Shown: one piece after another, positions 1-64,000 of the stretch
Position numbering within the stretch: the first letter of the stretch is position 1
Layout of the letters: every line of letters begins with the position of its first letter
Notes under the pieces: generated by a model
Seen by the model: only the letters and a program-made list of their open reading frames with translations
The model's database searches: none
What the model was told of the DNA's origin: nothing
Translations under genes and position numbers: made by a program
Source of the DNA: Bigelowiella natans CCMP2755
Lineage: Eukaryota > Protista > Cercozoa
Direction of reading: 5' to 3'
Length of the DNA stretch: 64,000 nucleotides
NCBI GenBank assembly: GCA_000320545.1
Contig: ADNK01000140.1
Coordinates: forward strand, 252,003-316,002

Positions 1-60
1 TAAGCATTCTCAATTTTTCTTGTTCTGACCCTCTTCTCCTGCCCACCTTCTATTTGTTAG

Positions 61-442
61 GGGTAATAGAGGAGCTGGATACAGTAATAACACCAAGAAT
101 TCATTGCATCTTGCCCAAATCAATTCGCAAGGAAGCCGAGATCTCGACGAAAACATAGAGAATAATACTCCTGATACAATAGTACCGCTTCCTGATGTAG
201 ACACGCAAATGTTTCCTCCAGGTCGAATCATCTTCATGCACAGACTTGATGAGGAAGGCGGGATGAGAGCAGTAGTGGCAAAACCAAGCTATTTCGATTG
301 TATCCAGCTGTCTCCGACCATGATTTCTGATCACTTACTAGCCTCGTCATATGTGCAAGCACTAGAATCAGCTACTCAGAACATTCACAAACCTAGAAAC
401 CTGGACAATAATGCTAGAATGCCAAGAAATGAGAATGATTAA
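61..442 (+). CDS. Last exon of a class-3 lipase / DAG-lipase-like gene (5' part outside the window)
   Basis: Acceptor ttgttag ends at 60. The exon encodes MFPPGRIIFMHRL...YFDCIQLSPTMISDHL..SYVQAL, the typical C-terminal PPGRI...M.DH segment of Lipase_3/DAGL proteins. Stop at 442. Confidence 0.75.
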
Positions 443-459
443 CATTTGGGGGGAACAAT

Positions 460-900
460 GCATAGTGAATTCACCAGCTGCAGTTTTCATGAATCTGACT
501 GCTGCATGTGATGTGCATGCATATATTATTCTAGCATTGTGCATTGAATGACAAGTTGATGGGCGATACACACATGGAAGCTTACATGTACATCCCCACT
601 CTTACACTGCGATCTACACTAGTACACACTAGCACAAGGCATCATAAATCTAAAGTCTAGGTTTGTCTATGGCACACTTACACATAAGTTGCTGCTGAAG
701 TCAGCATGTAGGCGTGCATGCACAAGCTAGCAAGGTATGATGCGCGGGCGCACGCATTGCTTGCTAGACCTATTCTGTGCCTGGCGTTACCTAGCATATA
801 TAGTATCATCCTTACATGTCTAGAGATATATAGATTGATACGGATATCTTTAGACCTAGACACTATGATTCATTCAACCATACATAGCATACGTATTTAA
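460..900. other. CTAG/TGCA/CATG-rich 3'-end spacer S1 (convergent lipase / GT25)
   Basis: Non-coding and dense in tgcatg, gctagc and tctag; lies between two stop codons. Confidence 0.7.
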
Positions 901-979
901 ACATGAACATAAACGTTTGCAAGTGACTATCTCGTTTGATTCACATTATATTATGAGATGCCATAGGTTGACCACGTAA

Positions 980-2165
980 TTAACACTCTGGGATGTCGAG
1001 ATCGGACTTCCCATGAATGGATTTGGCCCCAGTTACTTCATCGTTTGGATTCTGGTCGAAGATTCTAGGTACTGTAGAGAAATATTTGAAACTGCCATCA
1101 TTCACAAGGTCCACTCTAATTTTATCCTCCGATTGATGAATTGGGACATTCGCTTCCAACTCAATTTCAGCTGCACGCCTGGTGTACATGTATGCATGTG
1201 TGCAATATGGTTGAGGAGCTTGGATGAGCTTGATGCCTCCAGGAAGCATCGCCATGGTATCACCACAATAAGGGCTGCAAATTCCAAGATTAATTCCATC
1301 CCATTTTGGCTCCTTGCTCGAAGATTTTGCCAAATCATGGATGTATTGGAGGATGTTTATCTTCCCTGATTGTAATTATTTATTTATATTATAAGAGAGA
1401 GGATGTACAGAATATGACAAAGAGTCCACCTTGATCTTTCCCCTGTGCCTTTGCTATTCTTTCTCGGATACCCTCTTGAAGAATGATGTCGTCTTCAAAC
1501 ACGACGGCATGGGTTAGTGTTTTGTCCTTTAGAAACATTTTTAGCGCTTTTTGGTGAGAAAGGGCGCAAGCGATGATTCCTTTGCGACGGAAATCCCACA
1601 GCTTCTTCGAGAAACCTCTTTGGAGCTGAGGATGAAGTTATAAATGACTTTGTTCGTACACATATACTATCTCTATACCTGTCCAGATTTGACGAGGTTT
1701 GCCTCGTTAAAGGAGTTTCTGTCAATGGCATCCACAACTCTAGTCGAGTTCTGTAATCCAATTTGTTCCAAGATGGAGGTGGCATATTCTTTCCTGTCTT
1801 CCATAGCGATTACGTAGAATCCCAAACTTCCATGATTCTGCGACACCCTGAAGGTAAGCTAGTTTATTTTTGATGCAAGAAGATAAAAATACAAGGATTC
1901 ACTTACACACTCATTCCCGCCTGGCTTCTCATAAATGTCCCTACAATCGGGGAAATGGGCTCTTTGAATTGTATCTAAAGACAATATAATCACAAACCAT
2001 ACTGATATTCGACCAACTAAAATCATACTTCAACGAGGAACCACAAGATAACAGAAATGGAATGAAATGGTATACTATGTTATTCATGGAGGAGTTCAAG
2101 GGCTGATGTGGATCACGCCACACCGCCAAGCAGCATGAAACAAACAGTGCCAGAATCCAGAGCAT
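980..2165 (-). CDS. Glycosyltransferase family 25 protein with N-terminal signal peptide/anchor (multi-exon)
   Basis: Spliced reading gives MLWILALFVSCCLA..., FYVIAMEDRKEY...TRVVDAID, GIIACALSHQKAL...HAVVFEDDIIL and WDGINLG...YCTHAYMYTRRAA...PRIFDQ, which are the GT25 motifs in the expected order. Confidence 0.8.
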
Positions 2166-2896
2166 TGTGATTGTGATTTCTAGGAAGTACCAAGTGCGAA
2201 GTTTCCAAAGAACATGTTTTTAGTGGAAACGGGTTGATGCACAATGAGAGACGGGCATTCGAGGCATTCGAGGCATTCAAGCAAACGTATTTTGAAAACC
2301 CCCTACGTTTATTCTCCTCGACAAAAATCTATGAGTACCTACCTATTTGCTTGTAATTCCATGTGTAAGAATTCATGGATGTCTTCACGATGAAATAGCC
2401 TTTGCTTTTCAATTTTGAAATTTCTCTCGTATGCTCGTATCCATTACACACCGAGGTTTTTTGGGTATTTTGTACCGGTACATAAAACAATACCTTTATT
2501 GGAAAAAAAGGGCATTCTTATGGTACGTCATCCGTTCTTTTTTGTCTTTCGTCATGATATTAAGCTTTGTTGTAAGTTTGCCTTTGCTTGACTCCCGCCT
2601 TTTCTGGAGAGATGAGACAACAGCAACACCTCAGATTTCTACTCTGCGTCAAGACATATACCTTGGCGCACACCCCACTTTATTGGTGTTCGCTGCCGCA
2701 CTTCCTTCTTCTCGCAAGCAATCAGAAACCAGAAGCCTCTTCCAGAGGTAGCCCTTCATAACGGTGGAAGGAAGGAAGGAAGGAGAGCTGTTCGGAGCTT
2801 CTGCGTTTTCAACACATATATTAATCTCTTTTCTTCTGTACCATGACTTGCAGGAGACCAAATTCGTGCACCACTAGGAATCATTCTTTGGAAAAT

Positions 2897-4990
2897 ATGT
2901 CGACCAGAAAAGTGACAGTTAAATGGGGCAAAAAGGTGTTCGAAATCGAGGTTGGAGAAAGCCTTGGGGAGGTTCAGGCGCAGCTGTACTCCCTGACTCA
3001 AGTACCAGTTGAAAGACAGAAAATTCTTGCTCGAGGCCGTCAGCTTAAGGTAGGAGATTCTGATTCTCCGGAGTATTCCATACCTGCCTTACGTACAAAA
3101 TTTTTACAGAAGGATAAAGACCTGACAAAAATCAAGCCGGTAAGAAGCTCATATCACCCTTGTTTGATTATTTTTTAATTAAAAGACAATATAGGGAGCG
3201 AAACTTATGATGATGGGTACTGCGGAAGTCCTCGCGGTTCCAACGAAAGAATATGTGTTTGAGGAGGATCTAACAGCGAAGCAGAAAGCTGAGTTGACAA
3301 AAGAGGTCACTCTATCATGAAGAGATTCTTTTTTCGGACAACTGAAATTTGTATGTGTTCATCAGGATGTGGCAGGACTGAACAACCTGGGGAATACCTG
3401 TTACATGAATTCCACTGTGCAATGTTTAAGACGTATTGGCGAGCTCAAGGGAGCTATTAACAAGTGAGTTTTTTTATTTGTTTACTACCTTTGTTGGTTG
3501 CACCGTTATTATGCTGAATATGTTTTAGGTTCCGAGATGATTCCTCAGCATCCAACGATGCCCATTCCACGATGGTCAAATTAATGGGAGATATGTTTAA
3601 CAAGTTAGACGTGGCAGCGGAGCCTTTTACCCCCGTTGCTTTCGTCAACATTTTCCGGACACTTTTCCCACAGTTCGCTCAAAGGGGTGATAGCGGACAT
3701 TACATGCAGCAAGATGCGGATGACTGCTTAATGACATTCTTGCAAGTGGTTGGCTCGAAGCTAACGTCCCCAAAGTACAGTCTTTCGGATAACTCTCAAG
3801 GGAAGAACTTAACTCAGCAGCTTTTCGGATTCCGTGTTCGAGAAACGTAAGTGTGAATAATTCCCATGAAAGTTTGTTATTGAAGACAACAAGATTAGAA
3901 TATTATGTTGTGACTCAACACATGTGCTACAGGCTCAAACTTATGGAAGGAGAGGAGGAGGAGAAGGTTAAAGAACTATCTATGCAAAAGCTTCGCTGTC
4001 ATATCGACGAGAAAATCAACTTTCTCGTACAAGGAGTTGAGAAATCTCTTGATGAAGTAGTCGAAGTCAAGTCAAGTAGCTTGGGTCGTAACGCAAATTA
4101 CAAACAGACCACGCGTTTGTTGTCACTTCCAAACTATCTTGTCGTTCAATTTGTCCGTTTCTTCTGGAAAAAGTCCCAGGGCAAAAAATGCAAGATGCTT
4201 CGGGTGATAAATCTAGGATAGAATACAGCTCCCAAAGCAACATAATTAATATTGTATTTACTGAATTGGCAGAAAGTGAAGTTTCCTCTCAAGTTGGATG
4301 TCGAGAGTTTCTGTGAATCAAACCTTCGCAAGTCTATAGGGGCGAGACGTATGGCAGATAAGGCAAAACGTGATGAAGAGCTCGGATTGGATTCTCTGAA
4401 GGTTGAGAAGAAGGCAAAGACTGAATCGACAACCTCAAAGGATGACCAAGCTATGGAAATCGACTCCTCCATTCAGCCGGCTGGTAGTAATTATCCTTGA
4501 TATAATCTAGCATATGCGTAATGATTCTGAATCTTTACTATCAGATACTACGGGTTTCTACCAGTTGTTCGGGGTGGTTACGCACAAGGTATCAATTTGA
4601 ATATGGATTTATCTTTTGTTGGAAAATGATTATCTCCTGTGTGTTAGGGTCGGGATGCAGATGCCGGCCATTACATCGGCTGGGTGCACCAGAAAGACGG
4701 TATGTAAATATTTTCAATGTGCGTTTTGTCGGTGGATATTGTAGTCCCCTTGACATTGTATTTTTTAGACGACTGGTCCAAGTACGATGACGAGAAAGTG
4801 AGCCCATGCAAGGAGGAAGACATCGTTAATCTTTGCGGAGGAGGTTGTTCAACATGTCCTTTCTGAAGTGTTCGAGATCATAACATGTATACTGTTTTGA
4901 ATAGGGGACTGGCACACAGCATACATGTGTTACTACAAGCGAATAGATACCATGCCAGTTGAAAGGCCGAAGAAAAAGGGCAAGAAGTAA
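2897..4990 (+). CDS. USP14: Proteasome-associated deubiquitinase USP14/Ubp6 (UBL + USP domain, about 11 short introns)
   Basis: N-terminal UBL (VTVKWGKK...LYSLTQVPVERQKIL..LMMMGTA), Cys box GLNNLGNTCYMNS, QQDADDC, LPNYLVVQFVRFFWK, His box VVTHKGRDADAGHYIGW and GGGDWHTAY. Stop TAA at 4988-4990. Confidence 0.95.
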
Positions 4991-5249
4991 GGGTTATGAG
5001 CCGATACCCTTTGATTTAATGCAAGAAGCACGTAGACTGGTGAGCGTGTAGCTTTATTGTTCCCAGGATGGATCAAGATGCTTGTGGTTGGAGACAAACC
5101 TTTTTCTAGGAAAGTATGTAATATCATTGATTACAACATTTGGCATTGTAAAATCTAGAAATTCATACCTTGAGTTTCTGCTGCGTTAACCTTATCCATA
5201 GTCCTTGGACAAATTTGCATTGTGTGTCTCCACCGTCGCGCAAGATAAG

Positions 5250-5960
5250 TAGAAAACTTAGCCAAAATTTTGCGCAACGTATATCTCTAGATCTAGAAGA
5301 CGATATGAAACGGATATGTAATATGACAGCAATTGCATTTTTTCAATGGTCATCCCAATGTCTAGACATGTAGCTATCTAGCTATGCAATATTTCCGGCG
5401 GCTACAGCGAGATGTATGAGACCTAGAGACGGATGTGATGAAAAAGATTACATTTTGTCAATGGTCATCCTTGTAGTCTAGTTGTGTGGCTATCTAGCTG
5501 TGCAAAGCAGCGACTACAGCTATATAGACAGCGCTAATACCTTGCCATTTTGGCATCATCTACTGCTAGTCTAGATCATGTATGCTGTATGCTAACACTC
5601 GCGCATGCACAATGTCTACTAGTAGTCTACTAGAATGTACAATGCTTGTCAATCTGGACGACCTAGCTTGTGCATAGCTAGCTAGCTAGCTAGACTTGCA
5701 ACGCTTATGTACATTGATGTCAAGACATATTATACTAGTATATCTAGGTATGTCAGCCAAGCGATGATGCAGATTAGCTTATTTGACTTCGTTTATTCTT
5801 TTGTCGACGCATATTCGATCGAACATACTCTGCGATAGCCATGCGCATCGTCGCTGATTTGCGAACCCTTATAGCTTGCTGCTACGCTGCGACACGTTAT
5901 TTCAGTTAGCAGCATAGCCACTCGTTCAACTAACCCTCCATGCACATATGCGACCGCACT
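5250..5960. other. CTAG/TGCA/CATG-rich 3'-end spacer S2
   Basis: Contains tagctagctagctag and many tctag/tgca sites; lies between the USP14 stop and a convergent minus-strand gene. Confidence 0.75.
5304..5520 (+). repeat. Two diverged tandem copies of a ~100 bp repeat also found inverted in spacer S8
   Basis: acggat..t(a/g)at...catttt.tcaatggtcatcc...tctag...gctatctagct.tgcaa...gcg.ctacagc occurs at 5304-5409 and 5426-5520. Confidence 0.75.
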
Positions 5961-6099
5961 TTCTCTCATAAGTATTAGGAAGCTGTTTCAGTAGAAAGAC
6001 ACGCACACACAATCATATTGGTCGCTGTACTGTAGCAAGCACGAATTTGCCGTCTACACCTTGAGCTGCCACGATTATCATGTTTTTGTGCATGGCTAC

Positions 6100-6460
6100 A
6101 TCAGCTTGCGAATAATCTGCAAAAGCTTCTCTATGGATTCAGTCGAATCTGCTCCATCTGGGGTCATGCCAATCGTTGTCTTTTGGATTTTTTCCAAGGA
6201 GGTGGCTGATAGGTCCTGCAATAATTTATATGTGAGTAGAGGTCAATATTTGAAGTGCCTGAGTATCATAATTACCATATGTTCCTAATTCTGTAGGTTC
6301 CCCTCCGGATGGAGTTCTCATAATCTGGTGTGTACATCAAACATTCGTGATCCTTTATTATTGAACCGAATAACTGCCGCTTACTTTTCCTCGGTGGATG
6401 AATTTTTCGTGGAAACGAGTCCACCAATTGTCATACATTGGAGGCCGTCTGTTATAATTA

Positions 6461-6491
<31 letters not shown>

Positions 6492-8406
6492 TAGTTTTAT
6501 CTTGGAGCACAATGTGAAATTTGACTTAAAATGAATTAACACTAGAGAGGGAGAATAGAGAACAAGAGCTGTGATTATGGTTATTACTCTTCCCCCAATG
6601 GCACTTTGATATGAGCCCAGGTGCCGTTTTCAAGCTCCACCCGAAAGCTGATATCTTGAACCTTTACAAAGGGATTTGTCATTTAGCTCCAGACATGAGA
6701 AACGCCATAAATCAAAAAATGAAGAAAAAGAAGATGTTTCTTGCTTTATTTTGGAGTCCGATTCCAAATTGCTCTCGATTGGTGTTTACTATTTCGATAC
6801 TGTGATCTGCATACTACTTTGTCAACAGGAACAAACTCCTTCGTGCCATTCGCGTGCGTAATGTTATAGCCAAGGTAATGTGTATCGCCTGAGAGCAAAC
6901 ATTTCATAAGCCTGGAACCTACATTTCTAGGCATGTGTTGTCGTTCAATTTCGTCGTTGAGTTAGTTCAGTGTTCGATGTGGTGGTTATCCATGTATTGT
7001 CGGTTGTATGTTTTTCCGTTGTTATTGCAAATGAGCACCAGGCCCGTTTCCATTTTCATCCTCCATCGGATACATTCTAAAGTCGTCGGACCCCTAGTTT
7101 TTAACAAAGTCGAAGCATCGTGAAAGAAGTAGCACAACCTAAAGCACACCGAGCACGCACATGCCCAATGCAATACGCAATTCTACCCTTTATTTATCTC
7201 GTATTCTACCCTTCATCATCCATTTGCATGCTGTTATAACGGGTTTTAGTTCCTACCTCTCCTCCTGGTCTTAAATGATGCACACTATAGTCGTGAGTAT
7301 CCTTGGGTTTCCAAAACATGAGCGTATCTTTTATCGATTCCCAAAATCCTTTCTGCACGATGCATACCACCCGGAATAATTAGAATAAGATCAAAATCAA
7401 AGTCCCCCTTTATTATGAATGTGAATACTTGCAATAATCACCCACCAACATCGCGACTCGTGTCTTATATTGTTTATTATACCTACCTCTGCTGGCCTTG
7501 GAATACCTAGCATGTGATCTGCTGCATCCTCATCTAGCCCCAATAACCAGTTTTTCGGATCCAAAGGGTTCCACTATTAGTATTATTGTGTCATAATATA
7601 TTTATTTGCGTTCTTACAAAGAAGAGGTAGGAATTGTCCATTATGCAGTCATATCATATATTAATCGCATAATCTCGACTTCATCAATACCTTGCCGTAG
7701 TGCTCGAGTTTTTCACCCCAAGGCCCGATGCTGACATCAAAGTCGGGATGACCACCTCCTGTTGCGGGATCCCATGGTTTACCCCCCAGCTCGTACTGCT
7801 TCCCGGCTGTACCCGGTAAAAAGCCGTCTGGTTTTCTCCAAGAATCTAAGTGGAAGAAAGCAATGAGGAGGAGGATAAGAATAAGAGTAATAGAATACTA
7901 TCTCAATGGGGACCAAAAACCAAACAGACACGAAGCTATGCTCTTCATTACCCCACATTCTCTGAATATCGGGATGGACTGGCCCCGCTGGATATTGTAT
8001 TCCCCCAGCTTCGTTAGGGGTGTAAGCATGTGGAGTGGGCCGTTTGAGATCACGCGACCTCGCGGAAAATCGTGGAAACCTTCGAAGTAGATGCTTCTCC
8101 ATGCTATACGATGGTGGTGTCTAAACAGCGGAAAAGGTTCGAACAGTAAGACATCGTATGTGTAGAATGTTCTGAAGCAAAATAGTGTATGACCTGCCCT
8201 CTCACTAATCTTCTATCAGTGAACCGTCGGAAGGAAGGCGCTTCCTGTGTAAATTAATGAAACATGAATCCTATATAAACAAGAATGGATTGAGGTTGAA
8301 TATTTTAATTGGTTACCTTCAATGCCATTTGTCGTGTCTTTGTCGAAAGAAGCACAATGCATAGCGAGGCAACCACCATCGTGAAAGTACCACAATCATG
8401 TCCCAT
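6100..8406 (-). CDS. Hypothetical multi-exon protein with probable bipartite plastid-targeting leader
   Basis: Spliced: MGHDCGTFTMVVASLCIVLLS (hydrophobic), then Arg-rich EAPSFRRFTDRRLVRGQ..LLRRFPRFSARSR, then exons DSWRKPDGFLPG..GGGHPDFDV, WNPLDPKNWLLGL and KGFWESIKDTLMFW bounded by GT-AG. The 3' end is approximate. Confidence 0.55.
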
Positions 8407-8756
8407 GGCAATCTGTTGTCGAGGGCTAAGGCAGTCACTTATTTTTGTTGTTGCATTTTCCTATCTAAATGCTCCTGATGTGATCGGCTCCCTCCTCAAG
8501 TTCAACTATCAGTTCTTTTTTTCTTTCCCCTCCCGGGTTAAGTGGGGTAGGTGGGTGTACGAGGAGTCAGCCAGCCGCTTTTTTCATAATGCTTCTGCAT
8601 TATTAAAATTTCGCTTTTCCGATGTTTTCTGACATATCTAATTGTCGCAGTCTGATTTTGCAATCCATTTGAGTACAGAACGCACTAACAAACTCACTTC
8701 GGGGAAATATCGTAGAATTACTGGCGAGAATTTAGGTATCTGATGCTCTGACAGTC

Positions 8757-10755
8757 ATGCCTACGACCCCCCTCCCCATCCCCTTCCTACTTCTTCTGCT
8801 CGCCACGTGGCCGTGTTTGTCCCACTCTGCAACACCAAAAGTATATTCTGGAAATAAATGGAAGTTATCCAAGATATCCGGCCTGGTAAAACGTACTTAA
8901 GGAGAGAGCGGGTGTTCCTTGAGGTTACATAGAAGAGGGGTACTATCTTCCTTGTGGCTAACATAGTTTATTGGTTGTTCCTTTGCCTACATACAGCGGT
9001 CGCCGACTTTCCGTCATTTACAAAGGTTAAATATATGAGGAGCCCGCGCGCATGTGTATGCCGCAGTAATCAATAGAGAAGATGCTAAATGCATCCATAT
9101 ACTCGTATTATTCATCATCCCATCCAAATATAGGCATAAAACAGCTCAATCAAATGAGAGATTGCAAAGCAAAGTTCAAGCTAAAATGATCACACAAAGC
9201 TCATACGAAGAATGGGTGGAAGAGGAGAAGGCTCGAGGTGACAACAGCTCTATTTTTCCTCCGCACTTCCAACGTGACGATATTTTTACTGAGTATCCTC
9301 GGCACATTCAGGTTTGGAGCAGTACAATAAGCTCAAGAAAAAGCTTATTGTAGACACAGGTTAGTATATCATCACGTTTTATAGTTATGCATGTAGCACT
9401 GTCCATCAATTATGTTAAAAGTTGAAATGAAATATAATTAGTGCTCAAATGCTAACACCAACAAATAGAACAACTATGACTGTAGCAGCAAAGATAACCG
9501 TAATCGTACCGCATCATTATGACGATAGCTTCAACTCATAAGGTATCTTCGGAGTACTGATACCGGTCTACTTTTTCTTCAACGGTGTTGCGCTGATCGA
9601 TGTCTTAACTGCATTTGGAGGATCTGCGGCTAGGTCATCTTGATATTGTTGTGGCTGATCATGCTGCTACTCCCAGTCTAGTGTAATACTTATTTGACAA
9701 ATTATGTAACCATCAATGTGTCTTCAATTACTACAGTTTGCTCTATATGCTGGCATTATTTAGAGATGTGGATAAAGTCAAAGGTAATTAAACCTATTTA
9801 TATTTGAAATGGGAAATGGAAGGTAAATAATAAAGCAAAAGTGGTACCCCCTTGGTGTTGAGAACTTTTGAAAATAATCCACCATGATATGATAAGGGAC
9901 GGATCCGACACCGATGCTCGAAATTAAGGACGCCACAGGCCCACTGAGGTAATAGAAGTAGTTATTGTGAGGGTTTGTAATTTTGTCTTGATTTTGTTCC
10001 AAGTTATCTGATGTTACAACCTCATTCGCACTGATATTTGTCTTTATCAGCTGGCCCGTGCGTATATTGGCTGGCTATGCGTATGCATTTAGACCACGGC
10101 TTGCTATTCCAATCTTGTAGTATTTGTGAACACGCACACACGAGCGTAGATTGTTCCAAACACTGATAATGTATGCAATCTCCATGCACACCTACATAAA
10201 GTAATCAATGCCCTCTAACGATCCCTCAACTCCATCACCACAGGCTAGCAGTAACTTTGGTTATCCTTGATTCTAGGTTTGTACTCCTCTTCATATCGTA
10301 AAATCCTAAACGATAACTTATTCCCTTCTTTCTATCGAATAGGGGTATCACAATCCCATTGAGCGCGCGTGGGACTGCAGCAGCTTCGTTCCTGGCGAAC
10401 CATGTATACAATCTAGTATTTTCCTCCCTTCTTGCGTGTCTTGATATCAGTAATCCAAAAGGTGGCATTGTATGGAGTAGTAGCAGATTCGCTGCTTAAA
10501 GATGGCTCGATAACCGTAAAATCTCAGCCTTTTCAAGCTACGGATCGACTGTGATGATTGTGCCATCTGAATGCGTTCAGTACAACCTTTGCGACTACAA
10601 GGCTTTAAGATGTAATATTATAGGGTAAGATAAACGCGTTGTATCGTCATGCAACACGGATTGTGCAAGCTTTACCTATGAGGAGGTTGTCTCTAGGACA
10701 TTGGTCGAGTATAGAAAGGTCATTTCGTGGTGAAACGAGTCGGCGAATGAAATAA
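8757..10755 (+). CDS. Plastid-targeted membrane protein, AtpI/CGL160-like (tentative)
   Basis: Signal peptide MPTTPLPIPFLLLLLATWPCLSHSA and a basic transit-like stretch, then hydrophobic exons GIFGVLIPVYFFFNGVALIDVLTAFGGSAASLLYMLALFRDVDKV and AFRPRLAIPIL, resembling the AtpI-type LLYL..L..DV...RLA.P pattern. The 3' end is approximate. Confidence 0.5.
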
Positions 10756-10769
10756 TTTAGTTTATGCAC

Positions 10770-11520
10770 ATCCATCGATCATATTATCTAGATCATATCT
10801 ACATGGTAGCTCTATCCCAACTGCGTGCACATCGTTGCGCTTGCTTGCGCCGGCTAATCATCTTTCCTGAGCGCAACCGAGAAGTGGGTTGGATGATCGC
10901 AAGCGTGATGTTTCATGGCATAATATAATAATAATGTGTTATGTTACGTAGTTAGCAAAATGTGCGATGTACAGACGTATTGTAGCTTCAGCCTTGTGCC
11001 TCTACTAGTCTAGCCTAGTAGCCTCTGTGTGTTTGGCGCGCATGTGCATCGCAAAGTCTTTGGTAAGTGGGAAGTCAAGCACTATAGCACGCAGCGACGC
11101 ATGCAGCTGCATGTACACAACGCTTCACAATAGTGTTCCTTGCACATTATTGTATTATTGGAGCAAGCCTTATATATAGCCTTTGCTAGTGTGGGCTGGC
11201 CGAATTGTACTGCTAGGATGCGTGGCGCTGTGCATGCAGTGCCCATATGAGGGCCGTTATTATTTAGCCTCATGCGTAACAGCAAGCTGTGGCTTTATTG
11301 TTGTGTTATGCGTGAAAAAAATGCTGTTTGTACGTTACATCTCAGCGAGCAGCTCATCAGCGAGCTACAGTCTATTGATGAAAATGCTGATCTTATCACA
11401 TGGCATCGTAGCGCTGCTGGACGCGCTGGACCGGAGTATTCCACAATTAAGAACAAACGCTACAAAAATCTAGCGTTTCTGGGCATCGGATGAAGTCTGC
11501 GCTATAGTGCAAGCATGCAT
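10770..11520. other. CTAG/TGCA/CATG-rich 3'-end spacer S3
   Basis: ctactagtctagcctagtag and gcatgcagctgcatgtac; lies between convergent genes. Confidence 0.65.
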
Positions 11521-13150
11521 GGTTTCCGATGTTCTGAGCAGGTGCCACCTTCTCAAAAGCAAGAGTGCTGTTGCTGCTGTTGCTGCTACGCTGTTGCCGT
11601 TGTTTCAACTTGGGCCAGTTTTAAAACATGATGTTATTTTCGCATGCAACCAACTACATGTGAACTTGCGCACTTTTTCTGATTTAGAAAATGTGTTGTC
11701 CTTTACAGTTGAAACGTTGTAGTGGTTTCAAGAAGCTAATTTGTGCAGATATTGCTGCAAATTTAAGCTCTGTCAGTCTAAGAACTCAATATCGTCCTTT
11801 GTTTTGTTGGAAAAATCCCATCACTTTGTCTCTAGATTCTCCTTTCACGTTGAAAGTGTCCAACAAACCTCCCCACACTTCGTCCCACTAATAAATGTTT
11901 TCGCATTAAAGAACAGATTCGTGAACAAATACGTAAGACGATCGTAATATTTCATTGATCACATGTGTTTAAAGTTTGATTCAAACCTTCTGCTGCTTCG
12001 TCACATCGAACACTGCTGCCACAACTTCATCCGTACTTGGCTAAAAATACATCGCAATAAATTATTTTCTTCTGAAAAATTAAATGTGAACATGTACACA
12101 TGCTCAGAATACCTCTGCGTCTTGTGTTAGTAGCAAAGAATAATCGCCGCCAGTGGGGCTGAGAAAAAATAATCACAATTGTTTGTTGTTGTCCTCGACA
12201 TCATCATTAGTAGCAGCACGACCTCCATATAATATTCCAAGCTTGCCAAATGCCTAAAATGATACACCAAGTAGATTGAGCGTATACTTAGCTGGCAGAG
12301 AGTGACTAGATTATTGCATACCATCGCCCATATTAGTCACCATCACAGTTCCTGTTTCTTTGTCCAGACCCTTCAAATAGAAAGACATATGTCGATGACT
12401 CGTCTCCTCCCTACAAGCTCTCATCCTCCCCCTCCTCCACCACCATCCCCCTCCCCCCCATACTACAAAAAAAACAACTTCCACCGCCAACTACCTGCTC
12501 CATGAAAAAGGCTGTCTCGGTGCTGGCCCGCTCGAATAGCTTGCTATCGCTGCTACGCCATGGAACGCTAAAAATAATGGAAGGTAAACACGCCTCAGAA
12601 GGTTTGACTAAGAAGGGGTGATCAGGTATTATTACGATGGATTTGCCACAACGATTGGGATTTTCATGCCGTTTCCTTGTACTATCTTTGCAGCCAACTT
12701 TGCTGGCCTACAACATCAAATTTAGCTAGGTGAACATGCCTGAAATGGAGAAATCGCACCTTGAAGTGAATTCGTCCAGAGTTGCGAATATGAGTGCTGA
12801 TTGCCGCGAATATTTTTGTAAAAGATTAAACTTATGGCTATCAAAGCATTTTGGATACATATTTACCTCCAATATTTTCATCCTTGCACCATAAATCGGA
12901 ACTCAAATCAACGACTGCATGCGAAACATTAAATGAGACGAATCGGGTTTGATACTGTTCTGATTGGGACAAATCTACTTTCTAGCTCTGGAACTTCCCT
13001 GACAGCACCTCGGAGGAAATCAGCAATTTCCTAAAAGCAACAGCCAATGTTTAATAAACATAGAAGTTCAATCTGACCACGATGCCATCTTCCTTCAAAC
13101 ATCTCGGCTGAGCAGGAGGAGGAGAGATGGACGACCACGGGCCAAGAGCG
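11520..13150 (-). CDS. Hypothetical multi-exon protein
   Basis: Series of GT-AG-bounded open exons (EIADFLRGAVREVPELE, PAKLAAKIVQGNGMKIPIVVANP, FHGVAAIASYSSGPAPRQPFHEQ, GLDKETGTVMVTNMGD, PSTDEVVAAVFDVTKQQK). No family recognised; ends approximate. Confidence 0.45.
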
Positions 13151-13179
13151 AGGGATTAAGCTCAATTTTTTATGATAAG

Positions 13180-14843
13180 TACCGGTTTCGTGACGACGAG
13201 ACGTGCGTTCTTGATGTTCGCTTTCTCAACAAAATTTGCAGAGATTTCATGAATGACCTGGAAAACAAGCTAGATTTACGTGCCATACTTACCAAAATAT
13301 TAATGGGAATCTTAATGGCGATAGCATACTTTGAGTTCCTCTTTTGGAGAATCCAACATCGGTCCTCGTTTCAATACGACCTTGCGAGAGGAGAAGGAAT
13401 GATTGCATCGAATAGATTGACATGCTGCATTTTTTCGTATCTACATATCCACTTGAGAGATTCGGATTTGATAAAACATTACTCGAAGAACATTGTCCGT
13501 ATCTTTCATTTTGGCGAGATTGTCGGTGGAGATCTGGATAGCATCCTTCAAGCCCTTCGGTAGTTTCTGTGAAGGATCCACAGATGCGAATGATCGTATC
13601 CCTAAATGTAGAATTGTTATATGATTGCATGGCGGGCATATCTTCACGACACCAGAACCTGAGGAGCCTCGTAATGAGGTAGGCGAGTGCCTCCTATGAA
13701 ATGTCGTCTGCCTCGGCTGCCCCACGACGTTACGACATCGAGACATAAACGACGAAGGCACAGATCTTCGAGCTGAAGAACTCACAGCCCATGAGAAGAT
13801 TAGGAAGATGGCAAGAGAGGACGACGAGGACGACTGCATACTTCTGCCTGGACGCGGACTAGAGCTGGCCAGTTTCCCGCGACGACCGCTCGCGACAACA
13901 AATCGAGCACCGACAAATAGACCAAGGGTAAATCCGTTACATTTTCGTCCTACGTCAAAGTACTTACGCCGTAAACATCAACTGTGTCTCAAACGAAGAA
14001 AATCATGCAATTCATGTCGGCCGACCACAAGAAATACGACCCGTACTCTTAGCCAGTCGTCAATGCCCGTGATTATGTGCAGGGATTGTAAAGACTCTGG
14101 GGAACGTATCAACATTAAGCCAAACCAAGATCTTCTGGCATTTTCAGCCATATTTCAGCTTGAAAACTTCCTTTACATGTGTACTGGTCCTTATATTTAT
14201 GATTACGACATACTCCAAAAGCTGCTTTTGTGTTTAAACAGATATCAACATTCTTGAGTATTGTGGCAGAGTGGAATTTTGCTCGCATAAGAGCTGCTTA
14301 ACTAAAAGAGCGGACTGGGGGTTTGGGGCCGAGAGATAATTTCGCCCAAAAATATCCAAATTGTATTCAGATTTACTTCAGAAACACCCTTGTTCAATCG
14401 CCGTAGAAAGACTTTTCTTTTTGATCTAATGTAACTTGCCTTCTCAAATGAATACAGGTCATTCAATATTATTAGAGTAAGCCTCAAGCAGGATCGGATC
14501 TCAAAGAAGCTATGTGGCCGTGGGAGGATTTGGAATATAAACGTAAAAATGCAGGGGTTTGGAGTATTTTTTTGGCAATGAAGTTGCCGCAGAAAGTATG
14601 AATGGCCTGTGTTCTGGAGTGATGTAAAGTGGATTTGCGCTTGGGGGTTTTGCTCGATTCAACCAGCGATTTTGCATGACAGAGATAAGAATGCAAAAGA
14701 TGTGCTTAAAGACATCGATCAAATTATGACGTATGTCACAAATCCTATCCTTTTAAGAAATAGATCCGTATTTACTCCCATTTCCAATCTGAAATTTTTC
14801 TGCGTGACTGCAGACTCCAAACCTCGTCTACGTAGAGACCCCC
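13180..14843 (+). CDS. Hypothetical multi-exon protein
   Basis: Exons DSDLIKHYSKNIVRIFHFGEIVGGDLDSILQALR and KYEWPVFWSDVKWICAWGFCSIQPAILHDRDKNAKDVLKDIDQIMT are flanked by splice sites. No family recognised. Confidence 0.45.
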
Positions 14844-15143
14844 ACCTCCCTCTCCTATCCTTCTCACAGCCTATCTCTGTTTGTGATTGAATGAACAAAG
14901 AACATACTGCATGTGCACTATGAGCTTCATGTATTCGAAATTTGAGTTGAATAGGCTACTACCATGTATGTGTTGGATACGCCAATGCAAATACGCGCAA
15001 TGTTCACTCGCTCTATATTTACCTCATCACGTACTAAGATTCTGAATGCTGATCAAACAAAACAATGAAAGATATACAAAACATCGAATTATTGACAGAA
15101 CTTTAAGGTTGAGCTGACCTCTCATGTCTTCCAAATAGGCACC

Positions 15144-16228
15144 ATGAATAAGGAACTCGTCGGAAAGATCTCGCTTGGATCCACTGTTGGCCTTAGCGCC
15201 GTCCTCTGCGGAATGCTTGTCTTTGGCAACAACGGACACGTTGGAGCACCTGTCTCCCGTGGAGTTTCCCGTCCTGCTATGACTCGCATTGCTCGCAACA
15301 CATTGGTCAATGCAGCAAGGAAGGTGATTCGAACAACCTTCCCGAAATTCTTTTTCTAGGAAATAATCATGTTTCATAACATTTAATGAACGCGCTACAA
15401 TAGGCACCTCCTCCACCAAAGAATAACGAGGATCCTCTTTGGCTTCCTAACACCGAACGCCCTGGCTGGCTTGATGGATCCCTCCCTGGAGACCGTGGAT
15501 TCGATCCTCTTGGACTATCAAAGCCTGCTGAATACTTGCAGTTCGACGTTGATCAGCTTGATCAAAACGCTGCTGTGAACAGGGCAGGAAGGGTCATTGG
15601 TCAGTACGACGGAGGAATCGATGAAGTAAACACCGAAAACTCCCTTTCTCCTTATTCTGACATTTTCGGTCTTCGCCGATTCCGTGAGTGCGAACTCATC
15701 CACGGACGTTGGGCTATGCTTGCCACTCTCGGTGCTATCGTTGCTGAGCTTTCCACTGGAGTTCCATGGTAATAGAAAGGAAAAAATATTGATGGATATG
15801 TAAAGTTGGATAACATAAATTTATACTGTAACGGGATGGGAATCATTAGAATAGTTTACGTATGGGTGCTAATTAATTTTCATTTTTAATTTTACAGGGA
15901 CCAAGCTGGAAAGGTTGAGCTTGATGGAGCTCGCTACCTGAACTTTGACCTTCCTTTTACCGTCTCCCAGCTTACCCTTTTGGAGGTTCTCCTCGTCGGT
16001 GGTGCTGAGATCTACCGTAACACCGAGACTGACCTCGACAAGAGACTGTACCCTGGCGGAACATTCGATCCCCTTGGATTTACTACCAAATCCGATGAAC
16101 AGACTATGCGCCTCCGCGAAGCTGAGATCAAGCACGGCCGATTGGCTATGGTAGCAGCATTCGGATGCGGTGTTCAGGCATTCACCACTGGTGAGGGTCT
16201 TATTGAGAACCTTTCCTTCCTTAACTAG
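15144..16228 (+). CDS. LHCB4: Light-harvesting chlorophyll a/b protein CP29 with bipartite targeting leader; exons 15144-15323, 15404-15768, 15898-16228
   Basis: [34 protein letters not shown] (CP29-specific long N-terminal loop), [28 protein letters not shown] and [22 protein letters not shown]; strong high-expression codon bias. Confidence 0.95.
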
Positions 16229-16439
16229 AAGGAGTCCAGTTGGATTAGTTCTAAAATTACGTCTATCGTAGTTTAGTAAGTTGGTTGATACCCTACGCTA
16301 GACATTCCCCGTTGAAATAATGTTGGCAATGTAATCTCAAAACATAGAAGTGAGCATATTCCCTTGGGTGCTGGACGAATGTATGTATTTATTCAGATAC
16401 TTGAGGTCATAAACCAAGTGATTTTCATTTATAACCCCG

Positions 16440-17730
16440 GCTGCCGTTTGCAAGCTGCATCGCACGTTCAAATGCGGTTGGTCATGCAACATCAGAGCAC
16501 GTCTAGATGTGCAGACAACTACAAAATATGCGATGTAAGCAATTCACATCCACTACATGTATCGTCATCTTTTTGGTCATGTGAATGGAGGAAAAACATG
16601 CAAGCATATGCTGCGCGCACGCGCCTCGCTTTTCAATGGATGCAATAGACATACGCATGTGTCATACATGTCATGTGCACTGTAGACATGCGCATGCATT
16701 GTACACATTGTGTGCATCTTATGTGTACTGTGTCCATAGTGGATTCATTGTCTGGGCATGTGACATGTGCAGTCATTGCGTCATTGCTAGCTAGATTGCA
16801 TGAGGGCTTGCTAGCTTGCATGCACATGCACGCAAACTGATGCGATTGCACAGCTAGCTGTTGGCTAACAGACGACAGAAGGACAATGATCGCATCGCCA
16901 CATCGCATGCCAGCACACATGCGAACGTTCGTAGCTCTAGAGCTAGCGATCAATTCGAAGTCGGCACAATTGCACATCATCATTGGCTTCGCTAGCTTCG
17001 TGCCATCAGCATTCCAGCACAATTGCGCAATGTCACAGTCACCTTTGTCTTTGTTTTCCAGTCATCCTCCTCGCAGTGCTGCAGACTTGTCTTCATTTTG
17101 GATTTGCTGTGAAGCACGAGGTGGTTTCTAGGAAAGTGCAAGCGAGCAAGCAAACACAAGGAAGCATCGCACTGCTTGCGTGTGTGTGCAATGCAAGGCA
17201 GGAAGAAAAGAAAGAATCAAGAAGCGAACAATGAAAAATGAACAACAATGAAAAATGAAACAATGAACAATGAACAATGAACAATGAACAAAGCGTTGAT
17301 CAAATCTACATGCGCCAGAACCACTTGGGAGACAGGCGTTTGCATGCAGCAGAGCCTCAACAACACTCGTTGCAAGGACTTGTCAGCACCCTGTTGGTGA
17401 TCAATGGCTCTAATTGCAACTGGATCGTGGAAACACGTTGCAATTGCTACAACTGGGCCTGCAAATTGTGTAGCCGTCAATTGGTCCGTTGGAGTGGAGT
17501 CAATCAGCAAGAACAGCTGCCTCGAACTTGATTCTCAAAGGTGCTGTTTCATGTGCCCCAAAGCGCACATTGTTGCAATGCATCGATTTTTTCATGTCAG
17601 ATGTTGCTTCTCCTTCCGACTTTGCAAACGGTGAAGGTCAGTTTTTCCACCGGGATGCCATGGGCAAGAGGAGATGTGCAACAATGAAACAATGATGAAC
17701 AATGAACAATGAACAATGATGATGAACTAC
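16440..17730. other. CTAG/TGCA/CATG-rich 3'-end spacer S4 (longest), containing (AATGAAC)n arrays
   Basis: catacgcatgtgtcatacatgtcatgtgcac and gctagctagattgcatg; follows the CP29 stop. Confidence 0.75.
17227..17290 (+). repeat. (AATGAAC)n heptamer tandem array; second array at 17680-17726
   Basis: aatgaacaatgaacaatgaacaatgaac is seen directly at both sites. Confidence 0.85.
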
Positions 17731-17938
17731 TGCATTTCCAAAATGTTGCAAGTTCTGAATCATTTTGAAGTTGTCATCATTAAGTACAATAATTCCGTGA
17801 CATTTTCATCCTGCGACAAGTAAAATATAACGCCCTTTTCTTGCAACATCTCTATCTATCCGACGGAACGGAACGCTCAACAAGAACCATGCCGCATGCC
17901 CCCTAGACAGCAATAGAACTTCAGACCCATCTTAGCCG

Positions 17939-19186
17939 ATGCAGTTGCATCCTATTGTCGCTCGTACACGATGCGTTCTTGTGCATCAACATCGTAAGAA
18001 CTGCCGACATTCCATCAACTCGAGGCTGTTGCCAGTTGTGTTTGCAATGACGATCGTCAATTCAGCCCCCCCTAGGAGAATGCTTAGGTAGCTAAACAAA
18101 GAAGAAGGGGAATGCATACCTTTACCAGAACTCGAACATCGGAAAATCTTACGTGAACATATCTTCCATTTTGTGCTCCTATCCGTTGGTTTCAGCATTA
18201 GAGAATGTATCAAAGTAAGGAGCGGGCATCATACCAACGGAGATGAGGGTTACATGAACACCTTAGGGATTCTAGGCAGATGCTGATAACAACTCAACTA
18301 TCGTCATTTACACATAAACTAGCACAAATTCCGTGGGATAAGGATACGCCCTTACTCGTCGTTGTATCGAGGTACGGGGAGGACGTCGACTGGATTAACG
18401 GGGTGCTCGGTCATTTCTCTCTTCTGTAATCGTGCGTTCATCACCGTCCTGCGCTATATGTCCCGCCTTCACTCCCATACTCTCTCATTCCTAAACAAGG
18501 TTAAGCATCCTTGCATCGTCTACGAGAAGGAAACGGAATCTGCTCGGTTTAATACTCCAAAGAACAAAGCTAAAGAAGCCTCCAGCTACCTGCAATTCCT
18601 GAGTGATCATTACCATAAGTAGTTTCCAATACAAACTACCTCTTTCAATGAATGCAAATGGTCATATCTCAACGACTGAAGTACCATTGCCCTTAATGTT
18701 ATCAGCTTACCGCAGCATGTCGCTTTCACCCATGGAAGTAACACAAGCTGGTATTTATTTGTCTCCTTATTTGTCATGTACAACCAATGGCTCTCCTATA
18801 CAGTATAAAGCTAACAACGTGAATATACACATACACATTTTATATGTAAATTGTTTAAAGTGGGCGTGTGTCGAGTCTACTTGATATACACGACAAACAT
18901 TCTGCTCAGTGGTAGGTCTCCTCATCTCCGACTGCTACATATATAGGCATCATAGAGGCTATTTACGCAACAAGCTCAACATGGCGTCATTGCCGATGAC
19001 AGAATCATATCGCAGCTTGAACCGCAATCGGTTGAATAGGTAGAGCGGATAAAACCCAACATCACAACCAAAATGACAATGTGGTGGAACAATCTTGGAA
19101 TGGTTATGACCGAGGTTTTTGTTGTGGTACCATTTATTCCGTTAAAGTTGTCTATCACGCAATAAGTGTCCTCTATAATAGAGTGA

Positions 19187-19235
<49 letters not shown>

Positions 19236-19988
19236 GAAGCAGTTCATTATCAATCACACCTTCTTCTTCCCCCTAACCTTCAGCATCGTGAAACATCCAC
19301 AGCATTTCATGCCACATCTACCAATGTACTGGTCTGAGGTCGGAAGTAAAAGAGCATAACGAGCTTGTTCTCTACTGCTGTGTGAATTTTGTCCCCATCG
19401 TTGTTGCTGTAGTCTACCCTATCACTAACTTGATTGGGTGATGATAGGTGCTGGAGAAGTACTTTGGTCCTCTGGAGACACACGGTGACTTCACCATAGG
19501 CTACCGCGGCTCTGCCCAGGTAATGTAAAACAACAACACGTCGAGTGAAACGTCCTAGACGATATGCTTATTATAATCATAAGAAACAATCATGCGAACG
19601 CTGTCGATCCTCCCCCTCCTTTACGCCATTATCAGTTTCTCGTTCCACGTTCCGTGATTCAGTCAAGGCCTCGTCGTCTTTACGAGGAGCTGTACAATTG
19701 GACGATGACGACCCCTATGGAAGACTTCTGGTAACTTTCCATCATCGCATCCCCCGCCAGGCACTCCATTGTACAATTAGAGGGTGTCAAAGAGGGAGAA
19801 AAACATTTTAATAGTTTTGTTTCTTGGCTTCTAGTACCGTGATATACCAATCCCCAAGGATTTCTAACCTTTTTTTGTACTCTGTGCATCACGTTCGGTT
19901 CTGTAGGTCCTCACGGATGTTGGAATACACTTGGCACGTTCTTTTTGACATTGACAAATTTCCTCTTCTTCCAACCGCTCCAAAATAG
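17939..19988 (+). CDS. DUF3431-family protein (multi-exon)
   Basis: LLVVVSRYGEDVDWI, IVYEK...NKAKEASSYLQFLSDHYHKLPQHVAFTHG, SAQFLVPRSVIQSRPRRLYEELYNW and SRMLEYTWHVLF match the DUF3431 pattern. Start uncertain; stop at 19988. Confidence 0.8.
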
Positions 19989-19999
19989 AAGTGCGGCGA

Positions 20000-20620
20000 C
20001 GTCTGCGTTTGGTGCATGTAGCTAGTGTTTCGGCTATGTACATGAAACATGATGAACATTCCACAGAAAGAGACAAGATACATGCATGTCAACGTGTGAA
20101 CAGTCACCCACAGATATATGCATGGCGCAGTGCGTAGCATATATGAGACAGATGTTATGAATGAGTTAAATGTGTTCAACTTTCATCCTAATGTAGCTGC
20201 AAAGCTAGAAAGCCACAGCGCTTAAATGGCATATGGATTTTTACATAGTCAAGCAATATAATTGTAATTGCACACGAACAACAGCACAATGAAACACTAG
20301 ATGTAGTGGCCGGGGGTTACATGAAGCAAATAATGCTTCTTATTTTTTACTTGAGCTATTATTCATCCTCGCTCATGCATGTGCAGAGCATTGCGCTACT
20401 ACATTAGGCCATGCTAGCATGCGTGCCACTGCAAGAAAGCAGCTTCCACCAACAAGCCACAATTTATTTTACTTTTGTTACTCAGGAGGATAACTATTCT
20501 TCGTACTTTCTATGTATGCATGCTACTACCAAAGCGGGTGAAAAAAATCATTTAGATCTTAATGCATAGCTCTAACTACAGACGGATAATCGATGACTGA
20601 CGATGCAAGGTAAACATGCA
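20000..20620. other. CTAG/TGCA/CATG-rich 3'-end spacer S5
   Basis: tgcatgtagctagtg and catgctagcatgcg; lies between convergent stops at 19988 and 20638. Confidence 0.65.
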
Positions 20621-20637
20621 TGAGAGGCCTATTGTTA

Positions 20638-21461
20638 CTACTTATTTTGGGAGGAAGATACAAATTCATGTATCAGTGGATTGACCAGCTGGGGAGCCTC
20701 GTCCATCGGACAATGCCCGACGCCAGGAAGCGTTATAAACTTTTCGATGTTCTTTAGACCCCCAAACGTGCGACGGCCCATCTGTTGAATATATCATGTT
20801 ATGAGCTGTATTTTGCCATAACAACGAGTGTAACCAAAATGCTAAAATAGGGAAGACTAGAAATCATGCCCATAGGAACGTGCTAAAAGAATATATCCCT
20901 GAATAGATCTAGCTGGATCATACTGAATACAACCAGCTGCAACTCGAAGAAGCAAAATTTCAATGTTACTATGATTATCGCTCAGCCATACGACCTCAAG
21001 AGGCTCCCAGGGGTCTTCCTCTCCCCAAACGATTTGAACTGGGCATTTGAGCTGTGGTATGAGCTCCTCTGGAAGCGGCCCTCCCGAATACGAAATAAAG
21101 TCAAGAAAGACGTCAACTGCTCCTGGCAGCAGGCCCTACATGTTTTTATTCGTTTTGATAAGTTATCAAGTGGAGAAGGAGGAGTAGGAGGAAGGGGAGA
21201 CGTAATGCCGTGGTTGGATGAATGCGTAATTATCGTAGCAAGGCAGATAGAAGAAAGAGTATGAGGCCCCTCACCATGCTTATTGTTCAACAACAATAGG
21301 AGCTATTATGCACTACCGGATTGAGGATAAAGTTTACAAGCTCGTCTGTAACTTGGGCTTTATCATGGTAGGCCTGCTCCAATACGCTGCGTACACCCTT
21401 AGGAGTTGCAACTTGACCGAAAAACCATCGTCCCTTTCAGGATTGCCATTCGTAAGAGATG

Positions 21462-21502
<41 letters not shown>

Positions 21503-21721
21503 CATATAATATGTTAATATGTATATGTTTTTATACGGACAGAAGACGCGATAAGTATGGCAGTATCCTTCCATAAAAGTCACGATCGCGTACACAGTTT
21601 ACTTTTCTCTGTTGTCGTGGGGGATGTATTATTATACACACCACCAGCACGATCACCACCACCAAGCCTATCTACTGCTACTTCCATCACTACTGATACT
21701 TACAGCGACTAAATACTACTA

Positions 21722-21754
<33 letters not shown>

Positions 21755-23054
21755 ATACTAATACTACTACTACTGCTGCTACCAGCTGTGTTTCCCTGAG
21801 TGTTGTCTGCAGCAAAGAAGTGAGTGGGCGTTGCAAGAACGGTTGCTTCGACCAATGAAGGAGCCTTAAGCTGGGATCGAGCAGCATCACTCCAGCGGTA
21901 GAATCAGGTTCTAGTACAGCGGCCTAATGTAAGGAATAGGAGAAAATGAGAGAAATAGTGAGAGAGAGAGAGAGAGAAGAGAGAGAGAGGGAGGGAGAGA
22001 GAGAGAGCACATGCGAGTAGAGTAACAACATTTATTGATGGTCGGAGTCAGAGGGATCTTCTATAATGCACAAAACCTGAAGGCCTGCGACGCTGCCAAC
22101 ACTGTTACAAATGTAGTAGACCTAATCAATAGTACATTAACGGTAGTAGTTGTAGTAGCTATGTATGAGCTGAGTAAAGGTAATCAGAGAGAGAAGTAAT
22201 ATTACCTTCCGCCCTTCGCCTACTCCAGCAACCTCCTTGGAAAAGGCGCGTAGTTGCTCGCCCCACGTCTCGAATGTATAGCTAAGCAAAGATTGAAAAA
22301 TATCTTGCGGTGATTGATTGCAATGACATTGATCTTTGAGAGGGAGAGGGAGAGAGAGGAGTACGGATTTCAGTGTGAGGTTAGCGAATATAAATTAGTT
22401 TCGAATAGCGTTATACATTTGCTCAGGGCTGGGGTACGCAGCTGGAGGTGTTGGCTTGGCAGAAAAACCGTATCCAAGCAAATCTATCGCGTATGTATCA
22501 GCGTATTTGCTGACCTGAATTACATCATTATCATTATTAACATCATTTGATCATTTCAGTGGCGACGGTGTTCGTAATGATTCAGATTCTTTGAATTGAA
22601 TTTTTGCAATATTTAAAAGAATGAGGATATTGACCTCTGGAATGTTTTTCCTCCAATGGTCTGCATTTCCACCAAATCCATGCACGAGAATCACAACTGG
22701 ATCGTCCTTAGAGACCAGGGAGCTGGGTGCTTTCGCTTCCTGGTACCGAATGGAGTGCCCTCGCCAATCCCAGAACTTCCCCTCCATTCCTGGCTGTTGT
22801 AGGGTTTGGGTCGGCTCCAAGAGATCTTTCGAGGATCCCGTTTCGGCCTTTGCACGCCGTACCAAGGATGATGATGATGATGAACCAGTGTTATGGCGAA
22901 GAAGCGTACGCTCCCTTGCCCGCTTGAGAAACCTGGTATTACCACCACGGCGGATCTGTAGTAGTCGAGATGAAGTGGACGCACCGTTTACTTCGCCTAG
23001 AAGGACAGCAAATACCAACGCTGTCGCAGCAGTAGGCATGACATCTCTCATCAT
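20638..23054 (-). CDS. Plastid-targeted alpha/beta-fold hydrolase (pheophytinase-like family)
   Basis: Signal peptide plus Arg-rich transit peptide; WDWRGHSIRY, ILVHGFGGNADHWRKNI, YAIDLLGYGFSAKP, YTFETWGEQL, nucleophile elbow CNSVG, FLDFISYSGGPLPEEL, WGEEDPWEP and GVGHCPMDEAP. Confidence 0.9.
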
Positions 23055-23330
23055 TGATTAGGGGGAGGAGCACAGCGGAAGTGTATTGTTTGTGGTGCAG
23101 GAGACGTCGACAGCTGTCGGGCAAGCTGGTACATTTATGTCGCACATTGAAAATGGCCTATGTTACTCGATAATATCCTTGTTGCGAATAGATGGTATAA
23201 AATAAAGGGGTTTTTGCAGCTGCGACATGCTTGTATTGCTTGTCGCAATGAGGAGCATGTCTCAGAGACAGAACCAAAAACAAGGACCGCCGGAGGAGGA
23301 GGAACCTATCCCCGCCCCGTCTGCTTCAGC

Positions 23331-24135
23331 ATGAACGTGATAAGGGAAATTCAGCGCATCAACGAACGGGAGTTGGAAGAAGGAATACAAGAGGAGGGCT
23401 CATGGCACCAAAAGTATAGAGATTCTGCATACGTGTTCGTTGGCGGCTTGGATTACGATCTCACGGAGGGGGATGTGATCACAATCATGTCCCAGTACGG
23501 GGAAGTCGTCGATTGCAACTTGGTGAGAGACAAAGAAAAGGGAACATCGCGTGGATTTGCTTTTATTGCGTATGAGGATCAGCGCAGCACTATTCTTGCT
23601 GTGGACAACATGAATGGCGCAAAGCTGTTTGACCGGACTCTTCGGTGTGATCACGTCCTCGAATACCGCAGGCCAAAGAAGAAGAAGAAGGAAGGAGAAA
23701 ATTTAGACGAGAAGGATCAGGGTGGCGATGAATCCGATGAGACGTACGAGGAACGACGAAAAAGAATATGGGACTATGAAAAGTACAACGCACAGGCTGT
23801 TACGGCTCGTCCTGTGCAGGCTTCAAAAGCTAGAGAGGAAAGCCAGCAAGAACAAAATCGGAAGAGTAAGATCATGGCAATTCTAGAGAGTAAAAAACGA
23901 ATGTGGAAGGCTAGGCGGATGGCTCAAGCAGCTGAAGAGGAATGTGGGGGGGGCAAGAAAATTTGGGGAGGGGAAGACATGCGGCGTCAAAGAGAGCAAG
24001 GACGTAGTAAACGGGAAGAAGGCAGAATGGACAGAGGTAGAGGAAGAGATCGGAATAGAGATAGAGACGAAATTAGAGGAGGAGGAGATCGCCGCGACAG
24101 GTCGAATAAGAAACATAAGAAAAAAAAAGAGAAGA

Positions 24136-24167
<32 letters not shown>

Positions 24168-24239
24168 CACAGTCGAGGCGACTCTCGGGACCGCTTAGAA
24201 TCGAGACGTAAAAGACGAAGACGATCTGACAGCAGATGA
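23331..24239 (+). CDS. RBMX2: RES-complex RRM protein RBMX2/Snu17(Ist3), intronless
   Basis: MNVIREIQRINEREL...SWHQKYRDSAYVFVGGLDYDLTEGDVITIMSQYGEVVDCNLVRDKEKGTSRGFAFIAYEDQRSTILAVDNMNG..RCDHV, with an RD/K-rich tail. First ATG of the conserved N-terminus is at 23331. Confidence 0.93.
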
Positions 24240-24309
24240 TCATTATGATTTTATTTCATAAGACATGCTTATCTATTACCTTTCAAACACAGTGGTGGTA
24301 GAAGTAAAC

Positions 24310-25160
24310 ACAAATCTAGAAACATATGTGTGCGCATTCGCTCAATATGGCATTGTATGTCACCCTGCTGTCCCTGCTAGTTTAGCTACGCACTCGTATG
24401 GCATGTTTGATGAGTGCAACCGAGGTTGAGTGTGCCCACACATACATATGTGAATTGTTAGATTCACTGCTGGGTGGCATGTGTTAAAAGGTATGTTGCT
24501 TGCTATGCGGCGTGGACACATATCATGTGGAGCGCTCAAACTAGATCATGCATGCATGCTAACATTGCCCAAACACATATAGCCCCATCGCATGTTATAG
24601 TAGCAATAGTCATCATTATGCGTACGTTCGTTGCTGCCACAGCTAGCACAGCACGAGCGACTTGCTAGCTTGCTGGTTTCACCAGTCGATCAGCTTGATC
24701 AGATTTCGCAGTCATGCGATATTATAGCTAGCTAGATCGGCTCGGCATCATCAGATTTCGTCGCCGCAATTAGATTACGGCGGCACAATCCGATTGTGCA
24801 AGAACACACAACGCTGGCGTGATCAGATTGCAGATTGCGGCGGACAACATTAAATTGGACGTAATCTGATTACCCAACGATGATTGCCGCCATGCGCTCG
24901 TTGCGTCTGACATGCAATGGCGGCACGCAAACACTCCGAGCCTGCCATGAGCCAACACAATGCACTAAATGCAGCGCAGTAGTCTAAGCCTCTCAGACTC
25001 ATTTGTGCGCAGAAGGCCCCAATGTGTGCAACAATATATTTGCCTAAGTACACATAAGATATTATGACTAGCTAGGTGGCATGCACTGATGGCGACTGCG
25101 TGGCTCTGCTTTCGATTCAAGCTGTCATGGGCTGTTTTCACAGACTTATGTAACAGCATG
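24310..25160. other. CTAG/TGCA/CATG-rich 3'-end spacer S6
   Basis: ctagatcatgcatgcatgct and tagctagctagatc; lies between convergent stops at 24239 and 25164. Confidence 0.75.
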
Positions 25161-25163
25161 TAT

Positions 25164-27754
25164 TTAGGGCATTAGAAGTTTCTGCAAAGCCGTGTCTTCA
25201 ACTAGGTCACTGAGAAGATCCTCGAGTTGGCTGGAAGCTCTTTGCGGGGGTTGTTGCTGTTGTGCACCGGTCGCTTGTGCACGCATGTCGGGCGCTCGTC
25301 CTGGGAAATGGTCATTGACGCGTTGGGTTGGAGGAAATCTGTTATGTCCAGTAGAGTGTGTACGCATGTTTGCTGGCCGTTGAAGAAATTTGTTATGGCG
25401 ATTGTGGGGTGGTTTTGGTGGGGGGGCATACCGCATAGGTGGTTGTTGTCCATGTATATGTGGCGGTCGTCCACCATGAAAGTTGTGATGTGTACGCTGC
25501 GAGCCAGGAAACCTCCCACGAATCGGGGGTCGTTTTGGGGCCATGCTCGATGGAGTATTCGGTATGCGTCTGCTACCACGGAAATTTTGAGATGCGAGTT
25601 GCGAAGATGAGGGAGCAAACGGGGAATGCTGTTGTTGGGCTACACCTGGCGTGTTCGGTGGCCGCCGCCTCCTCACATTGTTGTTATTATTATGAGCAGC
25701 ATTTTCAGGAAGGACGCTGCGCCCACTACCAAACCCATCAACTTTGGTATTTTCACCACCTACAATTTTGATCAGAATTTTTGACCGCTTTCTCTTCCTT
25801 CTTCCCCCCGCATCAATTTTCTGCGAGGATGAAAATCGATTACTGGGTGGTGGTGTTGCTGCTGTGATAGCTGTTTCAGAATGAAGGTTGGCAGTACTAG
25901 AGGAGGTTGCAGTGCCAGCAGTACTTAAGGTAGTAGTATCAGTAATACTAGCGTTGGTACCACCAATTCCACCTGCTGCTGATGAACTTAGGGGGTTAGT
26001 AGGATCAACCTTGCGTTGAAATAAAGGAGGAGGAGGAAGAGGAGGAGGGCCTGATGAATATCGCTTTGTGAATAACCCGTCGTCGCTTTCGTTATGGTTG
26101 GTAGCACTAGCACCTCTAACCCTCGAGGTAGCATCAGCACTGCTGCGTGCATATCGACTCGTGAGGTCGTCATCGCTACCATTGTCTTTGGCAGCAGCAG
26201 AGGTAACAGCTACTTCTGTATCACTACGACGCGCATATCGACTCGATAAGGCGTCATCATCGCTACCGTCGTCGTTGGCAGCCTTGGCATCAGTACCTCT
26301 TTTAGTACCAGAACTGCGGCGTGCATATCGGCTTGTTAGGTCGTCATCATCGCTACCATCGTCTTTGGAGGCAGCAGCTGCAGCACCAGCTCTAGAAGTA
26401 GCATCAACACTGCGGCGTGTATATCGGCTTGTTAGATCATCATCACTATCAGTTTTGTTGGAAGTAGTAGCAGTGGCAGTAGCACCACTGCGGCCTGCAT
26501 ATCGATCCATAAGGGCACCATCGCTACCGTCGTTGTCATCATCATCATCACCACCATCGTCGTCTTTAGCAGCACTTTCTCCCACGCTGGCACTGCTGCC
26601 ATTGGCAGCATACCGACTCGCGAGGGCGTCATCGCTGTCATCGTCGATTGTGCTAGCTTTTGCACCAGGATTACCTGTACTGCGGCTTGTATATCGGCTC
26701 GTGAAGACGTCATCGCTACTATCATCATTGGCAGCATTAGCATCAGGACCTTTTCTTTTAGTAGCAGCACCACTGCGTGCATATCGACTCGTGAGGTCGT
26801 CATCGCTACCATTGTCTTTGGCAGCAGCAGAGGTAACAGCTACTTCTGTATCACTACGACGCGCATATCGACTCGATAAGGCGTCATCATCGCTACCGTC
26901 GTCGTTGGCAGCCTTGGCATCAGTACCTCTTTTAGCACCAGAACTGCTGCGTGCATATCGGCTTGTTAGGTCGTCATCATCGCTACCATCGTCTTTGGAG
27001 GCAGCAGCTGCAGCACCAGCTCTAGAAGTAGCATCAACACTGCGGCGTGTATATCGGCTTGTTAGATCATCATCGCCTCCATTGTCGTTGGCAGCACCAG
27101 CTTCTGTACCACGACTAGCATTAGCACTGTGGCCTGAATATCGACTTGTGAGATCGTCATCGGTATCATTGTTGTTTGCGGCCGGTGCTCCTCCTCTAGT
27201 AGCATCAACTCTATTGTTGCGAGGACGCTTAAAGCTGCCATCCTCATCGTTTGCAGTTTTGCGGTCAGAATAGCGACGACTAATGACGGCGTCGTCGTCG
27301 ATATCGCCACTGTTTGCATTGACAGCATGATCATCAACAGCAGCTCCTACCACATTGGCAGCAGCCCCAGTACTACTACTACTACCACCGGTACCACGAC
27401 GACTTGGGAGAAGATATCGGTTAAACAACTCATCATCGTCACTGCCGTCGCCGACGATATCCCCCCCCATAGTTCCTCCTTTCTTCCATCTCCTCGACTG
27501 ATTAGCTTGGTTGTCTTCGTAGTTGCTTCTTCCGTTGGTCATAGTCGTTTTCTGGGCGAGATTCCTTCCTCCTCCTCCTCCTCCTCCTCCTCCTCCTCCT
27601 CCTCCTCTAACGAGGTCCCACTGAGCATCAGAGTGGGGTCTGCTGCTGCGGTTGGTGGTGCTACCCCTTTGATGGGATTGGTTGAGACCAGGCAAGTTAT
27701 TATTTTGCTGGTGGTTTTGATGGCGGTAGGAGGAAGGAGGATGGGGAGGGTAGC

Positions 27755-27790
<36 letters not shown>

Positions 27791-28343
27791 ATTGATGACG
27801 ATGATTATCTTGCCGCAGGTGACGATCCTGACGGCGGTATTGTTCATTATTCCATTGGTCTTGGCCCTGCTTGTGATAATTCTGACGTTGTTGATGATGC
27901 TGATATCGACGGTCTTGCTGCTGCTGGATTTCATGTGAAAATGGGCACGAGTCCCCGTACTTACAGATCCCATTTCTGAAGAAAACACACCTCACCGTCT
28001 GCTTGATGCTTGGTTCCACCGACAATGACGATGGCGCTGGCAACGACGACGACGAGGAGGAGGGGATGGGTATATCGCTGCTTCGCCTACGGATAAGCTC
28101 CCGCAGCTTTCTTCTCTTCATCCTCTTCTTCATCTTCTTACGTCTTTTTCTAGTGTCCCTATCTGCCTCCCAATCTGCCAGCCCCTTCTGCCAAGCAGCA
28201 GCAGAAGTAGAAGCCTCCTCAACTCCTTCCTTAGTCTTCATCACTAGCATATTGTCCTCTTGCATCATGATTTTCCGTCTCTATACAAATAAATATCAAT
28301 ATAAATAATTATATATAATTATATATAATTATATAATTATATA

Positions 28344-28377
<34 letters not shown>

Positions 28378-28688
28378 GTGAGATATATATATCTATATAT
28401 ATATATATATATATATCTGTGATATGTGTTGAACAATGCTATATTGATATATCTAGAAATGAGTACGAGACCGGCACACGGCGCCTTTTTTTCTTTTTCT
28501 TCTTGATCTTCTTCTTCATCATCAGTATCTCCATCTCTGCACTTTCAGCAGTTGCCGTCATACTTGTCGTAGTCGCCTCCTTATTCATCTTCTTCTTTTC
28601 CCTTCTATCACCACCACCATCACCCTCCCTCTCCTCACCCTCCGTATCGTCATCATCATCCACAATGGCGGTTGCGGCAGCAGCAGCG

Positions 28689-28720
<32 letters not shown>

Positions 28721-29574
28721 TCGTCCCTCCCTCTTCTTGCTTCTTCCGGCTGCTGCTGCACTTAACCACTGCTCCTCCTCCTCATCATCAAAGAAGTCCT
28801 TATTTCTTTGCTTGTTCATCATCTGGTTTTGCCGGGGGGGCTTCTCCTCTCGACCCGTTACGTTCGTCGTCGTCGTTGCGCTCATACGGTTGAATTCTTT
28901 CCATATATGGCAGCTTAATTTGTGGTTTTTGATTGAGGGATAAGATCTTCTATGATAAATCTGCCCACAACCGCATATCCACCTATTTGCAGGGGAGGAC
29001 ACTATTCTCGTATTGTTTCTGGGTCGTCGTCGTCGTCGTCGATTTCCCTGTGATGCTGCAAGTGGAACTGGGTTGCTGCTACTGCTACGCTGACCTTCCT
29101 TCCACATATGGCAGCTTAATTTGTGGTTTTTGATTGAGGGATATGATCTTCTATGATATGTCTTCCCACAACCGCATATCCACCTATTCTCCTTGGGAGG
29201 AAAAACCTTTGATCCACTTGTTATTAGTCTGTCCTTCGATACTACTGATCTCCTTGCCCTTGAGGAGGAGGGTGACGAAGATGATGAGCTACTACCTCTA
29301 TAAATGGAGTCGTCGTCTCCTGTCTCGTCGCTGCTCTCCTCCCCCATCTCTTCTGGATGTTTCATTTATCAAATTATCAGAGAAGAGGATGGACGAGATA
29401 TAACATACTCCGAAAATGACCTACAGTTTCTCACCACAGTAGTAGTAGTGTGTGCGTCCCCCCCCCCTCTCTTCTTCTTTTTAATATTGTTCTTCGTCTC
29501 GTTATCATGTCTATAACACCCTTATTCTTCAACTTTCTAATCTTTCTTCTCGCACTGTATGAATCTGTCGTTTA

Positions 29575-29610
<36 letters not shown>

Positions 29611-30995
29611 CACTATTACGTATGAATGCTGTTTCGTCATAATATTCGGAGTGACTGCTCTCGCCGGAGGATGATGAATCCTAGGTGCGAACAAAGGATC
29701 ATACCCAACAAATACAAACAACAAATAACAACACAAGTATTTCTCTCTGAGCCTTCACAACATACATGTATAAGATTCAAATGCTGATGCTTTGTGTACC
29801 GTGATGTATTGGCTTTCTCCAGAGCTCTCCTCCTCTTCGCTACTCTCTTCATATTCCAAAAAACTTCTGGTGTCCTGTAACAACGCAGCATGAAATTCAA
29901 TTTGCTGTAAAATCATTGGTTCGAAACCCGGTGAGTGCCATTCTCGAAATCAATAAAATGAATCAATGGCTCTCTAGTTGGCTCTGTGACGGGCATGCAT
30001 ATTCTCGGATATCTCACCAGTACCTCTGCTCCTTCGTGCGAATTTTGCACGGTAGCTCTACATACTTGCTCCACCTGTTGTTCAAACATAATTAATCATT
30101 GACACCATACCTATAGAACTAAGACTGAAAATGGTATCATTATTACAAATGTGTAAAAAATGTTCGCACATCTCTCCTCGGCTATCATGGACACTTAATC
30201 AGACAATCTTACCATTCACACATAATACACTACGTAAGAGTATGATCTCGCATAACAGTTACCTCAGACGGGACATCAATGCGCGATGTGAATGATGGAG
30301 ACTCAAAGGCCGTGATCTGATGATATTATTGGAGCTTATTGTACATGGATAAGTCTGTACGGTGCGAGGATGAGAGGATAAGAGGAAAGTTATTAATCAC
30401 ATCAAATTGGCTAATCTGCTCAGTCTCTGCCTTCTTCCAGTCAAGAAATGTTAGCATATCACAATCACTACACCTGCAACGACAAAGAGACGTCATTAAG
30501 ACTACGGTGGTGTCAGGTCAAATAGTGAAACCTACAATGTTCTTTCACTTTTTGGTGCAGAAAGAGGGTACTGTCTCTTCGGAAGGCAGCTTAGATGAAA
30601 AAGCTCCGAGCATATCTCACAAGACAAGAGAGGGCCCGTCTGTGACCTCATTTGCCTACACACCTGTGGATCAAAGTATGTATTTTTAATACACCTGGAG
30701 AAAGGAGGAGGGGGGGTGGACTTACATAGCAGCTTCGAACAAATACGATATTGGTTGGCTCTGGACTGTCCAACGAGTCTAGCTCCTCGATTTTCAGGCT
30801 GGTCCGGAACTCGGAAGAATACCCATGCTGCTTCTGCGAGGAGGGAGGGAGAAAACAACAGCCTCTTTACAAAAACCTTTCTTGCCGTTCAGTTTCTCTT
30901 TTCCCCCTTTTCTCTCCATCTTCTCTTTTATCCCTCTCCCAAAATTGTGTGACCTTTGAAGCCTTGCTGTTGCGGCCTCTGCCTTTGGGCGGCAT
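25164..30995 (-). CDS. Large nuclear protein: PHD finger + acidic tract + 2x CxC-H-C zinc knuckle + CCCH finger + DDDLTSRY repeats + P/Q/R-rich tail
   Basis: The terminal exon includes ORF 25164-28268 (CVFFRNGICKYGDSCPFSH = CCCH). The preceding exon is ORF 28439-29365. Upstream small exons give MPPKGRGR..CYVC..LLSCEICSELFHLSCL..CSDC (PHD). GT-AG sites join all parts in frame by manual reading; the individual parts are better supported than the fusion. Confidence 0.7.
26060..27420 (-). repeat. Coding tandem repeat, about 15 units of ~30 aa ending DDD(L/A)x(T/S)SRY, including a ~300 bp near-exact duplication (26143-26443 vs 26773-27073)
   Basis: Seen in the translation and in the DNA (gtgaggtcgtcatcgctaccattgtctttg at 26161 and 26791, offset 630). 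Confidence 0.9.
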
Positions 30996-31229
30996 GGGGT
31001 TCCTGTTCACCACCTCGGAATCAGCTACTCATGATGGACGACGTTTGCCTGCTACCCGTCGAGATTTTTGACGAGGATTTTAGGGTATTTAGGGGGAATT
31101 AGTCATGTCGCAGGCAGAAAATGGGATACCATGAAGGCCATTCACGAACTGCTTTCTTGTTCCACCGGGATCAAAAGGCGTTTGCCCAACCTCGTGTGTT
31201 GGAGTCCCCGTGGGCCGACCTGTGTGATG

Positions 31230-32095
31230 TGCGCACTCGATGCGCTCCCCTTGTCGACCTCATTGAGGTGCATCTAGCTTGTTAGCAGTGCTTGCAGCAC
31301 ACCTTGTTGGAATGTCGAATGAACACGAACCTTGAACGTTGAGTCTTGTTCCGTGATCCGATCCCAAACCTGTCAATTTCGCATTGTGTCGACGAGGCAG
31401 TCGTGACTGTCGTGACCAACAAGTGTCACGTGCTCCACAAGCGTGCTGAATGAATGAACAGTGTGATTCTAACGTCGCAGCTAGAAGAAGAAGTGAATGA
31501 ACGAATGAACGAATGAATGAAGAGACCCAGAGATCTGGAGCGATTGCTAGGTTGCCCAAACGATGGGGCGCCGCGTCTCGACCAAATCGATCAATGATCG
31601 ATTCGGAGTTCATCTAGCTTGATTCACCGTTTTCACTTTGAAAAAAGGGGAAATCACTTCGTGCGCACTGTTGACAAGCTCATTGCAGAGTGATCTGATC
31701 AATGATGCCGCCGGCCTGCGCGCGCGCCATGCCACGCTAGCACGACAGCCAGATCGCATTGTTGCATGGAGTTGTTGCATTCTAGCATTGCTGCATGCGT
31801 CAACTCCAGAACTGCGGTGCACGCACTACATCCATCATCATGTCTAATCATGTGTGCCACGTGTCTAGATGTCTATAGGTAGGTACGTGCCATAGCGTGT
31901 GCACTCACAACGTGCTGTGTGTGTGCACGCATGCGCGCGCTGCTGCCACGATCTAGCGATGCCTCACAGCACTAGAGCAGGAGTACGTTCCGATTGTCAT
32001 TGTGTTTGCTGCAAGTATAACACAGCGGTGCGCTAGCTCACATGAGAGCTAAAGTGCAAATCTTGACATCTGTCGGAATGGGTTCACATGTGAAC
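31230..32095. other. CTAG/TGCA/CATG-rich 3'-end spacer S7
   Basis: gcatctagcttgttagc, gcattctagcattgctgcatgc and gaatgaacgaatgaacgaatgaat; lies downstream of the minus-strand gene ending at 32563. Confidence 0.7.
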
Positions 32096-32109
32096 ACTCA
32101 CACACACAC

Positions 32110-32149
<40 letters not shown>

Positions 32150-32238
32150 ACAGAAAGTGAGATGGGAATGTGTGTGTGTGTGTGTGTAATGATTAGTACT
32201 TCGTAAATAATGAGACATGCACTCACGTAAGGGAGAGA

Positions 32239-32282
<44 letters not shown>

Positions 32283-32562
32283 TAGAGAGAGGGAGAAAAT
32301 CAGGTGAAAAGAGTAGACATGCGAGACTACAGAGAAATATTATTTTTCTATCTTGAAAGAATTTGCACTTCAATCTCCTGCCTATAGAAATTTCATTCTC
32401 CATTGTGAATCTCACGTGAAATTTTGAAACAAGTTCAGTTAACTGTGTAACATGTTGAAAACATTTTCATGTTGAAGTATTTAAATTTTACAATCTTGAA
32501 CACTGACATCTGTAATCCACTTCATTAAAAAGCTGTGGACTCGATGGGATTCTGAAGCTATG

Positions 32563-33902
32563 TCATGAAGGGTCTTCTTTATTACTACATTTCACTGCAT
32601 CCTGTGTGCACGCTGTATTCTTTGTACAGGTGCTGGTACTAGTAGTGGTGACAATTTCGTTCGTGCTTCTATGGATGTTGCCAAATGGGAATGGCTCAAA
32701 TGGTCTTGTACTTGTTTGGGAAAGATAAAACCCGTTTGTCCGAGTTAAGTTTGGACGGAATTGCGGAAGGGTTGGCGGGAACACCTCTTCATCATCAGAC
32801 TGTTCGCTAGTCACTATCGTATTTGACTTATGCTGGGAACTATTATTACTCGTAGACGTCTCATCTTTAATGTTACTTCCCTCCAGTGCCTCCGTTGCGG
32901 AACGTTTCATCCCTCTCACGGGGCTATTCTGGGGGGGGATGGTCTGTGAATGAACCTTCTTTGTCGTGGATGGCGTCTTTCGAACTATGAAGGGTCCAAG
33001 GTTGACTGATCTTTCACGTTGCGACGAGAAAGATGTGTTGTCGCACCCTTGCCTTATCATGCAATCTATCTCGGGCGGCTCCGGTGAAAGCAGGAGCGAC
33101 GAAACGGTATGTGCATTCATAGCTTCTTGCTGCGCAGACCGCACGAAAAACAGACCGTGCGACACAATTTTTAACATTATTTTAAGGGAAAAAGGGAGTT
33201 TTGCACAGCGGAATCGAAGGAAATACGGAACCCTAAGGGCTTTCTCAGCATGCGACAACGATCGGTGGTGAGAAAAAGGAGAAGAAACCATTTCTGTGGT
33301 ATACAGCCAGGCTTAGATCGATCGACGGTGACAATTCCCATCCTTAAAGCCGAAAGGGAAGAAGCCCGTGCTCGACTGGAATCGCAAAGATGGGGGGACT
33401 CGTCAGCCGGTCCCCAATCCAAGGTGGGTAGTCGTCATTGAGGGCTGGCATGGGATGGGAACGACCGATATAGAAGGAGTTTTCTTTCACCGTCAGATGA
33501 GAAATTGTTCCTAATTGGACTTGCATGTACCTTCAGAATTCGAAAATGTGATGGACGAATTCGACGAGGTGGGTGATCATTCGTCAATGGCTGTCCTGCT
33601 GCCCCATAAAACATGACGCCTCTCTTCAACGATAAACGGCCACAAGATTCACGTTTTTTGGTGCAAATGGTCAGATTCTGGATCGCTGCAACCCAGAGAC
33701 GGTGGCCTACACACGGTGCATAAATAGCCACAAGGTACACCGCCTTTTTCCTCGAATCGGGAATTTCAAGGGAAAACTCCATTTGCTTTGCAGAAGAACT
33801 GTTCGGGGTGACTGGTTTGTTTTCAGGTTGGTGATGTTGCTGGAATCTTCCAGCCTGGAATACGCCCGGGGAAACTACCGAGCGACATAGCTGACGGTAC
33901 AT
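32563..33902 (-). CDS. Hypothetical S/T/P-rich protein (probably two or more exons)
   Basis: Long ORFs 33435-33911 and 32563-33291 on the same strand with a donor after ...HFRILK (aag|gtacat). No family recognised. Confidence 0.45.
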
Positions 33903-34549
33903 GTGGCTCACAAGCGGTACTCATTATTTCAAGGCTTCTTTGATATCTCAGCACTGTTTTAGTTACCAACTTTCCACAGGGAGATCTTGCTGGATGTTTC
34001 GCTCGTAGAGAATCGAGGTATTAGATAAAATCAGCTCGATAACAAAACAAAAATGCCAGGAAGAAATTGCGCACACGAAAACATTGAGGCTTTGACACTT
34101 CTCCCCTTCCCTCTTTACTTTTAGGTATTCCCTGGTTCGTAAGCACTGTGGCAACCTTAACCAAGCATATGAAGTGTGCATGATGGAAAACGCCAGGGTG
34201 AGTTGTCTCATCCACCCCTCCCCGTATTCCCACACATAGTGTATGATGAGATGTGTGACATTTTTATTCTTTCAATAGCAATCACAGAATTGCTTGCCAC
34301 AAGTGAAGACGCTGCTCCAATGCACCAAAAACGCAATTCGCAAGCATTTGCCGAGTCTCGAGAGGACTCAAGGGTAGGAGCAACTCATCAGCACATGCTC
34401 ATAAAATAAGCAATTATGTCGTTGGAGAAGCTTTTAATGTAGCTTTTGCCTAGTCCTAGTGTACCCCATTGTATTAGCATCCCAGGTCCGCCACAGGTAT
34501 TCCTGTCAGCACACATTCTTGATGATTATCTTGGTGTGGGCAATCGACC

Positions 34550-34860
34550 CATCATAGCATGCAATACGAATTTACTTTCTGCAAGCATAGTCACATGTAT
34601 CATGTGAATGCGTACCACGCGCAGCAATATCGCTGTGGCGCTATACTTACGCAATGTACATGTGACCGATTTTTGAACTAAAATAATAAATAGTGATGAG
34701 ACAGCGGTCGCTGATTTATTACGGATGAGGCCCTAGTGTACCTAGCTTCGTAGCGTATAATTACATCAGCTTGTCACTGACTATTGCTTTATTCGGACAG
34801 CATGCCCCTGCGTTGTCGTATGCATTGTAGCAGTAAAAGCCTAGGCACTAAAATTGCGCT

Positions 34861-34894
<34 letters not shown>

Positions 34895-35227
34895 TGTTGT
34901 AGAAACGAATATATAACAAGCGCAAGACTAAGCGCCGCAGCCGCTGCTCTATCTGTACGTGTAGCTACATTAGGATGTGACTAAAGAAAAAATGTAATCA
35001 TTTCATTACATCCGTCTTATAGCTACATATTTGCTGTGTATTTGCATATATGCATGTGCATAATGAGCTTGATGACCTCAATTTAAATGTGTTAGTCGTA
35101 AATATGTCTAAATATATACATATATACATATGTGTACATACATACATAAGCGCTATAAGCCGCAGCGTTGCATGGCTACATTAGGATGACAATTGAAAAA
35201 TTTAACATATGCATTACATCTGTCTCA

Positions 35228-35271
<44 letters not shown>

Positions 35272-35323
35272 ATTGAAAAGAGATAATCACTTCATCACAT
35301 TCGTCTCATATATGCATGAATAC

Positions 35324-35361
<38 letters not shown>

Positions 35362-35450
35362 TATATACAAGACGATAGCTTAGCTGACCACTTCTGCATA
35401 TCATGGTTAGAAATGTGCATGCATAGCATGCAGAGTAGCGTGTGTAATTG
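34550..35450. other. CTAG/TGCA/CATG-rich 3'-end spacer S8 with three inverted copies of the S2 repeat and (TA)n/(CA)n tracts
   Basis: gctacattaggatg...aaaa...catt/cacatccgtct at 34961-35021 and 35171-35230, with a partial copy at 35271-35312. Confidence 0.7.
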
Positions 35451-35494
35451 ATCATCTCTGACCCAACACTATTGTACATTGTACAATAATATTT

Positions 35495-36102
35495 TCACTG
35501 TTCTGTCTTCCTCCCCACCCCCCCTCCCTTTTTGTTTGTCGATGATGATGATGCTGCACAAACCGCAGTATCATCACCATCACCATCATCACCTCTATTA
35601 TTGCACGTGGGATTAACGTCGCCGCCCTGAGCGGAAGTACTACTAACGTCGTTGGACGATTGCGACGAATCAAATGATAACTTGCTGGCCTTCGCTCTTT
35701 CTTCCTGCTGCTTTCTATTCTCGGTTGCTTTATTACTCGTCGGTCCAACGCCGCACACACCACTGACACCGTAGCCTGGGAGCAAACAACAAACATTCTG
35801 AGCTGAAAATATTACATCTCGATATCTCCACTGCCTGTTAACACCCATATGCACATTATTACATGAAAACTCTTGGGTATACTCCAGTATGCATTGTTTT
35901 GCCTCGGGGGTCAGCCTAGGGGCCATGCCTGTATCATCCAATTCGTGGAACTATCAGATACGATGCACCGCCTTCGATGAAAGGATGCACAACGAAAACA
36001 TCCTTCATTTTTCACAGCCATACGGCTGAGCATGCTAGTCAAACGTTGATATTTTCGTACAGAAATTGGAATTCTTTGAAACAGTCAGAAGATATCTTGT
36101 CC

Positions 36103-36144
<42 letters not shown>

Positions 36145-37174
36145 ATGATATTTATATTGAACTATACAATTTTAGATAAAATAAATGATTCTTCATTTTT
36201 ACCACGAAGACTTTTAGTTCTTTCGAAATGACTCCTGAGCAATGTAGGTAAAGCACACACGCACACATGCTCAGGCATTGGTACTTCACCGCTTATAATG
36301 TGATCAAGTAGTATTTGACCAGGTATCCCTCCTTCTTCTTGCTCCTTTTCTTCTTTATCATACATTTTTTCTACCTCAGCCCCTCTTCAAAGGTGAGAAT
36401 GTCTTGGCGATCTTTGCCATAGGAGCCATGAAGACCCAGTCCAATGTTCGTCAGCAAATGAACCTAAATCGAAACAAGTCAAAACACGTTACGTGTGTGT
36501 TTCTCTGTGTGCGTGCGTGCGCGCGCGTGTGTGTGTTAATGTGAAGAAACGTAGAGCCAGTGCCAGTGCGTAAGAACAAAAAGGGAGAGGTAAGGAAGGG
36601 GGGGAGAGAGAGGGGGGGGGGTTGGCACAGCTTGTTGGATATCGATTTTTGCAAGATTCTCCAAGCACAACCAGCGTAAAATTGCTCTCGCGCTTTCCCC
36701 CAGTTATCGTTTCCATCAACTCATCATGCCCCTAAAAATTAAAAACACATTCGATACTTACTCCTCAAAGCAGAGAAGGAAGGAGAAGGAGGCCACGGCT
36801 CAAAATAAGAATAGTCTTCATTATTTTGTACGAGGAGTACGACTACTAGGTCGCCTCCTAGTCCCAGCTATTTTGCATGCGGATAAACAATATTAGCAGT
36901 GTGTGTGTGTGTGTGTGTGTGTGTTGTGATTATCTACGCAATGAATGGTTGGCAAACCACACAACTAATTACACAACACATCATCAAACAACACCTTATA
37001 GTGAAGCATCTTAGCGATGCAATCTTTGCCTTAGAATAACAGTATATATTTATGTCACCATAGAGTCAGTCATCAATAGGAGTCGTCAAGAGGGTGCGAC
37101 GACTCACGATCGACGTTTACTACAGCTTGGATGATATGACTGGGCACAATCTCACCAGCAGCTGTTGTGCTACA

Positions 37175-37207
<33 letters not shown>

Positions 37208-37573
37208 GTGTCATTATTATTTAACTGAGAACTCTACTACTTTTGAGAATGCTGCGGTAGCGAAGTTGGAAGTGCTCTGGCATTTCATCCATCGAATTTG
37301 ATGTATATTCGTCCTTGCCTGCACCAACGGACGGAGGAGGAAAAGGGAAAAAAGGTCCCCACAAAGGGGGGGGGGAGGGGGGGCGAATTATCGACTACAT
37401 TTTTGTTCCCAATTACTACGAAAAACAGCGTACGTTCTAAGGTACTGTGGAGGCTGTTTTTGTAAAAACAAATTTCATTCTATTTTGTGATGTATCACTG
37501 AATATCCTGAGATCTATCGTGTAGCGTGGGCGGCTTGATTTAGGCAACGTCGAATCTCCTTGATAAGAAAGGC

Positions 37574-37606
<33 letters not shown>

Positions 37607-38690
37607 GTGATGATGACGAGCTTAAAATGTTATTGTATTTTGTTTGCTGCACTTTTGAATATTGCGTCTGCACTTTAAAAATTAATAGTCAATAGCCCTC
37701 CTCCTCCTCCTCCTCCTCCTCCTTCTCCTTACCGTGTGGCACGTAGTTATTGAAGAATAACGCTTGACTAACCACAAAATGAGCAAGAAAAGAATCGTCA
37801 AGGCAGCATTCATTAAGTGTATTCTCTCTTTCTCCTCCTCCTCCTCCTCCTCCTCCTCCTCCTCCTCCTCCTCCCCTTCCATCGTCTTCTATGTTTTTGT
37901 GTACACATCATCACCCCGACTGCAACTTCCAATACATGCCAGGAACGGGCCACGGTAATGAACAATATTTAACCTCGATGTATCTGAGAGGGGAGGAAGA
38001 AATATCGAAAACAAGGCCAGGAAGAAGATGAAGGAGGAGAGTAGGAAAATGATGAAAAGGGACTCCGTTATGAATGGAGAGTACTGTCTTCCGATAGCGT
38101 CGTATATGAGTGGGTTGATGATGTATTCATTCATGAAGATAGAGGCTTCAACTTATTTCTAGTCCGTACAGCTACAAATGAGAGTAGCATTTATGTAAAA
38201 TGAGCTGATTGATCATCATCTTCATCATCTTCTCGTTGCTCCTCTTCTTATTCTAACGTGGTGAGGATGAGGAAGATACTAAGGAAACACCACCTTGCAA
38301 AGGAAAATTGAGCGGCACTGAGGAAGACACTTTCATCGACTAGAGCAGGATACAGCAGTATATACCGTGCAGCACGTAATGCCCTATCATCAGAGATTTG
38401 CATATAAATTTCACTCACACACACACGCACACACACACACACACAGACATCGCATATCGTGTATCCGACTTCTCTGTTTGTGTGTTGATGTGAAGAGCCC
38501 CTGAAAGACAAAAATATGACCCTCCTCCTCTTTGAAAATAAATCCACGGTGCTGTAGTCGATAATCATCCGTGCTGTCTTAATATGAACACTGCTACCTC
38601 AAGGTCCTCCTCCCATCTTTTTTCTTCTGCTGCCGGAAATAGTGATCCAGACGCTTATCCATGTATGCTTGCGAAGGAACCTGTTGAATA

Positions 38691-38735
<45 letters not shown>

Positions 38736-39432
38736 GTTGTGACCGCAGTGTATATGCATGTTTCTTATGCTGAGCGAATTGTTACGCATTTTGACTGAAA
38801 GGAGGAGATCGAGAAATAGGTGCAATCATCGGGCAACTCGTGAATGTGAACGACGAGAGGACAATCGACGATATCTAGGACGAGCTCAAGAACAACAACA
38901 GTAGCGTCTCTCTCTATCTTTGCCCAGCAGCACCTCAGCGTCTGCATCTTCGTACACAATCAACGGCTGGTGATCATAAGTTACATCCTCCAACGCCGTG
39001 TGGAGACTCTGGTTGCAAATGATAGGAGGTGGGGGAAGGGTATTAAGAGGGGAGGGGAATGAGAAGAGGAAGAGAAGAAACAGATGATAATGATCGAAGG
39101 CAAATTCTGCTACGAATAAATCTGCAGTGTCATCACACGCGAGGAATTTTTCTTATCATCATCATCCACATTTTCCAACTTTAAGTTGGTATTGCAGCAT
39201 AATTTGGGAGGACTTACAACAATAACAACAACTACTACTACTCCTACTACTACTCCTACTACTACTCCTACTACCCTTTGCTGAGCGGCGAACATGCAGG
39301 TGGGAGAGGCCTCAGGTCTCGAATTACACACGGACTGTCACGAAAAAATTAATCATAATATTAGGTTTATTTCCATCTACCCCTGTATCTCGCCAGTGTG
39401 CGTCTTTCTCTCTCTCTTTCTCTTTCTCTCTC

Positions 39433-39478
<46 letters not shown>

Positions 39479-39479
39479 C

Positions 39480-39516
<37 letters not shown>

Positions 39517-40322
39517 TTTGAGTGTGCTTGTACGGCGATGTGTGCATCATACCCCAGAAAGACCAACAGCCCAAGATCGTGCATTGTGTACTCCTGTTTT
39601 ATTAGAAATAAATGGGGGTAGAGTTCGTTTCGTATTTATCATCATGAGCAAGGTTTTGGATCCCCCCCCCCCCCCCGTGGTAAGTATAGAAGGATTGTCG
39701 TTGAATAATGACCGTATGAGCTCTCGTTGGCTGGAACGACGAAAGCATTTAACACTACCTGTAGTCGTCATTATGATGTATATGTATTCTTTATGATATT
39801 ATCCATATTTGGGCTCTGCCGACGACGATTTCATTCAAATCTAGCTTAACTCACGAGTATATCACAAACTTCAAATAACGTATATATATGTAATATTGTC
39901 TGTGAACTTCTGCAGGTTCCAAACCATAAATACTTCTGCAGGTTCCAAACCATAAATATATTATTGATGATAACGTACCCCCCCGAGTTCTGGCATCAGC
40001 TGTGTGATAATGCCAAGATTTTTTTGGTAAAATCTACATATAGCAGTATCATTGGAAAAAATTCTTCCAATTACATGTACGAAAAAGGGCAAGAACAAGA
40101 GGAGGAGGAGGAGGAGGAGGAGGAGGAAGAAAAAGGGAGATAATAGGGTTGTGTGTGGTTCTGACTCAAATCCTGATGGTGTGAAGAGTATAGCGTTGTT
40201 AAATTGAAGGGAAAGTGGATTGTAGTATGCACTTCCACCCGCTTCTGCAAGTACAGGTTCAAAAGCAAGATACCAGAAAAAATAGGTTCTAAAATCAGGC
40301 ACACATACACACACACACGCAC

Positions 40323-40364
<42 letters not shown>

Positions 40365-40367
40365 GTA

Positions 40368-40413
<46 letters not shown>

Positions 40414-40655
40414 ATATGGAGGAAGATCATGCAAATTGGAGACTAATTTCCTCTTTCTTCTATTTTCATGTACTTTATCACCAGTCATGATTCTCATCTA
40501 CCTATTGAAGACAGAAACTCATCTATCTCCCCTTCCAGTTTCTTCATCCAGTCGATCTCCCGTATTATTTGTAGTCTAAGCTTCTCCGGAAGTCTCATCT
40601 GAACGACTCTACTCGGAAGAGGAGCGAATATAAAAAAGCATTGATAATATGAAGC

Positions 40656-40695
<40 letters not shown>

Positions 40696-41900
40696 ATCGT
40701 GTAGCATCTAGTGAGAAGTAGGATGACCTTGTCCCTCCATGGTTATCTAATTGGAATCTTAGATTCGAAACATCGTAGCCCTGTAATAGATACGACAACC
40801 ATTGGCCAGGAATAATAGTGGGGGGGGGGGGGGTGAGTCATGAAAATGGATAGCTATTGTACTATTTTGCAATGTCCTCTGCTTATATTATTCATTGTAA
40901 CATGCACACCCATTGAATATCACTAAGTTTCGACTCATCACTCACATATTTTTCCTGAATTGCCCCGGCAAATTCAGCGACTCCGAAAAGCTTGGTGTTC
41001 TGATTCGATATGATCGACAAGAATATCAACTCTATCGCTTTGCTTACCTCAAATACAGAGATGGGGGAAATAAGCAAGAGCGCTATTCGATTCCTCACCT
41101 TCAAAAAGCTTTTTTTTAAGTCCCTGTAAGCTCGAACAAAACGCGGTTCCAACTTATCTGCACATGACGCGGTTGGAACGTTAATTTCAGATCATCATCC
41201 TTTTATTGTTGTGCGTGTAGTCTCAATGACGGTTACCGGCGTATGCTTTAGCTGCTGAGCACAAGTCTGTTCGTGAGCGCTGTCCATTGATCGGGAGAAA
41301 AGTAGCTGCTCCAGCGATATCATCGCCATTCCAAGTTTTGGTCGTCGATCTGGAGAATAACATTTGAAATATAGTGATATTAGTGTCATGACTCAAATCC
41401 TCCTCCTCCTCATCATCATCATTATCATCACTGCTTTGAATGTGTAATTATCTCAGGAATCAAGCGACCGCCACATAGATACCGCTACAACATCCATTAC
41501 TTCAGATGCTGCTGATACTACAGCTACAATCCACAACCACTTTTCATGAGTAACAAGAAAAATTAACAGAACAATGATAAATAAAAACATTAAAATTACA
41601 TTGAAATTTTATAATAACTATTGCTCCGCTTCTGCGGCTGATATCTTACCCTGCGCCACAGCGAGCAAGACTAAAAAGAAAGAATGCTACGACTCCATGA
41701 GCCAGTCTGTAATAACTTTGCGATCAATTCAACAAATAAGCCTATGAAGTATGTTACATCCGAAAGGGGTATATGAACTATGGTCTCACCTGCTCGTTAT
41801 CATGTGGCTTCCCTTCCGCTGCAGCAGGGCACCACAACAGTGGGCGCTGCTCTCACCGCTGTGTGTTCGTTCGAGCTCGGAAATAATGATCGTTGCTCGT
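35495..41900 (-). CDS. Large hypothetical multi-exon protein (>20 exons, microsatellite-filled introns)
   Basis: Many GT-AG-bounded open exons, e.g. DRRPKLGMAMISLEQLLFS, MRLPEKLRLQIIREIDWMKKLEGEIDEFL, EYTMHDLGLLVFLGYDAH, VPSQAYMDKRLDHYFRQ, VHLLTNIGLGLHGSYGKDRQDIL and the terminal ORF 35495-35941. Start not located. Confidence 0.6.
39906..39957. repeat. Perfect 26-bp tandem duplication in an intron
   Basis: acttctgcaggttccaaaccataaat occurs twice in tandem. Confidence 0.9.
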
Positions 41901-42705
41901 GATAAAGGAAGATCGCAGAAGGCATAATTACCGAGGATTTAGTTCGTGCGACAACGAGAAATCTGACATGATAAAAACTTTCACAGAAGAGAGATAATGT
42001 GGTTTTCAGGAGAATGTTGTCTCTGTTGTAGTCGTAGTTTGTACGAATTTCGGAATTCGTACGAGCGTTAAGATAATCAGAAAGAATGTTAGTCTGTCGC
42101 ACACTAAGACTATGAAAATCACTTCGGTGAAAAAACATAGGGGAAGTCAAGGACGCGAACAGAATACATGTAACTAACAAGATACGAAGAACAAATTCGG
42201 GTTATTTCCCATTGCAAAACTCCGAGAGAAGAAAATACTGCTGAATTTTGCCTCCGACTGTCAAGAAAAACCGTTATCATGTAGCAGATCTACTTAATAC
42301 GACTTAATACAGTTAATTGTCGTTTATGATTAGATAGCATATTTATGCTGTACGCGGTTCGAAGGTCAGGCTCGTAGCATTCGAAAGGACATTGGGACTT
42401 TACGACTTGTAGATATGATCGGTATCTGGGTAAAAATGCAAGGATGAGCTTTACATGCTCGAAGCTGCTGAGATTCTATTTCGGGATAGTATGTTTAGCG
42501 ACATGCTCAAAGTCGGTTTGAAAGTAGAAAATGATTTGGGTATTTGCCGGTGATCGGGTTTCTTGATGGTGGATTTAAATCTGAAAAAGTTGATCTTCTT
42601 ATTCACAAACCCTAAGCTTACCAAAGGGAGGAGTGGAGTTCTAACACACCCCTCTGAGGCCAACGACTCCAACGCCACCGTTGGACTCAAGCTGGTGCAC
42701 CCACA

Positions 42706-45700
42706 ATGTCGCTCTTCAATCTCCCTACGATGAAGAGCAATGGCATACGCATGGAGGGAACACTGTAAGTAACGAAGCTGTGCGATACACCAGCGAGACA
42801 CATAAACTTCCAAGTATCAGTGATTTGAATGCTTCTTAGGATTAGGCACAGTACGATTAGACAAAATAAAGAGCGGTATTTCAGGTAACCACCCAGTAGT
42901 ATTTCCATAATTCTTTAGTATGGCGGAAGGGAGGGGGAGAGGGTCGCTTTACATTTAGTCCTGCGTATGATGGGCTGCGCCATAAAATCCGACTTTACAT
43001 TGAACAAGGCTGAAATTTCTGGAGAATAAGGCTGTCCTAGAGAAATTCAAAGACGAGGTGGGCAACTAAACGTGAAACTTACCCATTAAAAATATTAGAA
43101 GTAGGAGAGGAATCGGAAGTGATGGGTACTGGGAAAATAGTACAACGTGATAGTTAGATTCCTCCTGTATTAATTCTATCTACACCCGTCAAATCAGAGA
43201 GACGAGACCCGCCGAGATAAGTATGAGATTCACGATAACTCGACAGTGAAGTTCAGCGAAAGGACCGGCGCATACTGGTTTACGGTAAGAAGTAAGGAGG
43301 GGAAGTCCTCGCTAACATGCTTTTCTCACTTTCATAGTTCAGAAAACAAAGGCTAATGAAAATCCTAGTTAAACGATAAAGTGCGACTTCTATCACATAA
43401 CCTATTTTTGGGAGAACAGAAGAGTATATGATGTGACTTTCAATCTCATTGTTTAGTTAAAGACAAATGGAAGGGAGCACAGGTTTGGCGCTCAAAATCC
43501 ATTGGCACGGGTCACTTGGATCAAGGCCATTGAGAAGTGAGTGTTATCGTCGGCGTCTCTTTGTTTTCATTGTCCCTCAAAGTGTATGTACGTTTGTGAG
43601 AATATACGGCGTGCTTCCCTTTGGATCTAATACCTTACAACTACATTTAAAGATGTGTCCATGAGTTGCGAGCTCGAAGTCGGGGTATAGAGTACGGAGA
43701 TAAGGTGCGTTCTGGACTACTTACTATGAATTACTCTTTGGTTGAGTACACATGTTGAATAATATTGTGACTTCTTCTTTTACTTTGCAGGAGGAAACGA
43801 CGGAGGTGGACAGCGATGGCTCTTGCGACACTAAGGCTGCCACCGTGAAGTAATAACAACGATCACTGCAAGCACTAATGTTATCCACAGCCACCACTGC
43901 CGCCACTATCAAGGGACATCTCAGGCGTCCTTGGTTTTCTTGCATTGTACATGCGCTTATGAATATGTTTATTATGTTCAGACTCGAAATAGAAACCCTC
44001 GCTCAGGAGCTGCGGGGAAAAAGAGGGATCCGAAAAAAAACGGTATGTATTGAGGAAGGATAGGAACACGGCTTCAGAGCAATTGGAAAATAGGAGGAGG
44101 AAGAGGGGCCTGGAAGTGACAAATGACTAGCCTAAATTATGATTTGTGTGTGGTGCCCCATCCATCGTCAAGAGACAATTAGTTCTATTTTGACTAATGT
44201 TTCCTTGGTTCACTATTGACAGCACTATTTTGAGTACCAAAATGTGAAGAACAGCTTCAAAGGGTTGCATGTCGTTGCATGGCTACTTAAGGTTGATGCT
44301 GTTTCTTCTTTATATAGATGGTGATAATAGGCAACGACTTTTTTTGAGCGTTCCAACTGATGATTCTTTGTTGGTCTCAACCTCCCTCCCAGAACCGATT
44401 CTCACCAGATCGCAACCGTGCTCTAGATGTAGGGGCTGAACTGCTCACAGCGTATGTTCCAAAAATACTCTCTTCATTTCCTCTTCTCTAACCAACCTCA
44501 CCCTGAGCAACTATACTAACTATCAACATCATCATCATCATCATCACCATCATCATCCGCTGTCCCTCCCCTTCTTCTTGCACTTGCCTGGATCTAACCT
44601 GCCGTTTCCCCCCTCTTGATCTTCCTCTTGTTAATGTTTTAGGGGGAAACTGACCCGAGTCGATGGGGGAAGGCAGTTTAAGGGTGAGGATGAGCTGTAT
44701 GTGTTCACTAAGAGCGTAGGCATTACCCCTTCAGTCTTGGTCAAGGATATTGACAGGCTGCAGAAGCAAGTCAACGGCCTCTCAGTAGAAATTCATCAGG
44801 TGTGCATACTACTGGTAGCTAGTTTGATGAGAAAAGAGCTGTAGCACTGGAGCTATTGCTGTCACTGTCACTGTTGCTGCTACTTTCATCTGCAGCATGG
44901 TTCTTATTTATAACCTTTCCAACCGTCCTTCCTCCTCCCCTAGGTCGAAAACTCCTCCGAAGAGCTCTACAATTTGCTGCAAGATCAGATATCTCAATTG
45001 AAAAGCGGTATGTGTTTTTTGGGGTGGTGTTGTTCACTATTTATAGGGCAGGGAAGGGGTGTGGAGGAGGGGAAGGGAAGGGGTGGGAACATTAAGTTTC
45101 CCGGCGTACGTGGCCCTTACTAGACGCTTTTCAAGACAATATTGTCTTCCCTTCTCCTCCTCGATCGTTATTCGAGCTCCTACTTAGCTATCTCTCATAT
45201 TATCCACGTTGGTCTGTCTTCCTCACCGCCAATTCGATCATAACATGTGGTGTTGTTTATAATGATGATACTAATAGAAATCCGTTCTTCTTTTCGTGAC
45301 GAACAGAGACCCAGAAAATGAGACAGCATGTAGATTGGCTAGCCGGGATTTCGTTGTCTGTATCATGCGGTAAGTGTCAGAATCACTGCTTTCATTTCTC
45401 CCTTCTCTACGCAAACTATTCCGCTTTTCTCCCCATCCTCTTCCACCTCATTACCATCATTATCATCATCATCATTCTATCCCCCCCCCCTGCGTATTCA
45501 TACGATCGGCCTTTGTCGTTGTTGTGCGCTTCTCCTCCTCTGTTGGTGTCATCCATTGATAATCGCATCATTTAGGAATAGTGATCATGGGCCTCTGGGG
45601 CAATTTTAGCGAGGTTTTTAATTTAAAAAAAATAGCCCACGTCCCCCTCCTCCCCTTTCATAGGTGAAGGGATGGAGGATGGGCAGGGGAGAGGTAGGGC

Positions 45701-46103
45701 AATAGAAGAGGGGAAGCTCTTCGTAAATCGACAACGCCAACCTCCCATGATTACTCATTAATGATCAAAGATATCATCGGATAATGTAGCGCTGCTATGC
45801 TGCTGCTACTGAAACCTCTCCCCTTCCACCACCATACAACAACACTAGGTGCCATTTTACATTCGAGCGTTCCTTTTAGTACTGATTGTATCAGTAACAA
45901 CGATGGGTTTTATGATTCTCAACTCCAACATTTCGAAGAAGATAATAGTGAAGGTAGAAGCACGCTACGTGCCAAGCATGTATATATATACTACGTCGTG
46001 CAGCATTAATTGTTGCACGCATGTTCGATGTTTCCAACAAACACGCATCGAGAGCTATTTATCCACTTTCTCTTGTCTCCCCTCTCTCTATCTCTCTTTG
46101 TGT

Positions 46104-46140
<37 letters not shown>

Positions 46141-46480
46141 GGTACCAATAATCACATCGAGGCAAAATATGACCCCCTTTTTTACTTCAGGGGTTATCCA
46201 CTGCGAAACAGTATAGGGGGGGGCTCGATAAAGTAAGGCGAGGTTCTCATTCCGCCTTTTCTAGTACTGCTACTTTTCCCAGAGGGTCTGTGATGAAACA
46301 GGGGCGACAACAGAAGGTGCCCCCCCACAAAGTTATGATGATGATATTAAAATGTGGGTGGGATCCCTTGTGAAGGGGAAAGCAAATATGAGGATGGGTC
46401 ATGGGGGTTAGGAGGGAGAGCAGAGTGAAACTAGCGTAGAAGATATCATTTTCTCTCTATATCATTTTCATATACATTTG

Positions 46481-46540
<60 letters not shown>

Positions 46541-48222
46541 TGGAGAAAGGGAGAGAGAGAAGAGGGGGTGCGTATGATGTGTGTCCATTTGCTAAGTAGT
46601 ACATTCTGGACCGTTTCCTCTTTTCTGCTGTCACAAACAACATGCCACTGCCTAAGCAGAGTAACATAGTTTTTATACTATCTGGAAATCTCTTCTTGTG
46701 GTTTGGCACATCTGTTGTCGTCGTCATCATCATCATTTTGATTTACCTCCTACTATATTTTGGGGTGGGCGGATGGATGTTTTTTTTTTTTTTTTTTTTT
46801 TTTTTTCCCGTGCATTGTATGTTCGCACGATAAATTAAGGCCTTTTCTGATGGCAACCCTTTGAGTGTGTGGGTTGGCAGTGGTGACGGACGTGCGATGA
46901 ACGTCGTCGGATCCACTTCTTCCACCCCTGCTACTTCTCCTACTGGAGTGTCATCATCATCATCACCATTCCGTGGGAGAAGAAAGAAAGCCCAGAGTCA
47001 CGAGCACTTAGGGGCTAGCCCCTCACATCAGCCAGCAGCAGCTATCAGCTCTCCAGCTACGTCTCTAATATCTCCTCCCTCGCCATCTTCATTGCTATCG
47101 TCGCCTAGGAAGAGAGCTCCCTTGCCGCCCCTCAGCAAACGGAGTAGTGCCAACGCCTCCGCACCTAACCTGTTCTCTCCTCGAATGCTCGTCCGTGATG
47201 ATGGGGACGCTGATGGGAATAAGATAAAGCAACACCAATTCCCCCCCCGTGTATCGCCTCAAAGGAGGGTTGACATTACAGTTTTATAGTAGTTGAGAAT
47301 GTAGCACATTGTTGGTAGGATGATGCGAAAGTCCTCCTGTCTTTTTTTTTTGGAAGAAGATAGTTGCAGTAATACTAGCGTGCTTTATTTTTTCGATGAT
47401 ACATTCGCTCATAGATACTGAATGTACAGTTAGAGCACCCATCAACATCATCATCATCAGTTTTTTTACTATCATCAGTATCATCAGTATCATCAGTATG
47501 ATCATCATCATCTTCTATCTTTTTCTTCTTCTTTTATTCTTACGTTCTTTGTCTTCTCCTTACTCAACCACGAGGAGAGTATTGTTGGTTCATATGGGAA
47601 TAACAAGAGGGTAGGGGGGATAGGAATATAGTGTTGTTGCTATTATTGTTCTTCTTCTTATTATTATTATTATTATTATTCGTGATGGAGTGTTGTCTTC
47701 TCTCTAAGCTACCTCCCTTCCTCCCTCCCCGCTCCCTTTCCCCATCATCTTCAGCACGAGAAATTGACTGGTATCAGCGATCGACACGGTGGAGGCCCGT
47801 CAAGGCGTCTACATCCTACATCTTCAAGAAATGACGATGCAACGTCAACAACACTGTCGGGAAGTAGCGATGGAAAACACTCAAAGCCTACTGGGCGAAA
47901 GGTGCAGACACACAGCTGCGTCCCCCCTCCCCTCCCCTTTCCTCCCTCTTTGTGTTGGTTGGTGAGATGGGTTGTTAGAGGTGTATTGAAGTCTGCCAAT
48001 ACATGAAAATGTTGGAAGGCGTGCTAATGATGTACCCCATGCTCTTTTCTTTCATCTTCATTATTTTTCTTGTTGTTATTGTTGCTGTGCTACTTGTTCT
48101 CTTCTTACTCTTGTTAGGATTGGAAAAGAGGTGGTGAAGGAATGCTATATCGGCACTTTACAACGTGCGTCTTCTTCTTCTTGTCGTTGTCTCCCCCCCC
48201 CCCCCTTCTCCCTCTCTCTACT

Positions 48223-48257
<35 letters not shown>

Positions 48258-49156
48258 TATCGTATCATTTACAAATGCATTGCCGCTAAATGTAATAAGT
48301 TGTTGTATGTCCAATAATAATAACTAAAATACACTACCATGCAGAGATCAACCAAAGGATTGCTGGAGTCAACCTAAGGCAGACGAATTTAAGGTTTCCC
48401 CCCTTCCCCCCTCCCTCCTCCACCATACTACCAAATGGCAACGATGATTACTAATAAAAACGCCAATGAATGAATGAGCAGCACATGTTTTTGGCAAATA
48501 ACACCATGATTTAATATGATGTCTTCTTGCAATGCCAATGGTTTGCAATGATATATGCACGCAAAAATTTGGTTGAGATTTAGTTGTTTGTTTATTTGTT
48601 TGTATACTCTCTCTCTCTTCTTGTCGCCTTGCCGTTCATTCGCTCGTTCGTGCGATCTTCTTCTTCTTCCTCTCTTCCTCCTCTTCTTCCTCTCTTCCTC
48701 CTCTTCCTCCTCCTCCCTCCTTGTGTTTTAATGCTGCTGGGTGTTTATTGTTTATTGGTTCCTTCTCAGGTACGAGGAGCTCGCTACCTCGTTGATGGGA
48801 TCAAAAACGTATCGAAAGTCTCACGGTAATAGTGCTCGAGGAAGAAAGTGTTTGCGTGGCCATTATCTATAGATAATCAAAGAATCACCACATCATCACA
48901 CACCATCATCATCATCTTCTTCATCGTCATCACCATCATTTATTATTATCATCTAACGTCACTGTAGATTTGAGGTTGCTTGCTGCGAGATGTGCGCTGT
49001 CGGTGAAAAGGTAACACTGGTCAATTTTTTCATCCCTCACCCCAATCAGTAGTCCACCTTTGCACGCTGCTGCTGCTGGTGGTGGTGGTGGTTTAGAAAT
49101 ATGTCTTGCTTATGATATGCTCCCTTCGTTGGGTCTTTGTTCTGCCGTATATCATT

Positions 49157-49188
<32 letters not shown>

Positions 49189-49587
49189 TACCATCGATAT
49201 TGTAGATCTCTTCCTTCGTACTTTTATTATCCGTTATTTCTCTATGCTCCCGATCTTGCAGATTGATCATATTGCTAGCTTGAAGCATAGTGCCCTTCAT
49301 CGTCTCCGAAATGAGGTAGTTCACTCGGCAATATCAATCAATCAAACAATCAATCACAGAAATGTTTGCTCATGCTTGTCTCTGCCTGTCTCTGCTTTTC
49401 TCTACACGTCATTGTTGTTGTCGTTGTTACTTATGTCAAGTGCGGAAGTGATTATAGTGATGATGATGATGATGATGATGATGATGGTAATTACGTCGAT
49501 TATGGTATTGCAGAGTCGATATGCTGAGGGTTCGCATCCGTTTTCTGTCAACTTCTTACTTATCCAATTCCAAGTAATAATCCAATA

Positions 49588-49628
<41 letters not shown>

Positions 49629-50181
49629 GTGTGTGTGTGTGGGGGGAGGGGTATCAAATGAAGATCCGACTTTCAAATATCGGTTATGATTGTGGGTAGG
49701 GGAATGAGGGGGGGGAGGGTGTTAGGATTGCGTTTACTACGCGAAGAATGATGGTAGTCATTATCACTGGCCAACTGCATCATCATCTCTGTCATCAGTA
49801 TCCATAAAATAATTTGCTAATCTCCTGTTATTCTTAATTTATACGTTGTTGTTGTTGTTGTTGTTGTTGTTGTTATCAATTGCTACTGTAGCTTCCTGGA
49901 ATCTCGTTCACAATGTATATGCGAGCTAGGTATGAGAATAGTAATAGTACTAACCATGCGATAAATAATAGTATCTGATGATGTATTGTTATTGTTATTG
50001 TTGTTGGTGGTGGTGGATCGTTGTTATTTCTTAGACAAAATCAGAATCCCAACCAGGAGGTGTGCCCAGGGTTCTCCGAAATGATGAATCAATTTATTAA
50101 TGGAACGGACGACTACCGGAATGACAGGTACTACTACTACCTGCATTGTTATTTCTATTAGTAGCAGTAATAGTAGGCGAA

Positions 50182-50219
<38 letters not shown>

Positions 50220-51453
50220 AACGGATGATATCATGTAAAGACCCCGTCACGGTATGAAGAGAGAGAGAGCACCGTTATTCTGTTGTATTTGTTCTAATCT
50301 CCTCCCCCCCCCCCTTGTTAATATTGATCATTTATTGAAAACGAATGTAATTAACAACACCATGACAGGTTCAAAATTCTTCCAACTGTACGCGAGGGCA
50401 GCTGGGTATCATGACATAATTTATAAATTAAGAGAGAAAGGGTCACCGACCTCACTCTGTGAGCGATAATCATCATTTATTCATGTGCTCTATGTGTACA
50501 TATAGATGGTCCGAAAAATGGTAGGGGCGAAACCTGCTCTTCTAGGTAATATGCATTCTTCGTTCAATTTCGTAAGATTTACTGCTAGAAGTAGTAACAA
50601 TTTTCGTCATCACCATCATCATCATCATCATCATGACGACCATTGTTTGCATCATCATCCTCTATATCCTCTGACTAGGCAAGAAGATATCTTGCACTTA
50701 CAGCAAAGGTGGTCATACATATTTACCAGCAACAAGCAGAACGTTTGCCGTTGTCGTCGTCATAGTTGTTGGAGAAGAGGGAATACGAGTGAATCTTCAC
50801 TGATGACTGAACGTCTACAAAACCGCTCTCTGTTATTGTTTATCTCCCTCCCTGTTGCTGCCTTGTGCGTACTCTGTATCTTCACCAAATACCCATACCA
50901 ATTATTAAATGAATGATCGATCATCACAGGAGTGGACTACTTAGAGATCGACGTCGACATTGCCACGTCGTACGTCGCACAGAAGATATTAGGAGTCGTC
51001 CAAGGCTACGCCAAAAACCTTATCGTAATAATTGATTAAATCTATGGATAATGGTGTCTTACCATCTGCAATCGTTCAAAATCCTGCCTTTTTTTGAAAA
51101 ATATGTTTCGATAGCATGCTGATGCGCAGCAAATACGTGTTTAGCATTTGCCTCCTTTCTGCATGGCCATGTAGTAGACATTGACCTTTCTTGAAATGAA
51201 CCTGCAGGTGGACCTAGGATTCCTCATAGAAGGCAGGGAAGAGAAGGAATTGCCCGAGGTGAGAACTCTCAGTATGCTGAGGCTTTTCGATTCGGATCGG
51301 TGAGCGACTTTTTATGGTATTATCACTCAGGTAATGCTTGGCGCAGTGCGTTTCCATAACGTTGATCTGGGAACGATACCAAAGCTAGAAATGGAGCCTA
51401 CCGTGAGCTCTCCACGGATGGCTGATCGAAATTCTGATAGCAAGAGCCTTTGA
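42706..51453 (+). CDS. PH - DEP - coiled coil - two TM helices - low-complexity - EDR2_C (DUF1336) protein
   Basis: PH: MEGTLIRHSTIRQNKERYFRL...YWFTLKTNGREHRFGAQNPLARVTWIKAIE. DEP: GIRKKTHYFEYQNVKNSFKG..DRNRALDVGAELLTAGKLTRVDGGRQFKGEDELYVF. EDR2_C: CWSQPKADEFKVRGARYLVD, RNDRFKILP..GSWMVRKMVGAKPALLG, YLEIDVDIATS and VDLGFLIEGREEKELPEVMLGAVRF. Stop at 51453. Confidence 0.85.
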
Positions 51454-51539
51454 TGATGAGGAAGAGCTAGAGCTACATTTCAAGGATATAAAAACTTTAC
51501 TTACACAGCTAAAAATGAATCGAAAGGATATTACACATG

Positions 51540-51910
51540 GTTAGATGGGTCCAGTTCGACCTTGCTAGCTTGACTAGATGTGACTTGTGCTGCCGATGCG
51601 GACAAATGTATGATGCCTAGTTCATGCCTAACTAGCATGCTAGCATGGCTAGATGGTTACCACCTCAGAGCGTCTAATGCAATGTGCGCATCTCACATGC
51701 ACAGTCTAGTAGAGCACAGCATGCCTCGATCATCTAGTCATGCTAGAATGCAGCATGTGTGAAAAGTGCATCCATCACACCGCAGCACCATTGCTAGATT
51801 GTGTGCTTATTGCTAGCTTAATTGCCACAACGCCGAAGCTGCTCTAGCGCTGGCTGTGCCCACGCTAGCACGGTGCCGCCCGATCTAGGATCTCACATCA
51901 TGCAGCGAAA
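51540..51910. other. CTAG/TGCA/CATG-rich 3'-end spacer S9
   Basis: actagcatgctagcatggctag and tctagtcatgctagaatgcagcatg; lies between convergent stops at 51453 and 52042. Confidence 0.75.
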
Positions 51911-52041
51911 TGCGTTTTTGATGAGACAGATAAATGGGCAGACAGACAGATAGAACGAACATATTTTTTCTAACATACAAACTGTACATTCTAGCATTAT
52001 TAAAATAAAATTAGGACACAATGTCACATGTAAAGCTAGCT

Positions 52042-53753
52042 CTAGAGATCCAAATATTCGGATGACTTTCTTTTTCTTTCAGCACATCTCGAGTCTTTAG
52101 TTTCCCCCGTCTCAAAAGCATCTGAGGATGACATGTTCTCGATCTTCTGGTTACCTTCGGAATAATAGTGCTTGAACGATAATTCGCCTGCATCCATTGA
52201 GTGTGATGGCCTAGTTTTCATAGATTGTGACTGACTTATCTCATCCTCAATGTTTGTGTCAGATACATGCTCGCACTGTTCTGATTTCATCCTATTTTCG
52301 TATTCTTGAAGCTGAGCCCAGAAACCAGGATTAGGTTGTACAATTGGCCTAAGTTTCTTCAAAAAACTGTATGCAGCTTCTAAAGTCCAATTCTTGTGTT
52401 TCATCAGGAAAGCCAGAACTATAGTCGCAGAGCGAGAAACACCTTGGTAGCAATGCACTAAAATTCTGTTATTTTCACTGCGTACCTACCGGGGAATGTG
52501 TTCAAGCAAGATAGTTATTATAGTTTTATGTGTTGATTTTCGAGGAAATATGTTTTATCTATTGTACCTTCTCGATAAAAGTTATTGTCTCTGAGAAATA
52601 CTTGTCCAATCTTGTTGTGCTCATATCAGGAACATCAACATGGAGGTACTCAAATCTTATCGTAATATATCAAATTTTAGCATTCTTTTTTAAGAATAGA
52701 GAATTTAATCAAATTTGGACCTATTAGGATATAAGTTTCCAACTTCCGCAGAAAGGTTCAAAATATGGGTTATCTAGCAAGGTAAATTATAGCACTCAAA
52801 ATTCATTTCAAAAAGTTCATGGAGTAATTGTAATATTGTAATTACTCTTAAATCGTCCAGATGTTTAAGAAGCCTAGCATCAGCTTCACATCCGAGGTAA
52901 AGGAAGTCCTCGATGACAATAGTTGGATACCTAGGGGAAAACAGCTATTTAAGAAAGACCCTACAACATAAAATCAAAAGTTTACCAAGGTATCAGCTTG
53001 GATTCCTGAACAAATGGGAACCTTATAAATACCATCATGGCGAATGAGTCAGGTGATTAAAGCAAAATCTCATTCAAATTTAGTTCTCACCTTCTCATAA
53101 AGCCATCCACTCCATCCTGAAGGACACGGATTGATCGACAATTTGTCAGTATTGAAGCGAAAGCCCATGCCGGGTCATAGACTTCGCCACTACCTTTCTC
53201 ACTTACAACTACGACTTCCATCATGCGTCTACGTCGGAAAGCAAGCCGATCTTTCATTGGGAGTTTTGATTCAATCTCAGTCAAAATTTCTCTTGAAGAA
53301 TATACGGTATCGATATCATTCATTGCATATTTCTTGCCCGATACATCAATCGCAACAGAGCCTTTACGGTCACGAATAATACTTGAATCACGTTTCTCAA
53401 GCTGCCCAGCTTTTGATTGCAAACATTGCTGTACAACAGCGTCCAGTAGTTCTATGTTGATAGATCTTGGAAGATGTGCTTTAGAGAATGAAGATCCTAC
53501 CAAAGTCAAAGCTCCATTGTACTCATACTTAATCTAGATGAAAATGAATTATCTTTCTACCTTCTCGTACGTCCAGAATCATTAACGAACCAGCTGTTAA
53601 AATATTGAAGAGCTCGGCGCAGGTAATCCATTCAATAGCAGCCTCGGAAGGCTTCAATGATACCGATGAAGAAAGCAACCCAGATGTAGCTGAAGATTCT
53701 GCGCTTTCTTCAATAGATGAAATCGGTGCTAAACTCAGCTTGCATTTTTTCAT
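52042..53753 (-). CDS. Dual-specificity (MAP kinase) phosphatase with N-terminal rhodanese domain
   Basis: Rhodanese: WITCAELFNIL..LMILDVRE, FSKAHLPRSINI, IRVLQDGVDGF. DSP: YPTIVIEDFLYLG, VHCYQGVSRSATIVLAFLMK..VQPNPGFWAQL. Confidence 0.92.
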
Positions 53754-54222
53754 GCCTTATTGTATTAATTTTAGAAAGTAAATAACTAAAACAGATAGAA
53801 AAGGTGAATAATACAGAAAGAACAAACGCGTTGGAGTCCAGTATAGCCTTTCACTGGCGCTCTAGCCGTCGAACACAGAGCACACACAAGGTATCCACAT
53901 TCCCTACCTTATCACACAAACAATGTCACTTTGAAGACAACTAATGATACAATACTGTCTCTTCATAATACAGTGGTGGCGACGGAAAAGTAACGTGAAC
54001 TCCTCCATACAGCGCCTGAATATTTAAAATTATGAGCATGTGAGCTAATTATGGAATTATGAATGATGGCAGAAAAGAAATGTCATTGGAAATAGAAAAT
54101 TATTGCATCGTTAGTAAAGTCAAAGACATTGATGAAGCTAGCATCGTTCTACACACATGCAAGCTGAAGAGGCCGAGTCGGGAACCCAGTTGTCGGCAAC
54201 CATGAAGCATTGTGCGAAGGAC

Positions 54223-56440
54223 ATGAGCGAATTGGAATCTGGTCTTATCTTCGCCTTGCCTATCTATGTTTTTTAAGTGATAGCAAGAGGCATCCTGCCA
54301 GGAAAAACACTCAAATTACAAGACGTTATCATCCTTACGACAACAGTCTCTGCGAACAATCAATCATAAACCGGTGGTTGGCGAACTGTTGGGCGGTCGA
54401 ATGAAAGGATTTCGGTTTTTTGAGATTGTGCTGGTGGAGTAATTTTGAAAGGTAGATAGGGATTTTTATTGACGACAAGTGCGAACCTCCAAATATGATG
54501 TGATTTTAGCAGACTGACTTTGGTAGAGTTAAGACATTAAATAGAACCACTCGTGAACTGCCGACTTTTTTTTTTTGAAGTTTAAGTCAACAATGGAGCC
54601 TGATGGGGACAAGCTTCTCGAACAAGCTGTCTCGGAATTCTTGAAACGAGTTCGAACCCTTGAAGAAAACCTACCACTTTTGGAATCTGAGAAGACGTCA
54701 GACACCTCTGGTGAGAATCCAGAAAGTGGAAATTATGATAACGATGGTGATTCCGAAGAAGAGGAAGGAAATTCAGCCAAAATCGCTGACGGAAAAAGCA
54801 TAAAAAATGCAGGAGATCTTCTGAGAATTGTTCGGCAGGAAGTATGCTTAGAAGATGAGGAAAAACGCCAAGGTAATGATAGTATTGTTTGGTTTATCAC
54901 CAAAAGGTTGTTTACTTTGATATTTATCAGTTGAAAAACTGAAATTGCTAATCAAAACACCATTTCTCAAAAGTGCTCTATATCACATTCCTCGGTTACT
55001 TCCTGATGTAAAGCATACAATTTTTACTGATATGCTTTGGATAGTGAAACGAAGATAATTACTAGGCTATAGATCATATTGAAAAAATATGGAACACGGC
55101 CCTAAAGAGTTTGAAGTTCATGAAACACATAGCAGAGTATTTTAGGATGAATCCTGAAATCGTCGTGCTGCTTCTTAAGAGGTCACCACATTGCATTGTT
55201 ACAATAATATGAAATATGAATACCAACATAAACTACAATACTATCAGATTAAAGAACCCGAGAATAGGTATTTGGAAGAAAGAGATTTACGATAGCTTCT
55301 GACTACGAAATATGTTTCTTGGTGCAGCTTTATCTCATGGTCGAATACTAATGGAAGCTGTTAAGCACAAAACAGTGCTTTTTTTCATTCTTAACAGCTC
55401 ATTGGTACGTGCAACGTTCGAATATAATAATATAATGTGACAACATTTTATTTACTCACAAATTAATGCAGGTATGGAGAATTTTCGAAATAATCCAAAA
55501 TAAGGGAACAGTGTATACAACGCAACAACAGCTGTTTGAGATATTTAGGGTAATGTTAACAAGGGAATCTACTGGGAATAAGAAGGTGGTCGCCAGATTC
55601 TTGAAGAAAAAGTATACACAGGTTCAGTCGAAGATTTGATCGATTCAGTTTAAAGATTTGTTGAATGTCATATGATCATCTAGTTTTTCCATAAATTTAA
55701 CGAGCTCCTGAATAGTTCTTATGTTGTGAAGCGCCAGTCGTTCAAGGTTTGAAGACAATTTTCAAATCGTTATGATGTGAATATATTTTGTAACATACTT
55801 AGCTACTGTCTGAAATATTGCAAGAGACATTGAATTTCAAAGTTATGCTGGTAATAAGAAATAGAATTTACACTTCCATCCCCTCTCTCATAATTTATCT
55901 GGATCGATTGAATCCGCATGTGGCGTTGAGTTGACCGCAGTGCATAATCGCCAATATTTATATTAATAGTGATTCTTTATGCTACGTAGAAATACATAGG
56001 GATTCCTGGAAACCTCCAAATCTGCATTAATAGTATGCTCCAAAAAGATCCAAAAGCAAAAGGAATTCGATTCGAGGCATTTCATGGTTCCGTAACCTTT
56101 ATGATATATACGGTTCAGACTGAAAAATAGTTTTCCATCCGCATATAGTGTTCAAATTCTATGTTGCAAACCCCAATAAGGTGACTTTCGGAAATAATTT
56201 CTGTATTAATGTACATAGTCTAATTCCACTCCCGTCAGCCACCAAAAATTGTGGATCTTCTCTTAAAGAATCGGGATCCATTATTGGAGGCTCTAGATCA
56301 CATGGCAACAAATGGTAATTTTTATCTGAAAAATAATTTCTTCTTCTGAAGTTCTATGCATAATGTGGTCGTGTGCACCAGATGGGATTGACTATGGGAA
56401 AGAACTTCCATTGCTGAGACGAAAACTGATGAAATTATGA
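54223..56440 (+). CDS. MO25: Mo25/CAB39-family kinase scaffold (divergent, multi-exon; start uncertain)
   Basis: FNELLNSSYVVKRQSFKLLSEILQETLNFKVM and [47 protein letters not shown] are Mo25 C-terminal signatures. Stop TGA at 56438-56440. Confidence 0.85.
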
Positions 56441-56549
56441 GTACCAAACAATGGTACTGCGGCTAAATTTCGCATTCAGATCTAGAGATTACCTGGTGCC
56501 CTTTCATTGTTTGCCTTCGCATTGAAAGGCTGCTGTTTCTTTCTTTCCT

Positions 56550-57140
56550 AGTTTCTCCCATGCGCACATGCGCATGCAATGTGCCTCCTAGTTGTGCACA
56601 GCCTGCTATACTGCTAGCCTGTCTAGTGTCTTGCGACGGCGCAAAGCCTGTTACGTCTCTTTGATTCGTTTTTCTACATTTCACGCTTGCATTGCTAGAT
56701 TGCATGCAAGCGCTTGCTACACAGCGCACCTTGACAACCCTGCTAGCCTGCCTGCAGGTCTTCCCGTGCGAGACCTACCCATCAGCACTAGAGCATGCAC
56801 AGGCCCGTGCCGACACCATGCATCTAGACCATGGCAACATTGCACTTCCACAATGGTGCAGAGTACAAGAACTGTTTCAATCGTGCTCATGACATGTGTG
56901 TGGCTACACTTGCTGTCTAACTGTGCTGCAGCTCACCTCACAGTCTAGCAGTCTAGCAGTGCTTGTGGAACAATCACTGCAAGTGCTAGTGCTTTTGTTT
57001 TATTCGTACCTTCCTCATGACTTGCCGGAACTGTGTCGTTTCGTAGCATGGTCTAGATGCATGGTCGTCATGCAGCAAGCTGGGTAAGTACACTGTCCTA
57101 GCACATCTCTAGAACATGACATCTAGACATGCTTCATTGA
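56550..57140. other. CTAG/TGCA/CATG-rich 3'-end spacer S10
   Basis: catgcgcacatgcgcatgca, cagtctagcagtctagcag and catggtctagatgcatg; lies between the convergent Mo25 and MYND genes. Confidence 0.75.
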
Positions 57141-57272
57141 GCTCACGCAACAATTCGAAGCCAACATGTTTTTAATCCATCATGGAGGAAAAAATTGCAA
57201 AGCATCTAGCAACAAAATCAGAGAACGGAAACCGTTCCGTCATTGGAAGTTTTTGCTGCCCCCATTAGCCCG

Positions 57273-57995
57273 TTATGGTGGTTTCATCTCCTCGATGTTA
57301 TTCAAATAACGGCGCAATTTTGCTGCGTGACCAGGTTTTAGCCCCACACTGTCACGTAGCTCCTTCCATTCCAGTTTTTTATTCAGCTTCTTCCTTATAA
57401 AATTTAGACCTATTTTCAGTTTCTCGAATTTAGAGTAGTAATGTTCAAGTTTCAGCTTGATTAAAATTTCCTGCAGGATGAGAACATCTTTCTTTTCCTC
57501 CTCCCTTAATTCCTTCTGGGTCTTTGACGCTATCATGCCTTTCATTCGTCTGTCTTTCATTATTCTACAATTTTTGCCTTTGTGGGAAGGCCAGTCCTGC
57601 TTTTGGCATTTCTGATCGCAATAGTACACTGACTTGCACAGAGAGCAAGCCAAGGTCTTATTTTTTTTGCCACAGAAATTACATCTTTGTCGATACCCTA
57701 CTACAGCCTGCAGTTTAAAATACTCGAGGTTTAGCACTAATCGCTCAAAGATGTCAGGTTTTTCAAGTCCCTTCACAAACGAATGGAATTGGTCCCTTGA
57801 CACTCTGCCTCTCCAATGGTCAGGGATCTTCAATGAGTTCAGTTCGTCGTTCAACTCTGGTATAAAACTTTGGATCTGGGTTTTTGTTAGGATCTTGTCC
57901 TCTTCAAAGTACTGTAAACAGTAGTCGTACAGAGTCTCTGCAATTTGTATTACCCCCAGCTTGAACCAGGGAAGGTCCGGTTGCCTTGCCAGCAT
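57273..57995 (-). CDS. MYND zinc-finger protein with C-terminal SAM-like domain
   Basis: CNFCGKKNKTLACSLCKSVYYCDQKCQKQDWPSHKGKNC is a MYND finger; LIKLKLEHYYSKFEKLKI..ELRDSVGLKPGHAAKLRRYL is SAM-like. Uninterrupted 240-aa ORF. Confidence 0.85.
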   Translation of the reverse strand: MLARQPDLPWFKLGVIQIAETLYDYCLQYFEEDKILTKTQIQSFIPELNDELNSLKIPDHWRGRVSRDQFHSFVKGLEKPDIFERLVLNLEYFKLQAVVGYRQRCNFCGKKNKTLACSLCKSVYYCDQKCQKQDWPSHKGKNCRIMKDRRMKGMIASKTQKELREEEKKDVLILQEILIKLKLEHYYSKFEKLKIGLNFIRKKLNKKLEWKELRDSVGLKPGHAAKLRRYLNNIEEMKPP

Positions 57996-58213
57996 TTATT
58001 TTTCCCATGAATTCTGTGTCTTCCTTTGGAAGTCGCACGATAAGAATTACCTATGTTCTTGTCCGTTTTTAGACAATCATCCATGACGTAAAATGAAATG
58101 GATCTCCTCGTAGGATCTCCTGACATATGTGCATGTACATATCTCAGAGATATCTCAGAGACATCTCTTGGAGTTGGTTGGTAGGACCGACTGCCAACCA
58201 CACCACTTCTCCA

Positions 58214-59956
58214 ATGCTGCCACGATGCCGACCACCGCTGCTCGACCGACTTCACGTTTCGCAGAGCATGGCTCCACGAAGACTACATAGATTCCTCATC
58301 CACTGCAGTGCTACGGAGAAGAAAGACTTGGAACGCTCGGTGCCCGTCGTGATCATTGGGTGAGACAATCGATCGCTTGTCTTCGAACGAGCAAATCGCA
58401 CTCATTGCTTTCTGCATGTACAAATAAATTTAGCGGCGGAACAGTTGGAAAATGCCTGTCAGTTATGCTCTCTCGGCTAGGAGTAGACACGTTACTTGTC
58501 GAACAGCAGTCACGAACTAAGGGGGAGAATGGCAAAGAGCCTCCGCACTCTCATCCAAGGGCCCACGTCCTGCACACGCGTACCATGGAGATTCTCAGAG
58601 AGCTGGGTGAGTCGCAAGGAGGGGGAGAGAAATCTCTTGCCTTTGCATTGAATCAACGGAATAGATTATAGCGAGTGGGATGTGTCGCCTTTGCATAAAA
58701 TGAACGAGGACCAAAGGGATCCTATGTTATCTGGAAAAATGATGACTGAATGCGGTGTGTATCTGCCGTTCTGATAGGACTGGAACAGAATGTACACCAC
58801 CGAGCTCCACCGCTATCTCAGTGGCGGCATTTCCGGTCGCAAATTCGTTCATCACACTTTCACTTGACACAGACTCAAATGCACATACGCAGACGCATTT
58901 TTACTACAACCATGATTGTGCAAGCTCGAGTTTGCGAAGAAGAGCGTAACATTCCCCCTCATAAACGATGTAACCCTGCTGACAGATATGGAGAGTCGAT
59001 TCTTGGTGAGGAATTTGGAGCTGTGGATTTTTACAAAGGTTGTCGTTGGCTATGGGAAGAAAATCGAACGCACAGGAATGGAAATGACGATGATGATATA
59101 GACGATCATATCGACGACAACAGCATCACGTGTGATGGATGTCAGTCGCCATGATTATTTACTTCACGTCTATCTCCCGTCAAGTTGGGGCTGCTCACTG
59201 TCCGAAACAACTACTCCTTACACATTCATCTTGCTTTTTCCAAAAAAAGGGCACACTGCTAAATGGTTACGAGCTGCGAGTCCTGCGACTCTTTCGCACC
59301 TGTCTCAGCCCATGTAAGTTGTCTAGTAATAATCGTATTTCATTCACTCACAAATACGTTGGGTGGGTATCATCGGGATGTTACCATTTCCTCATTCTTT
59401 TTCCTTCGAAACTAAAGTCTCGACGAGATCTTGGGAGAAGTTATTGACGACGAGAGCCGATTTCCTGGGGAGATACGGAGACTCGAGGGATATCGTGGGA
59501 CGAGGTTGATCACACTTATGCTATTTTGCGTAGTTTCATCATTATAGTCCGTCATCAAACAAGAACCAACAATATCAAGGTTTGAGTTCATAAACGAAGA
59601 AGACGGCGAGGAGAAGCAAGATCAATGCCTCGACGATGATGGAGCTTTAAGCTGTGGTCGAGAGGGACTACAACCAGCACCTGCAGCATCAGCAGTATCA
59701 GCTTCAAAGGTAGGAATACGAGGGGGGAGAAAACGGGTGGCTGTGACCCTGACACCATCCTCATCCTCATCGTCATCGTCAAAATTAACAACTTCCGAGA
59801 CAACAACAATTTCGTGCGACTTCTTGGTCGCTGCTGACGGGGCAAACAGCGCCTTCAGGACTCAATTAGGCATCAACTTAGAAGGTAGCAGAACAAATGG
59901 ATGCAACTATAGTTTATCATCGTTGGCAAAGAATTTTCAATCATTCCTCACCTCAT

Positions 59957-59995
<39 letters not shown>

Positions 59996-62298
59996 CATAT
60001 ATTTACATGTATATGCTTCATATCATCCTTCTCTTTGCCCCTTTTCCTTCTCCCCCTTTTCCTCCTCTTCTTCCTCAATTGTTAAGGGAGCACGGCCTTG
60101 CAGCACTTCGTGAGTGTACATTTCACTTGCCGGTAGTGAGTGTTTGTGTTTATGTACTCATTCCATCCATTATTGCGAGGATAGCTTGACTTACTGTGTG
60201 GCCTCGTTTTTTTGTCATTCATTGACGTTCATATTACGATCTGCAGGGACCTTTGGAACCGTATAAACGAGCTCCAGCGCCCAGGGTGAGGAGGCGGAGG
60301 AGGGGGAGGACTAAGGATTTATGTATTCCTACAACAATTGATGACGGGCGGTCATCATGTGTCTCCTGTGATGTTTTAATTTGTTATTAATTATTTCTGT
60401 GTTTATCGAACAGAATGCTGCATTTCGTCTTCAATAGAAACGTAGTCGGGGTAATAATGATGATAATGATAACGACAACGATGACAGTGCGCCGCTACTA
60501 GTCAAAGCTACTCCTGCGAAGTGATTTGGCGTTTTCTTCTTCTTCGATCGCTGCGCATCCCTCTCTCAAACCAATTGCCACTTGTGCTTGTATCAAGACA
60601 TGTCGTATCTTATACGGGGCGTGTATGTGTGTGTGTGTGTGTGCGCGCGCGCGCGCGCGCGTGTATATGTGTCTGTACAAGGTGTTGGTTGCACACGACC
60701 TGGAAGAAGGACGTTGGGTTGCACAGGTGGTGCTTGTGTTTGCGGTTGGTCGTTGTAACAAAGCGATGATTATATCAAGAGAAAAGGAATGTGAAATATA
60801 TTTACTCACGAATATTTATACATCGTTTTCCCTGCTGTTTCTCATTCTTCTTCTTCCCTCGTATCCTATTTATGCTTCTTCTCTCTCTCTTCCCCCCCCC
60901 TCCCCCGCCTCCTCCTCCGTCCAATACTCATAGTTCCCATACTACCCTCCCCATCAAAGTGCTGAGGAAATGACGGTATACATGCTTTGTTCTCCGGCCT
61001 TTTGCCCTTTTTCTTCTCATCACCGAGGGTGATAAAACAAGAGAACAACTGAGAAGAAGACACCGAAAACACTTGCCGGTCGGCATCGATATACGCTATT
61101 AACCATTCTTCTTACCACCACCATCCTTGTCCCCTCCTCCTTCTTCTTCTTCTTCTAGAACCTGCAAACGTGCGAGAAGATGGTGCGAGACTGCATCGGA
61201 GTAGAAGATGATGGCAGTGGGAGAGGAGGAAGAGTACCACAGGTAAGAGTAGTAGCTCTAATAGGAATGATAACTTATTGTCGGTAGCACAATCACCTAC
61301 CTGGGGAGAGAATCATCTTTACACGTGCGGGAGGAGCCAACACGATTAGACTTGTGCACAGCACACACAGAAATGTGAATATTATATTGTGTGTGTGTGT
61401 GCGCGTGCGTGTTATGCATATAGACCGTTGATTCCACCCTTGCTCCTTCCCCCCCCCTCCCCTCTTCCTCCTCCTCCTCCTCCTCCTCCTCCTCCTCCTC
61501 CTCTCCCTTTCTATCTCAGGACGAGAGTAACCTGACAGACGACATAGTAGTGCACTCTGCAGACGCATGGTGTATGAATGCTCTCGTAGCAGAGTCCTTC
61601 AGGTTGCATGCAGCTGCCACTACTGCCAGTGTTACGAGTTGTTTAAGTCTTGGAGTGTAAATGCGATTAGTAACTCTGAATAACGATGCTCTGTTTAACA
61701 TCCAATCCATCTTCTTGTTGCTCTTAATTGGGGTCGTGCATTTTGTGATGACGCAGTGACAAGGAAGGAAGGGTGTTTCTGGTAGGAGATTCTGCCCACC
61801 AATTTCCTCCTTCAGGTGTTGTGTTTCATATGAATCCTTATATTCAAATGCAAGACGCCTTCTGATGTGTGCGCGACCTTTCTAATGCTTGCACGTCAAT
61901 GACTGGATAACCGAATAAGTAGTAGCGACGATGCATTTTCTTTGCGGCAGTATAAATCGTTGTTTGAGCACAGACGAGATGTACTGACATGAAAAAGAAT
62001 ATATCCTCAAAACAATCTGAACGTATGCAGGTGGTTTTGGTCTCAATGCCGGCATTCAAGATGCACATAATTTAGCTTGGAAAGTAGTGCTTTACATCCT
62101 CAACCCACTAGCATGCGTGTACATACGATGAGACCCGATGCTTACAGTGTACGTACGAACTCTTTTTTTGTTCAAACACAATGATAACGAAGAAACGTGT
62201 ATAATGCGGCAGCTTGCTAGCGTGCTCCACAATCGTGCTGATGAAGGTGAGTGAGAGCTTAGTATAGGAGAGAGGAAGAAGAAAGAGCGAGAGAGAAA

Positions 62299-62335
<37 letters not shown>

Positions 62336-62955
62336 TTTATATATATACATATATTTATATATTTGAGAGAAGGTACGGAGCGAGGCAAGAAAAAATAGCT
62401 GCTTCATCCAAAAAGAAGGATGACTTTGGAATTTACCCCGAAATTGCGCCAATGATTAGTCATGTCGGGAGGATATGCCCATCGAGTTGCTCATTCGAGT
62501 ACTTGTTTGAGTGTTTGCTTGTTTGTATGTTGGCACGTTGAAAAGCCATACTGAAATCGTACACCCCAGAGAGGAAGGTTGTGACCCAAGCCCTCAGAGA
62601 TCTAAGCGTAGGTCGTTGAAGAAAGAGGAGGGAGAGGGGGAGAGAGAAACAAAGGAAAAAGAAGTTTCTTACTCGAACATGATGATGATGATGATGATGA
62701 TGATGACGACGACGATGATGATGATAATGGCAATAGTAGCCCTTTTCCATGCATTATATATTCATCCGTGTCACAATGAAAGGATTTTGGTATTGTTATT
62801 CCAGACAATTTTCACCGCGGTTTGCTGATTCCAGAAGCTATGGGGCTACCACCTAACGTGCCAGAGATCATCTCTCAGGGCCTTCAGTCCCAGTATGTTG
62901 TAGTATATATCTGCAGCAAATACACCACCTCTATCACCATCCATATGACTATATT

Positions 62956-62988
<33 letters not shown>

Positions 62989-63277
62989 AAGTATAGATCG
63001 ATTGCACCTAGTGAGTACTGTGGACAACACTTGAGGGACGCGAAAGATGTGAAGAATGAAGGCCTTTCAGGATCGTCACTATATTCCTTCTCTTCTTCCT
63101 CTTCTTCCTCCTCCTCCTCTTCTTCTTCTTCTTCTTCTTCTTCTTCTTCTTCTTTTCTACCACTATTATCATCACCATCGTACTTATAACCCTCATGGCC
63201 TATCGTATCATAGACCAGCAAGTCTGCTTCCAGATACTGCAAAGAAGTCCCTCTTGGAAACGGTATTAGTAGTAATA

Positions 63278-63309
<32 letters not shown>

Positions 63310-63845
63310 TGGTGAATAGGTAGGATATTGTTCTTGTCAGGATGATACATGCATGTAGGTGTGTTTGCGTGTGTGCGATTGAGAAGTGCCGAACACATCA
63401 TCATCATCATTCTTCTTCTTCTTCTTCCTTCGCTTCTTCTCCTTCCCTGCCCGGTTACTTCACACCAATCAACGCCATTCTTTCACAATGAGCACAACTA
63501 GACATGCCGCCCACCACCACAATAACTACAGGCTTTGGGACTTGGTCGATCGTTGAACCCGATGATGATGATGGCCAAAGGATCTTCTTCCTCCTCTTCT
63601 TCTTCTTCTTCTTCTTCTTCTTCTTCTTCAGCAGCAGCAGCAGCCGTGGGCGAGATGGTATCGACGATGCTGCGGCCGCTTGGGCACCACCTGTCACGTG
63701 TTCGGTCCATATTGTCTAAGTTGAGGCGGTTCCCGCCCTTTTTTCCCCCCCCCCCCCTGGTTTTGGGGAACCCCGGGGTTTTGTTTTCCCTTTGGAGAAA
63801 TGGACCTGGGTTAAGTTTTTTTCCCCCCCCCCCCCCCCCCTCCCC

Positions 63846-63891
<46 letters not shown>

Positions 63892-64000
63892 CTTGTGTGC
63901 GTGTGTGTGTGTTATATGTACGTGTCTTGAGATATACGCATGTGCTACCATTTCGTGGTTGCTGAATATGGGTTCTCACTACTTCTTCTTCTCTCTCTCT
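58214..64000 (+). CDS. FAD-dependent aromatic monooxygenase (FAD_binding_3, PheA/TfdB-like), continuing beyond the window
   Basis: VPVVIIGGGTVG..LSRLGVDTLLVE, HPRAHVLHTRTMEILRELG, CDFLVAADGANSAFR, VLVAHDL, RVFLVGDSAHQFPPSG and GFGLNAGIQDAHNLAWK across GT-AG exons. Confidence 0.9.

Follow-up and report, generated by a model that had tools for sequence, protein, structure and literature searches.

Tetramer-dense spacers in the window

The window, a stretch of 64,000 nucleotides from a contig of Bigelowiella natans CCMP2755, carries among its genes a plus-strand LHC (chlorophyll a/b-binding) gene with a match to Pfam Chloroa_b-bind (start codon at 15145) and a pair of convergent single-exon ORFs encoding 359 aa (plus strand, 23160–24239) and 1034 aa (minus strand, 25164–28268). 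Its non-coding DNA includes ten blocks that a preliminary description had picked by eye as dense in CTAG, TGCA, CATG and AGCT. We called blocks by the summed count of these four tetramers in a 400-bp sliding window with a threshold of 35/kb, and this unbiased scan returned ten merged high-density regions that are the same ten blocks. The tetramers reach 53 hits/kb in blocks (38–81/kb in single blocks) compared with 15/kb outside, and 69 high windows were observed against a mean of 11 and a maximum of 26 in Markov-1 simulations of the window. The seven divergent intervals (11–29 hits/kb) and the introns (15.8 hits/kb; n = 17, of which 15 are backed by RNA joints and 2 were read from the LHC gene sequence) lack such texture, as had been claimed. 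One of these intervals, 53753–54223, is a divergent gap only in part: 5′UTR introns of the minus-strand gene lie inside it, and the real promoter gap spans ~54160–54440.

Features that played no role in selection also set the blocks apart, with observed/expected (O/E) ratios of 1.5–1.7 for GpC, 1.54 for CpA/TpG and 0.54–0.61 for CC/GG, and a fraction of alternating purine-pyrimidine steps of 0.58 compared with 0.48 outside. Strand skew is absent. Among themselves the blocks differ strongly, in CTAG (0–41/kb) and in TpA O/E (0.12–1.61), which is anticorrelated with CpA (r = −0.57), and we found no motif common to them other than a stereotyped 8-bp insertion, a 4-bp target duplication around CTAG, hereafter called a scar. 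Blocks take up ~14% of 264 kb; one pattern count aside, all sampled DNA together amounts to ~0.4% of the genome.

Block 1 (460–900; 61 hits/kb, 3 exact scars, GpC O/E 1.78, CC/GG 0.57) is flanked by ORFs that score as plus on the left and minus on the right, a weak strand call. Block 2 (5250–5960; 59 hits/kb) has 18 CTAGs, 6 of them exact scars, and holds a short dispersed repeat twice, at ~5300–5400 and 5426–5520, the latter alone matching elsewhere in the genome. Block 3 (10770–11520) shows 43 hits/kb, 2 exact scars and a GpC O/E of 1.93. The short weak patch reported at 14900–15010 is present, with 63 hits/kb over 111 bp, a CpA O/E of 1.65 and 0 scars; it sits in a 300-bp tandem gap ahead of the LHC gene. 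Behind the 3′ end of that gene, the TpA-poor spacer of block 4 (16440–17225) is followed by an insertion in the same block, a high-copy repeat element of ~420 bp with a flanking 7-bp tandem repeat (17226–17683, plus strand), copies of which are 90–99% identical on many contigs (371–455 first-look candidates); over block and inserted element together (16440–17730), O/E is 0.32 for TpA and 1.80 for CpA. Block 5 (20000–20620) has 58 hits/kb and 2 exact scars, block 6 (24310–25160), between the convergent single-exon ORFs, 48 hits/kb, and the TpA-poor block 7 (31230–32095) 40 hits/kb, 4 exact scars and a TpA O/E of 0.44. The weakest of the ten, block 8 (34550–35450; 38 hits/kb, 0 exact scars, TpA O/E 1.36), holds (TA)n, intact and partly edited, with (TA)n palindromes at 35235–35358. 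Six exact scars each occur in block 9 (51540–51910), whose position falls exactly between the poly(A) sites of two convergent genes, and in block 10 (56550–57140), between convergent genes.

Transcript ends and RNA

At block 9, transcript contigs of the plus-strand gene stop at 51524–51550 and 12 reads with a loose oligo-T end put the poly(A) site of the minus-strand gene at 51964. In 4 runs, RNA depth is ~0 across 51700–51899, and the gap has 73 tetramer hits/kb compared with 35–40 in the flanking 3′UTRs. At block 10, contigs of the plus-strand gene stop at 56652–56688, so that the block covers the final ~100 nt of its 3′UTR; 3′-tag reads of the minus-strand gene (CDS 57276–57995) fall mainly at 57100–57299, with one low-depth contig extending to 56868, and density is 80 hits/kb over 56689–57150. 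Density thus follows a gradient from 16/kb in introns through 32–46/kb in distal 3′UTRs to 73–84/kb in the gap. Blocks 9 and 10 are therefore not ordinary transcribed 3′UTRs: most of their DNA is past the poly(A) sites, where RNA depth is ~0, and overlap is limited to the last ~100 nt of some 3′UTRs.

The proposed link to gene 3′ ends holds for blocks 9 and 10 by RNA, for block 6 by its two flanking ORFs and for block 4, which begins 200 nt past the LHC stop codon (16226–16228). Elsewhere in the genome, Ras-family genes have a block downstream in 17 of 17 cases and upstream in 1 of 12 (p = 3.5 × 10⁻⁷), and unselected windows at +300 to +1000 and −1000 to −300 show the same downstream/upstream difference. 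These observations support the conclusion that, genome-wide, blocks go with transcript 3′ ends and not with promoters or introns.

Components of the spacer texture

Exact 4-nt flank duplications occur at 170 of 570 block CTAGs (30%), compared with 0.5% expected, and the excess is seen at length 4 only. How mismatches between the two 4-nt flanks are distributed over the CTAGs indicates that roughly half of those in blocks are scars. Across 264 kb, exact scars make up 116 of 367 CTAGs inside blocks and 3 of 458 outside, a ~240-fold confinement (116 in 37 kb of blocks, 3 in 227 kb outside). Confined to spacers and almost absent from introns, the scars point to an agent that is strongly directed at untranscribed DNA or kept out of transcribed DNA. 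Their target logo is dyad-symmetric, with C at position 1, G at position 4 and CATG the commonest target; the CATG-target scar word has 3,828 copies genome-wide, compared with 7 for its reversed control. Tandem re-insertions at the duplicated target are present, and scar centres decay mainly to CTGG/CCAG (26, compared with 1–5 for each other one-off; direction not established). The CTAG scar is the sole stereotyped insert in the blocks, no second one having been found, and we found no published description of it. Because 360 kb contained no full-length parent element with CT...AG ends, terminal inverted repeats and the same target duplication, it is from the form of the scars that we infer excision footprints; the parent-element candidates in these 360 kb were rejected, as all consisted of the scars themselves. 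Scars account for about half of CTAG and for only ~10% of the four-tetramer signal.

Alternating purine-pyrimidine runs of at least 12 nt are found at 3.1/kb in blocks and 0.9/kb outside, almost all composed of mixed TA/CA/TG/CG units, and block autocorrelation has periods 2 and 4 but not 3. Within 30 nt, 9-mers recur in blocks at 14 times expectation in direct and 4.5 times in inverted orientation, the latter without enrichment outside. Palindromes of at least 10 nt number 3/kb in blocks compared with 1.1/kb outside, whereas polypurine microsatellites are rare in blocks and common outside. In sequence, the alternating runs resemble ancient dinucleotide microsatellites that transitions have since scrambled. 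Similarity to anything else in 360 kb covers 4% of block DNA, which would not be expected of a dispersed repeat or MITE family, and whole-genome searches with two blocks matched embedded elements only. The blocks are therefore mostly non-homologous, as the preliminary description had it, with the exception of the high-copy element at 17226–17683 and the short dispersed repeat at 5300–5520.

Hypermutation of TpA to CpA/TpG in integrated viral and foreign DNA is documented in B. natans (Mettrop et al., bioRxiv 10.64898/2026.01.13.699255), with hypermutation domains defined by a TpA rho ≤ 0.43 and a CpA+TpG rho ≥ 1.52 (Mettrop et al. 2026). The same study gives single-nucleotide mutation rates of 4.97 × 10⁻¹⁰ in intergenic DNA and 1.82 × 10⁻¹⁰ in introns, and a transition/transversion ratio of 7. 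In our blocks, mean CpA rho is 1.51, and TpA rho is ≤ 0.46 in 11 of 67 blocks and at or below the published cut-off of 0.43 in 6. Where repeat copies in blocks differ, the change is most often between TA and CA/TG (53 of 115 transitions, 46%; direction not established). Since mean TpA O/E is not depleted (0.82 compared with 0.79 in the background), TpA editing adds to the texture in a minor way or only in patches.

Interpretation and comparison with known systems

We consider it probable, though well short of certain, that the blocks form an untranscribed spacer compartment that gathers region-restricted mutation, and that they do not encode a signal for stopping or insulation. A spacer would start at or just before a poly(A) site. 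Between convergent genes it would extend as far as the opposing gene's poly(A) site, and between tandem genes in the direction of the following promoter, its DNA being expected to be missing from mature RNA. The texture would then add up from mutational processes that are restricted to spacers, with no common signal. The tens of thousands of 8-bp scars would most likely be excision footprints of a putative cut-and-paste element that has CT...AG ends and duplicates 4 bp of its target. Decayed alternating repeats, if such is their origin, and direct and inverted micro-duplications would supply most CATG, TGCA and GCGC. TpA-to-CpA/TpG hypermutation, whose signature is present and whose timing we infer, would act to a different degree in each block. 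The role of the spacer itself is probably to give room for RNA polymerase termination, its sequence being free to drift.

The preliminary description had seen in the blocks termination-linked chromatin or DNA-modification domains that insulate single genes or divergent gene pairs. Of this interpretation, the link to 3′ ends and the absence from mature RNA stand; the texture is better explained by accumulated mutation, because the blocks are heterogeneous, strand-symmetric and without a common motif except the scars. That they are functional termination or insulation domains, in which special chromatin or DNA modification stops polymerase and separates gene units, is in our view unlikely. Blocks do lie exactly where polymerase has to come off the template and stable RNA is not made; with a spacer of 0.4–1.9 kb behind nearly every gene (17 of 17 tested) and the texture even in a 300-bp tandem gap, this DNA could do something. 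The confinement of scars and TpA editing fits a distinct chromatin state, and C5 DNA methyltransferase genes are present in the genome. Against such domains stand the very heterogeneity, strand symmetry and motif content just named, the non-homology of the blocks, and a six-frame genome search that detected no Tet/JBP-family gene (no PF12851 match at E ≤ 0.001), a weak negative given small exons and a search without positive control.

Two further explanations dispense with a mobile element or with regional confinement. A damage zone, in which torsional stress or collisions lead to 4-nt staggered cuts by a topoisomerase II-like or other host nuclease followed by error-prone repair, would account for a duplication of exactly 4 nt at a dyad-symmetric target and for the local direct and inverted micro-duplications; alternating purine-pyrimidine DNA is, moreover, a preferred substrate of topoisomerase II. 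Mutation-accumulation lines also show an intergenic indel rate ~9 times the genic one (1.96 × 10⁻¹⁰ compared with 2.2 × 10⁻¹¹ in genes), but 0 of their 21 de novo indels is a CTAG scar (bioRxiv 10.64898/2026.01.13.699255), and fill-in of a 4-nt stagger would leave a plain 4-bp duplication without the constant CTAG filler; we therefore regard this explanation as improbable. Least credible to us is plain neutral junk, that is, processes acting genome-wide with selection clearing the texture from genes, introns and promoters. The blocks are indeed the only DNA neither transcribed nor promoter, and TE fragments build up in them too. However, an 8-bp insertion should be near harmless in an intron, and introns are about a third of the DNA outside blocks by published genome statistics, yet that DNA has the 3 scars in 227 kb given above. 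The repeat spectrum itself also differs, as polypurine microsatellites illustrate.

Returning to the mutation-gathering compartment that we favour, scars and TpA editing are both region-restricted and suggest that the spacers are physically distinct. At ~14% of the genome in the 264-kb sample, they make up a sharply bounded compartment set by transcript ends, provide a landmark by which the 3′ ends of genes can be located from sequence alone in a genome that is dense in introns and difficult to annotate, and tie in with the newly reported, enzymatically unexplained TpA hypermutation. A bolder and rather doubtful reading is that spacers are specially marked chromatin (~1/7 of the nuclear genome) to which a transposase-like nuclease and TpA editing are directed, both being kept out elsewhere by transcription. 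If so, this alga would restrict both the activity of mobile DNA and its own mutagenic genome defence to termination zones, the chromatin state in question may also serve to insulate adjacent gene units, and ATAC, KAS-seq and Hi-C data that already exist would allow a direct test of how TpA hypermutation is targeted. The spacers offer thousands of natural test sites for whether chromatin state directs both processes.

Among known systems, a Tc1/mariner excision footprint consists of the target duplication plus a few terminal bases. The scars resemble such cut-and-paste footprints in their fixed-length duplication around a short constant remnant, symmetric target and tandem re-insertions, but the duplication is 4 bp and not TA, the parent element was not found in 360 kb, and tens of thousands of scars are confined ~240-fold to spacers behind gene ends. 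Base J, a modified base made by JBP enzymes, lies at the ends of long kinetoplastid polycistrons; like base J at convergent strand-switch regions, the blocks mark transcription ends between convergent units. In B. natans, however, each unit is one gene or a gene pair, the search for a JBP-type gene gave no match (the weak negative above), and the blocks are known from sequence and RNA.

The TpA hypermutation described by Mettrop et al. occurs in the same organism, and some blocks reach its signature, with TpA O/E down to 0.12 and CpA up to 1.8. The TAG/CTA context is under-used in the published mutation list by an approximate hand tally, which fits CTAG survival. Mettrop et al., however, describe viral insertions and 124 clusters of at least 3 kb, with gene 3′ ends, CTAG and spacers unmentioned; TpA depletion is missing from most blocks, and neither the alternating skeleton nor the CTAG excess can arise by editing. 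Finally, yeast poly(A) sites are enriched in short inverted repeats (Miura et al. 2018, PMC6420913), and the block palindromes likewise cluster at the 3′ ends of genes. In yeast, the repeats are AT-rich, belong to the transcript, where they lie at the poly(A) signal, and have been linked to the exclusion of nucleosomes (PMC6420913), whereas the block palindromes are of mixed composition and lie mostly beyond the poly(A) site, filling 0.4–1.9 kb.

Tetramer-rich blocks and gene 3' ends

The preliminary description had picked out ten textured blocks by eye. A sliding count of CTAG, TGCA, CATG and AGCT that made no use of those coordinates returned ten high regions, the same ten, with 38–81 hits/kb per block and 15/kb outside blocks in the window. 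The texture is lacking, as had also been claimed, from all seven divergent intervals (11–29/kb) and from introns (15.8/kb in 17 introns, 15 with RNA-supported joints and two read from the sequence of a gene for a chlorophyll a/b-binding (LHC) protein). We counted 69 high windows, against a mean of 11 in simulations preserving dinucleotide content. Features not used for block selection also stand out, with observed/expected (O/E) ratios in blocks of 1.5–1.7 for GpC, 1.54 for CpA/TpG and 0.54–0.61 for CC/GG. GCGC is 6-fold higher in blocks and homopurine words are 3–6-fold lower; purine-pyrimidine alternating steps make up 0.58 of steps in blocks vs 0.48 outside, and the periodicity of base identity is 2 and 4 within blocks and 3 outside. 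Because CpG O/E is not reduced in blocks (0.81 vs 0.80), we take the surplus of alternating steps, rather than cytosine deamination, to be the more probable source of the CC/GG loss.

The DNA read directly, ~0.4% of the genome, comprised the window (terminal 64 kb of a contig 316 kb long), the opening 200 kb of that contig (C3597:1-200000) and 30 loci around Ras-family genes on other contigs; 264 kb of sampled DNA yielded 50 blocks, covering ~14% of the sequence. Across the window and C3597:1-200000, GA/CT polypurine/polypyrimidine microsatellites are frequent where DNA is transcribed and hardly occur in blocks, which carry alternating-type repeats instead; the two compartments thus differ in the very kinds of repeat they hold.

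RNA evidence comes from 6 kb (51300–57299), where a stranded 3'-biased read set and transcript contigs from three other studies agree. At block 9 (51540–51910), transcripts of the + strand gene on the left end at 51524–51550 and the facing − strand gene has a poly(A) site at 51964, placed by reads with oligo-T loose ends; across 51700–51899, RNA depth is practically nil in each of the four runs. At block 10 (56550–57140), the + transcript on the left ends at 56652–56688 and the − gene on the right ends mostly at 57100–57299, with one low-depth contig extending to 56868. Tetramer density rises stepwise from introns (16/kb) through the last 200 nt of 3'UTRs (32–46/kb) to the gap (73–84/kb). These RNA data go against the reading of the blocks as ordinary 3'UTR.

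Further loci extend the association. Block 4 (16440–17730) starts 200 nt past the stop of the + strand LHC gene (15145–16228), whose two introns (~15324–15403 and ~15769–15897) are short and GT..AG, and block 6 (24310–25160) is flanked by a pair of long ORFs that converge on it. For 17 Ras-family genes the end of the C-terminal domain was located, and every one of them shows a window reaching 40/kb or more in the ~1 kb downstream; on the upstream side, only one of 12 has such a window in the 1.5 kb before the N-terminal end (Fisher p = 3.5e-7). Unselected fixed windows (+300..+1000 vs −1000..−300) give the same contrast in every measure. The RNA at blocks 9 and 10, the genes at blocks 4 and 6 and the Ras-family contrast together uphold the proposed tie between blocks and gene 3' ends.

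The LHC gene was the one clear match in a Pfam search of 30 flanking ORFs, queried one by one as separate pieces of spliced genes, and exact-protein look-ups for the gene calls gave no match. Ab initio strand prediction (codon log-odds, strand-asymmetry EM and six-frame ORF contrast) proved unreliable: codon models scored antisense ORFs of the LHC gene as coding and the predicted strands would have required dozens of impossible switches, so we kept them out of the main claim. The splice-site consensus from the 15 RNA-supported introns is just GT..AG, too weak to orient genes.

On the map of the preliminary description, the window holds seven divergent, seven convergent and three to four tandem junctions, and head-to-head pairing seems to be the most frequent gene arrangement. 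The interval 53753–54223, taken there as divergent, is largely made up of the − gene's 5'UTR exons and introns. Within 53750–54600, the − gene's introns (CT..AC) reach 54156 and + gene contigs start at 54439–54594, leaving a bidirectional promoter gap of just ~250–300 bp. In 20620–23054, codon scores suggest that + ORFs run to 22196 and that − ORFs take over from 22398, and no block separates them; this would be a spacerless convergent junction, unless the interval holds one − strand gene, as had been assumed. A weak Pfam hint of an alpha/beta-hydrolase (E = 0.017; 22554–23057, − strand) is insufficient to settle the one-gene reading.

Repeats, strand symmetry and CTAG insertions

Could the blocks be copies of a repeat family or encode signals in RNA? 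Similarity to any other sequence in 360 kb extends to just 4% of block DNA, and two blocks searched against the whole genome gave matches to embedded elements only. The described non-homology therefore stands for the blocks at large and fails for the repeats embedded in them, and we reject a repeat family. An RNA-level signal is rejected as well, since block composition shows no strand bias when oriented by the upstream gene (G = C, CA = TG, no k-mer asymmetry above z = 3). Among the embedded repeats, block 4 contains a ~420-bp element (17226–17683) flanked by a 7-bp tandem repeat; it has hundreds of genome copies at 90–99% identity, frequently in the form of a tandemly repeated 135-bp core, and another block, at ~48.8 kb of the same contig (C3597), holds a related fragment. 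Two copies of a short (50–95 nt) dispersed repeat lie at 5300–5400 and 5426–5520, with dozens of copies (87% identity) on other contigs, some in short arrays at 70–300 bp spacing.

Many block CTAGs instead bear the mark of an 8-bp insertion, in which CTAG is flanked by a 4-bp direct target duplication (hereafter, scar). An exact 4-base direct duplication flanks 170 of 570 block CTAGs vs 0.5% expected, and the excess is limited to length 4; scanning duplication lengths 2–9 against insert lengths 0–8 revealed no other stereotyped insert. In 264 kb, exact scars account for 116 of 367 CTAGs in blocks and 3 of 458 outside, a ~240-fold difference per kb. The empty target is dyad-symmetric (position 1, C 49% and G 5%; position 4, G 50% and C 3%), with CATG the favourite (14%). 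From the distribution of flank mismatches, about half of block CTAGs are recognisable scars, diverged by ~5% on average. The scar word with a CATG target occurs 3,828 times in the genome vs 7 for its reversed control, which scales to roughly 28,000 exact scars. Two tandem scars on one 4-mer target lie at 56941–56960, as if a duplicated target had been hit again, and block 9 has a comparable chained pair at ~51632–51656.

A simple 4-bp fill-in process finds no support, as the excess of tandem 4-mer duplications is equal inside and outside blocks. Selection alone would have to clear scars from introns, which make up about one third of the B. natans genome and should tolerate 8-bp insertions; the near absence of scars outside blocks argues for targeting.

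Alternating runs and TpA editing

Most of the tetramer signal is CATG and TGCA, and its source is purine-pyrimidine-alternating runs. Runs of at least 12 nt number 3.1/kb in blocks vs 0.9/kb outside, and nearly all are scrambled TA, CA, TG and CG units. Transitions leave the purine-pyrimidine pattern intact and the published transition/transversion ratio in B. natans is 7 (Mettrop et al., bioRxiv 10.64898/2026.01.13.699255), so old dinucleotide microsatellites would decay into such runs, and we infer this origin for them. Locally, 9-mers recur within 30 nt of each other in blocks at 14 times expectation in direct and 4.5 times in inverted orientation, the inverted class showing no enrichment outside blocks; palindromes of at least 10 nt are 3-fold denser than outside and 2.5-fold over third-order Markov expectation. 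Mutation accumulation in the same preprint gave point mutations at 4.97e-10 in intergenic DNA vs 1.82e-10 in introns and indels at 1.96e-10 in intergenic DNA vs 2.2e-11 in genes; 43 point mutations and 17 indels in that study are intergenic. Short strings of alternating type account for several of the de novo insertions it lists. Many of its 21 de novo indels (Table S2) are 3–11 nt insertions ending in ACA.

The preprint also reports TpA-to-CpA/TpG hypermutation of viral insertions in B. natans. Block TpA O/E varies between 0.12 and 1.61, a spread double that of the background, and falls as CpA rises (r = −0.57); the means are 0.82 in blocks and 0.79 in background. In the most TpA-poor blocks, the majority of remaining TA lie within CTAG, and by an approximate hand tally the TAG/CTA context is under-used in the preprint's mutation list (~20 of 220 vs ~20% expected). 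Interchange of TA with CA/TG makes up 46% of transitions between repeat copies in blocks, and scar centres decay chiefly to CTGG/CCAG. TpA editing in blocks is patchy. Repeats of the (AT)n type are reported to abound in the sister genus Amorphochlora and to be 'largely absent' in B. natans; this scarcity would fit editing of TA-rich repeats.

A probable spacer compartment and its known relatives

The reading we favour is of an untranscribed compartment of spacers whose sequence bears the traces of region-restricted mutation, as opposed to a coded terminator; spacer length is perhaps kept as room to terminate. Two unrelated mutational footprints confined to the blocks suggest that the compartment is physically distinct, which keeps alive the hypothesis of a base J-like chromatin domain put forward in the preliminary description. 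C5 methyltransferase genes are present in the genome, and a six-frame search of it for a Tet/JBP-type gene found none, a weak negative.

Full-text literature searches returned no prior description of these spacers or scars. In form, the scar, with its target duplication and two bases per end, matches the footprint of a cut-and-paste transposon; no full-length parent element was found in the sampled DNA. The nearest published observations are the TpA hypermutation of Mettrop et al. (bioRxiv 10.64898/2026.01.13.699255) and the short inverted repeats at yeast poly(A) sites (PMC6420913).
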